Source of the DNA: an uncultured virus (IMG/VR IMGVR_UViG_3300028800_002448)
Taxonomy: Duplodnaviria > Heunggongvirae > Uroviricota > Caudoviricetes
DNA length: 56,710 nucleotides
IMG/VR virus record: IMGVR_UViG_3300028800_002448
Reading direction: 5' to 3' (one strand)
The position numbers were made by a program, and so were the translations under genes. Positions 1 through 56,710 of this stretch are shown here, piece by piece; position 1 is the stretch's first letter, and each line of letters starts with the position of its first letter. The notes beneath the pieces are model-generated. The model was not told the DNA's origin. It was given only the letters and a program-made list of their open reading frames with translations, and did not search any database.

Positions 1-217
1 TGACGATCGGGATGGAGGTCTGGATCGACCTGCGGAGGTTCATGCCGGGCGGGACGATCGTCCTGCCGAAGCTGAGCGTTCCGTGGCCGTTCCTGCGCGA
101 CGGAAGGTTCGGCGACCATTCATGGACGTCGTTCACCTTGAGGGCGTCGATCTCGATGACGGCACCGTCTTCGACGTCGGAGGCCTGAAGATCTTGAGAG
201 GTCGTCATGGACGTCAT
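1..217 (-). CDS. Hypothetical protein (runs off window) with N-terminal DVEDG tag
   Basis: Manual translation from ATG 217 (ATGA overlap with upstream stop): MTSMTTSQDLQASDVEDGAVIEIDALK...; open to position 1. Confidence 0.7.
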   Translation of the reverse strand, partial: MTSMTTSQDLQASDVEDGAVIEIDALKVNDVHEWSPNLPSRRNGHGTLSFGRTIVPPGMNLRRSIQTSIPIV

Positions 218-582
218 CTACGGCAGGCTTCACCGTGCATGTGAAGGCAGAACTTCCTCATCGAGACGTAGCTCGATGGATCTCCGAGGGCGGAGATCAT
301 CTCGTCGGCCTTCTGCCTGACGAGCGTCTGTAGCTCTTCGACGGAGATGTTTCGGGCCTTGGGATCCGAGATGAAGACGTCTGCGTAGTAGGCGACCCAA
401 GGCGGAGGCTTGAACCTGTTCGTGTTCTCGGAGAACTCGCGCAGGCGAGAGACGACCTTCTCGACGGCTACCCTGTCGATCTTGTCCTTGCCGAGCCTGA
501 GGTTGTCGAAGGCGAGGGCAGCCTTGACGAGGTCCCAGCGCAGGTCGAAGAAGGGAGACGGAGCGCGGTTGTAGCAGAACAT
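214..582 (-). CDS. Hypothetical protein
   Basis: 122-aa ORF overlapping both neighbours in a tightly packed chain. Confidence 0.6.
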   Translation of the reverse strand: MFCYNRAPSPFFDLRWDLVKAALAFDNLRLGKDKIDRVAVEKVVSRLREFSENTNRFKPPPWVAYYADVFISDPKARNISVEELQTLVRQKADEMISALGDPSSYVSMRKFCLHMHGEACRR

Positions 583-788
583 CAGAGACGCTTTCGAGCG
601 GCGGCGATCTCATCGAGCCGCCGGGAGATGCGACCGAGAGCCTGCTGGATGTAGTTCAGCTTGATCATGTGTTCGTCATGTTCAGCCTGCCGGTGGTCAC
701 GGTCTTCCAGCTCTCGATGACGAGAGGCGACCCAGTGAACATCCACGGGCTCGTACTCGCCGACGTCTTTGAGGGTCAGGTCTTCCAT
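582..788 (-). CDS. Small coiled-coil hypothetical protein
   Basis: Internal ATG at 788 (MEDLTLKDVGEY...) overlapping the upstream stop; C-terminal heptad pattern. Confidence 0.6.
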   Translation of the reverse strand: MEDLTLKDVGEYEPVDVHWVASRHRELEDRDHRQAEHDEHMIKLNYIQQALGRISRRLDEIAAARKRL

Positions 789-1102
789 CACAAGCCGTCG
801 ATGTGCTCGATCGCGTTCATGGCGGCAGCGGCCAGCTTCACGAGATGGGCCCTCAGGTCGACGACGTCGGACGTCGCGAGGACCTGAGCCGTCGCAAGCT
901 CGATGATATGGCGATGCGTGAGGGTTTGGGCGCGGAGGTTCCTCTCGAACTCCATCTTGGCCATGGACGCCTGCTTGACGTGGATGAGCTTGCCCGTGTC
1001 GAGGGCCATGTCGACCGGGAACTGGCCCATGCAGTCTAGGACCTCCTGGAAGACCTCGACGCGATCGGTGGCTGTGGCTTCTTCTGCTTGGTGGTCGCTC
1101 AC
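788..1102 (-). CDS. Degenerate MazG-like (all-alpha NTP-PPase fold) phage protein
   Basis: GTG start with GGAGG; THRHIIELATAQVLA...DLRAHLVKLAAAAMNAIEHID resembles the TWxHILxEE...LRxELVQVAAVAxxWIE pattern. Confidence 0.45.
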   Translation of the reverse strand: MSDHQAEEATATDRVEVFQEVLDCMGQFPVDMALDTGKLIHVKQASMAKMEFERNLRAQTLTHRHIIELATAQVLATSDVVDLRAHLVKLAAAAMNAIEHIDGL

Positions 1103-1412
1103 GTGGCCTCCTGGACGATTCGAAGCTCTTTGCGCGCGAGCCTGAACTTCGATACTGCGGCGGTGATGGTCGATGCGATGGCGACGCGGGAGATCTGGTT
1201 GCATCCACAGTGGCAGTGGAGGCGCACGGACCACCACCTGCCTAGGGCGCCTATGGAGATCTTCTTCATGGGCTGAGCGGCAGGGAGGCTAGTCGTCATG
1301 TCGCATCCTCTCGATCTCGGCGCGACGGGACTCGTCGATGCAGTCGATCGCGAAGAGGACGAGCACGAGAGCAGCGAAGCCGACCCACTTGAGGATGCTC
1401 ACGGGCGCCCTC

Positions 1413-2336
1413 CTACTTCTTGCCCATGATGGCCGCCGCGGCGGCGAGGCCGATGTCGCCCAGATCTCCTACGGTGGCCCTGTCGGCGGTCGCCGAGATC
1501 TCGGCTTTTTGTTCAGGCGTGATCATGGTCTTCATGACCTGCTCCAAGATCGTGCCGAACAGGACCATCTGTCGCTCGGAGAAGATGCCGCTCTTCGCGA
1601 TCGTGTCGAGCTTCTGAGGGTTGATCGTCTCGATGAACGTCATGACGGTCGATTCGAGGTTCGAGTGTCGCTGTCGGACAAGCTCCTGGCCCGCGAGCTT
1701 GTTGATGGCGATGGGGGCCAGCTCCATGATCTTGCCCCACATGAGCTTCTTGTTCTCGATCTCCGCGGCGACCTTCTGCTTCTCCATCTCGCGCTCGTCC
1801 TTGCGCGAGTACAGCTCCTCCATGACCTCGATCGTGTGGACGCGTTCGTTCATCAGGATCTCGTTCTTGGCCGAGAGGGTTTCCACGGTGCGGGCGAGGT
1901 GGGAGGTGAGAGCGCCGGTGGCGGCGATCGTGAGGCGCATCATCTCCTGGTTGTGGCGCATGAGCTGCGCGAGGAGGCCGACCTGGTTCGCGGGTTCGGA
2001 CGGTTCACCGTCGCCGGTCGGGATGCCCTCGACCGAGATCGTCGCGTTGTTGATCGGCGCGTCGCCGACCTGAGGCTTGCCGTCTTCGAGATCGAACGCC
2101 TTGAGGGCGAACCGTTGCGTTCCGCCGATGGCCGACGAGTGGGCGTAGGCTGCGTCCCACAGCTGGTTCCTGAACTCTTCGAGCGGGGGGTTGTTGCCGT
2201 CCCAGGTGCTCGTGTGGATGTGCGACGGACGCCCGAAGGAGTCCATGTGGTCGATCACGAACAGAAGCTTGCTGGCGAGAGTCAGCGAGCGTTCGAGGAA
2301 CGTGGTGATTGTCTTCTGGTTGGTGCCGACGGACAT
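1413..2336 (-). CDS. Hypothetical protein with central coiled coil
   Basis: 307-aa ORF, strong GC3 bias, SD-like AGGAG upstream. Confidence 0.8.
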   Translation of the reverse strand: MSVGTNQKTITTFLERSLTLASKLLFVIDHMDSFGRPSHIHTSTWDGNNPPLEEFRNQLWDAAYAHSSAIGGTQRFALKAFDLEDGKPQVGDAPINNATISVEGIPTGDGEPSEPANQVGLLAQLMRHNQEMMRLTIAATGALTSHLARTVETLSAKNEILMNERVHTIEVMEELYSRKDEREMEKQKVAAEIENKKLMWGKIMELAPIAINKLAGQELVRQRHSNLESTVMTFIETINPQKLDTIAKSGIFSERQMVLFGTILEQVMKTMITPEQKAEISATADRATVGDLGDIGLAAAAAIMGKK

Positions 2337-2369
2337 GGGAGTTGGGGACTCCTTGCAAGGGGACGGTGA

Positions 2370-3167
2370 TCAGAGCGTGTGAGGGGCATCCGTCGGCGCT
2401 CCCGCGGTCGGCGACTGGCCGGGGGCCGGTTGCGCGGGCGGGCTCGGGTGACCGGAGTAGGTGTCGGCCGTGCGTCGCTTGACCTCGGCGTCGATGTAGG
2501 TCTGGACGGCCTTGATGAAGCCCTCGGCCGTCGGGCGCTCTTCGTCCCAGCCGAACCGGTTGCGGAGCAGGGCGTAGTGGCGCGAGGAGAGGTGCCACTC
2601 GGGACCACATGCTTTCCATTGCTCGTAGAGGTGGATCGCGATCTCGTAGGAGACCTTCAGCTCGACGACGATGTTCCGGATGTTCTTGCCCTCGTCGAAC
2701 AGCTGGGTCGCGGTCGCGCTGAGGGCGCCGATCTGCTCAGAGGTGTAGCCGGTGTAGTCCTTCTTCATCGGCTTCGGTGAGGATGGTTGCGTCGATTGGT
2801 TGTCCTGCATGTCGACGCTCTTCAAGCGGTTCAAAGCCGGTGGAGGGCCTGGAGTCTGCTTGTAGTGTCGGTCCTCTTTGAGCTTCTCCGACAACTGTTC
2901 GACCTCTATCGGGTTGAAGAAGAGAGTGATCCTGCCGCCGACGCCTTTTTGCCCGTTCTTCTGACCCGTCCTGATCTTGATGGGTTTGAGATGACCGGCA
3001 GCGATGCGAGTGAACACGGTCGATCTCGACAGTCCAAGATGCTGCATCGTTTGCTTGAGAGTCCAGACATTAGACGGGTCCAGGACCGGTTGTTGGATCT
3101 TAGTCGGATCTTGGATCTGGATTGGAACGTCGGTTGGAAGAGAGGTGGTGGACACTTCTCTAGTCAT
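2370..3167 (-). CDS. HTH DNA-binding protein (excisionase-like N-terminal HTH plus second HTH)
   Basis: WTLKQTMQHLGLSRSTVFTRIAAGHLKP and QLFDEGKNIRNIVVELKVSYEIAIHLY motifs; TAAGCT 6 nt before ATG suggests leaderless start. Confidence 0.7.
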   Translation of the reverse strand: MTREVSTTSLPTDVPIQIQDPTKIQQPVLDPSNVWTLKQTMQHLGLSRSTVFTRIAAGHLKPIKIRTGQKNGQKGVGGRITLFFNPIEVEQLSEKLKEDRHYKQTPGPPPALNRLKSVDMQDNQSTQPSSPKPMKKDYTGYTSEQIGALSATATQLFDEGKNIRNIVVELKVSYEIAIHLYEQWKACGPEWHLSSRHYALLRNRFGWDEERPTAEGFIKAVQTYIDAEVKRRTADTYSGHPSPPAQPAPGQSPTAGAPTDAPHTL

Positions 3168-3212
3168 ACTAACAGCTTACATTTCTGCTTGTCCACGCAA
3201 CCGGAAATGGCG

Positions 3213-3247
3213 ACGGGCCCGCTCCGTCCAAGGACGGAGGGGCCCGT
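3213..3247 (-). terminator. Strong GC hairpin, probable terminator of the minus-strand membrane-protein operon
   Basis: ACGGGCCC-G-CTCCGTC-CAAG-GACGGAG-G-GGGCCCGT inverted repeat just past the 3272 stop; weak U-tract. Confidence 0.55.
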
Positions 3248-3271
3248 TAGATCGTCGAGATCGAAGGTGTG

Positions 3272-3739
3272 TTACGCGGCGCGCTTGGGCACGCTCGGCG
3301 GCGTCGGCGTCTCGTCGGTCATGACCGGCGGGGCGGCAGGCGCGGGCGGCACGGCTGCGATGGCCTGCTTGACCGTGTAGCGGTAGAGCGTGTAGCCGGC
3401 GGCGGTGGCGGCTGTGACGACGATGGCGGCGATCCTCGTGACCCCGGCCGGAAGGAACGAGAACGACGTGTCCGTGAGCACGACGGCGATGGAGCCGCCG
3501 ATGGTCGCGATGGCTGCCCAGAAGCCGGGCGTCTTCCAGCCGGCCTTCCCGAGGGGCTCCGACGGCAGCGACGTGTGGAAGTAGGCGTACGCGGCGGCGG
3601 CGATGACGGCCGCCGCGAGAGAGACCCACTTGGCCTCGCCTGCGCTCAGCATGGGTGCGATCGAGCCGAGGACGGCGACGATGGTGACCCAGGATTCGGA
3701 CTTCGAAAGCTCGGCTTTTGGTGAGGTCGTGTCGGACAT
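3272..3739 (-). CDS. Multi-pass membrane protein, holin-like
   Basis: Four hydrophobic segments; duplicated KSESWVT.. / GWKTPGFWA.. motif like the GWKTSEFW start of small phage holins. Confidence 0.55.
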   Translation of the reverse strand: MSDTTSPKAELSKSESWVTIVAVLGSIAPMLSAGEAKWVSLAAAVIAAAAYAYFHTSLPSEPLGKAGWKTPGFWAAIATIGGSIAVVLTDTSFSFLPAGVTRIAAIVVTAATAAGYTLYRYTVKQAIAAVPPAPAAPPVMTDETPTPPSVPKRAA

Positions 3740-3765
3740 TTTGTTCTCCTACTGGTTCAAGAAGA

Positions 3766-4002
3766 TCAGTCGTCGATCGCAGTAGCGAGCGTGTCGACGT
3801 TGACGCGGATGAAGACGATCTTGTGGGGGCTTTCTGACGAGTATCGGGTCTTCTTGGGGAGAGCGATGCCGACGACGGTCGTACGGTTCTTCCAGAGGGT
3901 GAGGGGAGCACCCTCGTCGATGACGCGTGCGCCATGACCGGCGGCGGCAACGGCCGAGGCCAAGATCGCGCGACGCTGAAGACCGACGAGGGGGTTCTTC
4001 AC
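3766..4002 (-). CDS. Small hypothetical protein
   Basis: 78-aa ORF coupled to upstream gene. Confidence 0.5.
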   Translation of the reverse strand: MKNPLVGLQRRAILASAVAAAGHGARVIDEGAPLTLWKNRTTVVGIALPKKTRYSSESPHKIVFIRVNVDTLATAIDD

Positions 4003-4244
4003 AACAGCACCGAACCGCTCTGGATCGCCGTGGTGATGTCGTGGGCCAGCTTGGCCGACACCGGGCGGACGAGGTCGCGGAGGGTCGCCAGCGAGAAGCT
4101 ACGCGTGTCGGAGACGCTCCAGCCGAGGGCCTTGGCGATGCGGTCGTGCAGACCGTCTTCGTGGTGCTTGCACGCGACGGCGCTTCCCTTGGTGACGATG
4201 CAGGACGGGACGTGCTTGTGCTTTCGCTTCTTGCTGACGGCCAT
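3999..4244 (-). CDS. Small basic hypothetical protein
   Basis: 81-aa ORF, K/H-rich N-terminus. Confidence 0.65.
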   Translation of the reverse strand: MAVSKKRKHKHVPSCIVTKGSAVACKHHEDGLHDRIAKALGWSVSDTRSFSLATLRDLVRPVSAKLAHDITTAIQSGSVLL

Positions 4245-4248
4245 GGGT

Positions 4249-4479
4249 TCAGACGCCCTTCATGCTCTCTTCAGCTGCTTCGCCCATGAGGTGGGCACCG
4301 CCGATCTCGGCGCGCCAGCTGATGGGGTTCCTCTTGAAATTCATGAGGTCGCTGTCGAGCGTGTCGATGCCGCTCACCTTCGCGCGGCGTGCATGCTTCA
4401 CGTGCTTCTTCGGCTTCGGGCCGAAACGGAAGGTGTGGACGGCGTCTTCGAGGGCGTGACCGAACGTGAACATCTTCAT
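4249..4479 (-). CDS. Small basic protein starting MKMFTFGHA
   Basis: SD GAAGGA; shares N-terminus and NPISW with 4495-5028. Confidence 0.75.
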   Translation of the reverse strand: MKMFTFGHALEDAVHTFRFGPKPKKHVKHARRAKVSGIDTLDSDLMNFKRNPISWRAEIGGAHLMGEAAEESMKGV

Positions 4480-4494
4480 GGAGGTTTCCTTCTT

Positions 4495-5028
4495 CTAGAG
4501 TCGGTTCGTCCGGCGACGTCGATCGACGATATGGGCTCGTCCGAGCCCGTCGTACGCGAGGCCGATGCCGCTCGACTGGCTCTTCAGTTGCGCCGCGATG
4601 GCCTCGCCGGCAGGACCGAGCCTGACCGTGGAGGTCTGACCGTGAGCCTTGTCGTAGGCCTGCTGGGAGAGGACGCGCTTGACGTCTGCCTCGGCCGACT
4701 TCTGATGGTCGTCGCTGACCTGAGCGCGTGAGGTGCTGGCGGCTGGCGCGACATCGTCATGCGATGCGGTCTTCGTCGGCTTGGAAGACTTCTGGTTCTT
4801 GGCGGCCTTCTTCGCTTCGGCCTGCTGTTTCTGAGCGACCTTCGCGTCGTGGAGCTTCTGGTTCGCGGTCTGAAGCTGCTTCTTGGCGTCGTCGACGTCC
4901 TTCTTGGCAGCCTTCGTCGCGGGATCATCGGACGACGCGAGCCACGAGATCGGGTTCCACCACGAGCCGACGTCGAGCCGACGCGGGAGAGCGTCTGCGG
5001 TGGCGTGGCCGAAGGTGAAGATCTTCAC
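4495..5028 (-). CDS. Basic coiled-coil protein starting MKIFTFGHA
   Basis: GTG start right after the 5032 stop; K/A/Q-rich helix. Confidence 0.75.
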   Translation of the reverse strand: MKIFTFGHATADALPRRLDVGSWWNPISWLASSDDPATKAAKKDVDDAKKQLQTANQKLHDAKVAQKQQAEAKKAAKNQKSSKPTKTASHDDVAPAASTSRAQVSDDHQKSAEADVKRVLSQQAYDKAHGQTSTVRLGPAGEAIAAQLKSQSSGIGLAYDGLGRAHIVDRRRRTNRL

Positions 5029-5031
5029 GGC

Positions 5032-7896
5032 CTAGGCCGCCTTCTTCTTGCCCTTGATGGCCATGAAGAGGCCACCACCGAGGAGGAGCACGCTGCCGAG
5101 GACGGCGGGCACGTAGTTGCCGGTGTCGGGACCCGCGACGGAGGCCTGGACCTCCTGGCCGCGGATGTCCTTGAGGACGTCGGCCTTGTCCTTGCGCGCC
5201 TTGTCCTCCATCGCCTTCTTCGTCGCGGCGGCAGCGGCGACGCCTTCGAGCTGCAACTTCGCGCTCGGATCTCCGGCCTTCTGGCGATCCTTGATGTCGG
5301 CGAGCGTCGTGTGCGCCGCGGCCTTCGTGTTGGGATCGTCGCTCTCCAGGTCGTCGACGAGCGTCGCGCCGGCCTGCATGTTGTTCTTGGCGCTCTGGTC
5401 ACCCTTCTTGCTGTCGAGGATGAGCTTCGCGGCTCCGCCTGCGACGGCACCCACGCCGAGCGCGACGGCGGCACCCTTGACGAGCTTGCTCGACACGGGA
5501 GTGTCGCCCGGGTTGGCGACCTCCTCGGGCGTCGGCGGCGGCGGCGGCGGGATGTTGTCGGCGACTGGCTCGGACGAGGCCGACGTCGAGCGAGATGCCG
5601 AGCGCGGGGCAGAGCTGCGCTGAGTGACGGGCATAGGGGCAGGCACATTGGCCTGCATCGTGCGTTGGCCGGATTCGAGCGGCGGCGGGAGCGGCTCGGC
5701 GGCAGCGGCGGCAGCGCCCGGCGTGTTGACGGTGACCGTGATCGAGTTGGCTGCCGAGATGCCGGCGAGCTTCTTCTGAGCCTCGATGGCGGCGGGGCCG
5801 GGCTGCGTGGCGGCGGCCTGGAGGTCGGCGATGTGCTGTTGGGCGGCAGGATTGCCGGCGGCGGCAGCTTGTGCAGTCGCAGAGCCCTCGGCGATGGTCT
5901 TCTGAGCGTCCTTCGACGCCGATCCACCGGTCTTGGCGGTCTTGATCAGGTCGGCGGTGACGGTCGGAGGAACGCCGAGGGCGTTCGACTGATCGACGAC
6001 GATCTGAGGATGCGGGATGACGGGGACCTTGGCGACGACGGTCGGCGAGGGCGGTGCCTTGAGAGGCGGAGTCGGGCGCGCAGCGATGCGTGCGCTCGTT
6101 CCGGCGAGACGCTTCTCCTGCTCGGCGGCCATCTGCTGATGAACGTCGGTGGCGGCCTTGCCGAACTTCGCGGCGACCGTCGGGAGGCCGGCCTTGTCGG
6201 CGGCTGCCTGCGCGTCCGTCAGCTCTTTGAGCGTGACGGGCTGCTTGGTGGCGAGCTTGTGTGCGCCGTTTTCGAGGGCTTCCTTCTCGTACTTGTCGAG
6301 CTTCTTCATGCCGTCTTCGACAGCACTGCTGTCGTCGGGCGTGTAAGAGGCGAGCATCGTGCTGCGTGGAGCGGGAAGAGGCTGCTTGGGACGCGACCCG
6401 CCGGGGGGTTTGTCGCCCTGATGAGTCTTCGAGGTGGTGGCGACGGCGACGGCCGTCGTGGCAGCGGCGGCGCCAGCGGCCGGCGCGAAGGACTTGAGCT
6501 TCTGAGCGAAGGCGTCGGCGGTCTTCGTCTGGCCGCTCGATCTCGCGACCTGCTCGGCGATCTTCATGTCGGCCGGGTTGTTGCTCTTGATGCCGGCCAT
6601 GACGAGTCGCTGGCTGAAGATCTTGACGACTGGATCAGGCTTCTTCTCGACGATCGAGAGCCTGCGGGCTTCGGCGAGCTGCTTGACGGTGGCGGCGTCG
6701 CCGATCGCCAGAGTGTGCAGGAGGATGGTGTTCGTCAGGGGATAGTTGGTCCCGTGGGCAGCATGCATCTGCCCTGAGACCTGGGCTGCGACGGTGAGAT
6801 CTTTCTGCTGCGGAACGGAGCCCTTGCCGAGCTGGTCGAGGACGCTCTTGAACGTCGTCCAATCCTGCTCAGAGACGCTCTCGGGCTTGCCGGGGCTCTT
6901 GCTCTTGAGAGCGTTGTCGACGGCGTCGATCTTCGTCGTCTGTGCGACCTTGACGACGGGCGGCTTCTTGGCGGTCGCCTTGGCGGCGACGGCCGCCGTC
7001 GCGGCGATGGCGCCTGCGGGCAAGAGGGCGGCGAGGACGTCGGCCTGCTCGGTGTGGCCGTACTTCACGGCCGTCTTGTGCGCGAGGACGAGGTTCTTCT
7101 GAGGGACGTCGTGTCCGCCTCCCGTCTTGATCGCGTTGTCGACCTTGGCGTAGTTGGCGTACTCGGCGTCGGTGACGCCGTATCGGCCGGGTATGTCGAC
7201 GAGCGGACGGAGCTTGTGCATCTGCCCGAAGATCTGAGCGCGGGTCTGCGTGTCCTTCGCGCGGTTGGCGATCTCGTAGGCGAAGTTGAGCTTGCCGTAG
7301 GAGATCCCCTGAGCCTTGCCGCTCTTGACTGCGGCGACGAGCTGCTTGTAGCTGGCGGCCTGGTCGGGCGCGAGGCCGGCCGGGATCTTCACGCCGCCGG
7401 CCGCGGGCGCGGGCGACGCGTGAGAGGCGACGGCCGGCGCGGCGGGAGCGTGCTGAGCGACGCGCGGGGCTGCCGTCGTCGGCTTCTTCGCGGCGACGGT
7501 GGACGCGGCTGGCGCTGCGGGCGTCGAGGCGCCGACCTTCTGGAACTTGAGCGGCGCTTGGGAGGCGATCTGCTTCTTGCCAGACTCGGTCGAGGCCAGC
7601 ATGAGCCTGTCCGTGTCGGCATCGGTCAGCATCTTCTGCATCGCGGGCGTCGCCTTCGCCTGCACGGCGACCTTCTTCGCGTAGGCGAGCTGAGACGGCT
7701 GGATCACCCGCTTCGCCTGGATCTCGAACAGCGTGGTCGTGAGGACGCTCCAGTCCTGCTTCGTCACGCCGTCGGGCTTCCGGCTCATGGCAGCCTTCCA
7801 CTTCACCGAGGTCAAGCCGTCGATGACGGGCATGACGGCCGGCTTCTTGGCTGCGGCAGGCGTGGCGGGAGTGGAGCTGCTGGTCGAATCGGGCAT
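5032..7896 (-). CDS. Large Ala/Lys/Pro-rich repeat protein with C-terminal membrane anchor (possible virion or membrane protein)
   Basis: ATG 7896 with GAGG SD; repeated helical units; ends VPAVLGSVLLLGGGLFMAIKGKKKAA. Confidence 0.8.
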   Translation of the reverse strand: MPDSTSSSTPATPAAAKKPAVMPVIDGLTSVKWKAAMSRKPDGVTKQDWSVLTTTLFEIQAKRVIQPSQLAYAKKVAVQAKATPAMQKMLTDADTDRLMLASTESGKKQIASQAPLKFQKVGASTPAAPAASTVAAKKPTTAAPRVAQHAPAAPAVASHASPAPAAGGVKIPAGLAPDQAASYKQLVAAVKSGKAQGISYGKLNFAYEIANRAKDTQTRAQIFGQMHKLRPLVDIPGRYGVTDAEYANYAKVDNAIKTGGGHDVPQKNLVLAHKTAVKYGHTEQADVLAALLPAGAIAATAAVAAKATAKKPPVVKVAQTTKIDAVDNALKSKSPGKPESVSEQDWTTFKSVLDQLGKGSVPQQKDLTVAAQVSGQMHAAHGTNYPLTNTILLHTLAIGDAATVKQLAEARRLSIVEKKPDPVVKIFSQRLVMAGIKSNNPADMKIAEQVARSSGQTKTADAFAQKLKSFAPAAGAAAATTAVAVATTSKTHQGDKPPGGSRPKQPLPAPRSTMLASYTPDDSSAVEDGMKKLDKYEKEALENGAHKLATKQPVTLKELTDAQAAADKAGLPTVAAKFGKAATDVHQQMAAEQEKRLAGTSARIAARPTPPLKAPPSPTVVAKVPVIPHPQIVVDQSNALGVPPTVTADLIKTAKTGGSASKDAQKTIAEGSATAQAAAAGNPAAQQHIADLQAAATQPGPAAIEAQKKLAGISAANSITVTVNTPGAAAAAAEPLPPPLESGQRTMQANVPAPMPVTQRSSAPRSASRSTSASSEPVADNIPPPPPPTPEEVANPGDTPVSSKLVKGAAVALGVGAVAGGAAKLILDSKKGDQSAKNNMQAGATLVDDLESDDPNTKAAAHTTLADIKDRQKAGDPSAKLQLEGVAAAAATKKAMEDKARKDKADVLKDIRGQEVQASVAGPDTGNYVPAVLGSVLLLGGGLFMAIKGKKKAA

Positions 7897-8018
7897 GTGT
7901 TTCCTCACCACGCAGGGCGCGGTTCAATGAGGAAGCGCGAAAGCCTTGGGGGCAGCCCGTGCTCCTAAGTACGGAATTTTCTCAGCGGTCAGACGGAAAG
8001 TCAACGATCTGGAGGACC

Positions 8019-8429
8019 TCAGTCCTCCCACTTCTGCTGGCGACCGCGACCGCTGCGCTCGCGACCGTCACGCCCACCACCGCCGCCGCCACGATCACCG
8101 TAGCCGCCGCCGCCACCACCGCCGTAGCCACCACCGCCACCACCGCCGCCGCCACCTCCGCCGCCACCGGTGCGAGCCGGGCGTGGGTTCGCGATGGTGA
8201 CGCGGATCGTGCGATGTCCGACCTGCGTGCCGTCGGCCGCAGCGATGATCTCTTGTGCCTTCGTGGGGGATTCGGCCTCGATGAAGCCGAAGCCCTTCGA
8301 CTGTCCGGACTCGCGATCCTTGACGACGTGGGGCCGAGACACGGTGTAGCCCATGCCGCTGAAGATCTCGGTCAGCTGCTGCTCGTCGACGGTGTAGGGA
8401 AGGTTTCCGATGTACAGGCGGTTTTCCAC
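8019..8429 (-). CDS. RRM-domain RNA-binding protein with Gly-rich tail
   Basis: RNP2 LYIGNL, RNP1 KGFGFIE, DRESGQSKG and a poly-Gly/RG tail. Confidence 0.93.
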   Translation of the reverse strand: MENRLYIGNLPYTVDEQQLTEIFSGMGYTVSRPHVVKDRESGQSKGFGFIEAESPTKAQEIIAAADGTQVGHRTIRVTIANPRPARTGGGGGGGGGGGGGGYGGGGGGGYGDRGGGGGGRDGRERSGRGRQQKWED

Positions 8430-8464
8430 GAAGCTCTCCTGGTCGTTTCAGTTGCTGGTTGCGG

Positions 8465-8698
8465 TTACTTGCGTCTGCCGAGGAAGTGGCTGCCAAGCTC
8501 GAAGACGAAGCGTGCCGTCGAGGGCTTCTTCTCTTCCTTGGATAGCTTCTTCATCCTGTCGTGCAGATCCTTGCCGTTTTGGATCTTCTCCGTCAACACG
8601 ATGCCATGACCGATGAGGCCGTAAGCATCGTCGCGCGCGTCTTCGGCCTTCTCGACGGAGTCGGCGATGTTCCCGAGCATGTCCCAGAAGGTGCTCAT
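8465..8698 (-). CDS. Hypothetical protein
   Basis: MSTFWDMLG..., ATGA-coupled to upstream ORF. Confidence 0.6.
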   Translation of the reverse strand: MSTFWDMLGNIADSVEKAEDARDDAYGLIGHGIVLTEKIQNGKDLHDRMKKLSKEEKKPSTARFVFELGSHFLGRRK

Positions 8699-8937
8699 GG
8701 TTCGACCTCGAAGGTTGCGGAGATGATCTCTTGGTTTTCTTGGAAGGCTGATGTGCGATCGATCGGAGCAGGGTTGTAGACCCACTCGCTCCTCACGATC
8801 TCCTCGACGACCTTGCCGTCTTCGTCTTCTGAGATCTTCTTGAATTCGAACACGATTTGTTCGGGGTCGGGGCCCCTCACAATCCCACCATCGTGAACGT
8901 CTTGTACGCTCAGATCTGTCGACTCACCGGGCGTCAT
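8695..8937 (-). CDS. Hypothetical protein with N-terminal DVHDG tag
   Basis: MTPGESTDLSVQDVHDGGIV; coupled ORF. Confidence 0.7.
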   Translation of the reverse strand: MTPGESTDLSVQDVHDGGIVRGPDPEQIVFEFKKISEDEDGKVVEEIVRSEWVYNPAPIDRTSAFQENQEIISATFEVEP

Positions 8938-9497
8938 CTGACGTCGTCGATCTTCATCTGTTCCGCCGCGTCATGGAGAGACTTCGGGAGCGGATGCAGC
9001 AACGGGCTGATCTCCGTCTCGGGCGAATCGGAGTCGACAGGCTCTGGCGCTCCTGCGGCGGGCGCCGAAGGCGCGGGAGGTGCAACGGTCGGGGTTCCGA
9101 TCGCGCCATGATGGTGATGATGGAGGACGAGGTGCATCGATCCGAGCGTCGACGTCGGCGAGGAGGCGGCAGCAGCAGAGGTGACGCTCTGGCTGCTCTT
9201 GAGCGACTGGATCTCTTCCTTGAGCTGGGAGATCTCGAAGCTCTGTTGGCCCAAGATCGTCATCACCTCGTTGAGAGGTGACGACAACGTCACGTAGCCG
9301 GCCTCGGACTCGGCATGCGCGCTCTTGATCTCGGCTGACGCCTCGACTTTGGCACGACGATAGGAGATCTCCTCGGTCACGATCGGCGCGAGGAGGCCGA
9401 AGAGGCCCAGGAGCGTCGCCAAGACTTTGTTCGTCTTGCTGTGACGCGCCCTCGTGACCTCGGTCGTGTCCTCATCCTCTGGAAAATGATCGGCCAT
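8934..9497 (-). CDS. Single-pass membrane protein with coiled coil
   Basis: TM VLATLLGLFGLLAPIV, heptad region, Pro-rich tail. Confidence 0.7.
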   Translation of the reverse strand: MADHFPEDEDTTEVTRARHSKTNKVLATLLGLFGLLAPIVTEEISYRRAKVEASAEIKSAHAESEAGYVTLSSPLNEVMTILGQQSFEISQLKEEIQSLKSSQSVTSAAAASSPTSTLGSMHLVLHHHHHGAIGTPTVAPPAPSAPAAGAPEPVDSDSPETEISPLLHPLPKSLHDAAEQMKIDDVR

Positions 9498-9512
9498 CAG
9501 ACGTCAACAGTA

Positions 9513-9902
9513 TCACGGGTCGAAGTCGTAATTCGAGGGAGGGTTTTCGACGCCGCATTGCCAGCAATCTTCAGGAACCTGGTGGTACTGATTGTATGCC
9601 GAGCATGATTTGCATGTGAACTGGTCGAAGCCGTCGACGACGAAGAGAGAGCCTGGCTCATAGGTTTCGTCGCCTCTCCAGACGAGGTACTCGATTTCAT
9701 CCGAAAAGATGTTTTTGAAGGGGTGAGAGATATGTGGTTGTTCGTCACCATGTCCCGAAGGGTTGATGCAGAAGACGGTCGTTGTGATCGCACCGCCTGC
9801 GCCGATGGCGTGCGTCAGCCGTTGACGACAAGGATCGATCTTCGGGCTGATGATCTGCCCGTCATGCACGTCTTGTTGGACGATGTCCGTCAGGCTGACC
9901 AT
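9513..9902 (-). CDS. Zn-ribbon hypothetical protein with N-terminal DVHDG tag
   Basis: MVSLTDIVQQDVHDGQII; CKSC...CWQC. Confidence 0.7.
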   Translation of the reverse strand: MVSLTDIVQQDVHDGQIISPKIDPCRQRLTHAIGAGGAITTTVFCINPSGHGDEQPHISHPFKNIFSDEIEYLVWRGDETYEPGSLFVVDGFDQFTCKSCSAYNQYHQVPEDCWQCGVENPPSNYDFDP

Positions 9903-10249
9903 GGATCTCCATCGGTGTCGCCCAGCTTCGCGACAAGCTCTTCCATCGTGTACTTGGCGTCATCCTGCTCTTCAAGCGAGTCGAGGTCGATGGCGTAGCT
10001 GAACGAGAAGCCGTTGTCGTCGAAGCCCCAGACGTACGACTCGTGCCTTCGCGTCTCAATGTTGTAGTAGGGGTTCGACACGTGCGCCGAATGCTCGTGA
10101 CCGAATTCGTTCTGGCACTCTATGGCCGCAAACGGCAGCCAGCGAGACGGAGCGCCAATGACGGTTGACGGAGTCTTCAAGCATAGACGTTTCGGTGTCT
10201 CACCGACGACTATCTCTTGCACGAGCGGCGCTTCGATCTCATTCAGCAT
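9890..10249 (-). CDS. Hypothetical protein
   Basis: Internal ATG MLNEIEAPLVQEIVV; fills gap between neighbours. Confidence 0.6.
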   Translation of the reverse strand: MLNEIEAPLVQEIVVGETPKRLCLKTPSTVIGAPSRWLPFAAIECQNEFGHEHSAHVSNPYYNIETRRHESYVWGFDDNGFSFSYAIDLDSLEEQDDAKYTMEELVAKLGDTDGDPWSA

Positions 10250-10833
10250 ACGACCCATTCTCCGTTGCGGAGGAAGCCGTGCCACTTGGACGTTTGAATC
10301 GAGCCGGCGCCCGCGTTGCATGTGGCGCCGCTTTTGTCGACCGTAACGTTCGGCGGGTCGCCATGACGGACCCAGCAACGATGCGTTCGATCTTCCCTCA
10401 TGGTGCAGTTGCTCGCGCGACTGTCGAGGTCCCATTCATCGCCAGTGGGAACGATGCCGTGCAGGTGAGGGCCCGTGCAGTTGTCCCACAGGTAGCACTT
10501 GCCCTCGTTGTTGAGGCATTCGACCTTGAAGAAGAGGTCGCCCGGTTCCGGATCGCCGGAGTCGGTGTCGTAGACCTTCCGCGTGTAGATGTTGGCGATG
10601 GCGTCGGCGGGGACGGCGGCGCCGCACTTGAGGCACGTCTGTGGCCATCTTTCGCGCGTGATGTCTTCGGTCTTGCCGCCGAGCATCTCGTCGTCTACGA
10701 CGCTCGACTGTGCGATCTGAACCTCTGCCCGGTGGTACAGGCCGATCGTGAGGTCGCAACCACGCCAGTAGGCGTTGAGGAAGGCCTTGGTGCCGATCTC
10801 CTTGATGAAGCGCGCCTTCACAGGATCGTCCAT
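10243..10833 (-). CDS. Cys/His-rich protein, DUF6527-like C-terminus
   Basis: WDLDSRASNC...HRCWVRHGDPPNVTV...GAGSI...WHGFLRNGEW. Confidence 0.6.
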   Translation of the reverse strand: MDDPVKARFIKEIGTKAFLNAYWRGCDLTIGLYHRAEVQIAQSSVVDDEMLGGKTEDITRERWPQTCLKCGAAVPADAIANIYTRKVYDTDSGDPEPGDLFFKVECLNNEGKCYLWDNCTGPHLHGIVPTGDEWDLDSRASNCTMREDRTHRCWVRHGDPPNVTVDKSGATCNAGAGSIQTSKWHGFLRNGEWVVC

Positions 10834-11107
10834 TCGACGGGGATGAGGATCGGCGCGTTGTTCATGGGAACGATCGTGGGAGGATTCCATCCCTCGCCCG
10901 GGATGGTGAACGTCCTCGGCATGATGATGTTCGGGCACTTCTCGGCTGAATGCTCGAAGACCATCCCGCACCCGCAGCGCACGACGGCGCCGCAGGTGCA
11001 GTAGGTCATCGAAGAGCTGCACGTGAGGCATCCTCCGGTCCACCGGCACACTGCAAGACAGTGTGCGCAGCGGCCGTCGGAGAGGATCTGCGGTGTCGTC
11101 GTGAGGT

Positions 11108-11464
11108 TCACTGGCAGGCGTCGATGGCGGCGCAGGTCGTCTGGGTGCTCCTGCATTTCAGGTCCCAGGAGACGATGCCAGAATCCTGCGTGTTCTGGCA
11201 AACGTCGACGCAGGTGCTCCCCTTCACGGTCTTGTTGGCGCCCGGACACTTGCGGTTCTTGAGGTTCGTGCAGACGGTCGTGCATGTGTAGCCGGCGTTG
11301 CTGGACGCGTCGACGGTCGGCGTCGGTGCAGGTGCCGGCGTCGTCGCGTCGACGGCGTCGGGCGTGGGCGGGTTCGGGTTCGGCAGCGGCTTCGGGCATC
11401 CCGCGATGCAGATGAGCAGGATGAGGCCGAGGCCTCCGATGAGGGTCTTGACGGTGGTGGACAT
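11108..11464 (-). CDS. Cys-rich lipoprotein
   Basis: Signal peptide with lipobox IAGC, Pro/Thr linker, CxxxC-repeat domain. Confidence 0.75.
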   Translation of the reverse strand: MSTTVKTLIGGLGLILLICIAGCPKPLPNPNPPTPDAVDATTPAPAPTPTVDASSNAGYTCTTVCTNLKNRKCPGANKTVKGSTCVDVCQNTQDSGIVSWDLKCRSTQTTCAAIDACQ

Positions 11465-11474
11465 GAGGATCTCC

Positions 11475-12311
11475 TTACGAGGTCGCTGCGAAGAGGGGGG
11501 CATACTCGCAGATCCAGAGGTCGTTCGTCGCGCTCCAAGCGACGTAGTCGCTCGAAAACTCGACCCAGCCTCCGCTGCCGAAGGACGAGCCCCACGAGTT
11601 GACGACGCCGAAGGTCACGATGCCCGAGGCGCTCGTGTCGTACTCGGCGAGGCACATGCAGTGGCCGCCAGCGATCGGGAGGCCGACGGGCGGAGCGATC
11701 GGTCCCGAGCCGAGGTCGCCCTCGCAGAAGTTCTCGGAGACGTCCGTCCCGAAGACGACGACGTAGCCGGCGGCGATGGCACGCTGGACGTCGGCGACGC
11801 GCGTGGAGTCGTTGTCGTCGAGCCTGAAGTAGGAGACGACGTTGCCGGTGGCGCGCTGGTCGTACGCGCCGTTGAAGGCCTCCGTCGACGGCATGGTCCT
11901 GAACGGCGCGTTCGAGCTGGTGCGCTCGTCGCTGTACGGCCAGAGCGACTCGGGCGGAAAGCCGAGGCGCGAGATGCCGGCGAAGACGTTGCGGATCTGC
12001 GCGCCGTCGTCGTTCGCGGTGTCGTGGCTGAGGGCCCGACCCATGTAGTAGGCCCACAGGCGGCTGCCGAGCGGCGGAGCCTTGGCTCCTTGACGAACCT
12101 GCGACGCTCGGATGCCCTGCATCGAGCCGTTTCCGGTGCAGGAGCCGAGCTGGCCCTGGTCGAGGATGTCGAGGATGTAGGGCCTCGCCGAAGCGCTCTT
12201 GGGCGGCGGCGCGAGGCCGAGCTTCGGACGCGCCGACAGGTCGGCCTTCATGCCCGGCCGTATGAGGGCATCCTTCTTCCAGCCGAGGCCGCGACCTGCG
12301 TGGGAGGGCAT
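11475..12311 (-). CDS. Papain-family (C1A) cysteine peptidase
   Basis: DQGQLGSCTG (oxyanion Q, catalytic C), GGHCM (His), NSWGSSFG (Asn). Confidence 0.93.
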   Translation of the reverse strand: MPSHAGRGLGWKKDALIRPGMKADLSARPKLGLAPPPKSASARPYILDILDQGQLGSCTGNGSMQGIRASQVRQGAKAPPLGSRLWAYYMGRALSHDTANDDGAQIRNVFAGISRLGFPPESLWPYSDERTSSNAPFRTMPSTEAFNGAYDQRATGNVVSYFRLDDNDSTRVADVQRAIAAGYVVVFGTDVSENFCEGDLGSGPIAPPVGLPIAGGHCMCLAEYDTSASGIVTFGVVNSWGSSFGSGGWVEFSSDYVAWSATNDLWICEYAPLFAATS

Positions 12312-12315
12312 GGTC

Positions 12316-12762
12316 TTAGACCTTCCCCGAGAAGATCATGGGCTCGGGCACGATGAGCGTGCGAGTGCCGGCGCTGTAGTCGGCCTTCATGCTCTTGCCC
12401 GTCATCTTCACGCCGATGCCGAGGCTGCCGCAGAGGGAGACGAGGTCCGTGTATGCGTTCCGGATGTCGACGAAGGCCGCGTCGATCTGACCCTGGTCCA
12501 TCTTGTCGACGCCGTTGGCGATGGCCTGAGCCGCGACGAGGGCCGTACGAAGCTTGGCGATTGCGTCAGCGACCTTCTGCTGGTTGGTCGTGTTCGGGTT
12601 CAGCTGGAAGTAGAGGTTCACGAAGGACTCGATCTGATTGACGATGAGCGAGCTGCTCTGGATGGCGGCGATGATGGCCGGAAGCGAGGCCATGACGGCT
12701 GCGCAGCCGTAGCCTCCGAGGACCGTGAGGGCGATGAGCAAGGAGGCGATGAAGTTCTGCAT
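12316..12762 (-). CDS. Lipoprotein, helical
   Basis: Hydrophobic N-terminus with lipobox GYGC, amphipathic helices. Confidence 0.7.
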   Translation of the reverse strand: MQNFIASLLIALTVLGGYGCAAVMASLPAIIAAIQSSSLIVNQIESFVNLYFQLNPNTTNQQKVADAIAKLRTALVAAQAIANGVDKMDQGQIDAAFVDIRNAYTDLVSLCGSLGIGVKMTGKSMKADYSAGTRTLIVPEPMIFSGKV

Positions 12763-12778
12763 GGTGGTCGAATCCTTT

Positions 12779-12988
12779 TCAGTTGTTGAGGTGAGGCGGA
12801 ACGTTCGAAGAGCAGACGGGACAGAAGCCGCTTTCGTCGTCGCGATGGCGCATGAACCAGCGACCGCACTTGCAGGTGCCCTCGATGAACCCGGCCTTCT
12901 TGAAGGTCTCGATCATCCGGTCCTTCTGGCGACCGTCGCCGATCTCCTCGACGGAGAGCGACCTGAGGGTTTCCTTCTTGTCGCTCAT
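12779..12988 (-). CDS. Small Zn-finger protein
   Basis: MSDKKETLRSLSVEEIGDG...CKCG...CPVC; coupled to lysozyme stop. Confidence 0.6.
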   Translation of the reverse strand: MSDKKETLRSLSVEEIGDGRQKDRMIETFKKAGFIEGTCKCGRWFMRHRDDESGFCPVCSSNVPPHLNN

Positions 12989-13665
12989 GACACGAGCGGG
13001 GCTCCAGCCGGCGGAACGGTCGCGGGGGCCGGGGTCACGAGCTTCGCGTAGGCGGCGAGCGCGTCCTCGTCGCCGTTGAAGTAGTTGGCGTCGAACGTGC
13101 CCGGGACGCCTTTGAAGGACTGGTTCTCCGAGAACTGCCAGAACGTCCAGGCCTTCCAGGGGGAAGGCAGGTCGGGCTCGACGATGCCGTAGCGAGGAGC
13201 CCACAGGTGAACGTCAGGCGCGAGGGTCCAGACGGGGTTGCCGATCTGCTGCCAGATCCGGCTGGACGTGTAGAGCATGGCCGGCCTGTCAGAGCAGATG
13301 CCACCCATGAGCTTCGTGTAGAACTTGCCGATGAAGGCGAGGTCGACGGTGGGCTTTCCGGTGGCGTCGTCCTCGAAGTCCATGCAGAGGCGCTCGTTGG
13401 GCAGAAGCTGCCCGACGGTGTCCATGAGGAAGTTGGCCTGGCCCTCGGGGTCGCCCGGACGCGCGAAGTGGTAGTAGACGCAGAGCTTGAACGGCATGGA
13501 TCTGACGCCCGATCGATGGTCCTTGAACTTCGGGTCCTTGAAGGACTTGCCCTCGGTCGTCTTGATGCCGACGAAGGAGATCCCAGCCGACATGCCTGCG
13601 CCAAAGTCGGTGAGGGGATGGAAGTGAGAAACGTCTAGACCTAGAGCCCTTGTGCCAGCGCTCAT
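12985..13665 (-). CDS. GH25 muramidase (endolysin)
   Basis: GLDVSHF, IKTTEG, YYHFA, catalytic DFE (DxE), LYTS, FWQFS, FDANYF. Confidence 0.95.
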   Translation of the reverse strand: MSAGTRALGLDVSHFHPLTDFGAGMSAGISFVGIKTTEGKSFKDPKFKDHRSGVRSMPFKLCVYYHFARPGDPEGQANFLMDTVGQLLPNERLCMDFEDDATGKPTVDLAFIGKFYTKLMGGICSDRPAMLYTSSRIWQQIGNPVWTLAPDVHLWAPRYGIVEPDLPSPWKAWTFWQFSENQSFKGVPGTFDANYFNGDEDALAAYAKLVTPAPATVPPAGAPLVS

Positions 13666-13907
13666 TTGCTGCCTTGGGGGCTCGCGGAGCGGCGGAGGGT
13701 CTATTCATCGATTTCGCGTGCCCCGTAGGGCAGGCATTTACATAGGGATGATACCATAGGTCGAGGGCGGCCATGGAAGGAGATAAGCTCTTCTGGATAT
13801 TGGTGATTGTGGCGGGCTCCTACGTATTCATCGAGGTTCTGGAGAGGCTCGGAATCCGTAAGAAAGATTGATATCGGCGAATTGTTTCTCCCGCCATGGA
13901 GCGTTTT

Positions 13908-13947
13908 TATCTTGCGTAAGATACAAAATACTCCTAGGATAGCTTGC
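13908..13947 (+). promoter_or_regulatory. Sigma70-type promoter with dyad, leaderless
   Basis: TTGCGT(13912)-17-TAGGAT(13935), 7 nt to ATG 13948; TATCTT-GCGT-AAGATA. Confidence 0.8.
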
Positions 13948-14205
13948 ATGGCGAACAACAAGACCCTCCCCGAGAACATCCTCCCCCTCTTCATCGACCT
14001 CCACCTGCCGCGGGCCCGCGAGCGTCTCTCCGAGAAGATCTTGGAGATGCAGACGCAGCTGTCTTACGTGGCGAACGACATCAGCCGTCACGGCATCTCG
14101 ACGAAGCTGAACCCGCTGGCGAACATCCTCGTGGAGATCCACACGCTCCACGAGAAGGTCGCCTTGCTGACCGAGGTCCAGAAGCTCACTCAGCCGGGCG
14201 CCTGA
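13948..14205 (+). CDS. Hypothetical helical protein
   Basis: MANNKTLPE..., first gene after promoter. Confidence 0.7.
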   Translation: MANNKTLPENILPLFIDLHLPRARERLSEKILEMQTQLSYVANDISRHGISTKLNPLANILVEIHTLHEKVALLTEVQKLTQPGA

Positions 14206-14221
14206 GGTATCCTCGTCAGCC

Positions 14222-15463
14222 ATGGGCGACACGTTCGAAGACCTCTTCCAGAAGGCGCTCGCGGCCGTGCAGGCGGCCGAAGCCGGCACGCTGAAGCTCG
14301 ACGTCCGCGGGACTTGTCAGGCGTGCTTCCGCCAGTTCGTCGTCAAACGGACGACGGGCTCGTCGAAGTACACGAGCGTGCCCGGCAACGAGGTCGGGAA
14401 GATCGGGATGGTCCTGCACGGCTTCCAACGACCCGGCTACGGGTACCTCGAAGGCATGTGCTGGGGAGCAGGCCGGCCGCCCTACGAGCTTTCCTGCGAG
14501 CTGACGAAGGCTTGGTACAAGAACCTCGTGGAGGTGAAGATGCCGAGCCTTCGCGACTTCCTCGAAAGGCTCGTGACCGGCCGTCACAAGTCTTTCACGG
14601 TCGCCTTGAGGCGCGCCGAAGCGAGGGAGATGGGGTTCTCCGAGGATTCTCTCGTGCCGCCGACGGTCATCGCCGTCGAGGGAGATCCTCTGCCGCCGAT
14701 CTTGCAGAAGCGGGCGCTCTCCGATCAGCCGAACTTCGATTCGCTGCGCAAGCGCAAGATCATGGACGTCGAGCTTGAGATCGAAGGTCTCAGGAAGTTC
14801 ATCAAGTTCCTGCTCGACAAGATCAACGACTGGCGCTACGCGCCGGACAAGTTCATCCAGAGGAAGACGCACCCGTCCGAGCTTTCAGGGAAGGCCTGGT
14901 TCGACCATCCGGGCGTGAGGAAGCTCATGCATGAGCTGCCGGCACCCGAGGCGCTCGGGCCGAAGCCGGCGAAGAGCTTCTTCGACTGGGCGATGGCTTT
15001 TCCGAACACGCTCGCCTGGACGTCGATGGGCGGTCGAGGACGGACACCGTCTTACTACAAGGCGGTTCGGAAGGCCTTCGACAAGATGCCGGCAGTCCAG
15101 AAGGCGGGGCTCGCGCAGGACGTGAAGGCCAAGCCTGAAGTTCCACCGGAGCGGCAGGCGAAGGAGGACCACGTGGCGGCGGTGTTCAAGACGCTCATCG
15201 AGGATCCTAAGCTCGTGGCTTACCTGAAGAGCGTCCACAAGGACTCGGAGAGGTTCAGCCATTCAGTCGCCTACGGGCGCTCGGGCAAGCCGACGGTCGC
15301 CGGAGAGGCCACGCTCCACGACGAGTTCCTGCGTCGGTTCAAGAAGGCGGGCGAGGGCGACACGCACGGGAACAGGATGTTCTCGCTCAAGCGCGTGACG
15401 GGCGACCTGAAGGACCTGGCGCGAGACCGCCAGATCAAGATCAAGCTGCCGAAGGCGGGCTAG
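14222..15463 (+). CDS. Phage hypothetical protein with Zn-binding motif
   Basis: 413 aa; GTCQAC...HGFQRPGYG...CWG motif. Confidence 0.8.
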   Translation: MGDTFEDLFQKALAAVQAAEAGTLKLDVRGTCQACFRQFVVKRTTGSSKYTSVPGNEVGKIGMVLHGFQRPGYGYLEGMCWGAGRPPYELSCELTKAWYKNLVEVKMPSLRDFLERLVTGRHKSFTVALRRAEAREMGFSEDSLVPPTVIAVEGDPLPPILQKRALSDQPNFDSLRKRKIMDVELEIEGLRKFIKFLLDKINDWRYAPDKFIQRKTHPSELSGKAWFDHPGVRKLMHELPAPEALGPKPAKSFFDWAMAFPNTLAWTSMGGRGRTPSYYKAVRKAFDKMPAVQKAGLAQDVKAKPEVPPERQAKEDHVAAVFKTLIEDPKLVAYLKSVHKDSERFSHSVAYGRSGKPTVAGEATLHDEFLRRFKKAGEGDTHGNRMFSLKRVTGDLKDLARDRQIKIKLPKAG

Positions 15464-15512
15464 AAGAGCCTTCTGACGCATCGTGGGGTGATCTCACGTT
15501 CGACGTCGTTTT

Positions 15513-15552
15513 TATCTTGAGTAAGATACAAAATAGAACGAGGATAGCCCTC
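15513..15552 (+). promoter_or_regulatory. Sigma70-type promoter with dyad, leaderless
   Basis: TTGAGT(15517)-17-GAGGAT(15540), 7 nt to ATG 15553; TATCTT-GAGT-AAGATA. Confidence 0.8.
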
Positions 15553-15879
15553 ATGGAGACAACGAACACAGAAGGTCGTCGGAACCCGTACTTCCGCCCG
15601 GACCTCACTCCGATCGAGCGACTGCGCGAGTACGGCCGTCTGCGCTCGGCAGGCGTTCCGATCCCGTCGACGGACTTCAGCGTCGGCGACCGTGTTCGCG
15701 CCGTGGCCTCGGAGCAGGGCTTGGAGTCCGGCGTCGAGTACGAGGTCACCGCGATCGTCGCGAACCCGGCCGGTCGTCTGCACGAGGTCATGAAGGTGGT
15801 CCCCAGGGGCTCGCGCACGCACTTCGTGCGGGTGAACAACAGCGATGCCGTCCTGGAACGAGCGAATCTGTCGCAATGA
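15553..15879 (+). CDS. Hypothetical SH3/KOW-like protein
   Basis: FSVGDRVR...LESGVEYEV pattern. Confidence 0.65.
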   Translation: METTNTEGRRNPYFRPDLTPIERLREYGRLRSAGVPIPSTDFSVGDRVRAVASEQGLESGVEYEVTAIVANPAGRLHEVMKVVPRGSRTHFVRVNNSDAVLERANLSQ

Positions 15880-16145
15880 CCAAGATCCAAGCAGAAGCGG
15901 TCGCGAGGCAGTACGTGCTCGCGATCAACGTCCACTACCAGGCCGAGCTGGAGGAGCTACAGAGGCTCCAGGCCGAGGCCGAGGCGCGCGTACAGACGTG
16001 GCTCGACAGCAAGGCCTACCGCAAGAAGCACAACGAACGGCCCTTCTTGGCCTCATACCGCATGCTTCGCGACCTCGGGTTCGACATGCTCCGGAGGCTC
16101 AGGCAGCAGGACCAGATCTCTACCACGGAGAAGACACCACGATGA
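15876..16145 (+). CDS. Hypothetical helical protein
   Basis: ATGA-coupled ORF. Confidence 0.65.
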   Translation: MTKIQAEAVARQYVLAINVHYQAELEELQRLQAEAEARVQTWLDSKAYRKKHNERPFLASYRMLRDLGFDMLRRLRQQDQISTTEKTPR

Positions 16146-16828
16146 ACGCGGAAATGCGGAGGATCAACGTCACGAACGGCATCATCAAGGTGCTCGAAGA
16201 GCGCGGCCACAAGTGCAGCTCGTCTTCCGACAGGAGGAAGAAGGGTCTCGAACTCGTCGACGGCTACCTGACCTGGTACGAGTGCGTGGAGGACCAGTTC
16301 AAGCAGGGCTACAGGGTCGTCGTGGGGACGGGGCGGCTGCGCATCAAGATCTGCGGCATCGGCGACACGCAGCAGTTCCCGGAGCCAAAGGTCGGCTTCG
16401 ACGTCATCAAGATCGCGACGGCCATCGAAGAGTTCGTCGAGAGGAACAAGAGACGGGAAGACGGGAGGCTCGCCAAGGAGCGAGCGATCAACGTCAACGA
16501 CCCGCTCGCGAAGAAGCTCAACAAAGAGATCGAGGAGTCGGGGGTCCACGATCGTCCGTACGTTCGCCTCGACAGCAACGGCCAGCTCTGCATCGAGATG
16601 AAGGTGCAGGTCAACGAGCGTCAGGCTCGCAAGATCTTGACGGCGATCACGAGCGCTCTGAAGGAGACCATGCGAGTTCGCTGCGTGACGAACGACGGGT
16701 ATCCGACGCTCCTCACGGTCGGGAAGATCTACGACATCGTCTCTCAGTCGAACGGCATGAAGATCGGCGTGTTCGACGATGCGGGAGAGCACCACTACTT
16801 CCCGGACTCCTACTTCGAAGACTGCTGA
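16142..16828 (+). CDS. Hypothetical protein, C-terminal SH3-like domain
   Basis: ATG 16142 coupled; VRCV...LTVGKIYDI...DDAG...YFPDSYFE. Confidence 0.7.
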   Translation: MNAEMRRINVTNGIIKVLEERGHKCSSSSDRRKKGLELVDGYLTWYECVEDQFKQGYRVVVGTGRLRIKICGIGDTQQFPEPKVGFDVIKIATAIEEFVERNKRREDGRLAKERAINVNDPLAKKLNKEIEESGVHDRPYVRLDSNGQLCIEMKVQVNERQARKILTAITSALKETMRVRCVTNDGYPTLLTVGKIYDIVSQSNGMKIGVFDDAGEHHYFPDSYFEDC

Positions 16829-16839
16829 AAGGGAACTCG

Positions 16840-18552
16840 ATGATCCTCACGATCGAAAAAGACATGGCGGCGGCCGTCGGCTTCAAGAAGCTGGCACCCT
16901 TCGGCCTCGACGAGAACAACTTCTCCTGGCGCGGGAAGATGTACCTCAACCTAGCCGAGCTGGACGACGACAAGCTCGGCAAGCTCAAGAAGGTCTTCGA
17001 GGCTTCGAAGGACGTCGACGGCGCCGGAGCGATGTCGCGCGACGTCTCGACATGGATGTCGGCCAAGTCGAACGTCGCCGGCACGAAGCCTCGAACGGTC
17101 AAGCAGTACGAGACCATCCTCCAGCACTACCTCCTCGGCGTCGACGGCCATCGCCTCTACGAGAAGGAGGATGAGGTTTGGCTGCCCTACTACGTCAGCC
17201 AGGTCAAGTTCCATGATGCAGACGAGCGTCGTCAGCAGACGCCGCACGTCACCATGACGCTCGTCTACGAGGACTTCGGAGGGAGGCAGAGCACGACTCA
17301 ATCCTTCCACTTCGAGGACATCCGCGGCAAGACGGTCGTCGAGTCTCTCCTCGCGAAGGGGTACGTCGCCGAGACACCCATGCTGCGCAAAGAGCATCAG
17401 GCGCAGGCGACAAGGTTCACGCAGATCTGCAACGGCATCGGAGTGCAGTTCAATGCGAAGGGCTTCGCGACGGACAACGTCGACGGCAACCCGGACTCGG
17501 CAGATCGCTACTCGCACGACAGGTTCATGATGGTCCGCGAGGGCGTACCATCGCGCGTCGTCATGGACGTCTTCTACGAATCGGACACGCACGAGTCTGG
17601 TCGAGGCGTCGTCGTCGATCCGACCTATTGGGATCGAGTCAGGAAAGGTCCCAAGAAAGGAGAGGACATCGAGGACGTCGACATCAGCGACGAGGGTGGG
17701 GCTCACGCACAGCCGGAGATCCCCCTGCATCCGTACTGCGCCGTCTTCGACCTCGGGCGACATCTGAGGCTGCGGACGCACGTCATGAACCTGACCGAGT
17801 ACGTCTACGACGACCACCTCTCCGACAAGCTCATCCTCGACGAGACGATGAAGAAGCTCGTGGAGCTGCTCGTGGACCATCATGACGGCGGTTTCAAGGA
17901 CATCGTCGCCGGGAAGGGCGGCGGCGCCGTGGTGCTCCTCGGGGGTCCTCCCGGCGTCGGCAAGACGCTCACGGCCGAGGTCTACGCCGAGAGCAAGCAC
18001 ATGCCGCTCTACAACGTGCAGTGCTCGCAGCTCGGGACGGACGCCGTCGTGCTCGAAGCGCGGTTGCTCAAGGTCTTCCGTCGCGCCAAGCGCTGGAACG
18101 CGATCGTGCTGCTGGACGAGGCCGACGTCTACGTCCGCGGACGAGGCACGGACCTCGACCAGAACGCGATCGTCGGCGTCTTCCTGCGCGTGCTCGAATA
18201 CCAAGGGAGCGTGCTCTTCTTGGCGACGAACATGCCGGAGGAGGTCGACGACGCCATCGCCTCTCGATGCATCGCGAGGCTCGACTACCAGCGGCCGGAC
18301 GAGATTCTCGAAGCGAAGATTTGGCGCGTGCTCGCGGACACGGCGGGTGCCAAGATCTCTGACGAGACCATCTCACATCTTGTGCTTCAAACTCGAAGTG
18401 GCGCTAGAGGTGCAGGCGTACAGGGTCGCAGCGGACGCGACGTCAAGAACCTGCTCAAGCTGGCCATGCTCGTGACGAAGGGCAAGGAGATCAAGCTCGA
18501 CACGGTGAAGTTCGTCGAGCGTTTCCAGCCTTGGAGGAAAGCTGAAAAGTGA
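16840..18552 (+). CDS. AAA+ ATPase
   Basis: Walker A GPPGVGKT, Walker B VLLDEAD, FLATN sensor, DAIASR arginine finger; start at ATG 16840 after previous stop. Confidence 0.93.
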   Translation: MILTIEKDMAAAVGFKKLAPFGLDENNFSWRGKMYLNLAELDDDKLGKLKKVFEASKDVDGAGAMSRDVSTWMSAKSNVAGTKPRTVKQYETILQHYLLGVDGHRLYEKEDEVWLPYYVSQVKFHDADERRQQTPHVTMTLVYEDFGGRQSTTQSFHFEDIRGKTVVESLLAKGYVAETPMLRKEHQAQATRFTQICNGIGVQFNAKGFATDNVDGNPDSADRYSHDRFMMVREGVPSRVVMDVFYESDTHESGRGVVVDPTYWDRVRKGPKKGEDIEDVDISDEGGAHAQPEIPLHPYCAVFDLGRHLRLRTHVMNLTEYVYDDHLSDKLILDETMKKLVELLVDHHDGGFKDIVAGKGGGAVVLLGGPPGVGKTLTAEVYAESKHMPLYNVQCSQLGTDAVVLEARLLKVFRRAKRWNAIVLLDEADVYVRGRGTDLDQNAIVGVFLRVLEYQGSVLFLATNMPEEVDDAIASRCIARLDYQRPDEILEAKIWRVLADTAGAKISDETISHLVLQTRSGARGAGVQGRSGRDVKNLLKLAMLVTKGKEIKLDTVKFVERFQPWRKAEK

Positions 18553-18833
18553 AAACGTCTTACGAAGAGCGAAAGTCGGCACAGGAAGAGCACGACTTTC
18601 AGGCTCGGGCACGTGCCATCTCCGTGATGAGGGGCCTGGAGAGGATCGAGAGGCTGATCGACGAAGGTAGAGAGGAAGAAGCGATCCAGGCCGCGAGGGA
18701 CTTGAAGGCAGAAGGTTTCATACCTGCCATCCCCAGCAGGGACGCGGCCGAGGCTGTCAAACGTTGGGTCTCACTCGCGTCCGAGAAGCTGCTCCCGATC
18801 ATGAAGAAGCACGGGCTCGTTCGTGACTGCTGA
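18549..18833 (+). CDS. Hypothetical protein
   Basis: GTGA-coupled ORF. Confidence 0.55.
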   Translation: MKTSYEERKSAQEEHDFQARARAISVMRGLERIERLIDEGREEEAIQAARDLKAEGFIPAIPSRDAAEAVKRWVSLASEKLLPIMKKHGLVRDC

Positions 18834-19401
18834 CGAAGACTGGTACCTGACCTTCCATCAGTGTGGGTGCTCGGAGCCGCTCCTATTCGACACAGGAATC
18901 GGCCAGCGTCGACACAGGGGTGAACTCGTGAGGGTTCGCATCTGCCACCGCTGCTACCTGTCCGTGCGCGTCTCGCCCTACGTGCTCGCGGAATACGGCA
19001 GAGATCCTTCTGACCGGTGGATGATCGAAGAAGTCGGCGTGCTCGAACTGACCCCGCACGAGGTGGCCAGCATGAACCGCCGCATAGTCTGGAGCCCCTG
19101 CCGGATCCTGCCGGCGAAGTGGTTCGTCAAATAAAGAAAGGCGTCAAGCAAGATGACCGCTCTCGCATCCACCTTCAACATCACGGTCCTGGTCACGGTC
19201 GAGGTTCTCTCGGGGCCTACTGCTACCGGCCTTTGTCGAGTGTGCATGCCTGAAGATCGACGACGAGTCTTCATCCGTCACCTCGACTACCTGACGCCGC
19301 TCAACGACGAAGCGCGAAAGATGCTCGGGCCTGCCGCCGGGAGGGAGAACAGGGCATACCACTGATGCACTGCATCCAAATCGACCTCGACCTGTTCTTT
19401 T

Positions 19402-19434
19402 TATCTTGAGTAAAATACAAGATAAGACGAGGAT
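19402..19434 (+). promoter_or_regulatory. Sigma70-type promoter with imperfect dyad
   Basis: TTGAGT(19406)-17-GAGGAT(19429); TATCTT-GAGT-AAAATA-C-AAGATA; downstream gene has GAGGAG SD. Confidence 0.78.
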
Positions 19435-19456
19435 AGATCCCGAGGAGACAACCAAC

Positions 19457-19714
19457 ATGAGCAAGGACAAGCGCAAGAAGATCGCCCGAGCCATCCTGTT
19501 CCAGACCTTCGCCACGGAGCGCGAGCGCGCTGCCCGCAAGGTCGCCAAGTCGGAGCGCGACGCCAAGGCCAAGCGCGAGAAGCGGGCGGCGGTCCGCATG
19601 GCCCGCGAGGCTGCTGCGGCTGCCGGCGTCGTCGGGGCCCCCATCGACGACGGAGCCGACTTCTACGTCGCCTGGACGAAGCAGGACGTCGCCCAGGTCC
19701 TCGGACAGAACTAA
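19457..19714 (+). CDS. Small basic helical protein
   Basis: SD GAGGAG, K/R/A-rich. Confidence 0.7.
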   Translation: MSKDKRKKIARAILFQTFATERERAARKVAKSERDAKAKREKRAAVRMAREAAAAAGVVGAPIDDGADFYVAWTKQDVAQVLGQN

Positions 19715-20423
19715 GGGACGCTCCCGAACGTTTTGAGGATGAGGATCTGATGCGTCACAAGTGGATCCCGGCAGGAACGTACACTTACACCTGCACGAAC
19801 CCGGGCTGTCGTCTAGAGATGCAGCGACCGGCGCGCTATCGCCTGATCGGCACGATCGGCTCGTACAAGGAGGGCTACCTTCCCTGTCCGACATCGGCAG
19901 CATCAGTCGCAGCACCCGCCACGGATCGAGTCTCGACTCTTCGCGAGATCCTCGTCATCGTGGAGGAGGTTCGCAAGAGCCACTCCAGCATGAGCCAGGA
20001 CGCAGTCGAGTCGGTGAGGTTCGTCCTCGACGGCGTGAAGGCCGCCGTCGAGCAGAAGCTCGTGCTGTGCGCTCACGAGGCGTCGGCTTCGAGCACGGCT
20101 GACGAGGACGACCCGATTTGAGCCTGCACGACGACATCAAGACCGAGGAGCTTCTGGAAGAGAAGATCCGCGAGTCGCGGCCGATCCCTCAGAAGAGAGT
20201 CTTCAAACGGTGCTCCGGCTGCGGGCGCGTGTTCTGGCACGACGGAAGGCTCTGCGACGACTGCGCGAAGAAAGAAGTGAAGCCGTGAAGAAGCAGCCGA
20301 GGCGTGAAGAGCAGCTCGCAGACAAGCGAGCAGACAACCTGACCATGGTCTTCGCGACGGTCAGCGGCATCGTGCTGGCGATGGTCGTCACCTTGATCCA
20401 CAGAATCTTGGGAGGTCGCTGAC

Positions 20424-20951
20424 ATGAAGAAGCCATCCGTCGAGCAGATCTTCGTCCTTCGCAAGCTCGCGACGGACTTCCACGCCAACGGCCCGGCGGC
20501 CGGCAAGATCGCCTACTACAAGGGCGGCTACTGGTCGACGCCGGGGCAGGAGGTCAGCCTCAATCTGATGCCAAAGGACTGGCACACGACGCGCCCGTCG
20601 GTCGAGGCCATGGAACGAGCCCACTGGCTGCGAAGGCTCGACACGTCGAGCAACTACGACATCAAGCTCTTCCCGGCGCTGCCTGATCATCAGATCACAC
20701 CGCTCGGGCGCGCGCTCGTCGGCGAGGTCCGCGAGGAGCCCCAACGCTTCGACCCTGACGACGGCAAGATCCACGTTCGGACGGGCCCCTCGAAGCCGAC
20801 GGCCTGCCCCGTCCTCTGCGGCCGGACGGGAGCCGCCAGCGTCTCGTCGGCGAGCGGATTCTGGGGTCCTGACGGGATGGGGTTCCCAGACGTCTGCCGG
20901 AAGTGCTACGAGATCGAGCGGGGTCGGCTGACGGGACGTCTCGCTGGCTGA
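20424..20951 (+). CDS. Hypothetical protein (winged-helix-like plus Zn finger)
   Basis: GGAGG SD; ITPLGRAL; C-terminal LCG...CRKC. Confidence 0.65.
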   Translation: MKKPSVEQIFVLRKLATDFHANGPAAGKIAYYKGGYWSTPGQEVSLNLMPKDWHTTRPSVEAMERAHWLRRLDTSSNYDIKLFPALPDHQITPLGRALVGEVREEPQRFDPDDGKIHVRTGPSKPTACPVLCGRTGAASVSSASGFWGPDGMGFPDVCRKCYEIERGRLTGRLAG

Positions 20952-20973
20952 TCAGATCGCCTGAGAACTCAAG

Positions 20974-21300
20974 ATGGACATTGCCGCATACAACATACTT
21001 GGACGTCGCTTCAAGCTTCGTGATGGTGGTCAATGGAACAAGGCTTCCACAGGAGTCTCTGATCTGTTCTGCGAGAGAGATGAAGTCGTCACGGTGGAAT
21101 CTGTCTCCTCAGCTAGCTCCTTAGCTAGCAACATAAACAACTGCATCGTCAGGGTCAGCCATGACGGTGGAGGCCATTCACTGGGCTCATACACATACTT
21201 CATGAAGAACTTCGACCTGGTGGTCGATGACATCGTGATCGAGAGCGTCGACCAGAAGCAGATCTCAGACACAGCCTTGGTGCTCCACGATGCCTCCTAG
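20974..21300 (+). CDS. Hypothetical protein with C-terminal ESVDQ tag
   Basis: Ends DDIVIESVDQKQISDTALVLHDAS; visibly lower GC; TTA codon at 21121. Confidence 0.7.
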   Translation: MDIAAYNILGRRFKLRDGGQWNKASTGVSDLFCERDEVVTVESVSSASSLASNINNCIVRVSHDGGGHSLGSYTYFMKNFDLVVDDIVIESVDQKQISDTALVLHDAS

Positions 21301-21601
21301 GCTTGGCACACCCAACGCCGAGAAGATCGTCGAGCTGTCCCTCGCGGGGAAGAGCTACGACCAGATCGCCGTCGAGATCGGCATCTCGGAGAGCTACGTC
21401 CTCGTCATCCGCTGGAAGGCGCGGAAGGCCGGCATCCCGATCCCGGCCGACCCTCGGCGGAACAAGAAGGACGCAGAGCCGACGAAGCGCAGCCTCAAGA
21501 GACGCCTCGGCAGCTCGGACGAGGGCAACGCGAAGTGGAAGGCGCTTTCGGACGAGGACCTAGACGATGCTCTGGCCGAAGAGGTGTTGCGTGATGGTTA
21601 A
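21290..21601 (+). CDS. HTH DNA-binding protein
   Basis: IVELSLAGKSYDQIAVEIGISESYV. Confidence 0.75.
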   Translation: MPPRLGTPNAEKIVELSLAGKSYDQIAVEIGISESYVLVIRWKARKAGIPIPADPRRNKKDAEPTKRSLKRRLGSSDEGNAKWKALSDEDLDDALAEEVLRDG

Positions 21602-21923
21602 CTCGGGACGCATTCCGGTCGGTATGCTCGTGGCCGGGACGGTCCTTCGCGCAAAGATCGACACGAGTTGGGTCGCCTTCAGAATCCTTGATCGCAGGAC
21701 CGAAACTATCTTAATCAAAAGCAACGGACTAGCGGTCATCGAAGAGATCACGCGCGAGCCCGTTACCATCTTGGACTCGATAGAGATCATGGTCAGTCTT
21801 TGTCATCCAGATGGATACAAGTCATCTGGTTCGGTGAGAGACATCTTCAGATGCTTCGAAGTCTTTGACGACGTCGTCTACGAGAGCGTTGATCAGAAGC
21901 AGATCGGGAATCGCGATGACTGA
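21594..21923 (+). CDS. Hypothetical protein with C-terminal ESVDQ tag
   Basis: Ends DDVVYESVDQKQIGNRDD; lower GC; TTA codon at 21711. Confidence 0.7.
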   Translation: MVNSGRIPVGMLVAGTVLRAKIDTSWVAFRILDRRTETILIKSNGLAVIEEITREPVTILDSIEIMVSLCHPDGYKSSGSVRDIFRCFEVFDDVVYESVDQKQIGNRDD

Positions 21924-22233
21924 GATCATGGACAGAGCGGAAGTTCGTGAAGTCGTCTTCGAGATCTGGAAGGCAGAGGCCCAGGAACACGCCGACCGAT
22001 TGTCCGTTGCAGGCGGAGATCTGCTCTGGGTCGATGGAGATCCGTATGACCTCGCGAGCCCGGCAGATTCAGCATTCGCGAATGGCGAAAGCCCCTCGGG
22101 CTTCATCGAGAGCATCTTCGAGGAGGACCTCGGTCGGCAGACGCACGACGAGGAGTTGCTGCGCGAGAGCATCGAGGCGTCAGAGGATGAAGAAGAGGAC
22201 TACGGCGACGTCGAAGAGCTGGAGTTCGAATGA
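21916..22233 (+). CDS. Acidic hypothetical protein
   Basis: MTEIMDRAEVREVV; very acidic C-terminus. Confidence 0.65.
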   Translation: MTEIMDRAEVREVVFEIWKAEAQEHADRLSVAGGDLLWVDGDPYDLASPADSAFANGESPSGFIESIFEEDLGRQTHDEELLRESIEASEDEEEDYGDVEELEFE

Positions 22234-22673
22234 CGCAAGAACTCGTTCGCGACGAGGTTCAAGAAGTCGCTCTCATCCATGACAACCGCAACGCGCGTCT
22301 CGTTGCCGACTATCGACAGAGCGGGTCCATCGTGTCGGCCATGAACTGCTCTCTCGTCAGGACCTCGAAGGGCAGCCACGTTCTCCTGATCCCGGACTAC
22401 ATGGTGTTCGAAGTCATCGGTCGGCATGTCGGACACGTCGAGAAGGATGACCTCGACGTCGAGTGGTTCGCCTCGTGGCAGCGCGGAGTGTTGGACGTCT
22501 TCTACTTCAGCCTGAGACATGACGAGAACATCAACAGCTTCGTCACCGACATCCTCACGCTCAGGTCGACCGACGATCTGGCGGAGGTTTACGACCTCAG
22601 CAACCTCGAAGACTTCAAGACGCTCTCCCTCAAGATCTTCCTCAAGGAAGAGGCGGGGACGCACGGTGAGTAG
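22230..22673 (+). CDS. Hypothetical protein with N-terminal tag
   Basis: MTQELVRDEVQEVALI. Confidence 0.7.
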   Translation: MTQELVRDEVQEVALIHDNRNARLVADYRQSGSIVSAMNCSLVRTSKGSHVLLIPDYMVFEVIGRHVGHVEKDDLDVEWFASWQRGVLDVFYFSLRHDENINSFVTDILTLRSTDDLAEVYDLSNLEDFKTLSLKIFLKEEAGTHGE

Positions 22674-23085
22674 CCTCGCCGTGTCAGAGGTCGAGGACGG
22701 GGGCGTCATCAAGGCAGATCTTGAGGTTCGCCCCAACGACATCCTGATCGCTCGATACAGCTACGATCCGCACGGCATCAAGCTGATGGGTGGCTGTCGG
22801 GGCGGCACGCTTGAAATGCCGGTCGGGACCTGGCTTGAGTTTCCTCAGGGTACTGACCAACCCTTCAGCAGAGACGATCTCGTACGTCTGGATGAGGAGA
22901 AGCGACTCAAGGTCATCGCAGTCGCGAAGAGCTTGGACGGGCAAGATCTCCACATCTACGGCAACTGGATGTTCATCAATCCGCCGACGATGCTCGTCGG
23001 GGTCTGGACGGGCGCCTGGGACGGTGAAAAAAGCTACGTGAAGGCTGCCTTCATGGACCTGACGATCTTCGCGCTCGGCAAGTGA
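22666..23085 (+). CDS. Hypothetical protein with N-terminal EVEDG tag
   Basis: GTG start; SSLAVSEVEDGGVI. Confidence 0.7.
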   Translation: MSSLAVSEVEDGGVIKADLEVRPNDILIARYSYDPHGIKLMGGCRGGTLEMPVGTWLEFPQGTDQPFSRDDLVRLDEEKRLKVIAVAKSLDGQDLHIYGNWMFINPPTMLVGVWTGAWDGEKSYVKAAFMDLTIFALGK

Positions 23086-23384
23086 CGAGAGAACTCGACA
23101 TAGCCGACGTGCAGGAGGTCTCGACGATCTCAGAGCTCGCAGACTGGCCCGAGTGCCTCTGCTGTCGAGATCTCCTCGTGCTATGCGAGGACTCCGACGG
23201 CTCGAACCTGCGAGCGTCGTGTCGGTGCGGGATCTGGACGTCAGTCGCCGACATCGACCACGCCTTGGAAGGCGACGCCGAGTTCGATCTCGGCTTGTTG
23301 CTCGTCATCAGAGTCTTTCATCCATGGGGCATGACCGCGACCGGCAGGAACTTCTTCGAAGCCGTCAAGAGAGTCGTCTTGTGA
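23082..23384 (+). CDS. Zn-ribbon protein with N-terminal tag
   Basis: MTRELDIADVQEVS; CLCC...CRCG. Confidence 0.65.
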   Translation: MTRELDIADVQEVSTISELADWPECLCCRDLLVLCEDSDGSNLRASCRCGIWTSVADIDHALEGDAEFDLGLLLVIRVFHPWGMTATGRNFFEAVKRVVL

Positions 23385-23743
23385 TGGGCAGGGGAGTGGT
23401 CACATACAACAAGCGCATCTTTATCTGGGAGCGTGACAAGGGGCTCTGCTGGCTTTGCGGCAGGGCAGTCAAGCTCGAAGACATGTCGCTCGACCACTAC
23501 ATTCCGAAGTCGAAAGGCGGCAAGAACACCGTCGAGAATCTGCGCGCGTCGCATGTCGAGTGCAACAACCAGCGCGGCAACGGCGATCCTCGTCCGACGA
23601 AGAGGCACAACAAGAGGAAGCCCCACAAGAAGGTGAAGAACCCCCCACGCGGGCCGATCATGGACCACATCACGAACGAGACCGTCAGCAAGATGCTCTC
23701 TACGGAAGAACGCATCGTGCTTCAGAAGAGCCAGGAACGATGA
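23384..23743 (+). CDS. HNH endonuclease
   Basis: CWLCG...LDHYIPKSKGG...NLRASHVECN. Confidence 0.9.
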   Translation: MGRGVVTYNKRIFIWERDKGLCWLCGRAVKLEDMSLDHYIPKSKGGKNTVENLRASHVECNNQRGNGDPRPTKRHNKRKPHKKVKNPPRGPIMDHITNETVSKMLSTEERIVLQKSQER

Positions 23744-24282
23744 ACATCGTCGACTTCGACGTCAGGAAGTACGCCTGGTTCCGACGGGGCTTCTGGATGG
23801 CAACCGAGAACGACGAGATGGGGACGTTCGACGACGTCCTCGGCGCGGAGTTCGAGCTGCGAACTCGATTCAAGCTAGGCAAGCCGCCCTGCTCGGGAGA
23901 CGTCGAGACTCAGATCGGCCACGGAGATCTCCTCCTCGACGCCATGTCGATCGCCGAGATGAAAAGCCTCATGCGTGTCTGGAAGCGCAAACGCCTCAAG
24001 GTCTGTCCCATCTGCGGGACGCTCATCGGCAACATCAACAAGACCTGCTCGAACGCATGCAGGAAGATCTCGGTCAAGAGGAAGAGCAAACCGGCCTTCC
24101 TTCATGGCACCTGTGCTCGATGCACGAAAGCTATGACTGCTCCGAGAGGGAAGCTTCTCAACAAGTATTGCTCCAAGGAATGCAGGAGCGTCATCGCGAA
24201 AGAGCGATACGAGGCCGAGCTGCTGACTCGACAGACGGCATACCAGCAATCCTTGGTTTCTTTCTCGGCGGACACGCCGTGA
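23740..24282 (+). CDS. Zn-finger protein
   Basis: CPICG...TCSNAC and CARC...YCSKEC. Confidence 0.7.
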   Translation: MNIVDFDVRKYAWFRRGFWMATENDEMGTFDDVLGAEFELRTRFKLGKPPCSGDVETQIGHGDLLLDAMSIAEMKSLMRVWKRKRLKVCPICGTLIGNINKTCSNACRKISVKRKSKPAFLHGTCARCTKAMTAPRGKLLNKYCSKECRSVIAKERYEAELLTRQTAYQQSLVSFSADTP

Positions 24283-24647
24283 CCAAAGATCTCGAACAGT
24301 CCACCGCCGAGGAAGTCAGGCCTCTCGACGCCGACTTTGAAGATCCATCCCAGCTCCCACACGTCAGTCATCCGCCAGAGCCTCGGCCAGAATGGTGGGG
24401 TCCAGAGCAAGATCGCGCGATGACCTCGCGAGCGCTCTGCATCTGTGGCCACCAAGAAAGCGAGCACTGCGTGCCCAAGGACGACGACGATCGAGAGTGC
24501 ATGCCCGCCATCCGTTGGGACGCCGAGGAGAGGGACGACTGGGGGTATTGCCCTTGCCAACACTTCCACCCGGCAGCCTGATTCTTGCTTTTATCCTCTA
24601 AAAATGAGTTGATCTTCGTCAACCACTCGTCGGAGGACTCTCAGAAC

Positions 24648-24902
24648 ATGGCCAAAAAGCTCTACAAGACCGGGATCAAGCGCGACAAGGACCACATGTA
24701 CTACATCAAGGCGGGGGCCATCTGGGCCGCGCCGATGAAGCGCAAGGGGGTCAAGGGCGGCCGGAAGATCAAGATCGAGCAGTTCGCGAAGGCGGACGAG
24801 CTGGACTACTCGAAGAACCTCTACTTCATCGACAAGGACGGCGACGTGGCTTGCGCCGTTCGCGGTCGCAAGAAGACCGCCAAGAAGAAGTCCAAGAAGT
24901 AG
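24648..24902 (+). CDS. Small basic protein with internal duplication, probable nucleic-acid binder
   Basis: GGAGG SD; HMYYIKAGAIWAA / NLYFIDKDGDVAC repeats and Lys-rich tail. Confidence 0.75.
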   Translation: MAKKLYKTGIKRDKDHMYYIKAGAIWAAPMKRKGVKGGRKIKIEQFAKADELDYSKNLYFIDKDGDVACAVRGRKKTAKKKSKK

Positions 24903-26632
24903 ACCCGAAGGCGACAGGTGGACAGGCGACAAGACAGGCGGGGTACATGAAGAGAGAGCCTCTCCATAGCAACCCTGACGTCGCCGAGGTGATCGCGAAC
25001 AACCGCGACGCCTGTCGCCATCCGGACATGTCCACGGTGACCCGCTGGGTAGGCGGAAGCGGGTCGCCGGGCATGATCGGTGGCCAACGACCGATGACCT
25101 ATTGGCACTGCCCTGCCTGCAAGCAGGACGTGCGGCCGTGGCTGCCCGAGGTCGACGACCCTCTCGTGGTGGACTTCCTCAAGAGGATCTCCGAGGGTCC
25201 ACTGGCGCTTCCCAACGGCCCCCTAGTGGACAAGAACGTCTAGGTTGAAGGGAAGGCCCTTGATCCTCTGGGCGGCGTCGTATGCTTCTGAGGCCTTCGT
25301 GGCGGTGAACTGGAGGTCGCGCTTGCGCGTCTTCACCTCGTACGCGCTCCCGAGGTACTTGAGCAGGATGCCGGCGGCCCTGCGAATCTTCGCGTCGACG
25401 CGGCTGTCGACGGCACCCTCATAGGCGACGGAGATCTTCATCGACGGATGCCCCTGCTCTCGCACGGCGGCTCGTGGTCGGGCTCGCGCTCGCAGATGAA
25501 GGTCGAGAAGTGCGTCTTGAGGACCACTCGACCGCACGGGTTTTTCCTGACGGACATCTTCGGGTATACGGTTTCGAAACCATCACCCTCGACGGTGTCA
25601 CTGGTCTGGGTAGCACTACCACCGACGGAAATCTCGTCAAGAAGGTGTTTCGCCGTCTTAGCGTCCTTCATGTAGGTCATGATACGCTGTTTATCGTATG
25701 GCCGGCAACGGTAGCTCCGACGATGACGACCACAGCAATGGGGAGACTGCGTTCGAGGACGAAGACCTCACGCCGGTCATCGTGTCCATTGGGGACTTCA
25801 GGAACCGGGAGATCCTCGCGATCTTGGGCAACTACCTGATGGAGTCCAAGGAGCAAGCGCTGCGCATGGAGGAGCTTTACAGCGACTTGCGCCAGCTGCC
25901 TTATCCCGCCCATCAGACGTGGGCTGTGAAGGTTCTGGACCTCTTCGAGAGTCGTCAAAAGGCCATGTGCGAGAACTTGGAGGACCTGAGGGAGTACGTC
26001 AAGAAAGGGGCCTGAAGCTCATGATGATGTTGGGTAGGTTCGTGAGCCTTCTGACTCGACCGTTCGTGCTGGTTTCGAACTGGCGCTGGGAGAACCAACG
26101 CTGCGGCAACTTCCTCTGCGCCCACCTGCGCAAGGAGCACTTCAGCTACGCCGGCTTCTGCCTCATAGGCCACTCGACGGAGGAGCCCTGTAAATGTCGC
26201 GCCTACGTGTCTCCCAGACACCCTAGGCGCTAGAGCCGGTGTCCGGCGGCCTCCGACACCACTTCTTCTCGGCGTTCTTGTGCCGGGCCAGGTTGAGGTT
26301 GCCGAAGGTGATCCAGGTGCCGACGACCTTGCCGCATCGGGGGCATTCCTTCGACTTGGCGACCCGCGTCGACAGGCCCATGCCGATGGCGACCCGAGTG
26401 ACTCGGTCGGGGACGGCCATGGTCAACCGGCGGCGACGAGCTTGTACTGGCCGGCGTACTTGCCGTAGGCCTCTTCCAAGAAGGCCTGCCGATCGTGAAG
26501 GTCTTCTTCGCCTGGTGGGAACCGCTTCATGATGTCTTTGACGACCCTGTCGGTCAGTTGTTTCTCATCACGGACGACGCCGATCAGGATCTCGCCGTCG
26601 CCGACGTCGCGCATGACCAGGTACATTTTTCG

Positions 26633-26705
26633 TGGAGCTGACAAGCTTCGAACTTGCAACATCCGCCTTGCAAAGGCGGCGCTCTTCCAATTGAGCTACA
26701 GCCCC
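26633..26705 (-). tRNA. tRNA-Ala(TGC)
   Basis: GGGGCTG/CAGCTCC acceptor with G3:U70, D-arm GCTC/GAGC, CCGCC-TT-TGC-AA-GGCGG, TTCGAA T-loop; CCA not encoded. Confidence 0.93.
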
Positions 26706-27053
26706 TTCAGAGTCTTCAGATAGCTTCCGTCGAGCTGGTACGTGGGGACGATCCCTGGTTGCGTGTCGTCGTCATTTCCTTGGGGTAAGGCGGCGAAAGA
26801 GTCGATGTTGTGCTTCCAACACGTGAACCGGAAGAGCGACCACGGGAACATCTCGTCGCAGATTGTGCAGCGTGCGACTGCTTGCATGGTTCACTCGAAG
26901 AACACCTCATCGTCATACGTTCGACGTCGTCGTTGAGAATCGCACAGAACGACATCTTCTTGCAATTCACGAAGTTGTCGGCCGATGACCTCGACGTAGC
27001 TCATGACGAGGTCGAAGGCGTCGCACAGGACCCGCAGGCTCTTCATCGCGACG

Positions 27054-27386
27054 TCAGCGGATGATGATCACGCTGCCGGGCTGACCAGCCATGCCGGCTG
27101 CTGGAGCGCTAGGTGCTGCGCACCAGGCGATGAGATCGTAGCTCGCGTAGAAACCGGCGAGAGAGTAGACGCTCTCGACGTTCATCTTGGAGATGCCATA
27201 CGGACATTTCTCGCGAGGATCCCACGTCTTGTCCGAGGAGACGACGCCCCAAAGAAAGGATCGTTGCGTCTTCTTCACTGACTTTTCGGGTTGAGCGGCC
27301 GTCAGAAGGACCGAGCTTTGGCTCGCGCAGCTCGCGACAGCCAGGGAAACGACGCAGATCGTGAGCAGGATCTTGGAAGCTTTCAT
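27054..27386 (-). CDS. Bor/Iss-like lipoprotein
   Basis: Lipobox VASC; SFLWG...DPREKCPYG...V...AWC spacing matches the Bor family pattern. Confidence 0.65.
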   Translation of the reverse strand: MKASKILLTICVVSLAVASCASQSSVLLTAAQPEKSVKKTQRSFLWGVVSSDKTWDPREKCPYGISKMNVESVYSLAGFYASYDLIAWCAAPSAPAAGMAGQPGSVIIIR

Positions 27387-27418
27387 TCGATGGGTTCCTT
27401 TCAAGCGGAGGGAACGCC

Positions 27419-27447
27419 ATCTTCTATCTTGCTTAAGATAAAGTCAA
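27419..27447 (-). promoter_or_regulatory. Sigma70-type promoter with dyad in the spacer
   Basis: TTGACT-17-GAAGAT on minus strand; TATCTT-GCTT-AAGATA at 27425-27440. Confidence 0.72.
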
Positions 27448-28130
27448 GCCTCGCAAGCTTGAACGATCTCTTTGAAGACCTCGTCGCGGGTCTGTCCTGC
27501 GTCGATGATGACCCATTGGCGACTTTCCGGAGGGCGCATCCCGATCTCGACTCGCCACAGGTCGCGGTAGATGGCCCTGATCCGTTCCTGAGCCTGTCGG
27601 TCGACCTCGTAGCGGTCCCGAAAGGTTGGACGTCGTCGGGCAGACTCCTCGGCGGAAACGTCGAGGAGGATGTTGATGTCCCCCTGAGGGAGGAGCTGAT
27701 GGATCTCGACCAGCCAGTCCTTGTCGAGCCCGTCGCTTGAGCCGAAGGCGTAGGCCGACTGCCACCAGCGGTCGCAGACGACGTCGTAGCCGTCGGCGAG
27801 CGTCTTCTTGATCTCGACGGCTGCGTGGTACTTGTCGGCGACCATCATGCATTGGAAGGCGAGGGCGTCTTCGGGGGCCTTCTCACCGCCAAGGGTCGCT
27901 GCGGCGAGGTCTGAAAATTGAACATCGACACGAATTTCTCGCTTGAGGTGTCGCAGGATCGCCTTGCCGACGGGAGTCTCATAGCGGGGGAAGGCGATGC
28001 GCTTCGCCTTGCGACCGGGCATCTTGTTGATCTCGTCGACGAGACGCGTGCTCATCTCGAACTTGCCGACGGCATCTGCGCCCTCGAACACGATCAGCCT
28101 TGGGGTTGCGATCATCCGGCGAAGGTACAA
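27444..28130 (-). CDS. tmk: Thymidylate kinase
   Basis: IVFEGADAVGK P-loop, FPRYETPVG, VVCDRW, PQGDINILLD; start may be a few codons internal. Confidence 0.9.
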   Translation of the reverse strand: MYLRRMIATPRLIVFEGADAVGKFEMSTRLVDEINKMPGRKAKRIAFPRYETPVGKAILRHLKREIRVDVQFSDLAAATLGGEKAPEDALAFQCMMVADKYHAAVEIKKTLADGYDVVCDRWWQSAYAFGSSDGLDKDWLVEIHQLLPQGDINILLDVSAEESARRRPTFRDRYEVDRQAQERIRAIYRDLWRVEIGMRPPESRQWVIIDAGQTRDEVFKEIVQACEA

Positions 28131-28182
28131 CTCCTGCCGAACGCGTTCAAGCCCAGGGCGTCCTGAACTGGGGAAGCAGGAG

Positions 28183-28395
28183 CTAGAAGAACTTCATCGA
28201 CGGATCTTGGACCTGCATCGCGACGGGTCGCTTTTGACTCGCTTTGCCGACCTTCGGGACGCCGGCCTTCTTCATGGCCCCTTCGAGCGTCTTGGCGGCG
28301 CCGAGGACCTTCGACATCTGCGGATCCAGGATGACCCAGGTGCCGGGCAAGTGTTGCGTGAGGAGGATTTCGAGAACGGACTTGCGCATGATCAC
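28183..28395 (-). CDS. Small hypothetical protein
   Basis: 70 aa; GTWVIL...VLGAAKTLEGA. Confidence 0.55.
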   Translation of the reverse strand: MIMRKSVLEILLTQHLPGTWVILDPQMSKVLGAAKTLEGAMKKAGVPKVGKASQKRPVAMQVQDPSMKFF

Positions 28396-29123
28396 CGTAA
28401 GAACGTGGTCGCGAGTCGACCGTGGATGAAGGAGTTCTTGTTCTTCTTGGAGGCCGGGAGCAGCTCGTCGACGGCCCTCATCACGCCCGGATACTCAAGC
28501 GAGTAGTCGTGGCCGGCGAGCGTCCCGTCCTTCTTGAGCTTCGGGAGGAAGGCGAGGATCGCATCGCGCGTCCCTTCGTAGGAGTGATCGCTGTCGAGGA
28601 AGACGAAGTCGAGCGAGCCCGCCTCGTACGTCTTGACGGCCTCCAGCTGATCCATCACGCGAAGCCTGATGAGTTCGTCGACACCGAAGACCTCGGTGAA
28701 GTGCTTGAACGTCTCGGGCTTCGCGGAGAAGGACGCATCATCGAACGTGTCGATCACGTCGAAGGAGATCTTCTTGCCCGAGGCCCTGATGAGCATGGCC
28801 ATCTGGCACGCCGAGCGGCCACAGTAGCCCCCGCACTCGACGAACCTCGCGTCGTTGCCGTCTCGGCCGTAGACGCGCACGGCCTGCTCGTAGATGTTCC
28901 CGAAGTCGAACCAGCCCGGGATGGCGTCGAGCGTGAGCGGGCCGACCTCTTCCCAACGATCGAGGACGGCGCTCACGCTGCCTTCCTGCGCTATCAGCGG
29001 CGGAGCAAAGAGGCGTCGCTCGTTTCGAAACTCGTCTCGCCTATCCTTGAGACGGAAGAGCTTGCCGTGGAGATCAGGGCGAGAGAGGTAGGCTGATTCA
29101 GGTGTCGGCTGCGGTGTGATCAT
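28392..29123 (-). CDS. Class I SAM-dependent methyltransferase (Methyltransf_24-like)
   Basis: VECGGYCGRS, DFVFLDSDHSYEG, GTLAGHDY. Confidence 0.9.
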   Translation of the reverse strand: MITPQPTPESAYLSRPDLHGKLFRLKDRRDEFRNERRLFAPPLIAQEGSVSAVLDRWEEVGPLTLDAIPGWFDFGNIYEQAVRVYGRDGNDARFVECGGYCGRSACQMAMLIRASGKKISFDVIDTFDDASFSAKPETFKHFTEVFGVDELIRLRVMDQLEAVKTYEAGSLDFVFLDSDHSYEGTRDAILAFLPKLKKDGTLAGHDYSLEYPGVMRAVDELLPASKKNKNSFIHGRLATTFLR

Positions 29124-30076
29124 CGTGCGAGTACGGTGAGACGGTTGTTGGTCACCTTGATGACCTGTCCATTCCTGAACCTGAGGCGGATGCGAACCTC
29201 GTCAGTATATTCACGAGGAAGCAGGCCGCGCTGCCTGGGGGCTCTTTCGAACATCCAAGACAGGCGCATCATGTCGTAGTCGTCGCCTGGATACGAGAGC
29301 GTCTGGCGTCCCCAGCCTGCTGCGACTGCGCCGGGCAACACGATCGAGCGGTCGCCCGCATGATAGGCGACTGAAGGATAGATGACGCCGTACTCGGAGC
29401 AAGGAGCGGGAGGCGTCGCAGTGACGACGGCGAGGTAGACGTCGCTCGCGTAGGGCGATTCGCTCGGCCTGCCGACCTTCTGGAGGAACTCCTTCCATGA
29501 TGGCGGCTCTGGTTGTGCGATCAGATCGAGAGAGCGTAGCGGGACGGCGAGGGCTTGGTTGCCCCAGTGACCGCCTTCTCCCGGTCTCGGACCCGCGAAG
29601 TCGTAGCCGACCATCGTCGTGATCCCTTGATGGAGCGCGATCTGCTTGATGTCGCAGAAGGTGTAGAAGGCGAGGTCGTCGTGCATGTTCTCGGCCATGC
29701 CGACCATGAACGGGACGGCGTTCCTGGCCCATTTGACGTCGTCTTCGGTGTAGTAGAGCATCTCGACGCGGTCGACGGATGCGCGACGCATGACTTCGAG
29801 GAGTGCAGCCTTCGTGCCGAGGAGACCTGCGTAAAGGGTAGCTTTGGGCCCTTGGATGCCAGCGTCCCACTCGCTCTGCACGGTCTCGTGCAGAGGACCT
29901 TGGGGAAGACCCTCGACGCGCCAACCGGGGAACTCGTAGCCGGTCGGATCTCCGTCGACGTATATGACGCGGTCACCGTCGAAGTCGACGGCGCCCGCCC
30001 GATTGAGCGACGTGATCGTGTCGTCGATGTAGATGCGTCGACGCGAGCACGTGAGAACGGAGAGCCTCCGCTTCAT
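29120..30076 (-). CDS. Putative GT-A fold glycosyltransferase
   Basis: N-terminal strand LSVLTC, hydrophobic strand then EDD (YYTEDDV), YPSVAYHAG; lies between two methyltransferases. Confidence 0.6.
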   Translation of the reverse strand: MKRRLSVLTCSRRRIYIDDTITSLNRAGAVDFDGDRVIYVDGDPTGYEFPGWRVEGLPQGPLHETVQSEWDAGIQGPKATLYAGLLGTKAALLEVMRRASVDRVEMLYYTEDDVKWARNAVPFMVGMAENMHDDLAFYTFCDIKQIALHQGITTMVGYDFAGPRPGEGGHWGNQALAVPLRSLDLIAQPEPPSWKEFLQKVGRPSESPYASDVYLAVVTATPPAPCSEYGVIYPSVAYHAGDRSIVLPGAVAAGWGRQTLSYPGDDYDMMRLSWMFERAPRQRGLLPREYTDEVRIRLRFRNGQVIKVTNNRLTVLAR

Positions 30077-30082
30077 CGTGCC

Positions 30083-30610
30083 CTAGGGAACGATGTAGAG
30101 GAACGAGCAGCCGTCGATCGTGAAGCCGGGGATGGTGTCCCGCACGGCGCGGATGACGTCGGGGAAGTTGCCGCGGACGGCGCAGTCGTGGCCACCGAGG
30201 ACGCCGCCCGACTTGATCTTCGGCAGGAAGGCCAAGATGGCGTTCTTCGTGCCGTCGTAGGTGTGGTCAGAGTCGAGGAAGACGAAGTCGAGCGACCTGT
30301 CTTCGTATGTCGCGGCTTGGGCGATCTGGTCCGCGACGACGAGGTTCACCTTGCCGGCGGCGGGCGAGTTGCTGATGAACGTGTTCGTCTGGTCGGGCGT
30401 CACGTTGAACGTGAAGTTGTCGATCGAGTCGAAGGAGATGTTCTTCCCCGACGCGGCGATCTGGGTGCCCATGTAGACCGTCGAGCGGCCGAGGTAGGCG
30501 CCACACTCGACGAACTTCGCTCCGTCCGCGGCCCGAGCGATGGCTCCGTCGTAGATGTCCTCGAAGTCGAACCATCCAGGGATGTTCTGCCAAGTGAAGG
30601 TGGTGCTCAT
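30083..30610 (-). CDS. Class I SAM-dependent methyltransferase, paralog of 28392-29123
   Basis: IPGWFDF..IY, VECGAYLGRS, DFVFLDSDHTY, GVLGGHD. Confidence 0.9.
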   Translation of the reverse strand: MSTTFTWQNIPGWFDFEDIYDGAIARAADGAKFVECGAYLGRSTVYMGTQIAASGKNISFDSIDNFTFNVTPDQTNTFISNSPAAGKVNLVVADQIAQAATYEDRSLDFVFLDSDHTYDGTKNAILAFLPKIKSGGVLGGHDCAVRGNFPDVIRAVRDTIPGFTIDGCSFLYIVP

Positions 30611-30620
30611 GGTGTGATCC

Positions 30621-31835
30621 TTATCCCTTGATGGTGAAGAGCGCTCCGTAGTAGCTGAGAGGGACCGAGGTCGCAGGGAACTCGGCGCCGGTCGCGCCCG
30701 CGAACGAGGTCAGGATGACGTACTTCTTGCCGCCCGGGTTGGCGACGGTCGTCTTCGCGTCGACGCCAGCGAAGTTCGAGGGTGCCGGCGGGAACTTGCT
30801 GAACGTGATCGTGATGCTGTCGATCGTCACGGGAACGGAGGTGACCGTGCCGATCGCGATCTTCATGCTGACAGTGCCGCCGGGGTTGACGAGAGAGCCG
30901 GACGTGTCGAGCGTGACGTGGTTGTCGCTCGCTGGCCCCGGGTCGAACACCGACTGTCCGAGCGTGCCCGTGATCGTCGTCGGCGGCTGGATCGTTCCGA
31001 CGGATTGAACGGTGCCTCCGAAGAAGAGCTGCACGTACTGGTTGTTCGCAGCCCATGCCGGATCGGAGACGAAGTCGATCGAGCTTGAGATCTGCAAGTT
31101 CTCGGAGACGGTGAAGACCGACAGGTTGACGTTGGCGACGACGACGATCTTCTTCGCCGCGGGGCCGGAGAAGGTGAACGGACCGGGGAAGGTGACGGAG
31201 ACCGTCGGAGAGACGATGGTGCCTCCCGTGGGCCACTCGATGAGGCCGAGGAGCGTGCCGCTGCCCGTGTTGTCGCCCTCCGTGTCGGACGCCCAGACGG
31301 AGATGCCTCCGGGCAGCGGAGCTGCGCCGATCTCACCGACGGCCGAGAGGTAAGTGTTCAGCGTCGCGCCGAACTGGCTGAAGTCGACGTACTGCTCGTT
31401 GTCCATCTGGAGGGAGAAGCCGTCGCTGTTGACGACCGGCGTGACGCCGAACTGGTTCAGGGTGAACTGGGTCTGGCCGCCAGCGCCCGCGGCGCAGTTC
31501 TGCTCGCCAGCGACGGATATCTGGACGTCGCTCGTGATGACTCCGCTGACGAAGATGCGGAGGTACCTGACGACGGAGCCCACGACGGTCTGAGGCGACT
31601 GAAGGCCCGTGTGGATGCCCATGTCGCCGCCGTCGAACTGGCAGAGCGCGCTCCAGTCGGAGCCGTCCGTGGAGCCCTGGACGGAGATCACGTCTGCGAA
31701 CACGCCCGTGCAGAGGAAGGTCAGGCTGCTGTCGAGCCCTGACGACGGGACGGCCGAGAAGAGATCTATCGATGACTGGGGGCCTGATGCTCCCGGTGCG
31801 ACTACTGGAAAGCTGACGAAGTTGTTCGCGCCCAA
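30621..31835 (-). CDS. Beta-rich Ser/Thr/Gly/Val protein, probable virion structural protein
   Basis: TTG start with GGAGG SD; low charge and alternating hydrophobic strands; VQGSTDGSDW motif. Confidence 0.65.
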   Translation of the reverse strand: MGANNFVSFPVVAPGASGPQSSIDLFSAVPSSGLDSSLTFLCTGVFADVISVQGSTDGSDWSALCQFDGGDMGIHTGLQSPQTVVGSVVRYLRIFVSGVITSDVQISVAGEQNCAAGAGGQTQFTLNQFGVTPVVNSDGFSLQMDNEQYVDFSQFGATLNTYLSAVGEIGAAPLPGGISVWASDTEGDNTGSGTLLGLIEWPTGGTIVSPTVSVTFPGPFTFSGPAAKKIVVVANVNLSVFTVSENLQISSSIDFVSDPAWAANNQYVQLFFGGTVQSVGTIQPPTTITGTLGQSVFDPGPASDNHVTLDTSGSLVNPGGTVSMKIAIGTVTSVPVTIDSITITFSKFPPAPSNFAGVDAKTTVANPGGKKYVILTSFAGATGAEFPATSVPLSYYGALFTIKG

Positions 31836-32972
31836 GGTCTTCTCCTCCAGGGCCGAGACGAAGCTCGGTCCTTGAATGGCCTTGGGGGCTCAGCGTCTAA
31901 GCTATCACACAGCTCTGCGGCGAATCAATCGACAGGCCAGGATGCGACCTCCTCGGGGGAGGCGACGACGTTAGCGTTGAAGCCATAGGGGTGGTTGGCG
32001 ACGTCGAGGACACCCGAGTAGGTCAGCGCAGACTCGCAGACTAGGCCTTTGCGGCGGACCAGGCAGAGTCCCGATCCAGCTTGGAGCTGATGCTGGCATC
32101 TGTCTGCGATGGGGCATTCGGGAGGGACGTCGTCCGGAAGGTGCTCAGCACCTGTCTCGACCCGACAGCGCTTCGACGGAGCATCCCAGCCGGTCGCGCA
32201 GCGGTCGCACGTGGTCACCAGCATCGCGATGCCGTCGTAGAGCTGGGGACAGAGGACAGGGAGCTTCTTCACTCCGGTCGTGGTCCTTTTTGCGGTCCTT
32301 TTTCGATGATCGCGTCGATCGCACCTCGAAGGTCGTGCCACTCGTGGTTGGTGCAGATGTAGTGACCCGCGACGATCTGAGGTTTGACCGATTCCCCGTT
32401 ACACGACGGGCAGTGGGTCATCGTCGCGTAGATGCTGAGTCGCTCCTCATCCTTCGCAGCCTTGATGACTGCTTGGAGCTTCTCTTCGTCATGGAAGGTC
32501 CCTCTCGACGTGAACGTGCTGATGGCCTTCCTGAGAGCGCTCGTCATATGAGGTCTTCTTCCTCTTTCGGGTGTGGACGGAACTCGACGATCCCGTAGAT
32601 GGCAGTTTGAACGGCGGGCGGAGCATGGAGCGATGCTCTGACGACCTTGCCGTGGTTGGTCTGGATGAAGTCGAAGAAGTCGGTGGCGGTCTCGTGGTGG
32701 CCGCTGATGATGAAGAAGCGCGGCTCAGGTCGTCTTGACATCGACGGGTTGCCCTGTTCGGATCACGTGGAGAGTGAGGTTCCTGACTGTCGTGGTCGGG
32801 CCCGGAGGCCACGCGGAGAAGATCCTCATCTCGACTCGATAGGCCTTGATGCCATCTCCGAGATCGCTCTTCCAGTGGAAGATGTCTCCCTTCACAGGGA
32901 GGTACACGCCGAAGTCGATGGTGCCGATGAGCTTCGGCGCCCACATCTCGGTGACGTCGTAGACCTCGGCGT

Positions 32973-33515
32973 TCATTTCTTTTCGATGCTGCTCATCGCC
33001 CCGGCCGGCTTCGAGTCGTCCGTCTCGCAGCAGGTGACGTTCGCGCCGCCGGCCGCGAGGAACTTGATCATCTCCTCGGACATGCCGTACCTGCCGCCGT
33101 AGAACTCTCCGTAGACGATCTTCGTGATGCCGGCGTTGAGGATGAGCTTCGAGCAGTCGTAGCAGGGAGAGGCGGTCGTGTAGATCGTCGAGCCGGTGAT
33201 GGACACGCCGTTCTCAGCGGCCTGAGCGATGGCGTTGGCCTCGGCGTGGATGGTCCTCACGCAGCTCTGTCGACCGCCGAGATCCCTCATCTCGCAACCG
33301 ACCTGCGTGCAGTGGGGCATCCCTCGTGGAGAGCCGTTGTAGCCCGTCGAGAGGATGCGCTTGTCCCTCACGATGACGGCGCCGACGTGTTTGCGCGGGC
33401 AGGTCGCCCTCGTCGCGACGTCGGTCGCGATCTTCATGAAGTATTGGTCCCACGAGGGACGATCGTCTCTCAGCATGTCGTTCATGAAGGCTCCTGTTTG
33501 ATCGGCATCGGCCAC
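32973..33515 (-). CDS. dCMP deaminase
   Basis: RPSWDQYFM, TGYNG, HAEAN, SPCYDC. Confidence 0.95.
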   Translation of the reverse strand: MADADQTGAFMNDMLRDDRPSWDQYFMKIATDVATRATCPRKHVGAVIVRDKRILSTGYNGSPRGMPHCTQVGCEMRDLGGRQSCVRTIHAEANAIAQAAENGVSITGSTIYTTASPCYDCSKLILNAGITKIVYGEFYGGRYGMSEEMIKFLAAGGANVTCCETDDSKPAGAMSSIEKK

Positions 33516-34025
33516 TCTTCGTCGTCGGGCAACGGGCCGACGACCTTCATCCTCAGGTTGTGCAGGAAGACGAGCGGGTCTTCCCTCTAGTACTTCTCAC
33601 AGATCGGAAGCGAGTGGAGCACGGCCTGCTTGCCGTCTTCCATGACGACGCCGACCTGCCCTCCACAGAAGGGGCAGCGCGCGATGTCTTCGGCGATCGT
33701 CCCGTCCGCGAGCCTGTAGGCGCCCTCGGGAAGGCCGTGCTTGCGCTTCTTCTTGAGCTTGGGTCTCGACATCGCGCTACGACACCCACTCGACCTTCCA
33801 GCCGTTGACGCGCACGAGGATCTTGCGCCGCTCGTATGGAGACTCGTGGTCGCCCTCTGCTTCGACGTACATCCCGGCGTTCTGCCTGGCGTCTTCCTCG
33901 ACGATGATCACGGGCCTGTCGTGACAGACGGAGGTCCTGATCGCCGCGCGAAGGGCGGCACCGAACAGCTCCGTCTTGTTCATCCACCCCATGCCGTGAC
34001 CATAACTGCGGGAGATGTACATCGA

Positions 34026-35138
34026 TCAGGTCTCCTGAAGCGGCTCGTACTCGGCGAGGGTCAGGCCGAAGGTCCATGCGACGGCCTCGTCTGCGTTTCG
34101 CATGGTCGGTGGCACTCTTAGGAAATAATGCTTAATTTGGCCATCCGGTTCAGGCGTCGAGTTGACGACCTCGACCATCACGAGCGGTTGATCGGAGGCG
34201 CTGAAGATCGTGTCAGCCTCCCCGGCATTCATGTTCGTGTGTCGACCATCGATGGGAGGGCGCCACCAGAGCTTGCGGTTCTGCCGTCCTTCATGGATGA
34301 CGACAGCGCCGGTCTTCCTCAAGTATCGGTCGGCGCCGTACAGCTCCAAGAGCGTCCGTCTAACCTCGACGTTGTGCTCCTTCTCGATACGAATGGGGGT
34401 GAGGCAGTTGAAGGGATCCTTGATGATGTCGGACTCGATCTCGACGCCGTGGACGAGATACTTCTGGAAGCGCCGGCCGTAGCAGAGGGCCGGACCTGAG
34501 ACCGAGTGCAGGCGATCTGCATCGTCGAACGTCATCACGGTCGGTCTGGCGGACATCACGACGACGTCCTGGTGGTTCCACCAGAGGCAACATGACTGCA
34601 CGATCTCAGCCGCGACGTTGATGCGCTCGAAGGTCTCGTCGTTGATGTTGAGGCCCAGCCGCTCCTTCGCGAAGATGAACTTGTGTATCTCCCAGGTGAA
34701 CTGGCTCATCTCCGGCTTGAAGATCTCGTCGGGCTGACGAAGCTTCTTGTCGATGCCTCGCGTGGTCGAATGATGGATGATCGGATCCGTAGAGTTCCAC
34801 CTGTAGTAGAAGCCTGCCTGCGGGTCGACGATGAGCCTACGGATCAACCCGCTCAACGTGTGCTCGGACTCCATCCACCTGAAGAAGGGCGTCAGCTCGT
34901 CCGAGATGTGACGCTTGCGGGTGAGCTGTTCGGCCTGCGACGTCGCGATGAACGCCATCGCGTCGGTGGGAGACTCGAACCACTGGAACATCGGACGGCC
35001 GTTGATCTTGAGGAGCTTCCTGGCGGCGACGACGGCGTCTTCGGCCCTCGACTTGTCGATGGGGCTCGTGGCGTGGACGACATCGTGCTTCCAGCGATCT
35101 GCCGACTCGATGTATGCCGCCTTCTGGTACGGCGACAT
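34026..35138 (-). CDS. DUF6745-like protein
   Basis: RLHSVSGPALCY...HGV, NVEVRR, VEVVNSTPEPDG...YFLRVPP...AVAWTFG. Confidence 0.8.
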   Translation of the reverse strand: MSPYQKAAYIESADRWKHDVVHATSPIDKSRAEDAVVAARKLLKINGRPMFQWFESPTDAMAFIATSQAEQLTRKRHISDELTPFFRWMESEHTLSGLIRRLIVDPQAGFYYRWNSTDPIIHHSTTRGIDKKLRQPDEIFKPEMSQFTWEIHKFIFAKERLGLNINDETFERINVAAEIVQSCCLWWNHQDVVVMSARPTVMTFDDADRLHSVSGPALCYGRRFQKYLVHGVEIESDIIKDPFNCLTPIRIEKEHNVEVRRTLLELYGADRYLRKTGAVVIHEGRQNRKLWWRPPIDGRHTNMNAGEADTIFSASDQPLVMVEVVNSTPEPDGQIKHYFLRVPPTMRNADEAVAWTFGLTLAEYEPLQET

Positions 35139-35143
35139 CGGCC

Positions 35144-35701
35144 TCAAGACGACTTCTCCGGGAGCTGCGGTTGCTCGACGCTCTCGACGCGGGTGATCTC
35201 GGGCTCGTCCCGGCCAGGATCTTCGCCTCCGCAACCGTCTCGACAGCCAGGCACACACCTCTTGCCCGCGGCCATGTTGCGCGCGCGACTCCTCTCGACC
35301 GATCGCGCAGGCAACGGAAGCTCGAAGGTCAGGCAGATCTGCATCAAGATCGGCGCGCCGTAGTTGCGGTAGTTGTCCCAGTCGATGGCGTCGTGCTCGA
35401 CGTCCCCGAGGAGCCAGATCCAGGCCTCGTAATGGTTGATGGTTCGCTCGGCCGACAGGCCCCTGTGGCCCGTAGCTTTGTCCCAGCCGAAGGACATGTA
35501 GTCCCTCATCTCGGCGAGGATGTCCGCCCTCAGCCTCGATTCGATCTTCCAGTTCTCGGCGGTGACCTCAGACTTGAGGAGCCCTGCGCCGGCCACAGCT
35601 TCGAACGGGAGGCGCGACAGGAGGTCGGCCGTCTGGTAGCCGAACATCTCCGTGTCCTTCACGGCCGCGACGCGGGCGAGGATCTCTTCGTCGGTCCTCA
35701 T
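35144..35701 (-). CDS. Phage hypothetical protein
   Basis: WDKA..HRGLSA...WIWLLGD...NYG; ATGA-coupled. Confidence 0.75.
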   Translation of the reverse strand: MRTDEEILARVAAVKDTEMFGYQTADLLSRLPFEAVAGAGLLKSEVTAENWKIESRLRADILAEMRDYMSFGWDKATGHRGLSAERTINHYEAWIWLLGDVEHDAIDWDNYRNYGAPILMQICLTFELPLPARSVERSRARNMAAGKRCVPGCRDGCGGEDPGRDEPEITRVESVEQPQLPEKSS

Positions 35702-36249
35702 TCGTCGACTCCGAGGTCCTTCTCGGCCTTCTCGACATCAGGCGACAAACCCATTGTCGTGAAGACCTTCGAGTATTCAGCTTCGAGCTGGGTCAAGGTA
35801 TGGAGACTACCCATGATGACCGAGGCCGAGCCGATGATGATGTTGGTCGCGCCGACGTGACCCCAGCCGAGGGCAGCCATCTGGTCGCGCCAAAACTTCA
35901 CGTCGGACGTGCCTAATGCTGGAGGCAACAGGAGAGGATAGAATTTCTTCGCGAACGCGAAGTATCCGTGTCCAGGCACACCATTCGTCGCCTTCACGAC
36001 GAGAGAAGATAGGATGCCCTCCTTCGCCTCGTAGTCCTCCGCCATGATCTCACCGAGGATCTTCGAAAGCTCGACGCCGCCCGAAAACATCCCGAGTGCC
36101 CTCGCGAGGCTGACGTACGTGATCCTGTGGCGGATCGACTGACAGAACTTCAGGATGCCTCGGACCTCAGCGCGCGTGATGGCTTGCGAGATCTTCTTCT
36201 CGTGATTCACGAGAGCGTCGGACATGACGAGATCGCGGATCGGACGCAT
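35698..36249 (-). CDS. Hypothetical winged-helix-like protein
   Basis: ITYVSLARAL...LGEI...LSSLVV...PGHGYF. Confidence 0.65.
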   Translation of the reverse strand: MRPIRDLVMSDALVNHEKKISQAITRAEVRGILKFCQSIRHRITYVSLARALGMFSGGVELSKILGEIMAEDYEAKEGILSSLVVKATNGVPGHGYFAFAKKFYPLLLPPALGTSDVKFWRDQMAALGWGHVGATNIIIGSASVIMGSLHTLTQLEAEYSKVFTTMGLSPDVEKAEKDLGVDE

Positions 36250-36988
36250 CGGTAACCTCCTGGGTGAAATATCTCAGGGTGATCCAAACCCGCCAGAGTG
36301 TGTTGTTGGCGGAGAAGGACGATGAAGTATCTTGAGTAACAGACGAGATAAAACTCGTCAACAGAGAAAGAAGTGGTCAGATCAGAAGATCGCCCACCGG
36401 ATCACGATGATGGCGATGGCGACGAAGAAGACCGCATCGAGCGGATCCTTGGCAACCTTGTCCAAGATGTTTTTTCCGAACTGCTTGAGCGTCATACCGA
36501 CTTTCCTTTTCGTGATCCTAGTTGTTCTTGTCTTTCGAGCCGCCGTCGTCCTTCACGATCTTCTTGATCTCGCGCTGACGGCGAGCGTTCTGTCGGAGCT
36601 TCTCGACGACGTCGGGAGGGATGTTGACGCGGATCTTGATCGTGCCCTTCTTGTCGTTCGACGAGGAGGACATCAGGTGTCCTTGCCGGGCTCTTCCGGC
36701 TCTTCGCGCGGCGCGAACATGAGGGGTCCCTCGCCATACTCCAGCGCGGCGAGGAGGTCATAGAGCGTCTTCGGCGTGAGACTCTCGTCGAGCTTCAGGA
36801 CGACGTGACCATCGTCGCCCTCCCGCCCCGAGCAGATCTCCACGCTCTGAACGAGCGCAGTTTCGCCCGGGGGCGGGGACGTCTTGACGACCCTGTACCA
36901 GAGGCCTCGCCGTCCCGCAGGATCGTGCATGGCGAGGAGCCGGTATCCAGGCCCGTTCTTGCGCATCATCTGAAGTGTCGAGCTTGCT

Positions 36989-37423
36989 TCAGTCGGCGAT
37001 GGCGCGGAGGCCTTCGGGGTCGAACTCCCGCTGACGGCGGACGCTGTACACGCCGTCTTCGAGCGTGATCGGATCGTGCTCCTGATGCTTGAGCACGATG
37101 GGCGCGTCGACCGCGAGGATGCGATCGGGCTCGGGGCGCTCGACGCGTCCGCCGCCCGTGCGCGAGATGAGGCCCATCGCGTCCGTGTCCGAGATCGGCG
37201 ACGCGTCGTCGAGGTACAACGAGCACATCGATGACGGGATGTGATGCGAGTGGCCCGTGTGCTCGCCGTAGGCGAGGACGACGTTGCCGTTGTCGCGGGG
37301 GACGGCGGGAGCCTTCCCGTCGGCGATCTTCTTGCGTGCCGCCTCGGCGGCGGGCCCTTCGAGCTTGACGATCAGGACGTCGCCCTGACGATACATCTTC
37401 GGACCTTCTGCGCAGCTGTTCAT
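36989..37423 (-). CDS. His-rich protein of the family usually paired with DUF6745
   Basis: YRQGDV, LAYGEHTGHSH, HQEHDPI.L..G.Y..RRQREF. Confidence 0.8.
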   Translation of the reverse strand: MNSCAEGPKMYRQGDVLIVKLEGPAAEAARKKIADGKAPAVPRDNGNVVLAYGEHTGHSHHIPSSMCSLYLDDASPISDTDAMGLISRTGGGRVERPEPDRILAVDAPIVLKHQEHDPITLEDGVYSVRRQREFDPEGLRAIAD

Positions 37424-38277
37424 GGAGTCTCCTTTGAATTCTCTTGGGGGGTTTCGACGGGTGATTCTAGCGTTGTCCTCGGCTTGTTTCTATGGATACC
37501 AGCAAGGGGGATCGTGCGTGCATCGTCGACGCCGTCGTAGAAGACGCGCCTGTCCTTCACGGCTCCGAGGTCGCTGTCCTTGTGCCGGTTCGTGTACATC
37601 TTGTCGACGAAGGACGCGGTTTCCTTCTTGGTTTCCGGGGTCTTCGAGATTGCCGTCGTCTCCTGGGCAACCTTCGTCGCGACCTTGTCAGGAGGCATGA
37701 ACCGATGTTGCAGCGCGTAGACGAGGCCGCGGCGGTAGCTGTCCTCTTCGGTCTCCGTGGCCTTGTCGTACCCTCGAACCTTGACCATCTCGTTGACGGC
37801 GCTCTCGTAGTACGCGAAGAGGTAGATGATCGCGTTGATGTCCTGATTGAGGGCGATCACGCGGCCGTGCCAGAAGTCGGTCGGGCGACCGTCCTTGACC
37901 ACGACCTCGCGGATCCGGATGGCTCGCGCGTGGTAGCTCTTCGAGATCACCGTGAGCAGCGCGATCCTCCAGGCGGGTGAGAAGTCGCCGTCGACGGCAT
38001 GCTCCATGACGTCGGTGAACGCCTCGCCCCGGATCTCCGCGTCGGTGATCTTGTGCTCGGCGACGAGGTCGGCCGCCTTCTTCGTCGCGATCTTGGTCTC
38101 GTGCTCGTTGTCGCTCGCCGTCAGGGCGCGGTACTTGCGCACGCGCTCGATGACGCCCTTGCGTGCTGCCTTCTTGGTGGCCTCGTCGTCGGCACGTGCC
38201 TCGGGCTTCATTTCCGGACTGACGTCAGGGCTTACCTGAGGACTCTCCTGCGTCTTTTCTTCGACGGTGGCGTTCAT
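37420..38277 (-). CDS. DUF2786-domain protein
   Basis: VIERVRKYRALTASDNEHETKIATKKAADLVAEHKI; SYRRG. Confidence 0.7.
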   Translation of the reverse strand: MNATVEEKTQESPQVSPDVSPEMKPEARADDEATKKAARKGVIERVRKYRALTASDNEHETKIATKKAADLVAEHKITDAEIRGEAFTDVMEHAVDGDFSPAWRIALLTVISKSYHARAIRIREVVVKDGRPTDFWHGRVIALNQDINAIIYLFAYYESAVNEMVKVRGYDKATETEEDSYRRGLVYALQHRFMPPDKVATKVAQETTAISKTPETKKETASFVDKMYTNRHKDSDLGAVKDRRVFYDGVDDARTIPLAGIHRNKPRTTLESPVETPQENSKETP

Positions 38278-38687
38278 GACTTCTCCGTTGCGGTTGCGAA
38301 TGCGTGTGCGGTGAGCTGAGGCTGATCGACGCTCTCGATGTCGACGAGGTGATGATAGCCGCCGATCCAAGAGTTGCTGCTCGTCAGATCTACGTCGGGA
38401 CCTAGCTCCAACATGTGTTGGTGGTCGATGATGATCTGACCTTCATCAGTCTTCATGAATGCGGGGATGCACTTGCTGTGCAAGTAGCCATCCCACTCGG
38501 CACAGAAGTGATCGAGGTGCCCTGGCTCAGAGATGTCAGTGACGATGTCTGTCTTGGTGCAGTAGAGGCACCGATCTGTTTGACGTCGAGGAACGCCTTC
38601 GAGATCGGGATGCCCGACAGGAAGGCTGGTCGTGAGCGCAACTTGGTCGGCGCGCAAGTAGTAGATCCCACCGCAAGGCATGGGCAT
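38274..38687 (-). CDS. Zn-binding protein with C-terminal ESVDQ tag
   Basis: CLYC...EWD..LHSKC; VDIESVDQPQL. Confidence 0.7.
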   Translation of the reverse strand: MPMPCGGIYYLRADQVALTTSLPVGHPDLEGVPRRQTDRCLYCTKTDIVTDISEPGHLDHFCAEWDGYLHSKCIPAFMKTDEGQIIIDHQHMLELGPDVDLTSSNSWIGGYHHLVDIESVDQPQLTAHAFATATEKS

Positions 38688-38690
38688 TCT

Positions 38691-39122
38691 CTATCGGAAG
38701 GTGCCGGCGAGCATCAGAGACCTGTAGGCCTTTTGGAGGGCCTCGTTGTACTCCCAGAAGGGACCCTTGAGCAGGTCCGACCATGGCCGCCAGCCGACGC
38801 GGCCCTTCTCGACGGTCGAGATCTCACCGGACCACTTCGGCACGAGGTACGTCGCCGTCAGCATCATGCGTCCGGTGTTCGGGACGACGCACTGGCCGAG
38901 AAAGAGTCTCGTGGAGTGTCGAGGGTGCATCACGAGCCCCGTCTCCTCAGCCAGCTCGCGTTTGGCTGCTGCCTTCGGGGCTTCGCCCGGCTCGACCTTG
39001 CCGCCGGGGATGCCCCATGCATGAGGGTCGTCTTTGCGGGAGACGCAGAGGACGCGCTCTTCGCCCGTGGGGGCGATGATGAGGGTGCAGGCAGCTTCGA
39101 TCTTGAACGACGGCTTGTTCAT
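38691..39122 (-). CDS. Nudix hydrolase
   Basis: Nudix box GGKVEPGEAPKAAAKRELAEETG. Confidence 0.95.
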   Translation of the reverse strand: MNKPSFKIEAACTLIIAPTGEERVLCVSRKDDPHAWGIPGGKVEPGEAPKAAAKRELAEETGLVMHPRHSTRLFLGQCVVPNTGRMMLTATYLVPKWSGEISTVEKGRVGWRPWSDLLKGPFWEYNEALQKAYRSLMLAGTFR

Positions 39123-39444
39123 GATCCTTTCTTGGCCCCCTTGTTCTCGTCGATGATGTGGACGAGCGTCCCCGAGGTCGGGCTCACGTGAAACGTCGAC
39201 CGCGAGGTGAAGACGCTTTTGTGCATCCGGCCCTTTACGGTTTTACCCCTGAGGGCAGGTGGCACGTCACCTGAGAACCCGACGGCAACCTTCTGCCCGC
39301 GGCCGAAGTGGTATCGGGCGAACCCAACAGCCCAGCGGCAGGGTTTCCTCACCTGACGAACGAACCAGCTGATGGTCATCATGACGATGTTTTCCATCTT
39401 CTCACCGAGCGCGTCGGACGTCGAGGATGGAGGAACGAGAGTGA

Positions 39445-39867
39445 TCATATCGTGTGCTCCACGATGACGAGAGGGAACAGCTGTCGAGCGACGACGTCCG
39501 GCCACTCCTTGCAGGCGTATTCGAAGGCGATCTTGGCGATCTCGAAATAGGTCTCCTTGACGGGCGTCCCGAACCCCGTGACGTAGAAGCCCGAGTTCGA
39601 AGCGCCTCGGGCGTCTCCGGAGCGATCCCACCAGACGAAGGCGAACCAGAAGTGTTCGGGACTGCCCCCGCCGGTGACGTGGACGCGACCGTCGGGCTGA
39701 TCGACGACCTTCCTGTTCTTGAGGATGGTTCCGTCGAGCCAGTTGGCAGATTCCCAGGGGAAGCCTGGGTATTTTCCTTTGACGGGTCCCCAGGTCGACA
39801 GGCCGTCCTTGTTCTGAAGGGTATGACCGCCGCTGCCGTACCCGAAGTAGAGAGCCTTCTTTTCCAT
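39445..39867 (-). CDS. Phage hypothetical protein
   Basis: LYFG...GH...WWDRSGDARGASNS motif. Confidence 0.7.
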   Translation of the reverse strand: MEKKALYFGYGSGGHTLQNKDGLSTWGPVKGKYPGFPWESANWLDGTILKNRKVVDQPDGRVHVTGGGSPEHFWFAFVWWDRSGDARGASNSGFYVTGFGTPVKETYFEIAKIAFEYACKEWPDVVARQLFPLVIVEHTI

Positions 39868-39876
39868 GAGCGCTCG

Positions 39877-40266
39877 TCAGTCTCCGAGGTAGGAGGACAT
39901 GCCGCGAAGATCTTCCTCGCTGAACAAATCGAGGATGCCCGTGAGTGCGTACAGCGCGTTGCGGGCGCCGCTGGGCGGTTCGCGGCTGGCGTTGTGCTCC
40001 TTCTCCCAGATGTCATCCCAAGCTTCGTCGAGATGACCGACGGCGATCTTCAGCGCATCGAACGACGTGTTGCCGCTCTCATTCATGCGCTTCGCGACGA
40101 TCTTGCCGAGGAGCCTCCAAGGATCCCAAAGCTCCGGCTTGATGCTGATCATCTGGATCAGGTGGTAGGCCGCCGACGTGATCTTGCTGTCGCAGCACTT
40201 GCGCAAGGCCGTGTGCATGAGCCCGCAGGCGTCTTCAGCTTCGAGCGCTCGCTTCTTGGTCGCCAT
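39877..40266 (-). CDS. Hypothetical helical protein
   Basis: AGGAG SD, 129 aa. Confidence 0.65.
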   Translation of the reverse strand: MATKKRALEAEDACGLMHTALRKCCDSKITSAAYHLIQMISIKPELWDPWRLLGKIVAKRMNESGNTSFDALKIAVGHLDEAWDDIWEKEHNASREPPSGARNALYALTGILDLFSEEDLRGMSSYLGD

Positions 40267-40284
40267 CTAGGATCTCCTTTGTCT

Positions 40285-40809
40285 TCAGAGCGGGAAGTGC
40301 AGACGCAGCTTCGACATCATATGCAAGAGCGCCTCGGCGTTACCTTTGGCGTCATCGACAGGATCGTGGGTGTGCTTCGTGACCCGGAGGTGCTTGAAGT
40401 TCTTGGTCGCGTCACGGACGAGGCCCTTGTAGAGAGAGCCGAGGTTCGTCGAGGAGTGACCGAAGGGGTTCTTCTTGCAGAACCGATGGAAGTAGTAGTT
40501 GATGAACTGCCAGTCGAAGCCGTTGTTGTCGGAGATGAACCGCGGCTTGGTCTTCGGCTCGTTCACCCGCTCGACCCAGGCGAGGAAGTTGTTCATCGTG
40601 GTGCTCGCGAGAGGGAGCGTCATCGTGTGCTCGCGCGTCGTCTTGGTCACGAGGAGCGCGTTCGGATCGTACTCGTCCGAGATGGGGTGGCAGAAGCCGC
40701 GGTAGGTCTGGTTGAGCCCCGGCTCGACGACGACCGCCCCGAAGGAGAACATCGAGTAGAGGCCAGGGCACGGCCCGTCGGCCTCGACGTCGACCATGAA
40801 CCAGCTCAC
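40285..40809 (-). CDS. DEDDh 3'-5' exonuclease (Rv2179c-like)
   Basis: GTG start; DVEADGP, NGFDWQF, HDPVDDA. Confidence 0.88.
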   Translation of the reverse strand: MSWFMVDVEADGPCPGLYSMFSFGAVVVEPGLNQTYRGFCHPISDEYDPNALLVTKTTREHTMTLPLASTTMNNFLAWVERVNEPKTKPRFISDNNGFDWQFINYYFHRFCKKNPFGHSSTNLGSLYKGLVRDATKNFKHLRVTKHTHDPVDDAKGNAEALLHMMSKLRLHFPL

Positions 40810-41211
40810 GAGGATCTCTCCTTGGGAGAAGGAATCTTGGTGCGAGTTCCGAGCTTCGCGAACTTCTTGAGCTTGCCGATGACCTTCGACGGACGCTTGA
40901 GCACCGTCTCCGGATGGACGGTCTTGCCGACCCAGTCCTCGGGGATCTCGACGAGCACGCCTCGACGCATGCGGTAGAACTTGCCGTCTTTCTCGATACG
41001 CTTCACAGGCGATCCAACGTCTTGGCGGCAGCCATTTGGAGCTGCTCCGGCGTCGTCGAGTACGTCTGCATGGCGCTTGTGGGTGCCAACAGCCAGCTCT
41101 CGGCCGGGAAGAGTTTGATGAACAGCTCGTTCGGAACTGTGCCTCCCATGGCGGTCTGCAACAAGACGCATCCCGGGCGGCACAGCTCGATGTCATACAC
41201 GAGAACGTACA

Positions 41212-41673
41212 TTACAGGTCCATCTCCTTGAGCTTGGCGTTCTCGACGTCCACGTAGCCGCCCGACGTGAAACACGGGCCCTTGTGGTCGGGGTCGCCGT
41301 CTCCCGTCGCCGCGTAGGAGGCGCCATGGCACATCTCGTGGGCGATCGTCGTCTGCCACATGGTGGGCTCGCTGAGCATGATGATCGTCCAATCGGTCGG
41401 GTACGTGTCACCTTGGACGCAGAGGTCGTCGTTGTCCTCGAACCCTGACCAGTTGATGCCGGTCGAACCGACGTAGGAGCAGTCTGGCTTGTCGATCCAC
41501 CCGACGACGGGAGGCTCACGCTTCGTCACGAACCCGTCGACGGCGTAGTCGGACCACAGCATGGCCGTCGCTTCATCCTGACCAGGCCGGTGGCTCCAGT
41601 CGGCGACGTTGTCCCACCATCGGGTTTCGCAACCCATGGTGAAGAGCAGACAGAGAGCGAGAAGGATCTTCAT
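41212..41673 (-). CDS. Lipoprotein with zinc metallopeptidase motif
   Basis: Lipobox TMGC; AHEMCH...DPDH (HExxH plus distal His). Confidence 0.7.
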   Translation of the reverse strand: MKILLALCLLFTMGCETRWWDNVADWSHRPGQDEATAMLWSDYAVDGFVTKREPPVVGWIDKPDCSYVGSTGINWSGFEDNDDLCVQGDTYPTDWTIIMLSEPTMWQTTIAHEMCHGASYAATGDGDPDHKGPCFTSGGYVDVENAKLKEMDL

Positions 41674-42530
41674 TGGCAGTTGCTTGCGACAGGTGTGAAT
41701 GTGACGGACAGCATGCCCGAGTTATCGGAGCAGCCACAGTCGCTCAAACCGATGTCGATTTTGGAAGCCCGGTCTCCGAAGTTCAGTGTCACTGTGTACT
41801 CATGCGCCGGATTGAAGGACGGATATGTGCCGACAAGGAGTTCTGAAAGGTAGTGGCTCTTGCAGCCCATGAACATTCCGTCGCAGACGCACGTGGTGCC
41901 TTCGTTGGGGCGGTTGTAGCTGAAGCATGTTGGGCAAGCAGCCAACATTTCTGAATTTTGGTTCTGATCCAGTACATAAAAGGCGTCTGCCGTGCCCATG
42001 GTGCTGCTCGGATCAGCGTGAACGACACCTGAGATCTTCATCGTCACGAGCCCCGAATACTCGCGAGCCGTCGTCGAGGGACCCGCGGGCGCTCCCGTGG
42101 AGTCGGTCGAGGCGTAACCGCACGCGGTCATGTCGAAGGTCTCCGACGTGGGAACGTTGGCGTCGCAGCTGGATGCGCCCGCCGCGCCCGTTGCTCCCGC
42201 AGAGCCGGCGTCAGGACCGGGGCTCGCGCCGGCAGATCCGGCGTTGCCGCTTGAGCCGCCAGCGCCACCGTCGAACGGCAGCTTGTCCATCCAGAGAGAG
42301 CCGGCAGTGCCACTGGTCCCGGCATCAGGACTGCCGAGGGCTCCAGCGCTGCCGGCCGGCAGCAGGGAGCCTGCGGACCCTCCACTGCCCGTGCCGGCTG
42401 CCGTGCCGAGGCTTCCAGCCGAGCCGGTCCCGGCCGCGCCGCCGTCTGCGGGCATCTCGACGAGAGAGACGCTCCCACACCCGACCTGAATCCCCGCGAC
42501 GACCACCAGAAGAGCGATGTGCTTGACCAT
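41670..42530 (-). CDS. Lipoprotein with Gly/Ala/Ser linker and Cys-rich beta domain
   Basis: MVKHIALLVVVAGIQVGC; GAAGTGSAG-type linker; ends DCGCSDNSGMLSVTF. Confidence 0.8.
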   Translation of the reverse strand: MVKHIALLVVVAGIQVGCGSVSLVEMPADGGAAGTGSAGSLGTAAGTGSGGSAGSLLPAGSAGALGSPDAGTSGTAGSLWMDKLPFDGGAGGSSGNAGSAGASPGPDAGSAGATGAAGASSCDANVPTSETFDMTACGYASTDSTGAPAGPSTTAREYSGLVTMKISGVVHADPSSTMGTADAFYVLDQNQNSEMLAACPTCFSYNRPNEGTTCVCDGMFMGCKSHYLSELLVGTYPSFNPAHEYTVTLNFGDRASKIDIGLSDCGCSDNSGMLSVTFTPVASNCQ

Positions 42531-42570
42531 GGAGACCATCCTAAAGGCAGCCTGTATTTTAGTCAAGATA
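42531..42570 (-). promoter_or_regulatory. Sigma70-type promoter with dyad, leaderless
   Basis: TTGACT-17-TAGGAT, 7 nt to ATG 42530; TATTTT-AGTC-AAGATA at 42555-42570. Confidence 0.8.
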
Positions 42571-42592
42571 CAAAATAAAAATATTTTTTCAG

Positions 42593-42669
42593 TCGAGCAG
42601 GAGGGATTCGAACCCACATGTATCCACTTACTCTTTCAACGGTTTAGGAAACCGAGGAGATACTGCCCG
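42593..42669 (-). tRNA. Non-canonical D-arm-less tRNA-Arg(CCT)-like gene
   Basis: Acceptor CGGGCAG/CTGCTCG-A, anticodon arm CGGT-TTCCTAA-ACCG, T-arm GTGGG-TTCGAAT-CCCTC; only ~8 nt where the D-arm should be, ~21-nt extra region. Confidence 0.7.
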
Positions 42670-42984
42670 GGGCCTTACTCAAGAGCGACGCCGGCCTTCT
42701 TCAGCTCACTCCAGTCGTAGGCGTCTACGCCCACTTTTTGAGCTGACTTGATGGTCACACCTGCGTCTCTTGCGACATCACGAACGTTCGAGCTGTGACC
42801 GCCTAGCCGATGAATCTCTGCAAGGGCGAGAGCGAAGCCTCGCGTCCATGAGTCGTCCACTGCCTGAAGGCGCTTCGACGCTTTGGTTGAGGCTTTGGTT
42901 GCTGCATCAGAGCAATCGCATGGTTCGCCGTCGAACTTGATGGAGGCGCACTTCTCATGGTGTGTCCGCTGTCGAGACTTCATC

Positions 42985-43404
42985 TTAACCCCTTCTGAAC
43001 TCGGTCGAATCGTGAGGCTCATGGTCGTCGTCTTCGCCGGGCATCTCCTCGCTGTGGTCGAACTCGTCATAGTCCTCGGTCAGCTCGGTGCCGGCGGCGA
43101 TGTCGAAAAGTGCATAGGAGGTCAGGGTTTCCTGGTCCCAACGGAGGTTCGGCGTCTTCGAGCTGTTCGTGAAGCGGCCAGCGTCGGCCGTGCCGTAGAT
43201 GAGGCCGTCGGGCCCCGTCCAGACGTAGATCCAGAGGAACTTGCGCAGCTCCAGCGGCAGCTGCTCGAAGGCGGAGGTCGTCAGGCGATAGTCCCTGCCG
43301 TCGGTCCATCGCGCGACGGGGGTGCCCGCGGCGATGTCCTCGGAGGCGAACAGGCCGAGACCGTGGATCTCCGACGGGCGGGCTTCGGCCCTGACCAGGA
43401 TCAT
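42985..43404 (-). CDS. SET-domain protein
   Basis: SEIHGLGLFASEDIAAG, RFTNSSKTPN (NHS variant), DIAAGTELTEDY. Confidence 0.88.
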   Translation of the reverse strand: MILVRAEARPSEIHGLGLFASEDIAAGTPVARWTDGRDYRLTTSAFEQLPLELRKFLWIYVWTGPDGLIYGTADAGRFTNSSKTPNLRWDQETLTSYALFDIAAGTELTEDYDEFDHSEEMPGEDDDHEPHDSTEFRRG

Positions 43405-43652
43405 GTTGATCCCTCGACAGGTGTCAGCCGGGGTTGGTCGACCTCTTCGATCGTGATGGAGGTGTTGCTGTGCGAGGGGCAGTAGTCTGCGAAGACCTTC
43501 GAGAGGACGTCGGAGACGGTCGTCCAGCCTGCGGCACGCGCGTCTGCTCTGATGTCTGTTGCGATCATTCTGGCCGAGAACCTATTTCTACAACGTAGGC
43601 CATCACCACCCGTCAGATCGCAGCGCAAGCTGAGCCATCTATCGTCGTGCAT
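43401..43652 (-). CDS. Small Zn-binding protein with C-terminal EEVDQ tag
   Basis: CD...C...ARAAGW...DYCPSH then ITIEEVDQPRL. Confidence 0.7.
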   Translation of the reverse strand: MHDDRWLSLRCDLTGGDGLRCRNRFSARMIATDIRADARAAGWTTVSDVLSKVFADYCPSHSNTSITIEEVDQPRLTPVEGST

Positions 43653-43657
43653 GTATC

Positions 43658-43939
43658 TTACTGTCCCGAGGTGATCTGAGGTTGGTCGACGCTCTCATAG
43701 GAGACATCGACGTCGGCGCATGTCAGAGGATTGTGTCGAGGACAGAGGTCGGAGAGGACGTCACCGTTCGGAGCGCGCTCGCAGGCCCAACCGCGACGCC
43801 TCGCTTGGCGTCTCACCTTCGAGGGAGTGTACTCAACGGTGATCTCCCATTCGGCCTTCCTGCCATCGTAGTTGTTAAGACAACCCTCGCGGTCGCACCA
43901 GACACGAAAGTTTCCGTAGCGACCGAGGCTAGCGATCAT
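43658..43939 (-). CDS. Paralogous Zn-binding protein with ESVDQ tag
   Basis: CDREGC...ARRRGW...DLCPRH then VSYESVDQPQI. Confidence 0.7.
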   Translation of the reverse strand: MIASLGRYGNFRVWCDREGCLNNYDGRKAEWEITVEYTPSKVRRQARRRGWACERAPNGDVLSDLCPRHNPLTCADVDVSYESVDQPQITSGQ

Positions 43940-43958
43940 CTGACGGCTTTCAGCTGAG

Positions 43959-44390
43959 CTAGTTCTTGTTGATCGTCCAGTGCGAGACGGTCGTGAGCGT
44001 CACCCCGGCGAACATGCTGACGTCGGTGCTGTCGCAGGTGGACCCGTCCATGTCGCAAACGACGACCGTCTCTTCCTGAGACCCATCATCGACGAACTTG
44101 ATGTCCTGCTGACACCCGTTGTCGGACCACACGCTTGAAACGGTGGAAGTGGTCACAGGGAGACCGGCAGCATAGGTGAAGGTCTCATCGCTCGGGCAGC
44201 TTTCGTTCATACAGCCCGCGCCGACGCAGCTCACGCTCGTGCAGCTGACCGTGTACGTCCCGTGGGGCTTCTGACATCCGGTGTCAGAGGAGCGGCTGCT
44301 ATCAGCGGGTCCTATACCGTCGCAGCCGACGGACCCGACGGCCAGCAACAGGAAGATGAGAATCTTGCTCGCGACGTCCTCGAAGATCAT
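43959..44390 (-). CDS. Cys-rich lipoprotein
   Basis: Lipobox SVGC; Ser/Thr/Cys-rich beta domain. Confidence 0.75.
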   Translation of the reverse strand: MIFEDVASKILIFLLLAVGSVGCDGIGPADSSRSSDTGCQKPHGTYTVSCTSVSCVGAGCMNESCPSDETFTYAAGLPVTTSTVSSVWSDNGCQQDIKFVDDGSQEETVVVCDMDGSTCDSTDVSMFAGVTLTTVSHWTINKN

Positions 44391-44430
44391 GTCAGCTATC
44401 CTCTGCTCTTATTTTATTTTGGTCAAGATA
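44391..44430 (-). promoter_or_regulatory. Sigma70-type promoter with dyad, leaderless
   Basis: TTGACC-17-GAGGAT, 7 nt to ATG 44390; TATTTT-GGTC-AAGATA. Confidence 0.8.
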
Positions 44431-44435
44431 AAAAT

Positions 44436-45191
44436 TCAGGCGTTCATGTCGACGATGACGGTCCTCACCATCGTCCCGGAGACCTTGAAGGAGCCTTCGG
44501 GGCAGTCCTCGAAGGAGCCGGCATGGTCGCTCACGAGCTGACGGAAGTCACGACCCAAGCGATCCTCGCGGAACTTGACCCCGGCGGACATGACGGACAC
44601 GAGCCGGCCGCCGGGCTTGAGGAAGCTGAGGGCGTGTCGGACGTGATGGATGTCTTGGCGCCTGCCGAAGGGCGGGTTCATGACGACGCGGTCGAAGGTG
44701 CGTTGGGGTGGAGCCTTGAGGAAGTCTTGGACGTGGAGGCGATCGAGGCAGCCGAGCGAAGTCTTGCCGTTGATTTTCTTCAGAGCCTCGGCGTTCTTCT
44801 CTTGGATCTCGTACGCGGTGACCTTCGCTCCCATCGTGATGAGAGGAAGGAGGATGGCTCCGAGGCCGGCTGATGGTTCGAGGACGTTCATGTCCAGGCG
44901 CACGTCGGCGATGTTGATGAGGTGCTTGGCGATCCCAACGGGCGTCTCGAAGAACCCGAACTCCTTGCCCGTCGCGACCTCGCCCGTCGCGAGGATCTCG
45001 TCGAGCGCCTCGTCGGCGTCGATGTCGAACAGGTGCGCCTTGGCGCCCCGGTTCCACTTGCCGCCGACGGCGGCGAGCACGTCGTTGACCTTGAGGTAGA
45101 GCTTCCGGTCGAGCTGGCCCGTGAGCTTGAGGGTCTTGCCGACGGTCTCGGCCTGTCCGAGGACCGTCATCACTTCATCTGAGATCTTCAT
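44436..45191 (-). CDS. SAM-dependent amino (N6-adenine type) methyltransferase
   Basis: FFETP, VLEPSAGLG (motif I), VMNPPF (motif IV). Confidence 0.88.
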   Translation of the reverse strand: MKISDEVMTVLGQAETVGKTLKLTGQLDRKLYLKVNDVLAAVGGKWNRGAKAHLFDIDADEALDEILATGEVATGKEFGFFETPVGIAKHLINIADVRLDMNVLEPSAGLGAILLPLITMGAKVTAYEIQEKNAEALKKINGKTSLGCLDRLHVQDFLKAPPQRTFDRVVMNPPFGRRQDIHHVRHALSFLKPGGRLVSVMSAGVKFREDRLGRDFRQLVSDHAGSFEDCPEGSFKVSGTMVRTVIVDMNA

Positions 45192-45203
45192 GTCGAGGCA
45201 GCT

Positions 45204-45239
45204 ATCCTCTGCCGCTATTTTATCTTGGTCAAGATAAAA
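45204..45239 (-). promoter_or_regulatory. Sigma70-type promoter with perfect dyad
   Basis: TTGACC-17-GAGGAT; TTTTATCTT-GGTC-AAGATAAAA at 45218-45239. Confidence 0.8.
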
Positions 45240-45240
45240 A

Positions 45241-45729
45241 TCAGAGCGACGACGGCGCTCGATAGGGGATGAGCAAGACGCTGATGCCGGCCTCCTTGAT
45301 CTTGAGGCCCATGCTGCGTGCGCCGGGACGGTTGTACGAGTGGATGACGACCCGATCGGGGTACTTGTCTTTGGGGAGCTTCTCGGCGATGTAGTCGGCG
45401 ACGACCTGACCCGTCTCCTCGCGAGGCGTCTGGCCCATCGTCGCGTACTCGTCGAGGTCGTGGTCGAGGTAGACGTAGTCGTAGGCGGGGTTCTTCTCCA
45501 GCGCTTCGATCGCCTGACGGGCCGTGTAGACGTGGTCGACGAGGTCTCCGATCGTCATCTGCCGGAAGCCTCGGTGACGGTTCTCGTCGTCGTCGAGGAA
45601 GAGGATCCTGTCGAGGTCGAGGGCTCCGATGTAGCCGGACTTCGCCTCGACACGACCGAGGCGTTCTCCGCCGAGGGCGGCGGCGATCTTGTCCTTCTTG
45701 TCTTCGTCGATCTCGTTCTCGCTCGACAT
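45241..45729 (-). CDS. Cyclic-phosphate-processing receiver-domain protein
   Basis: ILFLDDD..R, YLDHDL, TG, VIHSYN..G. Confidence 0.8.
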   Translation of the reverse strand: MSSENEIDEDKKDKIAAALGGERLGRVEAKSGYIGALDLDRILFLDDDENRHRGFRQMTIGDLVDHVYTARQAIEALEKNPAYDYVYLDHDLDEYATMGQTPREETGQVVADYIAEKLPKDKYPDRVVIHSYNRPGARSMGLKIKEAGISVLLIPYRAPSSL

Positions 45730-46077
45730 GTCAGGTCCCCGTCTCTTTCTTGATGATGACGACGCTCCCGTTGGTCAGCTCGATCGCTACGAGGGCGTCA
45801 TATTTCTTCGCGAGGTTCATCGCCGTGTCGGACTTGACCACGGAGAGCGGCATGAGGCGTCTGCCTGCGAGGAAGGTGATCATCATGTCCAGCGTCACCA
45901 TCGCCTCGGCGAGCGAGCGGACGTAGACGCGCACTTCGACGTCGGGCTGCATCGCCTGCTCGGCGGCACGCCACGCAGATCCGGAGACGCCGTCGCCCAA
46001 GATCTTGCCGATCATGTTGGTGTCGTTGGGCGCGATGATCTTGGCGGCGTTCTTGTCGTCGTTCTTCAATTGGGTCT

Positions 46078-46350
46078 TCAATGGAGCACCAGCTTCGAGC
46101 GTGATTCGATCGTGGCCTGGATGACCTCGGCCGAGTAGGTCTCCTTCGCGCAGTCGGGGCAGAGCGCTCCGATGACGCCGGGGCCCTTGTGACCTTGGGG
46201 AGAGAGGACGGACAGGAACCAGTTGCCGGCGACGAGGTGGTGGGCGAAGTCCTCCTGGTCGAGCGGCAGCGGCGCGTAGAAGAACTCGTCGCAGCCGACG
46301 CAGGGGACGGCCAGCAGGAACTTCGTCGGGTTTTGGTTGGTGTTGGCCAT
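46078..46350 (-). CDS. Zn-binding hypothetical protein
   Basis: CVGC...CPDC; GGAGG upstream. Confidence 0.7.
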   Translation of the reverse strand: MANTNQNPTKFLLAVPCVGCDEFFYAPLPLDQEDFAHHLVAGNWFLSVLSPQGHKGPGVIGALCPDCAKETYSAEVIQATIESRSKLVLH

Positions 46351-46360
46351 ATTGAAAAGG

Positions 46361-46484
46361 TCGCCTCCAGTCTCCCCACCCCCTGGAGGCTCCAGGGCTG
46401 AACAACGCAGCTCGATCCTATTTGGATAAAGGTGCCGGGGACGGTATCGCCTCCAGTTTCCCCACCCCCTGGAGGCTCCAGGGC
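46361..46484. repeat. Two 38-bp direct repeats (37/38 identical) separated by 48 bp
   Basis: TCGCCTCCAGT[C/T]TCCCCACCCCCTGGAGGCTCCAGGGC at 46361-46398 and 46447-46484. Confidence 0.92.
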
Positions 46485-46526
46485 ACTAAACGAGAGCGTC
46501 CGAAGGCGCTCCCCTAGGGAAGAGGC

Positions 46527-47129
46527 CTACCTGTCCAGCGTCACCGTCCAGTATTGAGCCCACTCCTTCGGCATCTGCCTGTAGTCGATGCGGGCCTTCA
46601 CCTGCATGACGTAGGACGGCTTGGCCGGCTTGCAGAGGAGCTTCATGTTGGCCTGCTCGGGCGTGCGGTTGGCCTTGCGCTGGTTGCAGTCGACGCAGGC
46701 GGTGACCACGTTCTCCCAGCAGGTCTTGCCGCCCTGGGCACGTGGGACGACGTGCTCGTAGGTCAGCTTCTCCGCCTTGAACTCACAGCCGCAGTATTGG
46801 CACGTGAACTCGTCCCTGGCGAAGATGGACTTGCGGCAGAAGCGGACGCGCTGACGGTGTTGCGGGACGACGCGACCGAGCTGGATGATCGAAGGGACCG
46901 GGATGTCCTTGCGAACGCCGACGAGAGCCCCGTCCTCCGAGTACGCGATGACCGACGGCTTCCCGAACCACGCGTCCGAGCGCTTGCGCTCCTCGGAAGA
47001 GTAGAGCTTCGTCAGGGCTGCCTTCAGCGACACGACGGCGATCGGCTGCATCGCGGCGTCGATGAGGAGCACTTTCCTCATGTCGAAGGTCAGGTGGGTC
47101 TGGGTCGTCGTCATCGTCTCGGTGTTCAT
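46527..47129 (-). CDS. HNH endonuclease
   Basis: VLLIDAAMQPI N-domain; RDEFTCQYCG...EHVVPRAQGG...WENVVTACVDCN. Confidence 0.93.
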   Translation of the reverse strand: MNTETMTTTQTHLTFDMRKVLLIDAAMQPIAVVSLKAALTKLYSSEERKRSDAWFGKPSVIAYSEDGALVGVRKDIPVPSIIQLGRVVPQHRQRVRFCRKSIFARDEFTCQYCGCEFKAEKLTYEHVVPRAQGGKTCWENVVTACVDCNQRKANRTPEQANMKLLCKPAKPSYVMQVKARIDYRQMPKEWAQYWTVTLDR

Positions 47130-47268
47130 CGGAGTCTCCTTGTCTCGGTCAGGTCATCTTCAACATCTGAACTTGGTTTCGCGCCGGCCTCGTTCGAACT
47201 CGCTGGTCCAGCCCGGGATGCCGCTACCGGCCCAGAGCTTCCAGCGGTTCCCGGGCGAGTCGAGCTTG

Positions 47269-48142
47269 TCCCTGAAGGGATTTCGGGACGGACAACCACC
47301 CCTGCCACCCCCGCCGACTGCGTCGGCGCCCTCATACTCGTCCTCGCTCTGCCGGCGCTCCATCGCGTGGTCGAGATGGATGGTGCGCGTGGCGGGGCAG
47401 CGACAACATTCCTGGAGGACGTGGCCGTCCTTGACGACCATCCAGATGGCGCCTGTCTTCCTGTGCCAGCAATGGGCAGAGGAGCAGCAATGGCCGTCCT
47501 CCTTGCCGGCCGCGAGCCGCTGCTCGAACAGCTTCTTGTCGTGGGTGCTCATGTGCTTCCTTTCACCTTGTTGGTCTTGCAGGGGATGCAGTGGTCGCCG
47601 CACGTCTGCCTGCGGGCTTCGATGTACTTCGCGTGCTTCTCCGGATCCTGGTCCGTGTCGAGGATGGAGTTCTCGACGAGCTTCTTCAGGAAGTGGATGA
47701 CGGTGTCGGCGCCCATGCTTTCGGTGTCGACGAAGGTCCGACCCTCCTCGTCGGTGATGATCGTGATCTCACCGAAGCCGAAGCTCTTCTCGGAGAAGTT
47801 GAAGATGGCGACGACCCGTTCGGGCATGCGCACCGTCGTGTCGACGTTGGGCGGCACCGTCTTGGCGAAGCCGAGGTAGACGTGCGTCGGCGCGTCGTCG
47901 AGAATCGACTGGAACTTCTCCTCTTTTTCCGTCTCGTTCATCCTCGTGCGCCCCACCTCTTCTGAGCTGCCATCTTCGCGATCTCGGACCGCCTCTTCGG
48001 CGAGAGCGCTTCCGCCCTCGCCGGCCCACCCTTCAAGCCCCCAGCCCGTCCCATGATGGCTGCCATCGTAGAGAGGCTCATCCCTGAAGGGACTTCGGGC
48101 CTGCCAACCCACCCAGCCACCCCCGCCGAATTCGTCGGCCCC
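47269..48142. repeat. 62-bp duplicated element (47269-47330 and 48081-48142)
   Basis: Ungapped manual alignment, 52/62 identical, offset 812 bp. Confidence 0.85.
47549..47941 (-). CDS. Hypothetical protein
   Basis: ATG 47941 coupled; FSEKSFGFGEI...DTESM. Confidence 0.65.
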   Translation of the reverse strand: MNETEKEEKFQSILDDAPTHVYLGFAKTVPPNVDTTVRMPERVVAIFNFSEKSFGFGEITIITDEEGRTFVDTESMGADTVIHFLKKLVENSILDTDQDPEKHAKYIEARRQTCGDHCIPCKTNKVKGST

Positions 48143-48228
48143 GTCGTCGGCGCGATCTCAGGCTCGAAGAGCTTTGAGATGATCGCGCGCGATTGAACGT
48201 GCCTGTCCTTGTGTTGCATGACGCTCAA
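47938..48228 (-). CDS. Small basic protein with GGLKGG..RA..LS..RR.EIA..AA..RW motif
   Basis: MGRAGGLKGGPARAEALSPKRRSEIAKMAAQKRW; start uncertain. Confidence 0.75.
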   Translation of the reverse strand: MSVMQHKDRHVQSRAIISKLFEPEIAPTTGPTNSAGVAGWVGRPEVPSGMSLSTMAAIMGRAGGLKGGPARAEALSPKRRSEIAKMAAQKRWGARG

Positions 48229-48252
48229 TATGCTTGAGCGGACAGGAAGCTG

Positions 48253-48723
48253 TCAAGTCTCGTCGTCGGACAGGTCGCGTCGTTCCAGTTCGATCGAAAC
48301 GTCTTCCGAGACGTCATCCGAAACGTTTTCGGCCGCCATCTGCTGCCGGCGTCGGCTCATCTCGGCCCAGTCGTAGTTCTGAGCACTGCCATCGTCCCAC
48401 TCGTGACCCTTCGTCTTGGTGGTCGGCAAGACCACGAGACCGATGGAGGTGTGCTTGTGGAACACGAGGTAGAACTGCTCGTCCGTGTCGCTGCTGAAGA
48501 CGTCGAAGCGACCGTCGTCGGACGGAATGACGGGCAGGCGCGACCACGGTAAGACATAGCCTTGGATCTCCGACGACCAGTCAGCATCGAACGACAAGTC
48601 TCGAAGCGCTACGGCTCCGGCATCGCGTCTGAAACGCACCAGGACGGGAGGTCGTACCTCTTCGGAGATCTCCTTGACGTCCGTGACGACGAGGTCTGCC
48701 CTCTTGGCGATCTCATCGGCCAT
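48253..48723 (-). CDS. Hypothetical protein with N-terminal tag
   Basis: ADLVVTDVKEIS; acidic tail. Confidence 0.65.
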   Translation of the reverse strand: MADEIAKRADLVVTDVKEISEEVRPPVLVRFRRDAGAVALRDLSFDADWSSEIQGYVLPWSRLPVIPSDDGRFDVFSSDTDEQFYLVFHKHTSIGLVVLPTTKTKGHEWDDGSAQNYDWAEMSRRRQQMAAENVSDDVSEDVSIELERRDLSDDET

Positions 48724-48854
48724 GGGACACGCTCAGGAGGTTCCTCGCCTGATCGCAGTAGGTGTTCAAAAGGCCCGCGAGGATCAACAAGACCCCGATG
48801 ACGATCGCGCCACGCCTGAGCGCCTTCATCTCTCGCGTGGTCATGTTGGTCGTG

Positions 48855-48939
48855 TCCTGCCGGAGGGAGTCGAACCCTCACACCCACCAGGGGCTGCCGA
48901 TTTTAAGTCAGCCGCGTCTACCAATTCCACCACGGCAGG
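48855..48939 (-). tRNA. tRNA-Leu(TAA)
   Basis: CCTGCCG/CGGCAGG-A, GCTGA-CT-TAA-AA-TCGGC, long variable arm, TTCGACT. Confidence 0.92.
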
Positions 48940-48943
48940 GTTG

Positions 48944-49030
48944 TGGGAACGGGGGGAGTCGAACCCCCATGGGCACTAAGGCCCCACAAGGTTTGAGCTT
49001 GTGTCGTCTACCAAATTCCGTCACGTTCCC
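48944..49030 (-). tRNA. tRNA-Leu(CAA)
   Basis: GGGAACG/CGTTCCC-A, ACAAG-CT-CAA-AC-CTTGT, long variable arm. Confidence 0.92.
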
Positions 49031-49061
49031 GGAGGCCGAAGAGGATAGCACAAGTCTCCGG

Positions 49062-49256
49062 TCAGCTGACAGACGCACGTATCTTGGCGCGGCGAGCCGC
49101 CAACACGGTGACCATGCGGATCCAGCTTCCGACTTCTAGAGATGCTATCTGAGCCTCTCTCCTGATCTCGGACACCTCAAGATCTGAATAACGGACGGTG
49201 TATGCATTCGTCCGACTAGCCTTCGTGCGCCTCGCTTTCTTAGAGCGCTTTTTCAT
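49062..49256 (-). CDS. Ribbon-helix-helix (MobC/CopG-like) protein
   Basis: YTVRYSDLEVSEIRREA...LEVGSWIR. Confidence 0.6.
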   Translation of the reverse strand: MKKRSKKARRTKASRTNAYTVRYSDLEVSEIRREAQIASLEVGSWIRMVTVLAARRAKIRASVS

Positions 49257-49681
49257 GGCTCCAGCCTCTTCTGGATCTCCATGCGCACGCGCTGTAGCTC
49301 GTCGTCGGGACGGTAGGGCGTCTCCCAGCAGACGATCTCAATCCAGCGGCTGCGGTCCTCGGGACGGATCCAATACTCGTCGTCGTCGACGATCAGGCAC
49401 TCGTCCGGCGCGGCGTACTCGATGTGCTCCAGGCTCTTGTAGCGGCCCTGCCAGGTGACGATCGGCATCGTGCCCGTCTGCACGGGAGCATCACCGATAT
49501 CGACGAGCGTATGGAGCACGTCACGCGCCTCGTCGGTCTCGACGGCCGTGAAAAGCTCGACGCGTGGGAACGTCGTGAAGGCCCACCCTAGGAAGTCGAA
49601 GAGGCCCTTGCGAGGCATCTGGCTCATGGCGTTGCTGACGAGCGTGCCTTCGAGATCGATGGCCAGGACCTTGGGCTTCAT
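49253..49681 (-). CDS. HAD-superfamily (NIF-like) hydrolase
   Basis: VLAIDLEGTL, LFTA, KSL, LIVDDD. Confidence 0.82.
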   Translation of the reverse strand: MKPKVLAIDLEGTLVSNAMSQMPRKGLFDFLGWAFTTFPRVELFTAVETDEARDVLHTLVDIGDAPVQTGTMPIVTWQGRYKSLEHIEYAAPDECLIVDDDEYWIRPEDRSRWIEIVCWETPYRPDDELQRVRMEIQKRLEP

Positions 49682-50133
49682 TCATTTCTCCAGATGTTTC
49701 TCCAGACGGATACGTCAAAGGCGACATCAACCAGAGTGCCGCCACCGAGAGAGTAGGTGTCAACCCAGTAGGAGATGCATTCTACAGTTGCTCGAAGGTC
49801 CTCGGAAACGTTCAGCGATGGGACGATCTTGATGGGGTTGGTGACCAAAGCCAACGAGTCGGCATTGCCACTCACTTCGACATGCGTATCGAAATAGTTG
49901 TCAAACCACCACTTGGAGACGTCATAGAACAAGAGACGAACGGAGCCTCTTCTTTCACGCCTGACCCACAGCTTGGAGCCGTTCGAATACAATATTGAAT
50001 GCGGAGTTCCGAAGGGGATGTGAGCGCTGATCATCAGATGCCGATCTGGATTCTTGACGTGTTCGTCCTCAATGATCGCACCGTCTTCGACGTCCGACGC
50101 GACGATTGATGCTTCCTCTTTCATGCTGTTCAC
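49678..50133 (-). CDS. Hypothetical protein with N-terminal DVEDG tag
   Basis: SIVASDVEDGAII; body visibly lower GC. Confidence 0.7.
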   Translation of the reverse strand: MNSMKEEASIVASDVEDGAIIEDEHVKNPDRHLMISAHIPFGTPHSILYSNGSKLWVRRERRGSVRLLFYDVSKWWFDNYFDTHVEVSGNADSLALVTNPIKIVPSLNVSEDLRATVECISYWVDTYSLGGGTLVDVAFDVSVWRNIWRNE

Positions 50134-50696
50134 ATCTTGCCCGAGATGTGAACGACCGCGTCGGCGTCGATGGGCTGGCCTTTGTCCATCGTCACGAAGG
50201 TGAAGGTCTTCACGTACACGATCCGACCGACTCGCTCGTCCGTCGTCGTCTCATGGATGTATGGGCAGGAGAGGGAAGCGTGAACGCCGGAGAGATCTTC
50301 GCCTATGGCCCAAACCTTGATGGTGCCCGTCGTGCCGCGCTCGACTTCGATCTGCACGCCGTTGCCGTGATGCCAGACCTTGCGCTGGAAGTTGACAGGT
50401 ATGTGAAGCTTGACGACGGAAGGCATGACGTCGGTCTTCTGGTAGAGTCTCTTGTACTTGGAGTGGTCGGCAAGCTCCGTCTCGTAGACGTAGCCAGCTT
50501 TCGGCACCCAAGACGTCTCGTTGAGCATCAGGAAGAACGACATCTCCCACGCCCTGCGTCCCTCGTCGTCCACCTCCCAGTCATCGGCCCGCAAGATCTT
50601 CCTGGTCTCCAGCTCCTCGAAGATGTCGCCCTGCGAGACGTGCCAGATGTCGATGACGACCCCGTCCTCGACGTCGCTCGCGACGAGATCGCTCAT
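50130..50696 (-). CDS. Hypothetical protein with N-terminal DVEDG tag
   Basis: MSDLVASDVEDGVVI. Confidence 0.72.
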   Translation of the reverse strand: MSDLVASDVEDGVVIDIWHVSQGDIFEELETRKILRADDWEVDDEGRRAWEMSFFLMLNETSWVPKAGYVYETELADHSKYKRLYQKTDVMPSVVKLHIPVNFQRKVWHHGNGVQIEVERGTTGTIKVWAIGEDLSGVHASLSCPYIHETTTDERVGRIVYVKTFTFVTMDKGQPIDADAVVHISGKM

Positions 50697-50940
50697 TTTG
50701 CCCTGTAGAGGAAAGTGAACAGACGAGGATTGAGCAGACTTGAGTCAGGGACTGTTCCGTCGGGCACGGGACCGTCCGGGCCGAGCCATATGAGGTACCT
50801 CCAGCCGGAGCTGTCCGATATGCTCGTGGCCTCGACATTGTTGCCGTTCGCCTGGTCGAAGAAGACGTCTCCCTCCTCCATGGTGTTCTTCGGAGGTCGG
50901 ATGTCTGCGATCTCCTCGGCCTGCTGACGAGTGAGAGAAC

Positions 50941-51411
50941 TCATTCCTGAGGCCGTATGGGGCCCGTGAACCAAATAGACGCGGTCCTTGGAACCTTGAG
51001 GACGTCCTCGATGGAACGACGGGTCGAGTCGTAGACGTTGACGACGACGTCATTGAAGGAGCCGACGAGGAAGTGGAAGAACGGCTTGCCATGCATCGAA
51101 TGGATTTCCCTCAGGCTGGGGAAGTGAAGCGTCGGGTGTCGCTCTTCAAGGCGGGAGGCGTATCGGGCGGTGATGCCCATGTTCTCCCTGTCGAGATCCT
51201 CACCCAACAGGTGTACCTCCGTCACGCCGGGCGTGGTCGTCCTCCACATCTGCATCGAGATCCTCCGGCGATCCGAGTTGAACTCGGCGAAAGGCTTCAT
51301 GAGCATGAAGCGTCCGGACAGCAGGAGGCCGTCTTCGATCTGCGGGAACTCAGGGATGAAGACCTCCTCCGAGTCGGCGACGACCAGGCTTTGTTCGGAA
51401 GCGGCCTTCAT
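50941..51411 (-). CDS. Hypothetical protein with N-terminal tag variant
   Basis: QSLVVADSEEVF. Confidence 0.65.
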   Translation of the reverse strand: MKAASEQSLVVADSEEVFIPEFPQIEDGLLLSGRFMLMKPFAEFNSDRRRISMQMWRTTTPGVTEVHLLGEDLDRENMGITARYASRLEERHPTLHFPSLREIHSMHGKPFFHFLVGSFNDVVVNVYDSTRRSIEDVLKVPRTASIWFTGPIRPQE

Positions 51412-51827
51412 CCGGGCACGTAGATGTTGAGCGTCATGGCGACGTGTTCGTAGTGTGGAGTGCCACCATGACGCCTGAAGACTCCGACCTTCTGCACACG
51501 ATGATGATCGTCGACATAGGTCGGACGCTGGACCTCGTCAATACCCCAAAAACCCTGATCCCAATCGCCAACCTCAGGCTGATAGGACACCTTGATCTGA
51601 TCGAGCCTGAGACCGTAACTCCGCGTCTCGACGATGCCCCCGGCGACCCTGTGAAACTCCAAAGTGAAGTCGAGGGCTTCATGAGGATTGATGACGACGT
51701 GCTCCTTCTCGACGCCCAGGAAGAATGAGTGGGCAAGCACCCATCCTTTGGGAAGGCGGATCTCCAGAACCTCCTCGACATCGTGCTCGACGAGAGCGTT
51801 CACCGCGACCTCGGAACTTTCGTCCAC
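51408..51827 (-). CDS. Hypothetical protein with N-terminal tag
   Basis: NALVEHDVEEVLEI. Confidence 0.65.
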   Translation of the reverse strand: MDESSEVAVNALVEHDVEEVLEIRLPKGWVLAHSFFLGVEKEHVVINPHEALDFTLEFHRVAGGIVETRSYGLRLDQIKVSYQPEVGDWDQGFWGIDEVQRPTYVDDHHRVQKVGVFRRHGGTPHYEHVAMTLNIYVPG

Positions 51828-52447
51828 GGAGGGTTCGGCGGACGGATGCCCTCAGCAGCCAACGCCTCTCCGACCGTCTGCAAGTCCTTCCACACGTAGC
51901 GTTTGCCTGAAGGCTGCCGGAGCAGGAAGGAAGGGTGGAACGTGGGCATGACGCGGAAGGCGTGTCTGAAGATCTCGATGACCTCCCTATCGTGCCACTT
52001 GCCGCGCATGCGTGTGATCCCGGGTGACTCGTCATCCAAATCCAAGATCGTCCTCATCGCGAGGTTCCCCAACGCGACGACGACGACAGGCCTCACGGCG
52101 ACGAACTGCTTGCGGAGGAACGGGTAGCACTCCGCAACCTCCTGTGAGGTGCCAGGACGGTTCTCGCCATCCTCGTTCGTCGGGCGACATTTGACGATGT
52201 TCGCAACGTAGACGGTCTCTCGCGTCCACCCCATCGCCTCTATCATCTTCGTGAGGAGAGCACCGGCCACACCGACGAAAGGCAGACCCTGCTCATCTTC
52301 GTCCGCGCCCGGTCCTTCACCGACGAACATGAGCGCAGCATCAGGGTCGCCAGAGCCGAAGACGATGTTCTTGCGCGTCTCACAGAGGCCGCAGCGACGG
52401 CAGTCCCCCAGGTCCTCGCGGACGAGCTTGAGTCTCTTGATGCTCAC
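51800..52447 (-). CDS. Uracil-DNA glycosylase, family 4 (Fe-S)
   Basis: CRRCGLC, GEGPG..ED..G.PFVG, NIVKCRP, TFHPS. Confidence 0.95.
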   Translation of the reverse strand: MSIKRLKLVREDLGDCRRCGLCETRKNIVFGSGDPDAALMFVGEGPGADEDEQGLPFVGVAGALLTKMIEAMGWTRETVYVANIVKCRPTNEDGENRPGTSQEVAECYPFLRKQFVAVRPVVVVALGNLAMRTILDLDDESPGITRMRGKWHDREVIEIFRHAFRVMPTFHPSFLLRQPSGKRYVWKDLQTVGEALAAEGIRPPNPPWTKVPRSR

Positions 52448-52454
52448 GTCACCC

Positions 52455-52787
52455 TCACGTCGGCGGAATGTACTCGACTTCGACGACCTCGACGGGATCG
52501 AACGGAAACGTCATCCGGACGCGAACGTCTCCGAACATCACCTCGTCGCCTGACTTCACGACGGCGTTGGTCACCTTCAGACCCTCGTAGCGAGTGCCGC
52601 CGGCAGAGCCAAGGTCGATCACCTTGACCACGTCACCATCTTGTTCGACGACTGCATGCAGGCGAGAGACGCTCGGATGATCGATGTGAAGCTGACAGCT
52701 CGGCAGCCTGCCGACCTTCATGGCCTCGTTGGAGAAGACACCTGCTTCGACGAACTGATCCATGAAGATCTCGAACTTGATGATCAT
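52455..52787 (-). CDS. FHA-domain protein
   Basis: VGR...C.L....SVSRLHA...DLGSAGGT...GDEVMFG. Confidence 0.9.
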   Translation of the reverse strand: MIIKFEIFMDQFVEAGVFSNEAMKVGRLPSCQLHIDHPSVSRLHAVVEQDGDVVKVIDLGSAGGTRYEGLKVTNAVVKSGDEVMFGDVRVRMTFPFDPVEVVEVEYIPPT

Positions 52788-54071
52788 CGCCGCCTGACCT
52801 TCGGCGCCAAGCCCGGCGGCGCGGGCTTCCTGTTCCCGCAGTTGCTGCACCGAAGCTCGCCGCGCATGTGGCAGAGGTAGAGCTTCCACAGGCTCTCGAC
52901 GGCCACGAACAGCCCGAGGATGGTCAACGTGACGATGAGGACGACGACGAGGATGGGCAGCTCGACGTCCATGTGCCTGACGACGGGCTCCATCAAGCGA
53001 CTTTGATCCGGACCAGTGTCGCGCTATCCAACACTTTGATCACCTTGACCCAGGGAAGGATCCTCATCTCCTGCTCTTCGCCAGACTCGTCCTTGACGAT
53101 GATGTGCGCGCCCATCTTGCAAGCGTCGTCCTTGTTGGTGACGAGGTAGACGTGGGTGTTCTCCCGCTCCTCCTGGTTGCATGCGTCGCCCGTCAAACGG
53201 AAGGACATCCCGATCTCCAGCTCTTCCGGCTTCATGAGGTCAGCCATCAGAAGAAGCTCCCGAAGAGGCTGCCGAGAGGGTTGAGCGGGTCGCGCTGCTT
53301 GAAGGTGTCTTCGAGCACCATGATGCCGACGGTGAGACAGATGTTGTCGGCCGGCTCCAAGCCGCCCTGCTTCACGTTCTTCTCCGAGAGGAGGTCGACA
53401 GACAAGGCGATCCTGTGCTTGCGTATCTTCATCAAGACCTTGTTGTATGCATGCGCGGCCTCGTTCCAGACGCGCCACGCGTCCTTGTCGCTCATCCCCG
53501 GGTCTGCGCCAGGGTCTGGTGGCATCGGACCGGGATCAGGATGCTTTTCAGCGAAGGTCATCACGCACGCTCCAGTTGGGCGGGGTTGTAGCCGTAGCGG
53601 AGACGAGAGGGGTACCAGAGGACGTCGACCTCGGGCGCCCCAGGATCGTCGAGGAACACGCGTCCGATCACGCGACCGTAAGTGTGTCGACCTCCGAACT
53701 CCATGACGTGTCGAGGACTGGCGGCGGCCCAGGGGGACTGCTTGGCAGCCTTCGTGAGCCGGACGCGGACGTGGGGCGTGCGCGAGAACGGCATGATGTC
53801 GTCACGCACCTCGAACGGAGGCGTCAGGAGTGGCTCGGAGAGAGGAGTCTTGCGGGCATGCAGCTTCAAGCGTGTTCTCCTTTGGCCAAGATCTTGTCGA
53901 TGTGGGTGATGCCGTAGCGCGAGCGCTGCTTGATCCACTCAGGTTCGTGAGGGTCTTCTTCCGACAAGATCTCACGGGCACGCAGGAGCGCTTCTTTCGA
54001 GGACTCTTTACAGGAAACTTCGAACTCCTCGATACCCCAACCAAGAACGGCAACGAGACCCGCACCTGTGC

Positions 54072-54818
54072 TCATCGATTGAATTGATACTCAAGGACCG
54101 ACCGAGCCATGTCGAGCGAACGCATCGCCTTGCCGCCGACAACGTACTCGATGTCCATGCCAACACGAAGCACTTGAGGATGCTGGAAGTCTGCGTTCCA
54201 AGGCTGCGCCGGCATGATGACGTAGCCCCGCGGTCTCCGAGACAGCCACGCAGCGATGTACGACGGATAGTCGTCAGCAAGCACGCGACCGTAGAAGCGT
54301 TGCTTCTTCTCGACGAGGTTCACCGTGAACTTGGGCGAAATCGGGAGGTTCTTGTGGGACCACTCGACTTTCTCCGACCACGCCGGGAAGTTCGTCCTAG
54401 GAGCCTTCGTGAGGACGTCGATGTGAAAGCCGATCTCGATCGCCATTTCGAGGAGGGCGAAACCGACCGGGAGACGCGCGAGATCTCGCCAGAAGCCAGG
54501 TTGTCTCTTGATGAGACGTCGTCGCTCCTTGATGTGGTCGGGCTCGGTCTCTTGCTCGCGCGGGTAGTAGGTGTTGTTCGCGATCTCCTCGGGCGTCGCG
54601 ATCTTCCTCATGCCCGCCTCCATCGAGCCGTCGAAGTCAGCCATCGTCCCGTCGAGATCGAAGAGCATGACTTTTTCTTCTTCTTCGATCGACCCCCTCA
54701 GGTTCGGAATCGCTTCAGGCGCGAAGACCCATCCGGCGGGAGTACGCGTTCCGTCGCTCCATTCGGCGGCCTCTTTGGCCAGAGTACCGTGCGGTGTCCT
54801 GACGACGGGTATGCTCAT
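54072..54818 (-). CDS. 5'(3')-deoxyribonucleotidase (HAD, NT5C-like)
   Basis: FDLDGTMADF, GFWRDL, EKVEW, LADD, PWN. Confidence 0.85.
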   Translation of the reverse strand: MSIPVVRTPHGTLAKEAAEWSDGTRTPAGWVFAPEAIPNLRGSIEEEEKVMLFDLDGTMADFDGSMEAGMRKIATPEEIANNTYYPREQETEPDHIKERRRLIKRQPGFWRDLARLPVGFALLEMAIEIGFHIDVLTKAPRTNFPAWSEKVEWSHKNLPISPKFTVNLVEKKQRFYGRVLADDYPSYIAAWLSRRPRGYVIMPAQPWNADFQHPQVLRVGMDIEYVVGGKAMRSLDMARSVLEYQFNR

Positions 54819-54893
54819 GGGCTGCATCTTAGACAAGATTGAAAAGACGAACAAGCTTGAAATCTTAAAACGAGGCGCTCATCATCGCCGCCG
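54819..54893. promoter_or_regulatory. Divergent promoter pair with dyad variant
   Basis: Minus: TTGTTC-17-TAAGAT, 7 nt to ATG 54818; plus: TTGAAA-17-CATCAT, 8 nt to ATG 54894; ATCTT-AGAC-AAGAT at 54826-54839. Confidence 0.7.
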
Positions 54894-55118
54894 ATGAAGC
54901 TGACACACTCTCAGCTCGACGAGCTGATGCGTCTCACGCACAGCCATCAGATCGCCAGCACACCACGAGCACGCGTGCAGAACAAGCTCGGCAAGATGGC
55001 TCTCGCCAAGCTCGTCGAGAGCCAGCATGGACCGCTACCGGACTACTGGGAGATCACGGAGCTTGGACGAGCGACGCTTGTGCCGTACCAGGAGTCTGAA
55101 GTCTACGAGGGAGAATGA
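54894..55118 (+). CDS. Small winged-helix-like protein
   Basis: MKLTHSQLDEL...WEITELGR. Confidence 0.65.
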   Translation: MKLTHSQLDELMRLTHSHQIASTPRARVQNKLGKMALAKLVESQHGPLPDYWEITELGRATLVPYQESEVYEGE

Positions 55119-55409
55119 AATGAAGCTGAACACGACCGGCATGATGGGCATGCACGAGATGGAGATGGCGGTCCTCTTCTTGTTCGAGAAGGCTCAAAAG
55201 CAATCGATGAGCTTCAGCGAAGTGCGCTTCTACAGCAAGTCGGACTACCCCTTGCTCAACGAGAGCCAGGCCACGGGCATGTGGAACCTCGCAACCCACG
55301 GCTGGCTCTGGCCTGACACGTCGAACGGCTCGTCACACTGCTACTTCAAGCCCAGCACGGCGCTGATCGCACGAGTCAGTGAACATACGATGGGTGCGAA
55401 ACAGGGCTG

Positions 55410-55757
55410 ATGAAGCCACGTCGGCAGTGCTCGAAGTGTCCCTGGAAGAAGGGTGTCGACCCGAACGACATCCCGAACGGCTACTGCTCCGTCAGGCACG
55501 AGAACCTGGACAAGACGATCGCAGAGCCGGGAGTGTTGCCCGTTCGCGGAACGCCTCTGCGGCTCATGGCCTGCCACGAGACGATGCCTGGCAAGGAGCT
55601 GGCCTGCGTCGGCTGGTTGGAGCATCAGCTCGGGCCCGGGAACAACCTCGGACTCAGGATGGCCGTCATCACGGGGAAGATCGACGGCAACATCAAGACG
55701 GTCGGCCCCCAGCACGAGCGGTTCGAAGACACGCTGCCCAAGGAAGCCAGGCGATGA
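55410..55757 (+). CDS. Cys/His-rich protein, DUF6283-like
   Basis: CSKCPW...MACH...CVGWL. Confidence 0.6.
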   Translation: MKPRRQCSKCPWKKGVDPNDIPNGYCSVRHENLDKTIAEPGVLPVRGTPLRLMACHETMPGKELACVGWLEHQLGPGNNLGLRMAVITGKIDGNIKTVGPQHERFEDTLPKEARR

Positions 55758-56044
55758 GCAACAACTACATGATCCATCGCAACTCCGGTAACGCAGTGTT
55801 CGTCAAGGAAACGGGCTTCTTCATCAGCCAGGGCGGCCTCGGGGCAGAATGGGGACGTCAATGGCGACCGATCGTCGCCGACTCGATCGAGGACGCACGC
55901 TCGAAGGGCGAGAGGCTCCTTCCAAAGTATCGACAAGTTGTCCGGATGTCGAACGGCATCCCTCACGTCGCCTGGGAGCTTCCCGGCGACGACGAGAGCG
56001 CCATCTTCTTCGAGAGCGTCGACCAACGTCAGATCGAAGGATAG
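55754..56044 (+). CDS. Hypothetical protein with C-terminal ESVDQ tag
   Basis: ATG 55754 coupled; ends AIFFESVDQRQIEG. Confidence 0.7.
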   Translation: MSNNYMIHRNSGNAVFVKETGFFISQGGLGAEWGRQWRPIVADSIEDARSKGERLLPKYRQVVRMSNGIPHVAWELPGDDESAIFFESVDQRQIEG

Positions 56045-56047
56045 GTC

Positions 56048-56710
56048 ATGAGCGACAACCCCTTCAGGAAATTCCTATGCCCACAATGCCTCGGCTTCGG
56101 AGGTCAGCTGTGTCAAGAGCCTCTGTGTCGAGACCCACAGTGGCGGCAATGCACCAAGCCGTTCCCTTGCAACGTCATCTGCAAGATGTGCAAGGGTGAA
56201 GGTGAGATCGAAGGAGACAGGATCAGCATGAGGGAGATCCAGACGTCGCTGCCGTGGAGCATACGGTACAGCCAAGACTTCAGAACCAACCCGCAGCCAC
56301 ACAAGGACTTCGCGCACGCGCTCGTCCACATCAGCAAGGCGGCAGGGAAGCTCGCAGCCCTCGTGGACGACATGGACCACGACTGGTCAGTCGCCGACGA
56401 CCCACAGCTGCGCGAGACGTACGGCAAGTACGTCGCCGACTTGGTCATCTGCGCGATGCGGATGTCGAACACCTTCCCCGGTGGCGTGCTCGATCTGGAG
56501 AAGGCCGTCCTCGATCGCATCAAGGCCAAGAACCCGCAGGCTCTCCCGCCACCTGCACTGAACGACGGGCCAGTGCGTTGGGAGCTGCTGCCAGAGTGTC
56601 CCCACTGCAAGGCAGCCGCGAAGCAGCCCTGCCTTCCTCTCGGGAACATCTGCGTCGAGAGAATCCTCCCCTTCGTCAAGGACGAGGCGACCAAGATCGA
56701 GGGGACATGA
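56048..56710 (+). CDS. Zn-finger plus MazG-like helical domain protein
   Basis: CxxCxGxG repeats; HALVHISKAAGKLA...VADLVI...DLEKAVLDRI. Confidence 0.6.
   Translation: MSDNPFRKFLCPQCLGFGGQLCQEPLCRDPQWRQCTKPFPCNVICKMCKGEGEIEGDRISMREIQTSLPWSIRYSQDFRTNPQPHKDFAHALVHISKAAGKLAALVDDMDHDWSVADDPQLRETYGKYVADLVICAMRMSNTFPGGVLDLEKAVLDRIKAKNPQALPPPALNDGPVRWELLPECPHCKAAAKQPCLPLGNICVERILPFVKDEATKIEGT

Follow-up and report, generated by a model that had tools for sequence, protein, structure and literature searches.

In T4, capsid targeting uses propeptides of 10–19 residues on divergent cargo, and an Asp at the cleavage position stops processing while still permitting targeting (PMC9026906). In giant phages, head propeptides are cut by the prohead protease and have been proposed as targeting signals (PMC7411985). 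For the majority of small genes in giant phages, no function is known. In the uncultured giant soil phage examined here (contig of 260,842 bp), a window of 56,710 nt, the whole stretch of DNA that was analysed, encodes a short acidic N-terminal tag on approximately one-tenth of its proteins, placed before otherwise differing bodies; the tag sorts 12–13 of 126 genes, and a C-terminal tag sorts seven more. The N-terminal tag reads [DSEA]-[LI]-x3-[DE]-V-x-[DE], its ending being G-x-[VI]-I in class A and [VI]-x-x-I in class B. Literature searches, which covered few subscription papers, found no account of this motif.

All 15 peptides quoted in the first-pass annotation were found at the starts of the corresponding ORFs, and its claim that about 12 or more ORFs share an N-terminal tag was supported by pattern counts and by motif-free enrichment, convincingly in 12–13 ORFs, one of them (50944) new. 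Pattern counts used 126 called genes, with three starts moved and one ORF added by hand. Within the first 15 residues the original pattern occurred at 9 of 1,890 positions, whereas it was absent from all 14,649 positions beyond them (Fisher p 3e-9); a relaxed pattern occurred at 17 N-terminal and 0 later positions, both patterns being post hoc. The motif-free test left the automatic starts untouched and took the 112 genes encoding at least 60 aa. It found 25 similarity triangles among the N-termini, whereas none of 200 internal controls had more than 4 and none of 200 shuffles more than 3. An EM motif search was overfitted and separated no set from controls. The tag is a real, N-terminally enriched motif; its offset is variable, between residues 4 and 11, and its core ends between residues 11 and 18.

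In leave-one-out scoring of each site against 14,145 internal windows, all six class A sites and the class B sites of 22230, 23082, 48723 and 51803 lay above every window, while 50944 was equalled by one window and 51411 by three. ORF 24279 was borderline (equalled by 15 windows with the B model and by one with the joint model), 26626 is a doubtful extra member, and 788, 12988 and 21916, previously listed as carriers, had scores inseparable from background. The ORFs, named by their start coordinates in the text, are as follows.

1..217, minus strand: class A ORF, truncated at the edge of the window (P0003, 148 aa when complete); tag 155-190; viral beta-sandwich body
582..788, minus strand: ORF of 68 aa; weak B-like tag 744-779, not above background
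8695..8937, minus strand: class A ORF, 80 aa; tag 8878-8913
9513..9902, minus strand: class A ORF, 129 aa, Cys/His-rich; tag 9849-9884; body like that of untagged neighbour 9890-10249
12779..12988, minus strand: Zn-ribbon-like ORF, 69 aa; weak tag 12923-12958, not above background
21916..22233, plus strand: very acidic ORF, 105 aa; weak B-like tag 21928-21963
22230..22673, plus strand: class B ORF, 147 aa; tag 22242-22277
22666..23085, plus strand: class A ORF, 139 aa; tag 22675-22710
23082..23384, plus strand: class B ORF, 100 aa, Cys-rich; tag 23094-23129
24279..24581, plus strand: borderline class B ORF, 100 aa; tag 24291-24326
26423..26626, minus strand: ORF of 67 aa; A-like start 26585-26620; doubtful member and the sole one not overlapping an upstream stop
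48253..48723, minus strand: class B ORF, 156 aa; tag 48658-48693; near two tRNA-Leu genes; body differs between strains
49678..50133, minus strand: class A ORF, 151 aa; tag 50071-50106
50130..50696, minus strand: class A ORF, 188 aa; tag 50652-50687; SH3/Tudor-like barrel at about residues 17-85 and beta-sandwich at about 100-188
50693..50944, minus strand: class B ORF, 83 aa, absent from the earlier list; tag 50900-50935
50941..51411, minus strand: class B ORF, 156 aa; tag 51352-51387
51408..51803, minus strand: class B ORF, 131 aa; tag 51759-51794; start 51803, which overlaps the upstream stop, preferred to 51827

The proposal that classes A and B are separate labels was not supported. Each model predicted the other class, untagged N-termini being ranked below B sites by the A model (p 1e-5) and below A sites by the B model (p 9e-9), so we treat them as one motif with two endings. 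Searches with tag profiles recovered the window's own proteins and close relatives of these, as well as long repeat proteins (P0005 and P0011–P0013); the last group was taken as chance, P0005 alone having been inspected. Scans of viral contigs yielded no relative (the four matches in one scan were unrelated), the class A pattern had no match in genome contigs, and a promoter-like repeat used as a query against metagenomes found five loci, all unrelated. The N-terminally tagged ORFs scanned had no match above cut-off in Pfam, PHROGs or NCBIfam, no cultured-phage match was found for the 217 protein, 21916 or 50944, and a sequence search of solved structures gave no match under E 0.9.

The tag is conserved as a peptide, not as DNA. 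As first claimed, its Ser is encoded by TCC, TCA, TCG and AGC, and a codon comparison bore out selection at the peptide level: 272 of 502 same-residue tag pairs shared a codon, against 280 expected from codon usage, so the conservation at synonymous positions that would mark a DNA repeat or recombination site was not seen. The three codon positions carried 0.68, 1.07 and 0.33 bits, respectively, third positions being lowest. In homologues, 11, 7, 9 and 11 of the 12 tag residues were retained, while the preceding residues varied (1 of 8 retained in P0010), and both strain variants listed within tags (n=2) were synonymous.

The tagged proteins are small, soluble and acidic (median body pI 5.2 vs 8.0), and membrane-like segments occurred in 0 of 23 tagged proteins vs 15 of 103 others. 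Consistent with the earlier view that the bodies lack visible similarity, the best of 136 body pairs reached p 0.007–0.02, which is not significant after correction; 50696, 51411, 50133 and 22666 gave weak hints of a common beta-sandwich, at E 0.06–0.56 only. Cys-rich, helical and acidic bodies also carry the tag, and 9890-10249 is a homologue of the 9902 body (E 3e-4) but has a tag-model score of only 2.3. In the 50696 model, residues 1–17 had pLDDT < 50 and the barrel's own first strand lay at 25–28 (three-sequence alignment). The barrel match reached Z 6.9 (rmsd 2.2, 58 aligned), although Z < 8 may reflect merely a common arrangement, and no viral fold matched 50696 at E 0.001. The 217 protein matched unnamed viral clusters over residues 42–148 only (TM 0.62–0.65), and the 50696 and 217 profiles matched each other in the tag region alone.

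These observations bear on the possibility, raised beforehand as a refutation, that class A is the first strand of a shared barrel and class B is unenriched. Class B proved to be enriched, the tag precedes the barrel in 50696, the one usable model, and the 217 body is a beta-sandwich, so that a single barrel fold does not account for all tagged bodies. As far as the predicted structures indicate, the tag is not simply a strand of a shared barrel. The idea of a portable tag on unlike bodies therefore survived on its enrichment, its peptide-level conservation and the presence of at least two folds, while the division into A and B labels and the suggested routing of cargo classes were not supported.

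We consider it probable that the tag is a portable docking arm bound by one single partner, as supported by the enrichment, the cross-prediction of the two endings, the conservation as a peptide, the retention in relatives and the bodies of at least two folds. That the arm would stand before the body is suggested by the low pLDDT of residues 1–17 in 50696 and by the limits of the 217 matches. Such an arm would precede small, unrelated, soluble domains, and one partner would bind all arms, probably by the arm's terminal strand joining a sheet edge. The likeliest reader would be an assembly protein of the virus, by which these accessory proteins would be placed inside or on the particle; cleavage after Glu might then occur in class B, whereas class A, which has Asp at that position, would be left whole. 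Genes would acquire the arm and insert on a neighbour's stop codon, leading to coupled and probably low expression.

By analogy with T4 capsid targeting, particle loading would be the likeliest single mechanism for the docking arm, a reading we hold at somewhat short of even chances. The short (10–19 aa) N-terminal peptide common to proteins with divergent bodies is indeed present. The gp21 cleavage motif L/I-X-E was found in 0 of 16 tags in its strict form and in 6 if Val is allowed, with 7 of 16 ending in Asp, and the basic cargo of T4 is not seen here, 11 of 16 bodies having pI < 6. Neither a head gene or prohead protease nor T4 core proteins or a gp21-like protease were recognised among the window proteins scanned, approximately 204 of the 261 kb lying outside the window. 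The variable tag offset also counts against particle loading. Clustering of the tagged genes, reported earlier, was reproduced (7 adjacent tagged pairs, p 0.0014), and the run 21916-24581 has a promoter-like repeat upstream; Shine-Dalgarno-like sites preceded 5 of 17 tagged genes vs 63 of 109 others. This low share, together with the position of the run downstream of the repeat, would be odd for abundant virion cargo.

Seven genes of the window carry a companion tag at the C-terminus, [IVYF]E[SE]V[DE]Q.

21238..21264, plus strand: C-terminal tag of ORF 20974-21300
21879..21905, plus strand: C-terminal tag of ORF 21567-21923
35162..35188, minus strand: C-terminal tag of ORF 35144-35701, which has two cultured-phage homologues without it
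38313..38339, minus strand: C-terminal tag of ORF 38274-38687
43425..43451, minus strand: C-terminal tag of the ORF ending at 43401
43673..43699, minus strand: C-terminal tag of ORF 43658-43939
56009..56035, plus strand: C-terminal tag of ORF 55754-56044

None of the 23 ORFs carries both tags, as the first-pass annotation had noticed, but the mutual exclusion that it read into this is at chance level (approximately 0.9 double-tagged ORFs expected and a probability of approximately 0.38 for zero, by hand calculation). A two-ended address system, unlike that of T4, in which N- and C-terminal acidic strand motifs route proteins to one viral or host machine, is a doubtful though conceivable extension. 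In this phage, probably one of Myxococcota, both motifs would then be DnaK-tail-like and grafted onto newly acquired small domains, nearly one-fifth of the window proteins would be routed, and tagged genes would plug in on a neighbour's stop codon.

Among the alternatives to a docking arm, the tag may be a structural strand inherited in a few deeply diverged paralogue families, either as the first strand of an SH3/KOW-like fold or as an additional beta-sandwich strand, in which case no common partner is needed; we consider this unlikely. Class A does resemble the SH3/KOW first-strand pattern, a similar pattern continues into several bodies, and the weak similarity among 50696, 51411, 50133 and 22666 fits such descent. 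The beta-sandwich matches of the 217 protein include the tag strand, which is a hint only given the poor AlphaFold model (pLDDT 32), and the barrel matches of 50696 begin mostly at residues 16–21 but in some cases at 2–12, rows 2, 5 and 8 of the Atlas matches starting at residues 2–3; both points argue against a docking arm. Opposed to an inherited strand are the barrel of 50696 with its own first strand past the low-confidence tag, the non-SH3 sandwich of 217, the 50696 and 217 profiles that match around the tag only, the 0 of 136 significant body pairs and the Cys-rich, helical and acidic carriers.

The C-terminal tail of DnaK binds J-domain proteins, although no paper on this binding was found in the literature searched. 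The tag could mimic the acidic tail of the host DnaK and dock on a tail-reading host factor in the infected cell, such as a co-chaperone or protease adaptor, a reading to which we give little credence. With the class B model, the DnaK tail motif DDVVDAEFEEVKD (PMC7918210) obtained 10.3 bits, a score that falls among those of true members (5.6–18.4) and that 1 of 14,397 internal windows attained; with the C-terminal tag model it obtained 6.9, attained by 0.02% of windows. These scores are post hoc, as DnaK was picked for its likeness, and were fitted on the class B and C-terminal tag models. The soluble cargo and the location of several tagged genes behind promoter-like repeats are consistent with such mimicry, but the class A ending differs, the DnaK motif is C-terminal while the tag is N-terminal, and the published bacterial motif may not match the DnaK of the actual host.

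It is quite improbable that the tag serves the phage's own AAA+ ATPase (16840-18552) as a recognition signal or degron, the enzyme then unfolding, turning over or loading the carriers. No second large ATPase was recognised among the window proteins; this one (Pfam AAA, E 7e-16; closest cultured matches, jumbo-phage AR9/PBS1 proteins at 33%) lies upstream of the 21916-24581 run on the same strand, but proximity is its sole support, and other readers may lie in the approximately four-fifths of the genome outside the window. A DNA-level element (a binding site, a joint between cassettes or the relic of a ribosome-binding region) with the peptide as a by-product is exceedingly improbable and largely refuted by the codon identity and the poorly informative third positions. 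In its favour, the start lies on the upstream stop in 16 of 17 tagged genes but in 46 of 101 others (p 1e-4), the class A core occurs once in antisense, at 39411 (0 in 400 codon shuffles), and a Shine-Dalgarno-like 4-mer is present within 10 of 16 tags. Only one of these ten has a start codon within 7 codons downstream, and an internal start behind such tags was rejected.

For the docking arm, one pull-down could assign a partner to whole tagged groups. Loading of cargo into particles would make the tag a second, sequence-distinct solution to T4 capsid targeting, and potentially a handle for delivery; mimicry of the DnaK tail would instead point to a new way of borrowing host chaperones.

Compared with known systems, 50696 contains a barrel of the SH3/KOW/Tudor type (CarD, VapX, DUF1653 and UvrD Tudor), but this barrel starts past the tag, and other tagged bodies are not SH3-like. 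The conserved acidic motif of bacterial DnaK (PMC7918210) has a score typical of class B and also fits the C-terminal tag model well, but it is the C-terminal tail of one host protein and class A ends otherwise. The T4 capsid targeting sequences of IPI, IPII, IPIII and Alt (PMC9026906, PMC7411985) are likewise short N-terminal peptides on small divergent proteins of a large phage, with an acidic residue two positions past a mostly hydrophobic one; the tags described here differ in lacking L/I-X-E, in their variable offset, in their acidic cargo, the published description of the T4-related substitutes being of basic proteins, and in that most of their genes have no ribosome-binding site. SPN3US gp245 (A-X-E; PMC7411985) shares Glu-ended short motifs near termini, and 2 of 16 tags read A-E-E, but the SPN3US propeptides comprise 111–130 residues on abundant head proteins, whereas the arm described here comprises approximately 12 residues on proteins of 68–188 aa.

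The acidic motif at the N-termini of the tagged open reading frames (ORFs, named here by start position) is real and well supported at the sequence level. All 15 peptides quoted in the first-pass annotation were found in the window, and its pattern matched 9 of 1,890 N-terminal positions versus 0 of 14,649 internal positions; with the pattern relaxed, the counts were 17 and 0, respectively, in the same gene set. Because both patterns were post hoc, a motif-free test was run on automatic starts, in which the N-termini of 112 genes formed 25 similarity triangles; none of the 200 internal controls exceeded 4. The gene set comprised 125 automatic calls, which became 126 after the starts of 8937, 24279, and 20974 were moved and 49678–50133 was added by hand. 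Leave-one-out scoring retained six class A members (217, 8937, 9902, 22666, 50133, and 50696) and six class B members (22230, 23082, 48723, 50944, 51411, and 51803), with 24279 borderline and 26626 doubtful; the previously listed 788, 12988, and 21916 scored at background. Member 50944, missed earlier, completes a run of five consecutive tagged genes (51803 to 49678), and the clustering of tagged genes exceeded chance (7 adjacent pairs, p = 0.0014). The two classes had been listed separately, but the model of each recognises sites of the other (p = 1e-5 and 9e-9), indicating one motif with two endings.

The tag would best be explained as a docking arm that is portable and read by a single partner, and we regard this reading as probable. 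A structural strand seems an unlikely alternative. The earlier concern that the tag is the first strand of an SH3 barrel proved not simply so: in the predicted structure of 50696 (mean pLDDT 69, alignment of three sequences), residues 1–17 score <50, the first strand starts at 25, and a barrel, followed by a beta-sandwich, aligns with CarD, VapX, and Tudor domains beginning near residues 17–19 (best Z 6.9, rmsd 2.2, 58 aligned), which places a low-confidence tag before the barrel; most small Atlas matches begin at residues 15–17, and three at 2–3. For the 217 protein at full length, the matches over residues 42–148 are to unnamed clusters, most of them viral, and its poor model puts the tag strand inside weak sandwich matches, where it may pack on its own body or just favour sheet edges. 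Among 136 pairs of bodies, none showed significant similarity; 50696, 51411, 50133, and 22666 share weak mutual similarity (E 0.06–0.56) and may be distant relatives. With two members folded, unrelated bodies are established for those two and likely for the others. Mimicry of the DnaK tail ranks second alongside the structural strand and is similarly doubtful; the DnaK tail motif of PMC7918210 was scored on the tag models in a post hoc comparison.

The window is gene-dense, with a G+C content of 61.6%, and encodes a GH25 endolysin, a papain-like peptidase, HNH nucleases, a thymidylate kinase, an AAA ATPase, and three tRNAs. Database records of its proteins sit on a 260,842-bp contig, so the window represents about one-fifth of a jumbo-sized genome. 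Near-identical DNA occurred in four sequencing runs, three of them labelled peat, rhizosphere, and soil, and the fourth without a label. That the phage ATPase is the reader of the tag appears improbable.

AAA ATPase and host-like accessory genes
16840–18552, + strand: AAA ATPase, 570 aa; closest cultured matches, Bacillus jumbo phages AR9 and PBS1 (33%); weakly similar to the model of IteA, an anti-phage ATPase
8019–8429, − strand: RRM protein with Gly-rich tail
42985–43404, − strand: SET-domain protein
52455–52787, − strand: lone FHA domain

The host is probably, on weak indications, a member of Myxococcota: the best of 80 matches listed for the uracil-DNA glycosylase was a Myxococcales genome (55%), with Acidobacteriota level with it, and the FHA protein scored highest on myxobacterial GltG, below the cut-off.

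Six copies of an A+T-rich promoter-like repeat (13905, 15510, and 19399 on the + strand; 42573, 44433, and 45239 on the − strand) each lie upstream of a gene and contain an internal imperfect palindrome and a fixed 12-base spacer; this is probably a phage early promoter or operator, and weaker copies occur at 27422–27443 and 54843. A block at 3272–7896 (−) encodes unannotated Ala/Pro/Lys-rich and membrane proteins, one of 954 aa with a C-terminal hydrophobic segment; there, 4249–4479 and 4495–5028 share their first 14 residues, possibly a third, basic N-terminal tag. At 28392–31835 (−), two paralogous proteins (mutual E 2e-44), methyltransferase-like by eye and unnamed by the family scan, flank a 318-aa protein of no assigned family and are preceded by a 404-aa beta-rich protein, possibly forming a glycan-modifying module. 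A 70-base direct repeat (81% identity) occupies 47264–47333 and 48076–48145, spaced 812 bases.

Peptide-level selection, proposed earlier, held: 272 of 502 same-residue pairs share a codon versus 280 expected, and third codon positions carry the lowest information of the three, a DNA-level element being very improbable. In four homologues encoded on other contigs, 11, 7, 9, and 11 of the 12 tag residues are conserved, roughly as well as the bodies are, and the residues preceding the tag vary. Strain differences comprised 40 listed ones and 17 beyond the listing, some based on thin contigs; among the 31 mapped to genes, two fall inside tags, both synonymous. ORF 48723 has 10 replacements versus 7 silent differences, and the five genes from 49678 to 51803 have 3 versus 7. 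The class A core is also present in antisense (39411–39434, +), opposite the start of ORF 39119–39448 in a 31-codon open frame; none of 400 codon shuffles contained the 7-residue core, and this copy may be what remains of an inverted tagged gene start.

Tagged proteins have 67–188 residues, none with a membrane-like segment, and acidic bodies (median pI 5.2 versus 8.0; charge p = 0.001). Leaving out 8 genes without a same-strand upstream neighbour, 16 of 17 tagged genes start within 14 bases of overlap with the upstream stop, versus 40 of 101 others as called; the latter rise to 46 of 101 if all in-frame starts are considered. Shine-Dalgarno-like sites precede 5 of 17 tagged genes and 63 of 109 others. 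Since many of the genes upstream carry no tag and are unrelated, such as those for the endolysin and the glycosylase, the overlap suggests insertion into operons with coupled translation.

tRNA genes beside tagged ORFs
26632–26705, − strand: tRNA-Ala; doubtful ORF 26626 just downstream
48854–48939 and 48943–49030, − strand: two tRNA-Leu; tagged ORF 48723 just downstream

A companion motif, [IVYF]E[SE]V[DE]Q, lies 11–21 residues from the C-terminus of seven other ORFs (21238–56035), and C-termini clustered above controls in the motif-free test (11 triangles versus 4). An Arthrobacter phage homologue of ORF 35144–35701 ends at the point from which the window protein continues with a linker and this motif, which a Caulobacter phage homologue also lacks; alignment with these homologues shows the grafting directly. 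No distant homologue was found for an N-tagged protein. No ORF carries both tags, as first noted, but a zero would arise by chance with a probability of about 38% (calculated by hand from 16, 7, and 126). Unlike in the N-terminal tag, Ser in the C-terminal tag is encoded by AGC in all 6 copies, and codon identity slightly exceeds expectation (96 versus 83, p = 0.08).

The tag motif matched no protein family searched, and no description of it was found in the literature searched; T4 already provides the concept of one N-terminal address common to dissimilar phage proteins. Among readings of the reader of the docking arm, loading of tagged proteins into the particle, by analogy with T4, ranks first, though tentatively; class B (Glu end) would then be the cut form and class A (Asp end) the uncut form. 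According to PMC9026906 and PMC7411985, T4 internal proteins attach to the core through propeptides of 10–19 residues, which are removed by cleavage after L/I-X-E; an Asp at the cleavage position prevents cutting yet leaves targeting intact (PMC9026906). The common address on unlike proteins resembles the T4 capsid targeting sequence, whereas 0 of 16 tags follow the strict L/I-X-E rule, the cargo proteins are acidic, and few tagged genes have a ribosome-binding site; the tag would thus function at most in the manner of a capsid-targeting sequence, without being classed as one.

Follow-up and report, generated by a model that had tools for sequence, protein, structure and literature searches.

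Shared terminal peptides allow cells and viruses to sort or dock many proteins by way of one receptor, and to our knowledge the textbook phage cases are few, namely the T4 capsid targeting sequence (CTS) and clamp-binding tails. The locus described here raises the question of why small proteins scattered over both strands of a phage genome should end in nearly the same short peptide, and of what would read it. The window, that is, the whole stretch of DNA that was analysed (56,710 nucleotides), is part of a high-GC jumbo-phage contig of ~261 kb, and counts for the window cover 57 kb of these about 261 kb. Six copies of the peptide were described in the original prediction and all six were found where they had been placed, each 2-12 residues before a stop codon. 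The observation is larger than was first reported, and the tagged genes of the window are as follows, with the number of residues between tag and stop in brackets:

20974..21300, + strand: gene A1, 108 aa, SH3/Tudor-like beta body; 12-residue tag DIVIESVDQKQI, 21229-21264 (11)
21594..21923, + strand: gene A2, 109 aa, paralog family of A1; tag DVVYESVDQKQI, 21870-21905 (5)
35144..35701, - strand: gene H, 185 aa; diverged tag ITRVESVEQPQL, 35162-35197 (5)
38274..38687, - strand: gene C, 135-137 aa, Cys/His-rich; tag LVDIESVDQPQL, 38313-38348 (12)
43401..43652, - strand: gene B2, 83 aa, Cys-rich, zinc-ribbon-like by sequence; tag SITIEEVDQPRL, 43425-43460 (7)
43658..43939, - strand: gene B1, 93 aa, paralog of B2; tag DVSYESVDQPQI, 43673-43708 (4)
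55754..56044, + strand: gene D, 96 aa; tag AIFFESVDQRQI, 56000-56035 (2)

Genes A1/A2 and B1/B2 are neighbouring paralog pairs (B1 against B2 without the tag, BLASTP E 2e-4), and the bodies in the window make up five families, A and B with two members each and C, D and H with one. The initial grouping of the bodies into a Zn-finger pair, another Cys/His protein and beta-rich proteins of lower GC content holds.

The tag is non-random and strictly C-terminal. A regular expression for the strict pattern E[SE]VDQx[QR][IL] returned exactly 6 matches in the six-frame translation of the window, against a chance expectation of 0.001 from amino-acid composition, and all 6 lie in GC3-supported open reading frames. 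The enrichment towards the C-terminus that a terminal tag implies was found in full, with matches at 2, 4, 5, 7, 11 or 12 residues from the stop. The window matches the back-translated DNA pattern GARWSNGTNGAYCARNNNCAR 5 times, compared with 0 matches in 100 dinucleotide-preserving shuffles. Eleven further carriers are present in relatives and, in the resulting total of 18 carriers (7 from the window), the tag is invariably 2-12 residues from the C-terminus. Of the roughly 100 genes in the window, about 7 (~7%) are tagged. The seventh tag, VESVEQPQL, was missed in the original prediction and falls outside the strict pattern; it is carried by gene H as ITRVESVEQPQL, followed by PEKSS and the stop. 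Its matrix score of 11.5 bits is within the range of shuffled sequences (maximum 15.4), and it was accepted because it lies 5 residues from the stop and because its DNA, GAGAGCGTCGAGCAA, is one third-position base away from other copies. Residues 1-140 of gene H match phrog_5706, with a Cys/Gly and acidic/Pro linker beyond, and phrog_5706 had no match among nine other tagged proteins scanned.

Across all copies the consensus is [IV]-x-[IVYF]-E-[SE]-V-[DE]-Q-x-[QR]-[IL], and the position ahead of E holds a hydrophobic or aromatic residue throughout. Family B2 and its ortholog have Glu in place of Ser (I-E-E-V-D), whereas the other tags read I/Y/F-E-S-V-D. Purifying selection has been shown to act on the tag as a peptide, as had been proposed: in the codons of the invariant E, V, D and Q, first and second positions vary in 0/8 cases and third positions in 4/4, and in 9 ortholog or paralog pairs, which are not independent, identity is 88/108 (81%) for the tag, 28/108 (26%) for the preceding linker and 348/688 (51%) for the body. 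Gene D retains ESVDQRQIE in 2/2 orthologs identified by a whole-protein search rather than by the tag. The synonymous codon variation that had been described is present, but does not extend to the Ser position, where codon choice is not free, since AGC is used in 6/6 Ser-bearing copies against a background of 26%. This constancy suggests that the DNA of the tag may have spread by copying or recombination rather than arisen by convergence. Sequences following the tag vary between families, and the linker differs in sequence from protein to protein, with many insertions and deletions. Within families, post-tag tails are 41/76 (54%) identical, and either the functional unit could be longer than the tag or these residues could be constrained by an overlap with the start codon and ribosome site of the gene that follows. 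For family A, an AlphaFold2 model built on 7 sequences (mean pLDDT 72.8) has body blocks averaging 66-90, while residues 87-91 and 94-108 have pLDDT <50 and lack secondary structure. In this one usable model, the tag and tail are thus shown to be predicted outside the folded body.

Taken together, the carriers belong to eight unrelated body families, a figure for which most of the relatives' carriers were found by tag search, so that tag-less orthologs within the clade would have been missed. With tags stripped, 17 carriers fell into 7 families and 21/21 cross-family hhalign comparisons gave a probability of <=1.2%; the eighth family (H, phrog_5706) stands outside these profile comparisons. 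Tag-less homologs are known for families G and H in cultured phages. Gp28 of Streptomyces phage Gilgamesh matches the P0016 body (E 4e-11) and its end has no tag, and gp73 of Arthrobacter phage KellEzio stops at the point where the window protein adds 27 residues of linker and tag. In these two families the tag is therefore an appended extension, and the portability claimed for it, as opposed to membership of one fold, is upheld. An exhaustive profile search of 1.84 billion representatives gave 11 matches at E<=0.001, comprising 9 small tagged proteins and 2 repeat-protein false positives, and the tag was absent from 6/6 complete phage genomes tested. In the collections searched, the tag has been shown to be confined to one clade of uncultured jumbo phages. 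The motif string had no match in the literature searched, and a tail profile (16 sequences) had 0 matches at E<=10 among 177,635 distinct PDB sequences. All carriers examined (15/15) have a pI of 4.4-6.6 and no hydrophobic segment; they are soluble and acidic. Mostly, the tag marks proteins without an assigned function.

We infer from this anatomy, with a probability of roughly 0.7, that the tag is a short linear motif for docking which is portable between proteins, and that it is borne on a disordered C-terminal tail, with a variable linker between it and the body. Jumbo phages of one clade (about 260 kb) would have added copies of it to at least eight small accessory proteins that are soluble, acidic and unrelated to each other. 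The exposed acidic peptide would insert into one conserved groove of a single partner, and a fast-evolving set of proteins would thereby be brought to the same machine or place. The reader may be a phage-encoded cytoplasmic machine, at somewhat under even odds, and the best single guess, itself tentative, is the following context gene, for which the tag might be a tether or degron:

16840..18552, + strand: Cdc48/p97-class AAA+ ATPase, 570 aa, candidate reader; true start at residue 210 of the long open reading frame

This ATPase has a large N-terminal domain and is conserved in the clade. Its orthologs occur on contigs of 162 kb and 69 kb that both also encode tagged proteins, a co-occurrence that is not specific, because any core gene would show it. 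It is 72-76% identical where the tagged bodies are 27-51% identical, and its own C-terminus has no tag. The nearest database homologs of the ATPase are those of AR9 and Rhizobium phage RHph_X66, yet these two phages lack the tag. Among other cytoplasmic machines, a replication or transcription hub such as the clamp is a doubtful candidate, and no clamp gene was seen in the Pfam and PHROGs scans of the window. A sorting receptor for capsid or compartment loading appears similarly doubtful as the reader, and a host hub is rather improbable.

Several explanations compete with docking at large or with its general form. That the carriers constitute one diverged homologous family, with the motif as the last conserved piece of a common fold, is the least credible; the adjacent A1/A2 and B1/B2 pairs and the common AGC codon, which points to one origin of the tag DNA, would suit it, but the cross-family comparisons, which left the prediction of separate bodies unrefuted, the tag-less homologs of G and H, the indel-rich linker and the predicted position of the tag outside the fold of family A all speak against it. 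A DNA- or RNA-level element within the coding sequence (promoter, operator, recombination site or hairpin) is scarcely credible. The core GAGAGCGTCGACCA is fairly constant and includes the palindrome GTCGAC, Ser is always AGC, a position 36-57 nt upstream of the next start suits a promoter, and the common 24 nt could have provided microhomology when the tag was shuffled between genes. Nevertheless, variation at invariant residues is limited to third positions, all 7 copies share the frame, the coding strand and the end of an open reading frame, the upstream hydrophobic positions are kept in property and not in DNA, the sequence after the tag differs between families, and hardly any consensus RNA fold is predicted (-1.46 kcal/mol; of 4 pairs, 0 are compensatory). 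The tag might instead be a nascent-chain arrest or translational-coupling peptide, like SecM, MifM and similar peptides, stalling the ribosome close to the end of the tagged frame to regulate the abutting gene. All 7 tagged genes are followed, at 0-12 nt or with overlap, by a gene on the same strand whose start lies 36-57 nt beyond the tag, and the stop of gene C overlaps the ATG of the next gene. However, tight packing is general throughout the window, the distance from tag to stop is inconstant (2-12 codons), and the genes downstream have no common function: they encode an HTH-like protein, an acidic protein, DUF2786, SET, another tagged protein, DUF6745 and phrog_27761. Occurrence of conserved body families without the tag elsewhere also fits a function of the protein better, and arrest is very unlikely.

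Recognition by an enzyme, whether cleavage by a phage or host protease or a modification such as Ser phosphorylation, is unlikely. In its favour, the conserved polar E-S-V-D-Q is the kind of pattern read by an active site, a hydrophobic or aromatic residue always comes before E, the exchange of Ser for Glu in B2 and its ortholog is phosphomimetic, and a weak papain-like protein is encoded at 11475-12311 (Peptidase_C1 at its cut-off of 20.7 bits). Against it, tails after the tag are kept as well as bodies (54% and 51%), which would be odd for a discarded peptide, the residue at P3 relative to Glu is not the Leu or Ile of the T4 protease site, and a Pfam scan of the window detected no kinase. 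A special case of docking, in which the tag is an address label that directs cargo to the capsid (for co-injection) or to another phage-built compartment, with a scaffold, shell or import receptor as reader, is possible but at long odds. The carriers are acidic (15/15 with pI <=6.6), whereas internal proteins of T4 are basic, and neither head, tail or scaffold families nor a capsid or encapsulin family were found in the window (57 of ~261 kb; Pfam on 96 proteins, PHROGs on 79+24). Loading is favoured by the divergence of the bodies relative to the ATPase, by a tag frequency that fits a sorting code, and by the encapsulins, in which specific loading peptides are carried by unrelated cargo (PMC11866011). 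The context of family H points the other way: its tag-less homologs in KellEzio adjoin a RecB-like exonuclease and a dCMP deaminase, family H is near a dCMP deaminase in the window too, and this neighbourhood suggests a cytoplasmic role in DNA metabolism. A general import signal is also disfavoured, as the DNA-acting enzymes of the window (UDG, exonuclease, methyltransferases) are untagged.

Docking by a portable motif has precedents. The T4 CTS is N-terminal, ends in a Leu/Ile-x-Glu site and is removed by the prohead protease. T4-type CTSs are short conserved peptides common to diverse, fast-evolving small phage proteins, and work when moved onto foreign proteins (PMC3012670). As the analogue originally put forward, the CTS stands in its logic, with diverse bodies (here eight families) sharing the tag alone, but not in its particulars: the present tag is C-terminal in 18/18 and without sequence likeness, its P3 position, counted from the invariant Glu, is occupied by V, D, T, S, F, E or A, the carriers are acidic and the window has no head or tail genes. 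The consensus of encapsulin loading peptides is rich in Gly and small hydrophobic residues, and the acidic/polar tag is unlike it by eye. Encapsulin cargo is described as unrelated proteins with a short C-terminal peptide on a flexible linker, read by one HK97-fold shell (PMC8346489, PMC11866011). The tag shares with this its terminal position, a linker far less conserved than itself and a tail mostly at pLDDT <50, but no shell gene was seen beside the carriers in the window.

Tags of ssrA type act at the extreme C-terminus, whereas the present tag is followed by 2-12 family-specific residues and has no sequence likeness to them. The SspB adaptor tail binds the N-domain of the unfoldase. ClpX tags and the SspB adaptor tail are short flexible-tail peptides by which unrelated proteins reach a common AAA+ machine (PMC9963277). 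The clade is comparable in encoding its conserved Cdc48-class ATPase, but the Pfam scan of the window detected no peptidase partner. Clamp-binding tails include the PIP box, the bacterial clamp-binding motif and the ligands of T4 gp45; the PIP box or clamp-binding motif follows Q-x-x-[ILM]-x-x-[FY]-[FY] or a QL[SD]LF-type pattern, whereas in 16 aligned tails no aromatic pair follows Q-x-Q-[IL], but S, G, T or E, with as few as 2 residues remaining. The sliding clamp is portrayed as a hub read by a short linear motif, often terminal, on many unrelated proteins (PMC6881253). Several carriers resemble nucleic-acid-transaction accessories, as clamp clients might. The import of proteins into the chimallivirus phage nucleus (PicA/Imp1) is similar in sorting a subset of jumbo-phage proteins to one place; the shared feature here is a terminal linear peptide, and any compartment would be conjectural. 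The C-terminal (I)EEVD of Hsp70/Hsp90 is read by TPR co-chaperones and must be a free C-terminus. The I-E-E-V-D of B2 and its ortholog, an acidic peptide on a disordered tail, is reminiscent of this but is taken as a chance resemblance: the tag always continues with Q-x-[QR]-[IL] and 2-12 residues, and the Pfam scan of the window detected no TPR family.

The docking motif might, more speculatively, form part of a clade-specific sorting code, in which a phage-encoded receptor would read the C-terminal address and deliver a changing set of small, acidic, fast-evolving effectors to one destination, new ones being recruited by recombination of the 24-nt cassette onto 3' ends. Delivery could be to the capsid, for co-injection, to a compartment for replication or to the Cdc48-like unfoldase that the phage itself encodes. 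Were the reader found, a common destination or fate could be assigned to a whole set of dark-matter proteins, and the tag would provide a portable handle for delivering foreign proteins to it. On fast-evolving bodies, the tag may also flag the host-interaction arsenal of the phage. By appearance, some tagged proteins are candidate accessories of nucleic-acid transactions, among them the Cys-rich zinc-ribbon-like pair, the SH3/Tudor/KOW-like barrel and the family beside a RecB-like exonuclease.

The peptide near the C-terminal end of several small proteins of the window, with consensus [IV]-x-[IVYF]-E-[SE]-V-[DE]-Q-x-[QR]-[IL], is a real, clade-specific and portable C-terminal tag. The genes that carry it are listed here, with letters that denote the families of the carrier bodies (the protein minus linker, tag and tail).
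20974-21300, + strand, gene A1
21594-21923, + strand, gene A2
35144-35701, - strand, gene H, with a diverged tag
38274-38687, - strand, gene C
43401-43652, - strand, gene B2
43658-43939, - strand, gene B1
55754-56044, + strand, gene D

The six peptides of the original prediction, those of all genes but H, were found at these positions, and the pattern E[SE]VDQ.[QR][IL] has exactly these six matches in the six-frame translation of the window, where 0.001 would be expected from composition. C-terminal enrichment, which had been set beforehand as the test by which the tag might fall, was seen at 6/6 strict matches in the 57-kb window, each 2-12 residues before the stop. The back-translated pattern matches five times in the window and never in 100 dinucleotide-preserving shuffles, and a position matrix from 17 tags scores the six strict copies at 29.8-48.9 bits against a shuffle maximum of 15.4 (50 shuffles). 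The next matrix match, ITRVESVEQPQL, reaches 11.5 bits, which by score alone is within the shuffle range. Because it lies five residues before the stop of the well-supported 185-aa gene H, and its DNA (GAG AGC GTC GAG CAA CCG CAG CTC) is close to the other copies, from which the Asp codon differs solely by a third-position change, this peptide was accepted as a tag and is counted as a probable seventh, diverged copy. All seven copies are in frame, on the coding strand and at the end of an ORF, and about seven of roughly 100 window genes (a count from rough ORF picking) are tagged.

That the constraint acts on the peptide, with codons that vary synonymously, has been confirmed at the codon level. 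For the invariant residues E, V, D and Q of the six strict copies, 0/8 first and second codon positions vary and 4/4 third positions do, and the hydrophobic positions preceding Glu keep their character with differing codons. Nine ortholog/paralog pairs, not independent of one another, share 81% of the residues in the tag (12 positions), 26% of the 12 that lead up to it, 51% of those in the body and 54% of those in the post-tag tail. A consensus RNA fold over the seven copies is negligible and without covariation. The Ser codon is AGC in 6/6 copies, compared with 26% use in the window, and since AGC has no synonymous single-step route to TCN, such constancy is expected from one ancestral cassette; from these codons we infer that the tag probably spread by copying or recombination and not by convergence. 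Post-tag tails, for example at 21265-21297 (+ strand) and 38277-38312 (- strand), vary between families and are conserved within them, as in the pairs SDTALVLHDAS and SETAMVFHDAS, and TAHAFATATEKS and TAHASATATEKS. Tail conservation could reflect overlap with the start or ribosome-binding site of the next gene, or a longer functional unit.

The bodies to which the tag is attached are unrelated. After removal of the tag and the four preceding residues, 17 database carriers were grouped by BLASTP into seven families, and 21/21 cross-family profile-profile comparisons gave a probability of 1.2% or less, which contradicts a single homologous family, the second outcome named beforehand as fatal to the idea of a tag. 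The body of gene H (residues 1-140) matches phrog_5706 at E 3e-30 and forms an eighth; phrog_5706 has no match among nine other tagged proteins scanned. For the body of the database carrier P0016 there is a homolog in Streptomyces phage Gilgamesh, gp28 (E 4e-11), whose C-terminus, ...SVAALSAGV, has no tag. In Arthrobacter phage KellEzio, gp73 can be aligned to gene H as far as ...CMEGCGR, where it ends; gene H continues for 27 more residues, an acidic, proline-containing linker and then the tag. The tag is therefore an add-on in two families, and its proposed portability over bodies of several families is upheld by eight body families, two of them with tag-less homologs. Pfam at E<=1 gave no match for nine of 10 tagged proteins and sub-threshold matches only for P0016, and PHROGs gave only a weak phrog_4826 for family D in addition to phrog_5706 for family H.

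Carriers also occur in relatives. Gene D, used as a whole-protein query, retrieved two homologs at 72-75% identity. Each ends ...ESVDQRQIE[RA], and in each the 20 residues preceding the tag are diverged and altered in length. A profile of six tails, searched against longer proteins, retrieved 16 proteins at E<=10 among 1493 candidates, and 16/16 bear the tag 2-12 residues from the end. HMMER, run exhaustively with a 16-tail profile over 1.84 billion cluster representatives, gave 11 matches at E<=0.001: two false positives among repeat proteins and nine tagged proteins of small size (83-135 aa), including the new P0020. The carriers total 18, seven in the window (two also as near-identical variants) and 11 in relatives, whose contigs reach 162 kb, 71 kb and 69 kb; most of the 11 were retrieved with the tag as query, by which tag-less orthologs within the clade would be missed.

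Searches for related loci yielded no relatives in metagenome or genome contigs and, in viral contigs, two distant family B relatives, both without the tag. Scanning of viral contigs for the motif DNA gave a single match, 52-55 residues from a stop and attributable to chance, and in metagenome contigs at least 116 stretches matched. Among the metagenome matches listed, the only relative is L040; this 1.3-kb fragment has the same sequence as the B pair of the window and is the one piece of relatives' DNA examined. The others listed are chance matches or belong to unrelated families with ESVDQxQ inside the fold; two such families, in L010, L011, L013, L019, L034, L041 and other stretches, end …GESVDQRQMIF[VI] and …GESVDQNQILLILS and are not kin of the phage tag, and in them the string would seem to belong to the fold, with Gly preceding Glu and the hydrophobic pair absent. 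With the window as positive control, the tag pattern was absent from six complete phage genomes (~1.27 Mb): LR745208.1 (a 485-kb uncultured phage), AR9, RHph_X66, Gilgamesh, KellEzio and CcrBL10. A phrog_5706 homolog of Caulobacter phage CcrBL10, gp233 (L122, 295-786), has a short C-terminal extension, …PDQVPRVGVVEPA, identical at 5/12 residues in a MAFFT alignment to the window linker and tag EPEITRVESVEQ. The likeness may be accidental, or the extension may be distantly related to the tag; the CcrBL10 genome has no match to the strict DNA pattern.

An AlphaFold2 model of family A (7 sequences, mean pLDDT 72.8) has a small beta-rich body, and residues 87-91 and 94-108, which comprise tag and tail, have pLDDT <50 and no secondary structure, so in this one modelled family the tag is predicted to lie outside the fold. 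The family C model (4 sequences, mean pLDDT 35.6) was unusable. Likeness of the family A body to SH3/Tudor/KOW-like barrels is middling (Foldseek E 0.04-0.3, nothing at E<=0.001; VIA-align best Z 6.7) and may serve as a lead on fold, not on function. Proline occupies the variable position in half of the tags, which disfavours a helix. All 15 carriers examined have pI 4.4-6.6, net charge 0 to -13 and no hydrophobic segments, and several are Cys- and His-rich. Third-position G+C is lower in tagged genes (median 0.68) than in 96 other ORFs (0.80; one-sided Mann-Whitney p 0.005), with gene H an exception at 0.86. Between the same phages, carrier bodies are 27-51% identical compared with 72-76% for the AAA+ ATPase. 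These traits are those of accessory, fast-evolving genes.

The tag would be best explained as a short linear motif for docking. It is a mostly polar/acidic peptide of few residues, sharply conserved, with hydrophobic positions at its flanks; it lies in a disordered tail that a variable linker separates from the body, has been added to bodies of unrelated families, and is maintained by selection. That this motif is read by one conserved partner is given a probability of about 0.7. Other accounts, namely an enzyme recognition site, a nascent-chain arrest peptide, a nucleic-acid element or a single diverged family, are unlikely even when taken together; the last two are at odds with the codon pattern and the body comparisons, respectively. 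A 2A-like skipping peptide was rejected for want of NPGP, and a type VII secretion YxxxD/E signal because Tyr is present in a minority of tags only.

As to the partner, a phage-encoded cytoplasmic machine has not far short of an even chance, and within that class the single best guess, tentative and on its own rather improbable, is the clade's Cdc48-class AAA+ ATPase.
16840-18552, + strand, AAA+ ATPase gene, 570 aa, within a long ORF (16213-18552) that begins 209 codons too early

The start was moved to Met210 of the long ORF because six orthologs (564-679 aa) all begin there; the Bacillus phage AR9 homolog, g083, has an early promoter annotated just upstream. The ORF upstream, about 228 aa from MNAEM, has one database homolog, in a 485-kb uncultured phage with neither tag nor ATPase. 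The ATPase is favoured by its 330-residue N-terminal domain, by orthologs that share the 162-kb and 69-kb contigs with tagged proteins, and by its position in one strand block with the first tagged pair, which follows 2.4 kb downstream. However, the closest homologs of the ATPase in the database come from AR9 and Rhizobium phage RHph_X66, whose genomes lack the tag; contig co-occurrence is expected for any core gene; and the tail of the ATPase itself is not the tag. A co-fold of the ATPase (7-row alignment) with a 40-residue tail (16-row alignment) scored 0.00 in a run without controls, which has no bearing on whether the two bind. Also within the class of phage-encoded machines, a replication or transcription hub would be a slightly less probable reader, suggested by zinc-ribbon-like and KOW/Tudor-like bodies and by the KellEzio family H neighbours, a RecB-like exonuclease and a dCMP deaminase. 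A sorting receptor for capsid or compartment loading would be similarly doubtful, and a host hub is quite improbable. An FHA-domain reader was rejected since the tag has no conserved Thr, and a TPR/EEVD reading since the tag stops short of the C-terminus and TPR proteins were not found.

The T4 capsid targeting sequence (PMC3012670) follows the same logic as the tag, as do encapsulin cargo-loading peptides, and ClpX adaptor and degron peptides (PMC9963277) and clamp-binding motifs (PMC6881253) resemble it. Where compared, the tag fails the defining features of these systems, in terminus, consensus or terminal position; thus the T4 analogy drawn originally holds for the logic and not for the terminus. 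Chimallivirus nuclear import differs in that it uses surface residues and not a terminal signal such as the phage tag (PMC12908238). The tail profile matched no PDB chain at E<=10, and in the main text of the literature searched the ESVDQ string occurs in unrelated contexts only, in agreement with the view that the motif is from no described system. Literature searches on shared C-terminal motifs in jumbo phages and on phage short linear motifs turned up nothing relevant.

The window (G+C 61.6%) has densely packed ORFs, with third-codon G+C marking the coding frame, and a minority of its proteins are named by Pfam and PHROGs. These include a GH25 endolysin, thymidylate kinase, dCMP deaminase, NT5C-type nucleotidase, UDG-superfamily protein, NUDIX, RNase T-like exonuclease, several methyltransferases, HNH endonucleases, SET, FHA, RRM and cREC_REC domain proteins and the Cdc48/p97-class AAA+ ATPase; none belongs to a head or tail family. 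Scattered homologs occur in phages of Bacillus, Rhizobium, Streptomyces, Arthrobacter and Caulobacter. The database record places the window's proteins on a contig of 260,842 bases, of which 57 kb was analysed (~261 kb in all). From this gene content, the tRNAs and the contig size, the window is taken to come from the early or metabolic part of an uncultured jumbo phage's genome.
26632-26705, - strand, tRNA Ala(TGC)
48854-48939, - strand, tRNA Leu(TAA)
48943-49030, - strand, tRNA Leu(CAA)
27444-33515, 38691-39122, 51800-52447 and 54072-54854, - strand, nucleotide-metabolism cluster (thymidylate kinase, two Methyltransf_24, dCMP deaminase, NUDIX, UDG-superfamily protein, NT5C-type deoxynucleotidase)
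8019-8429, - strand, RRM_1 (E 9e-16), regulatory/eukaryote-like domain
42985-43404, - strand, SET (1e-8), likewise
45241-45729, - strand, cREC_REC (2e-13), likewise
52455-52889, - strand, FHA (2e-14), likewise
11475-12311, - strand, 278-aa protein with a Peptidase_C1 (papain family) match exactly at the gathering score (20.7 bits)
5032-7911, - strand, 959-aa ORF without Pfam/PHROG match

The nucleotide-metabolism cluster may represent a pathway for base modification or for rewiring of the nucleotide pool. The SET gene comes directly after the two tagged B genes. The Peptidase_C1-matching protein, upstream of the GH25 endolysin region, is a possible protease. The 959-aa ORF has a hydrophobic stretch and KGKKKAA at its end, an arrangement that resembles a C-terminal membrane anchor.
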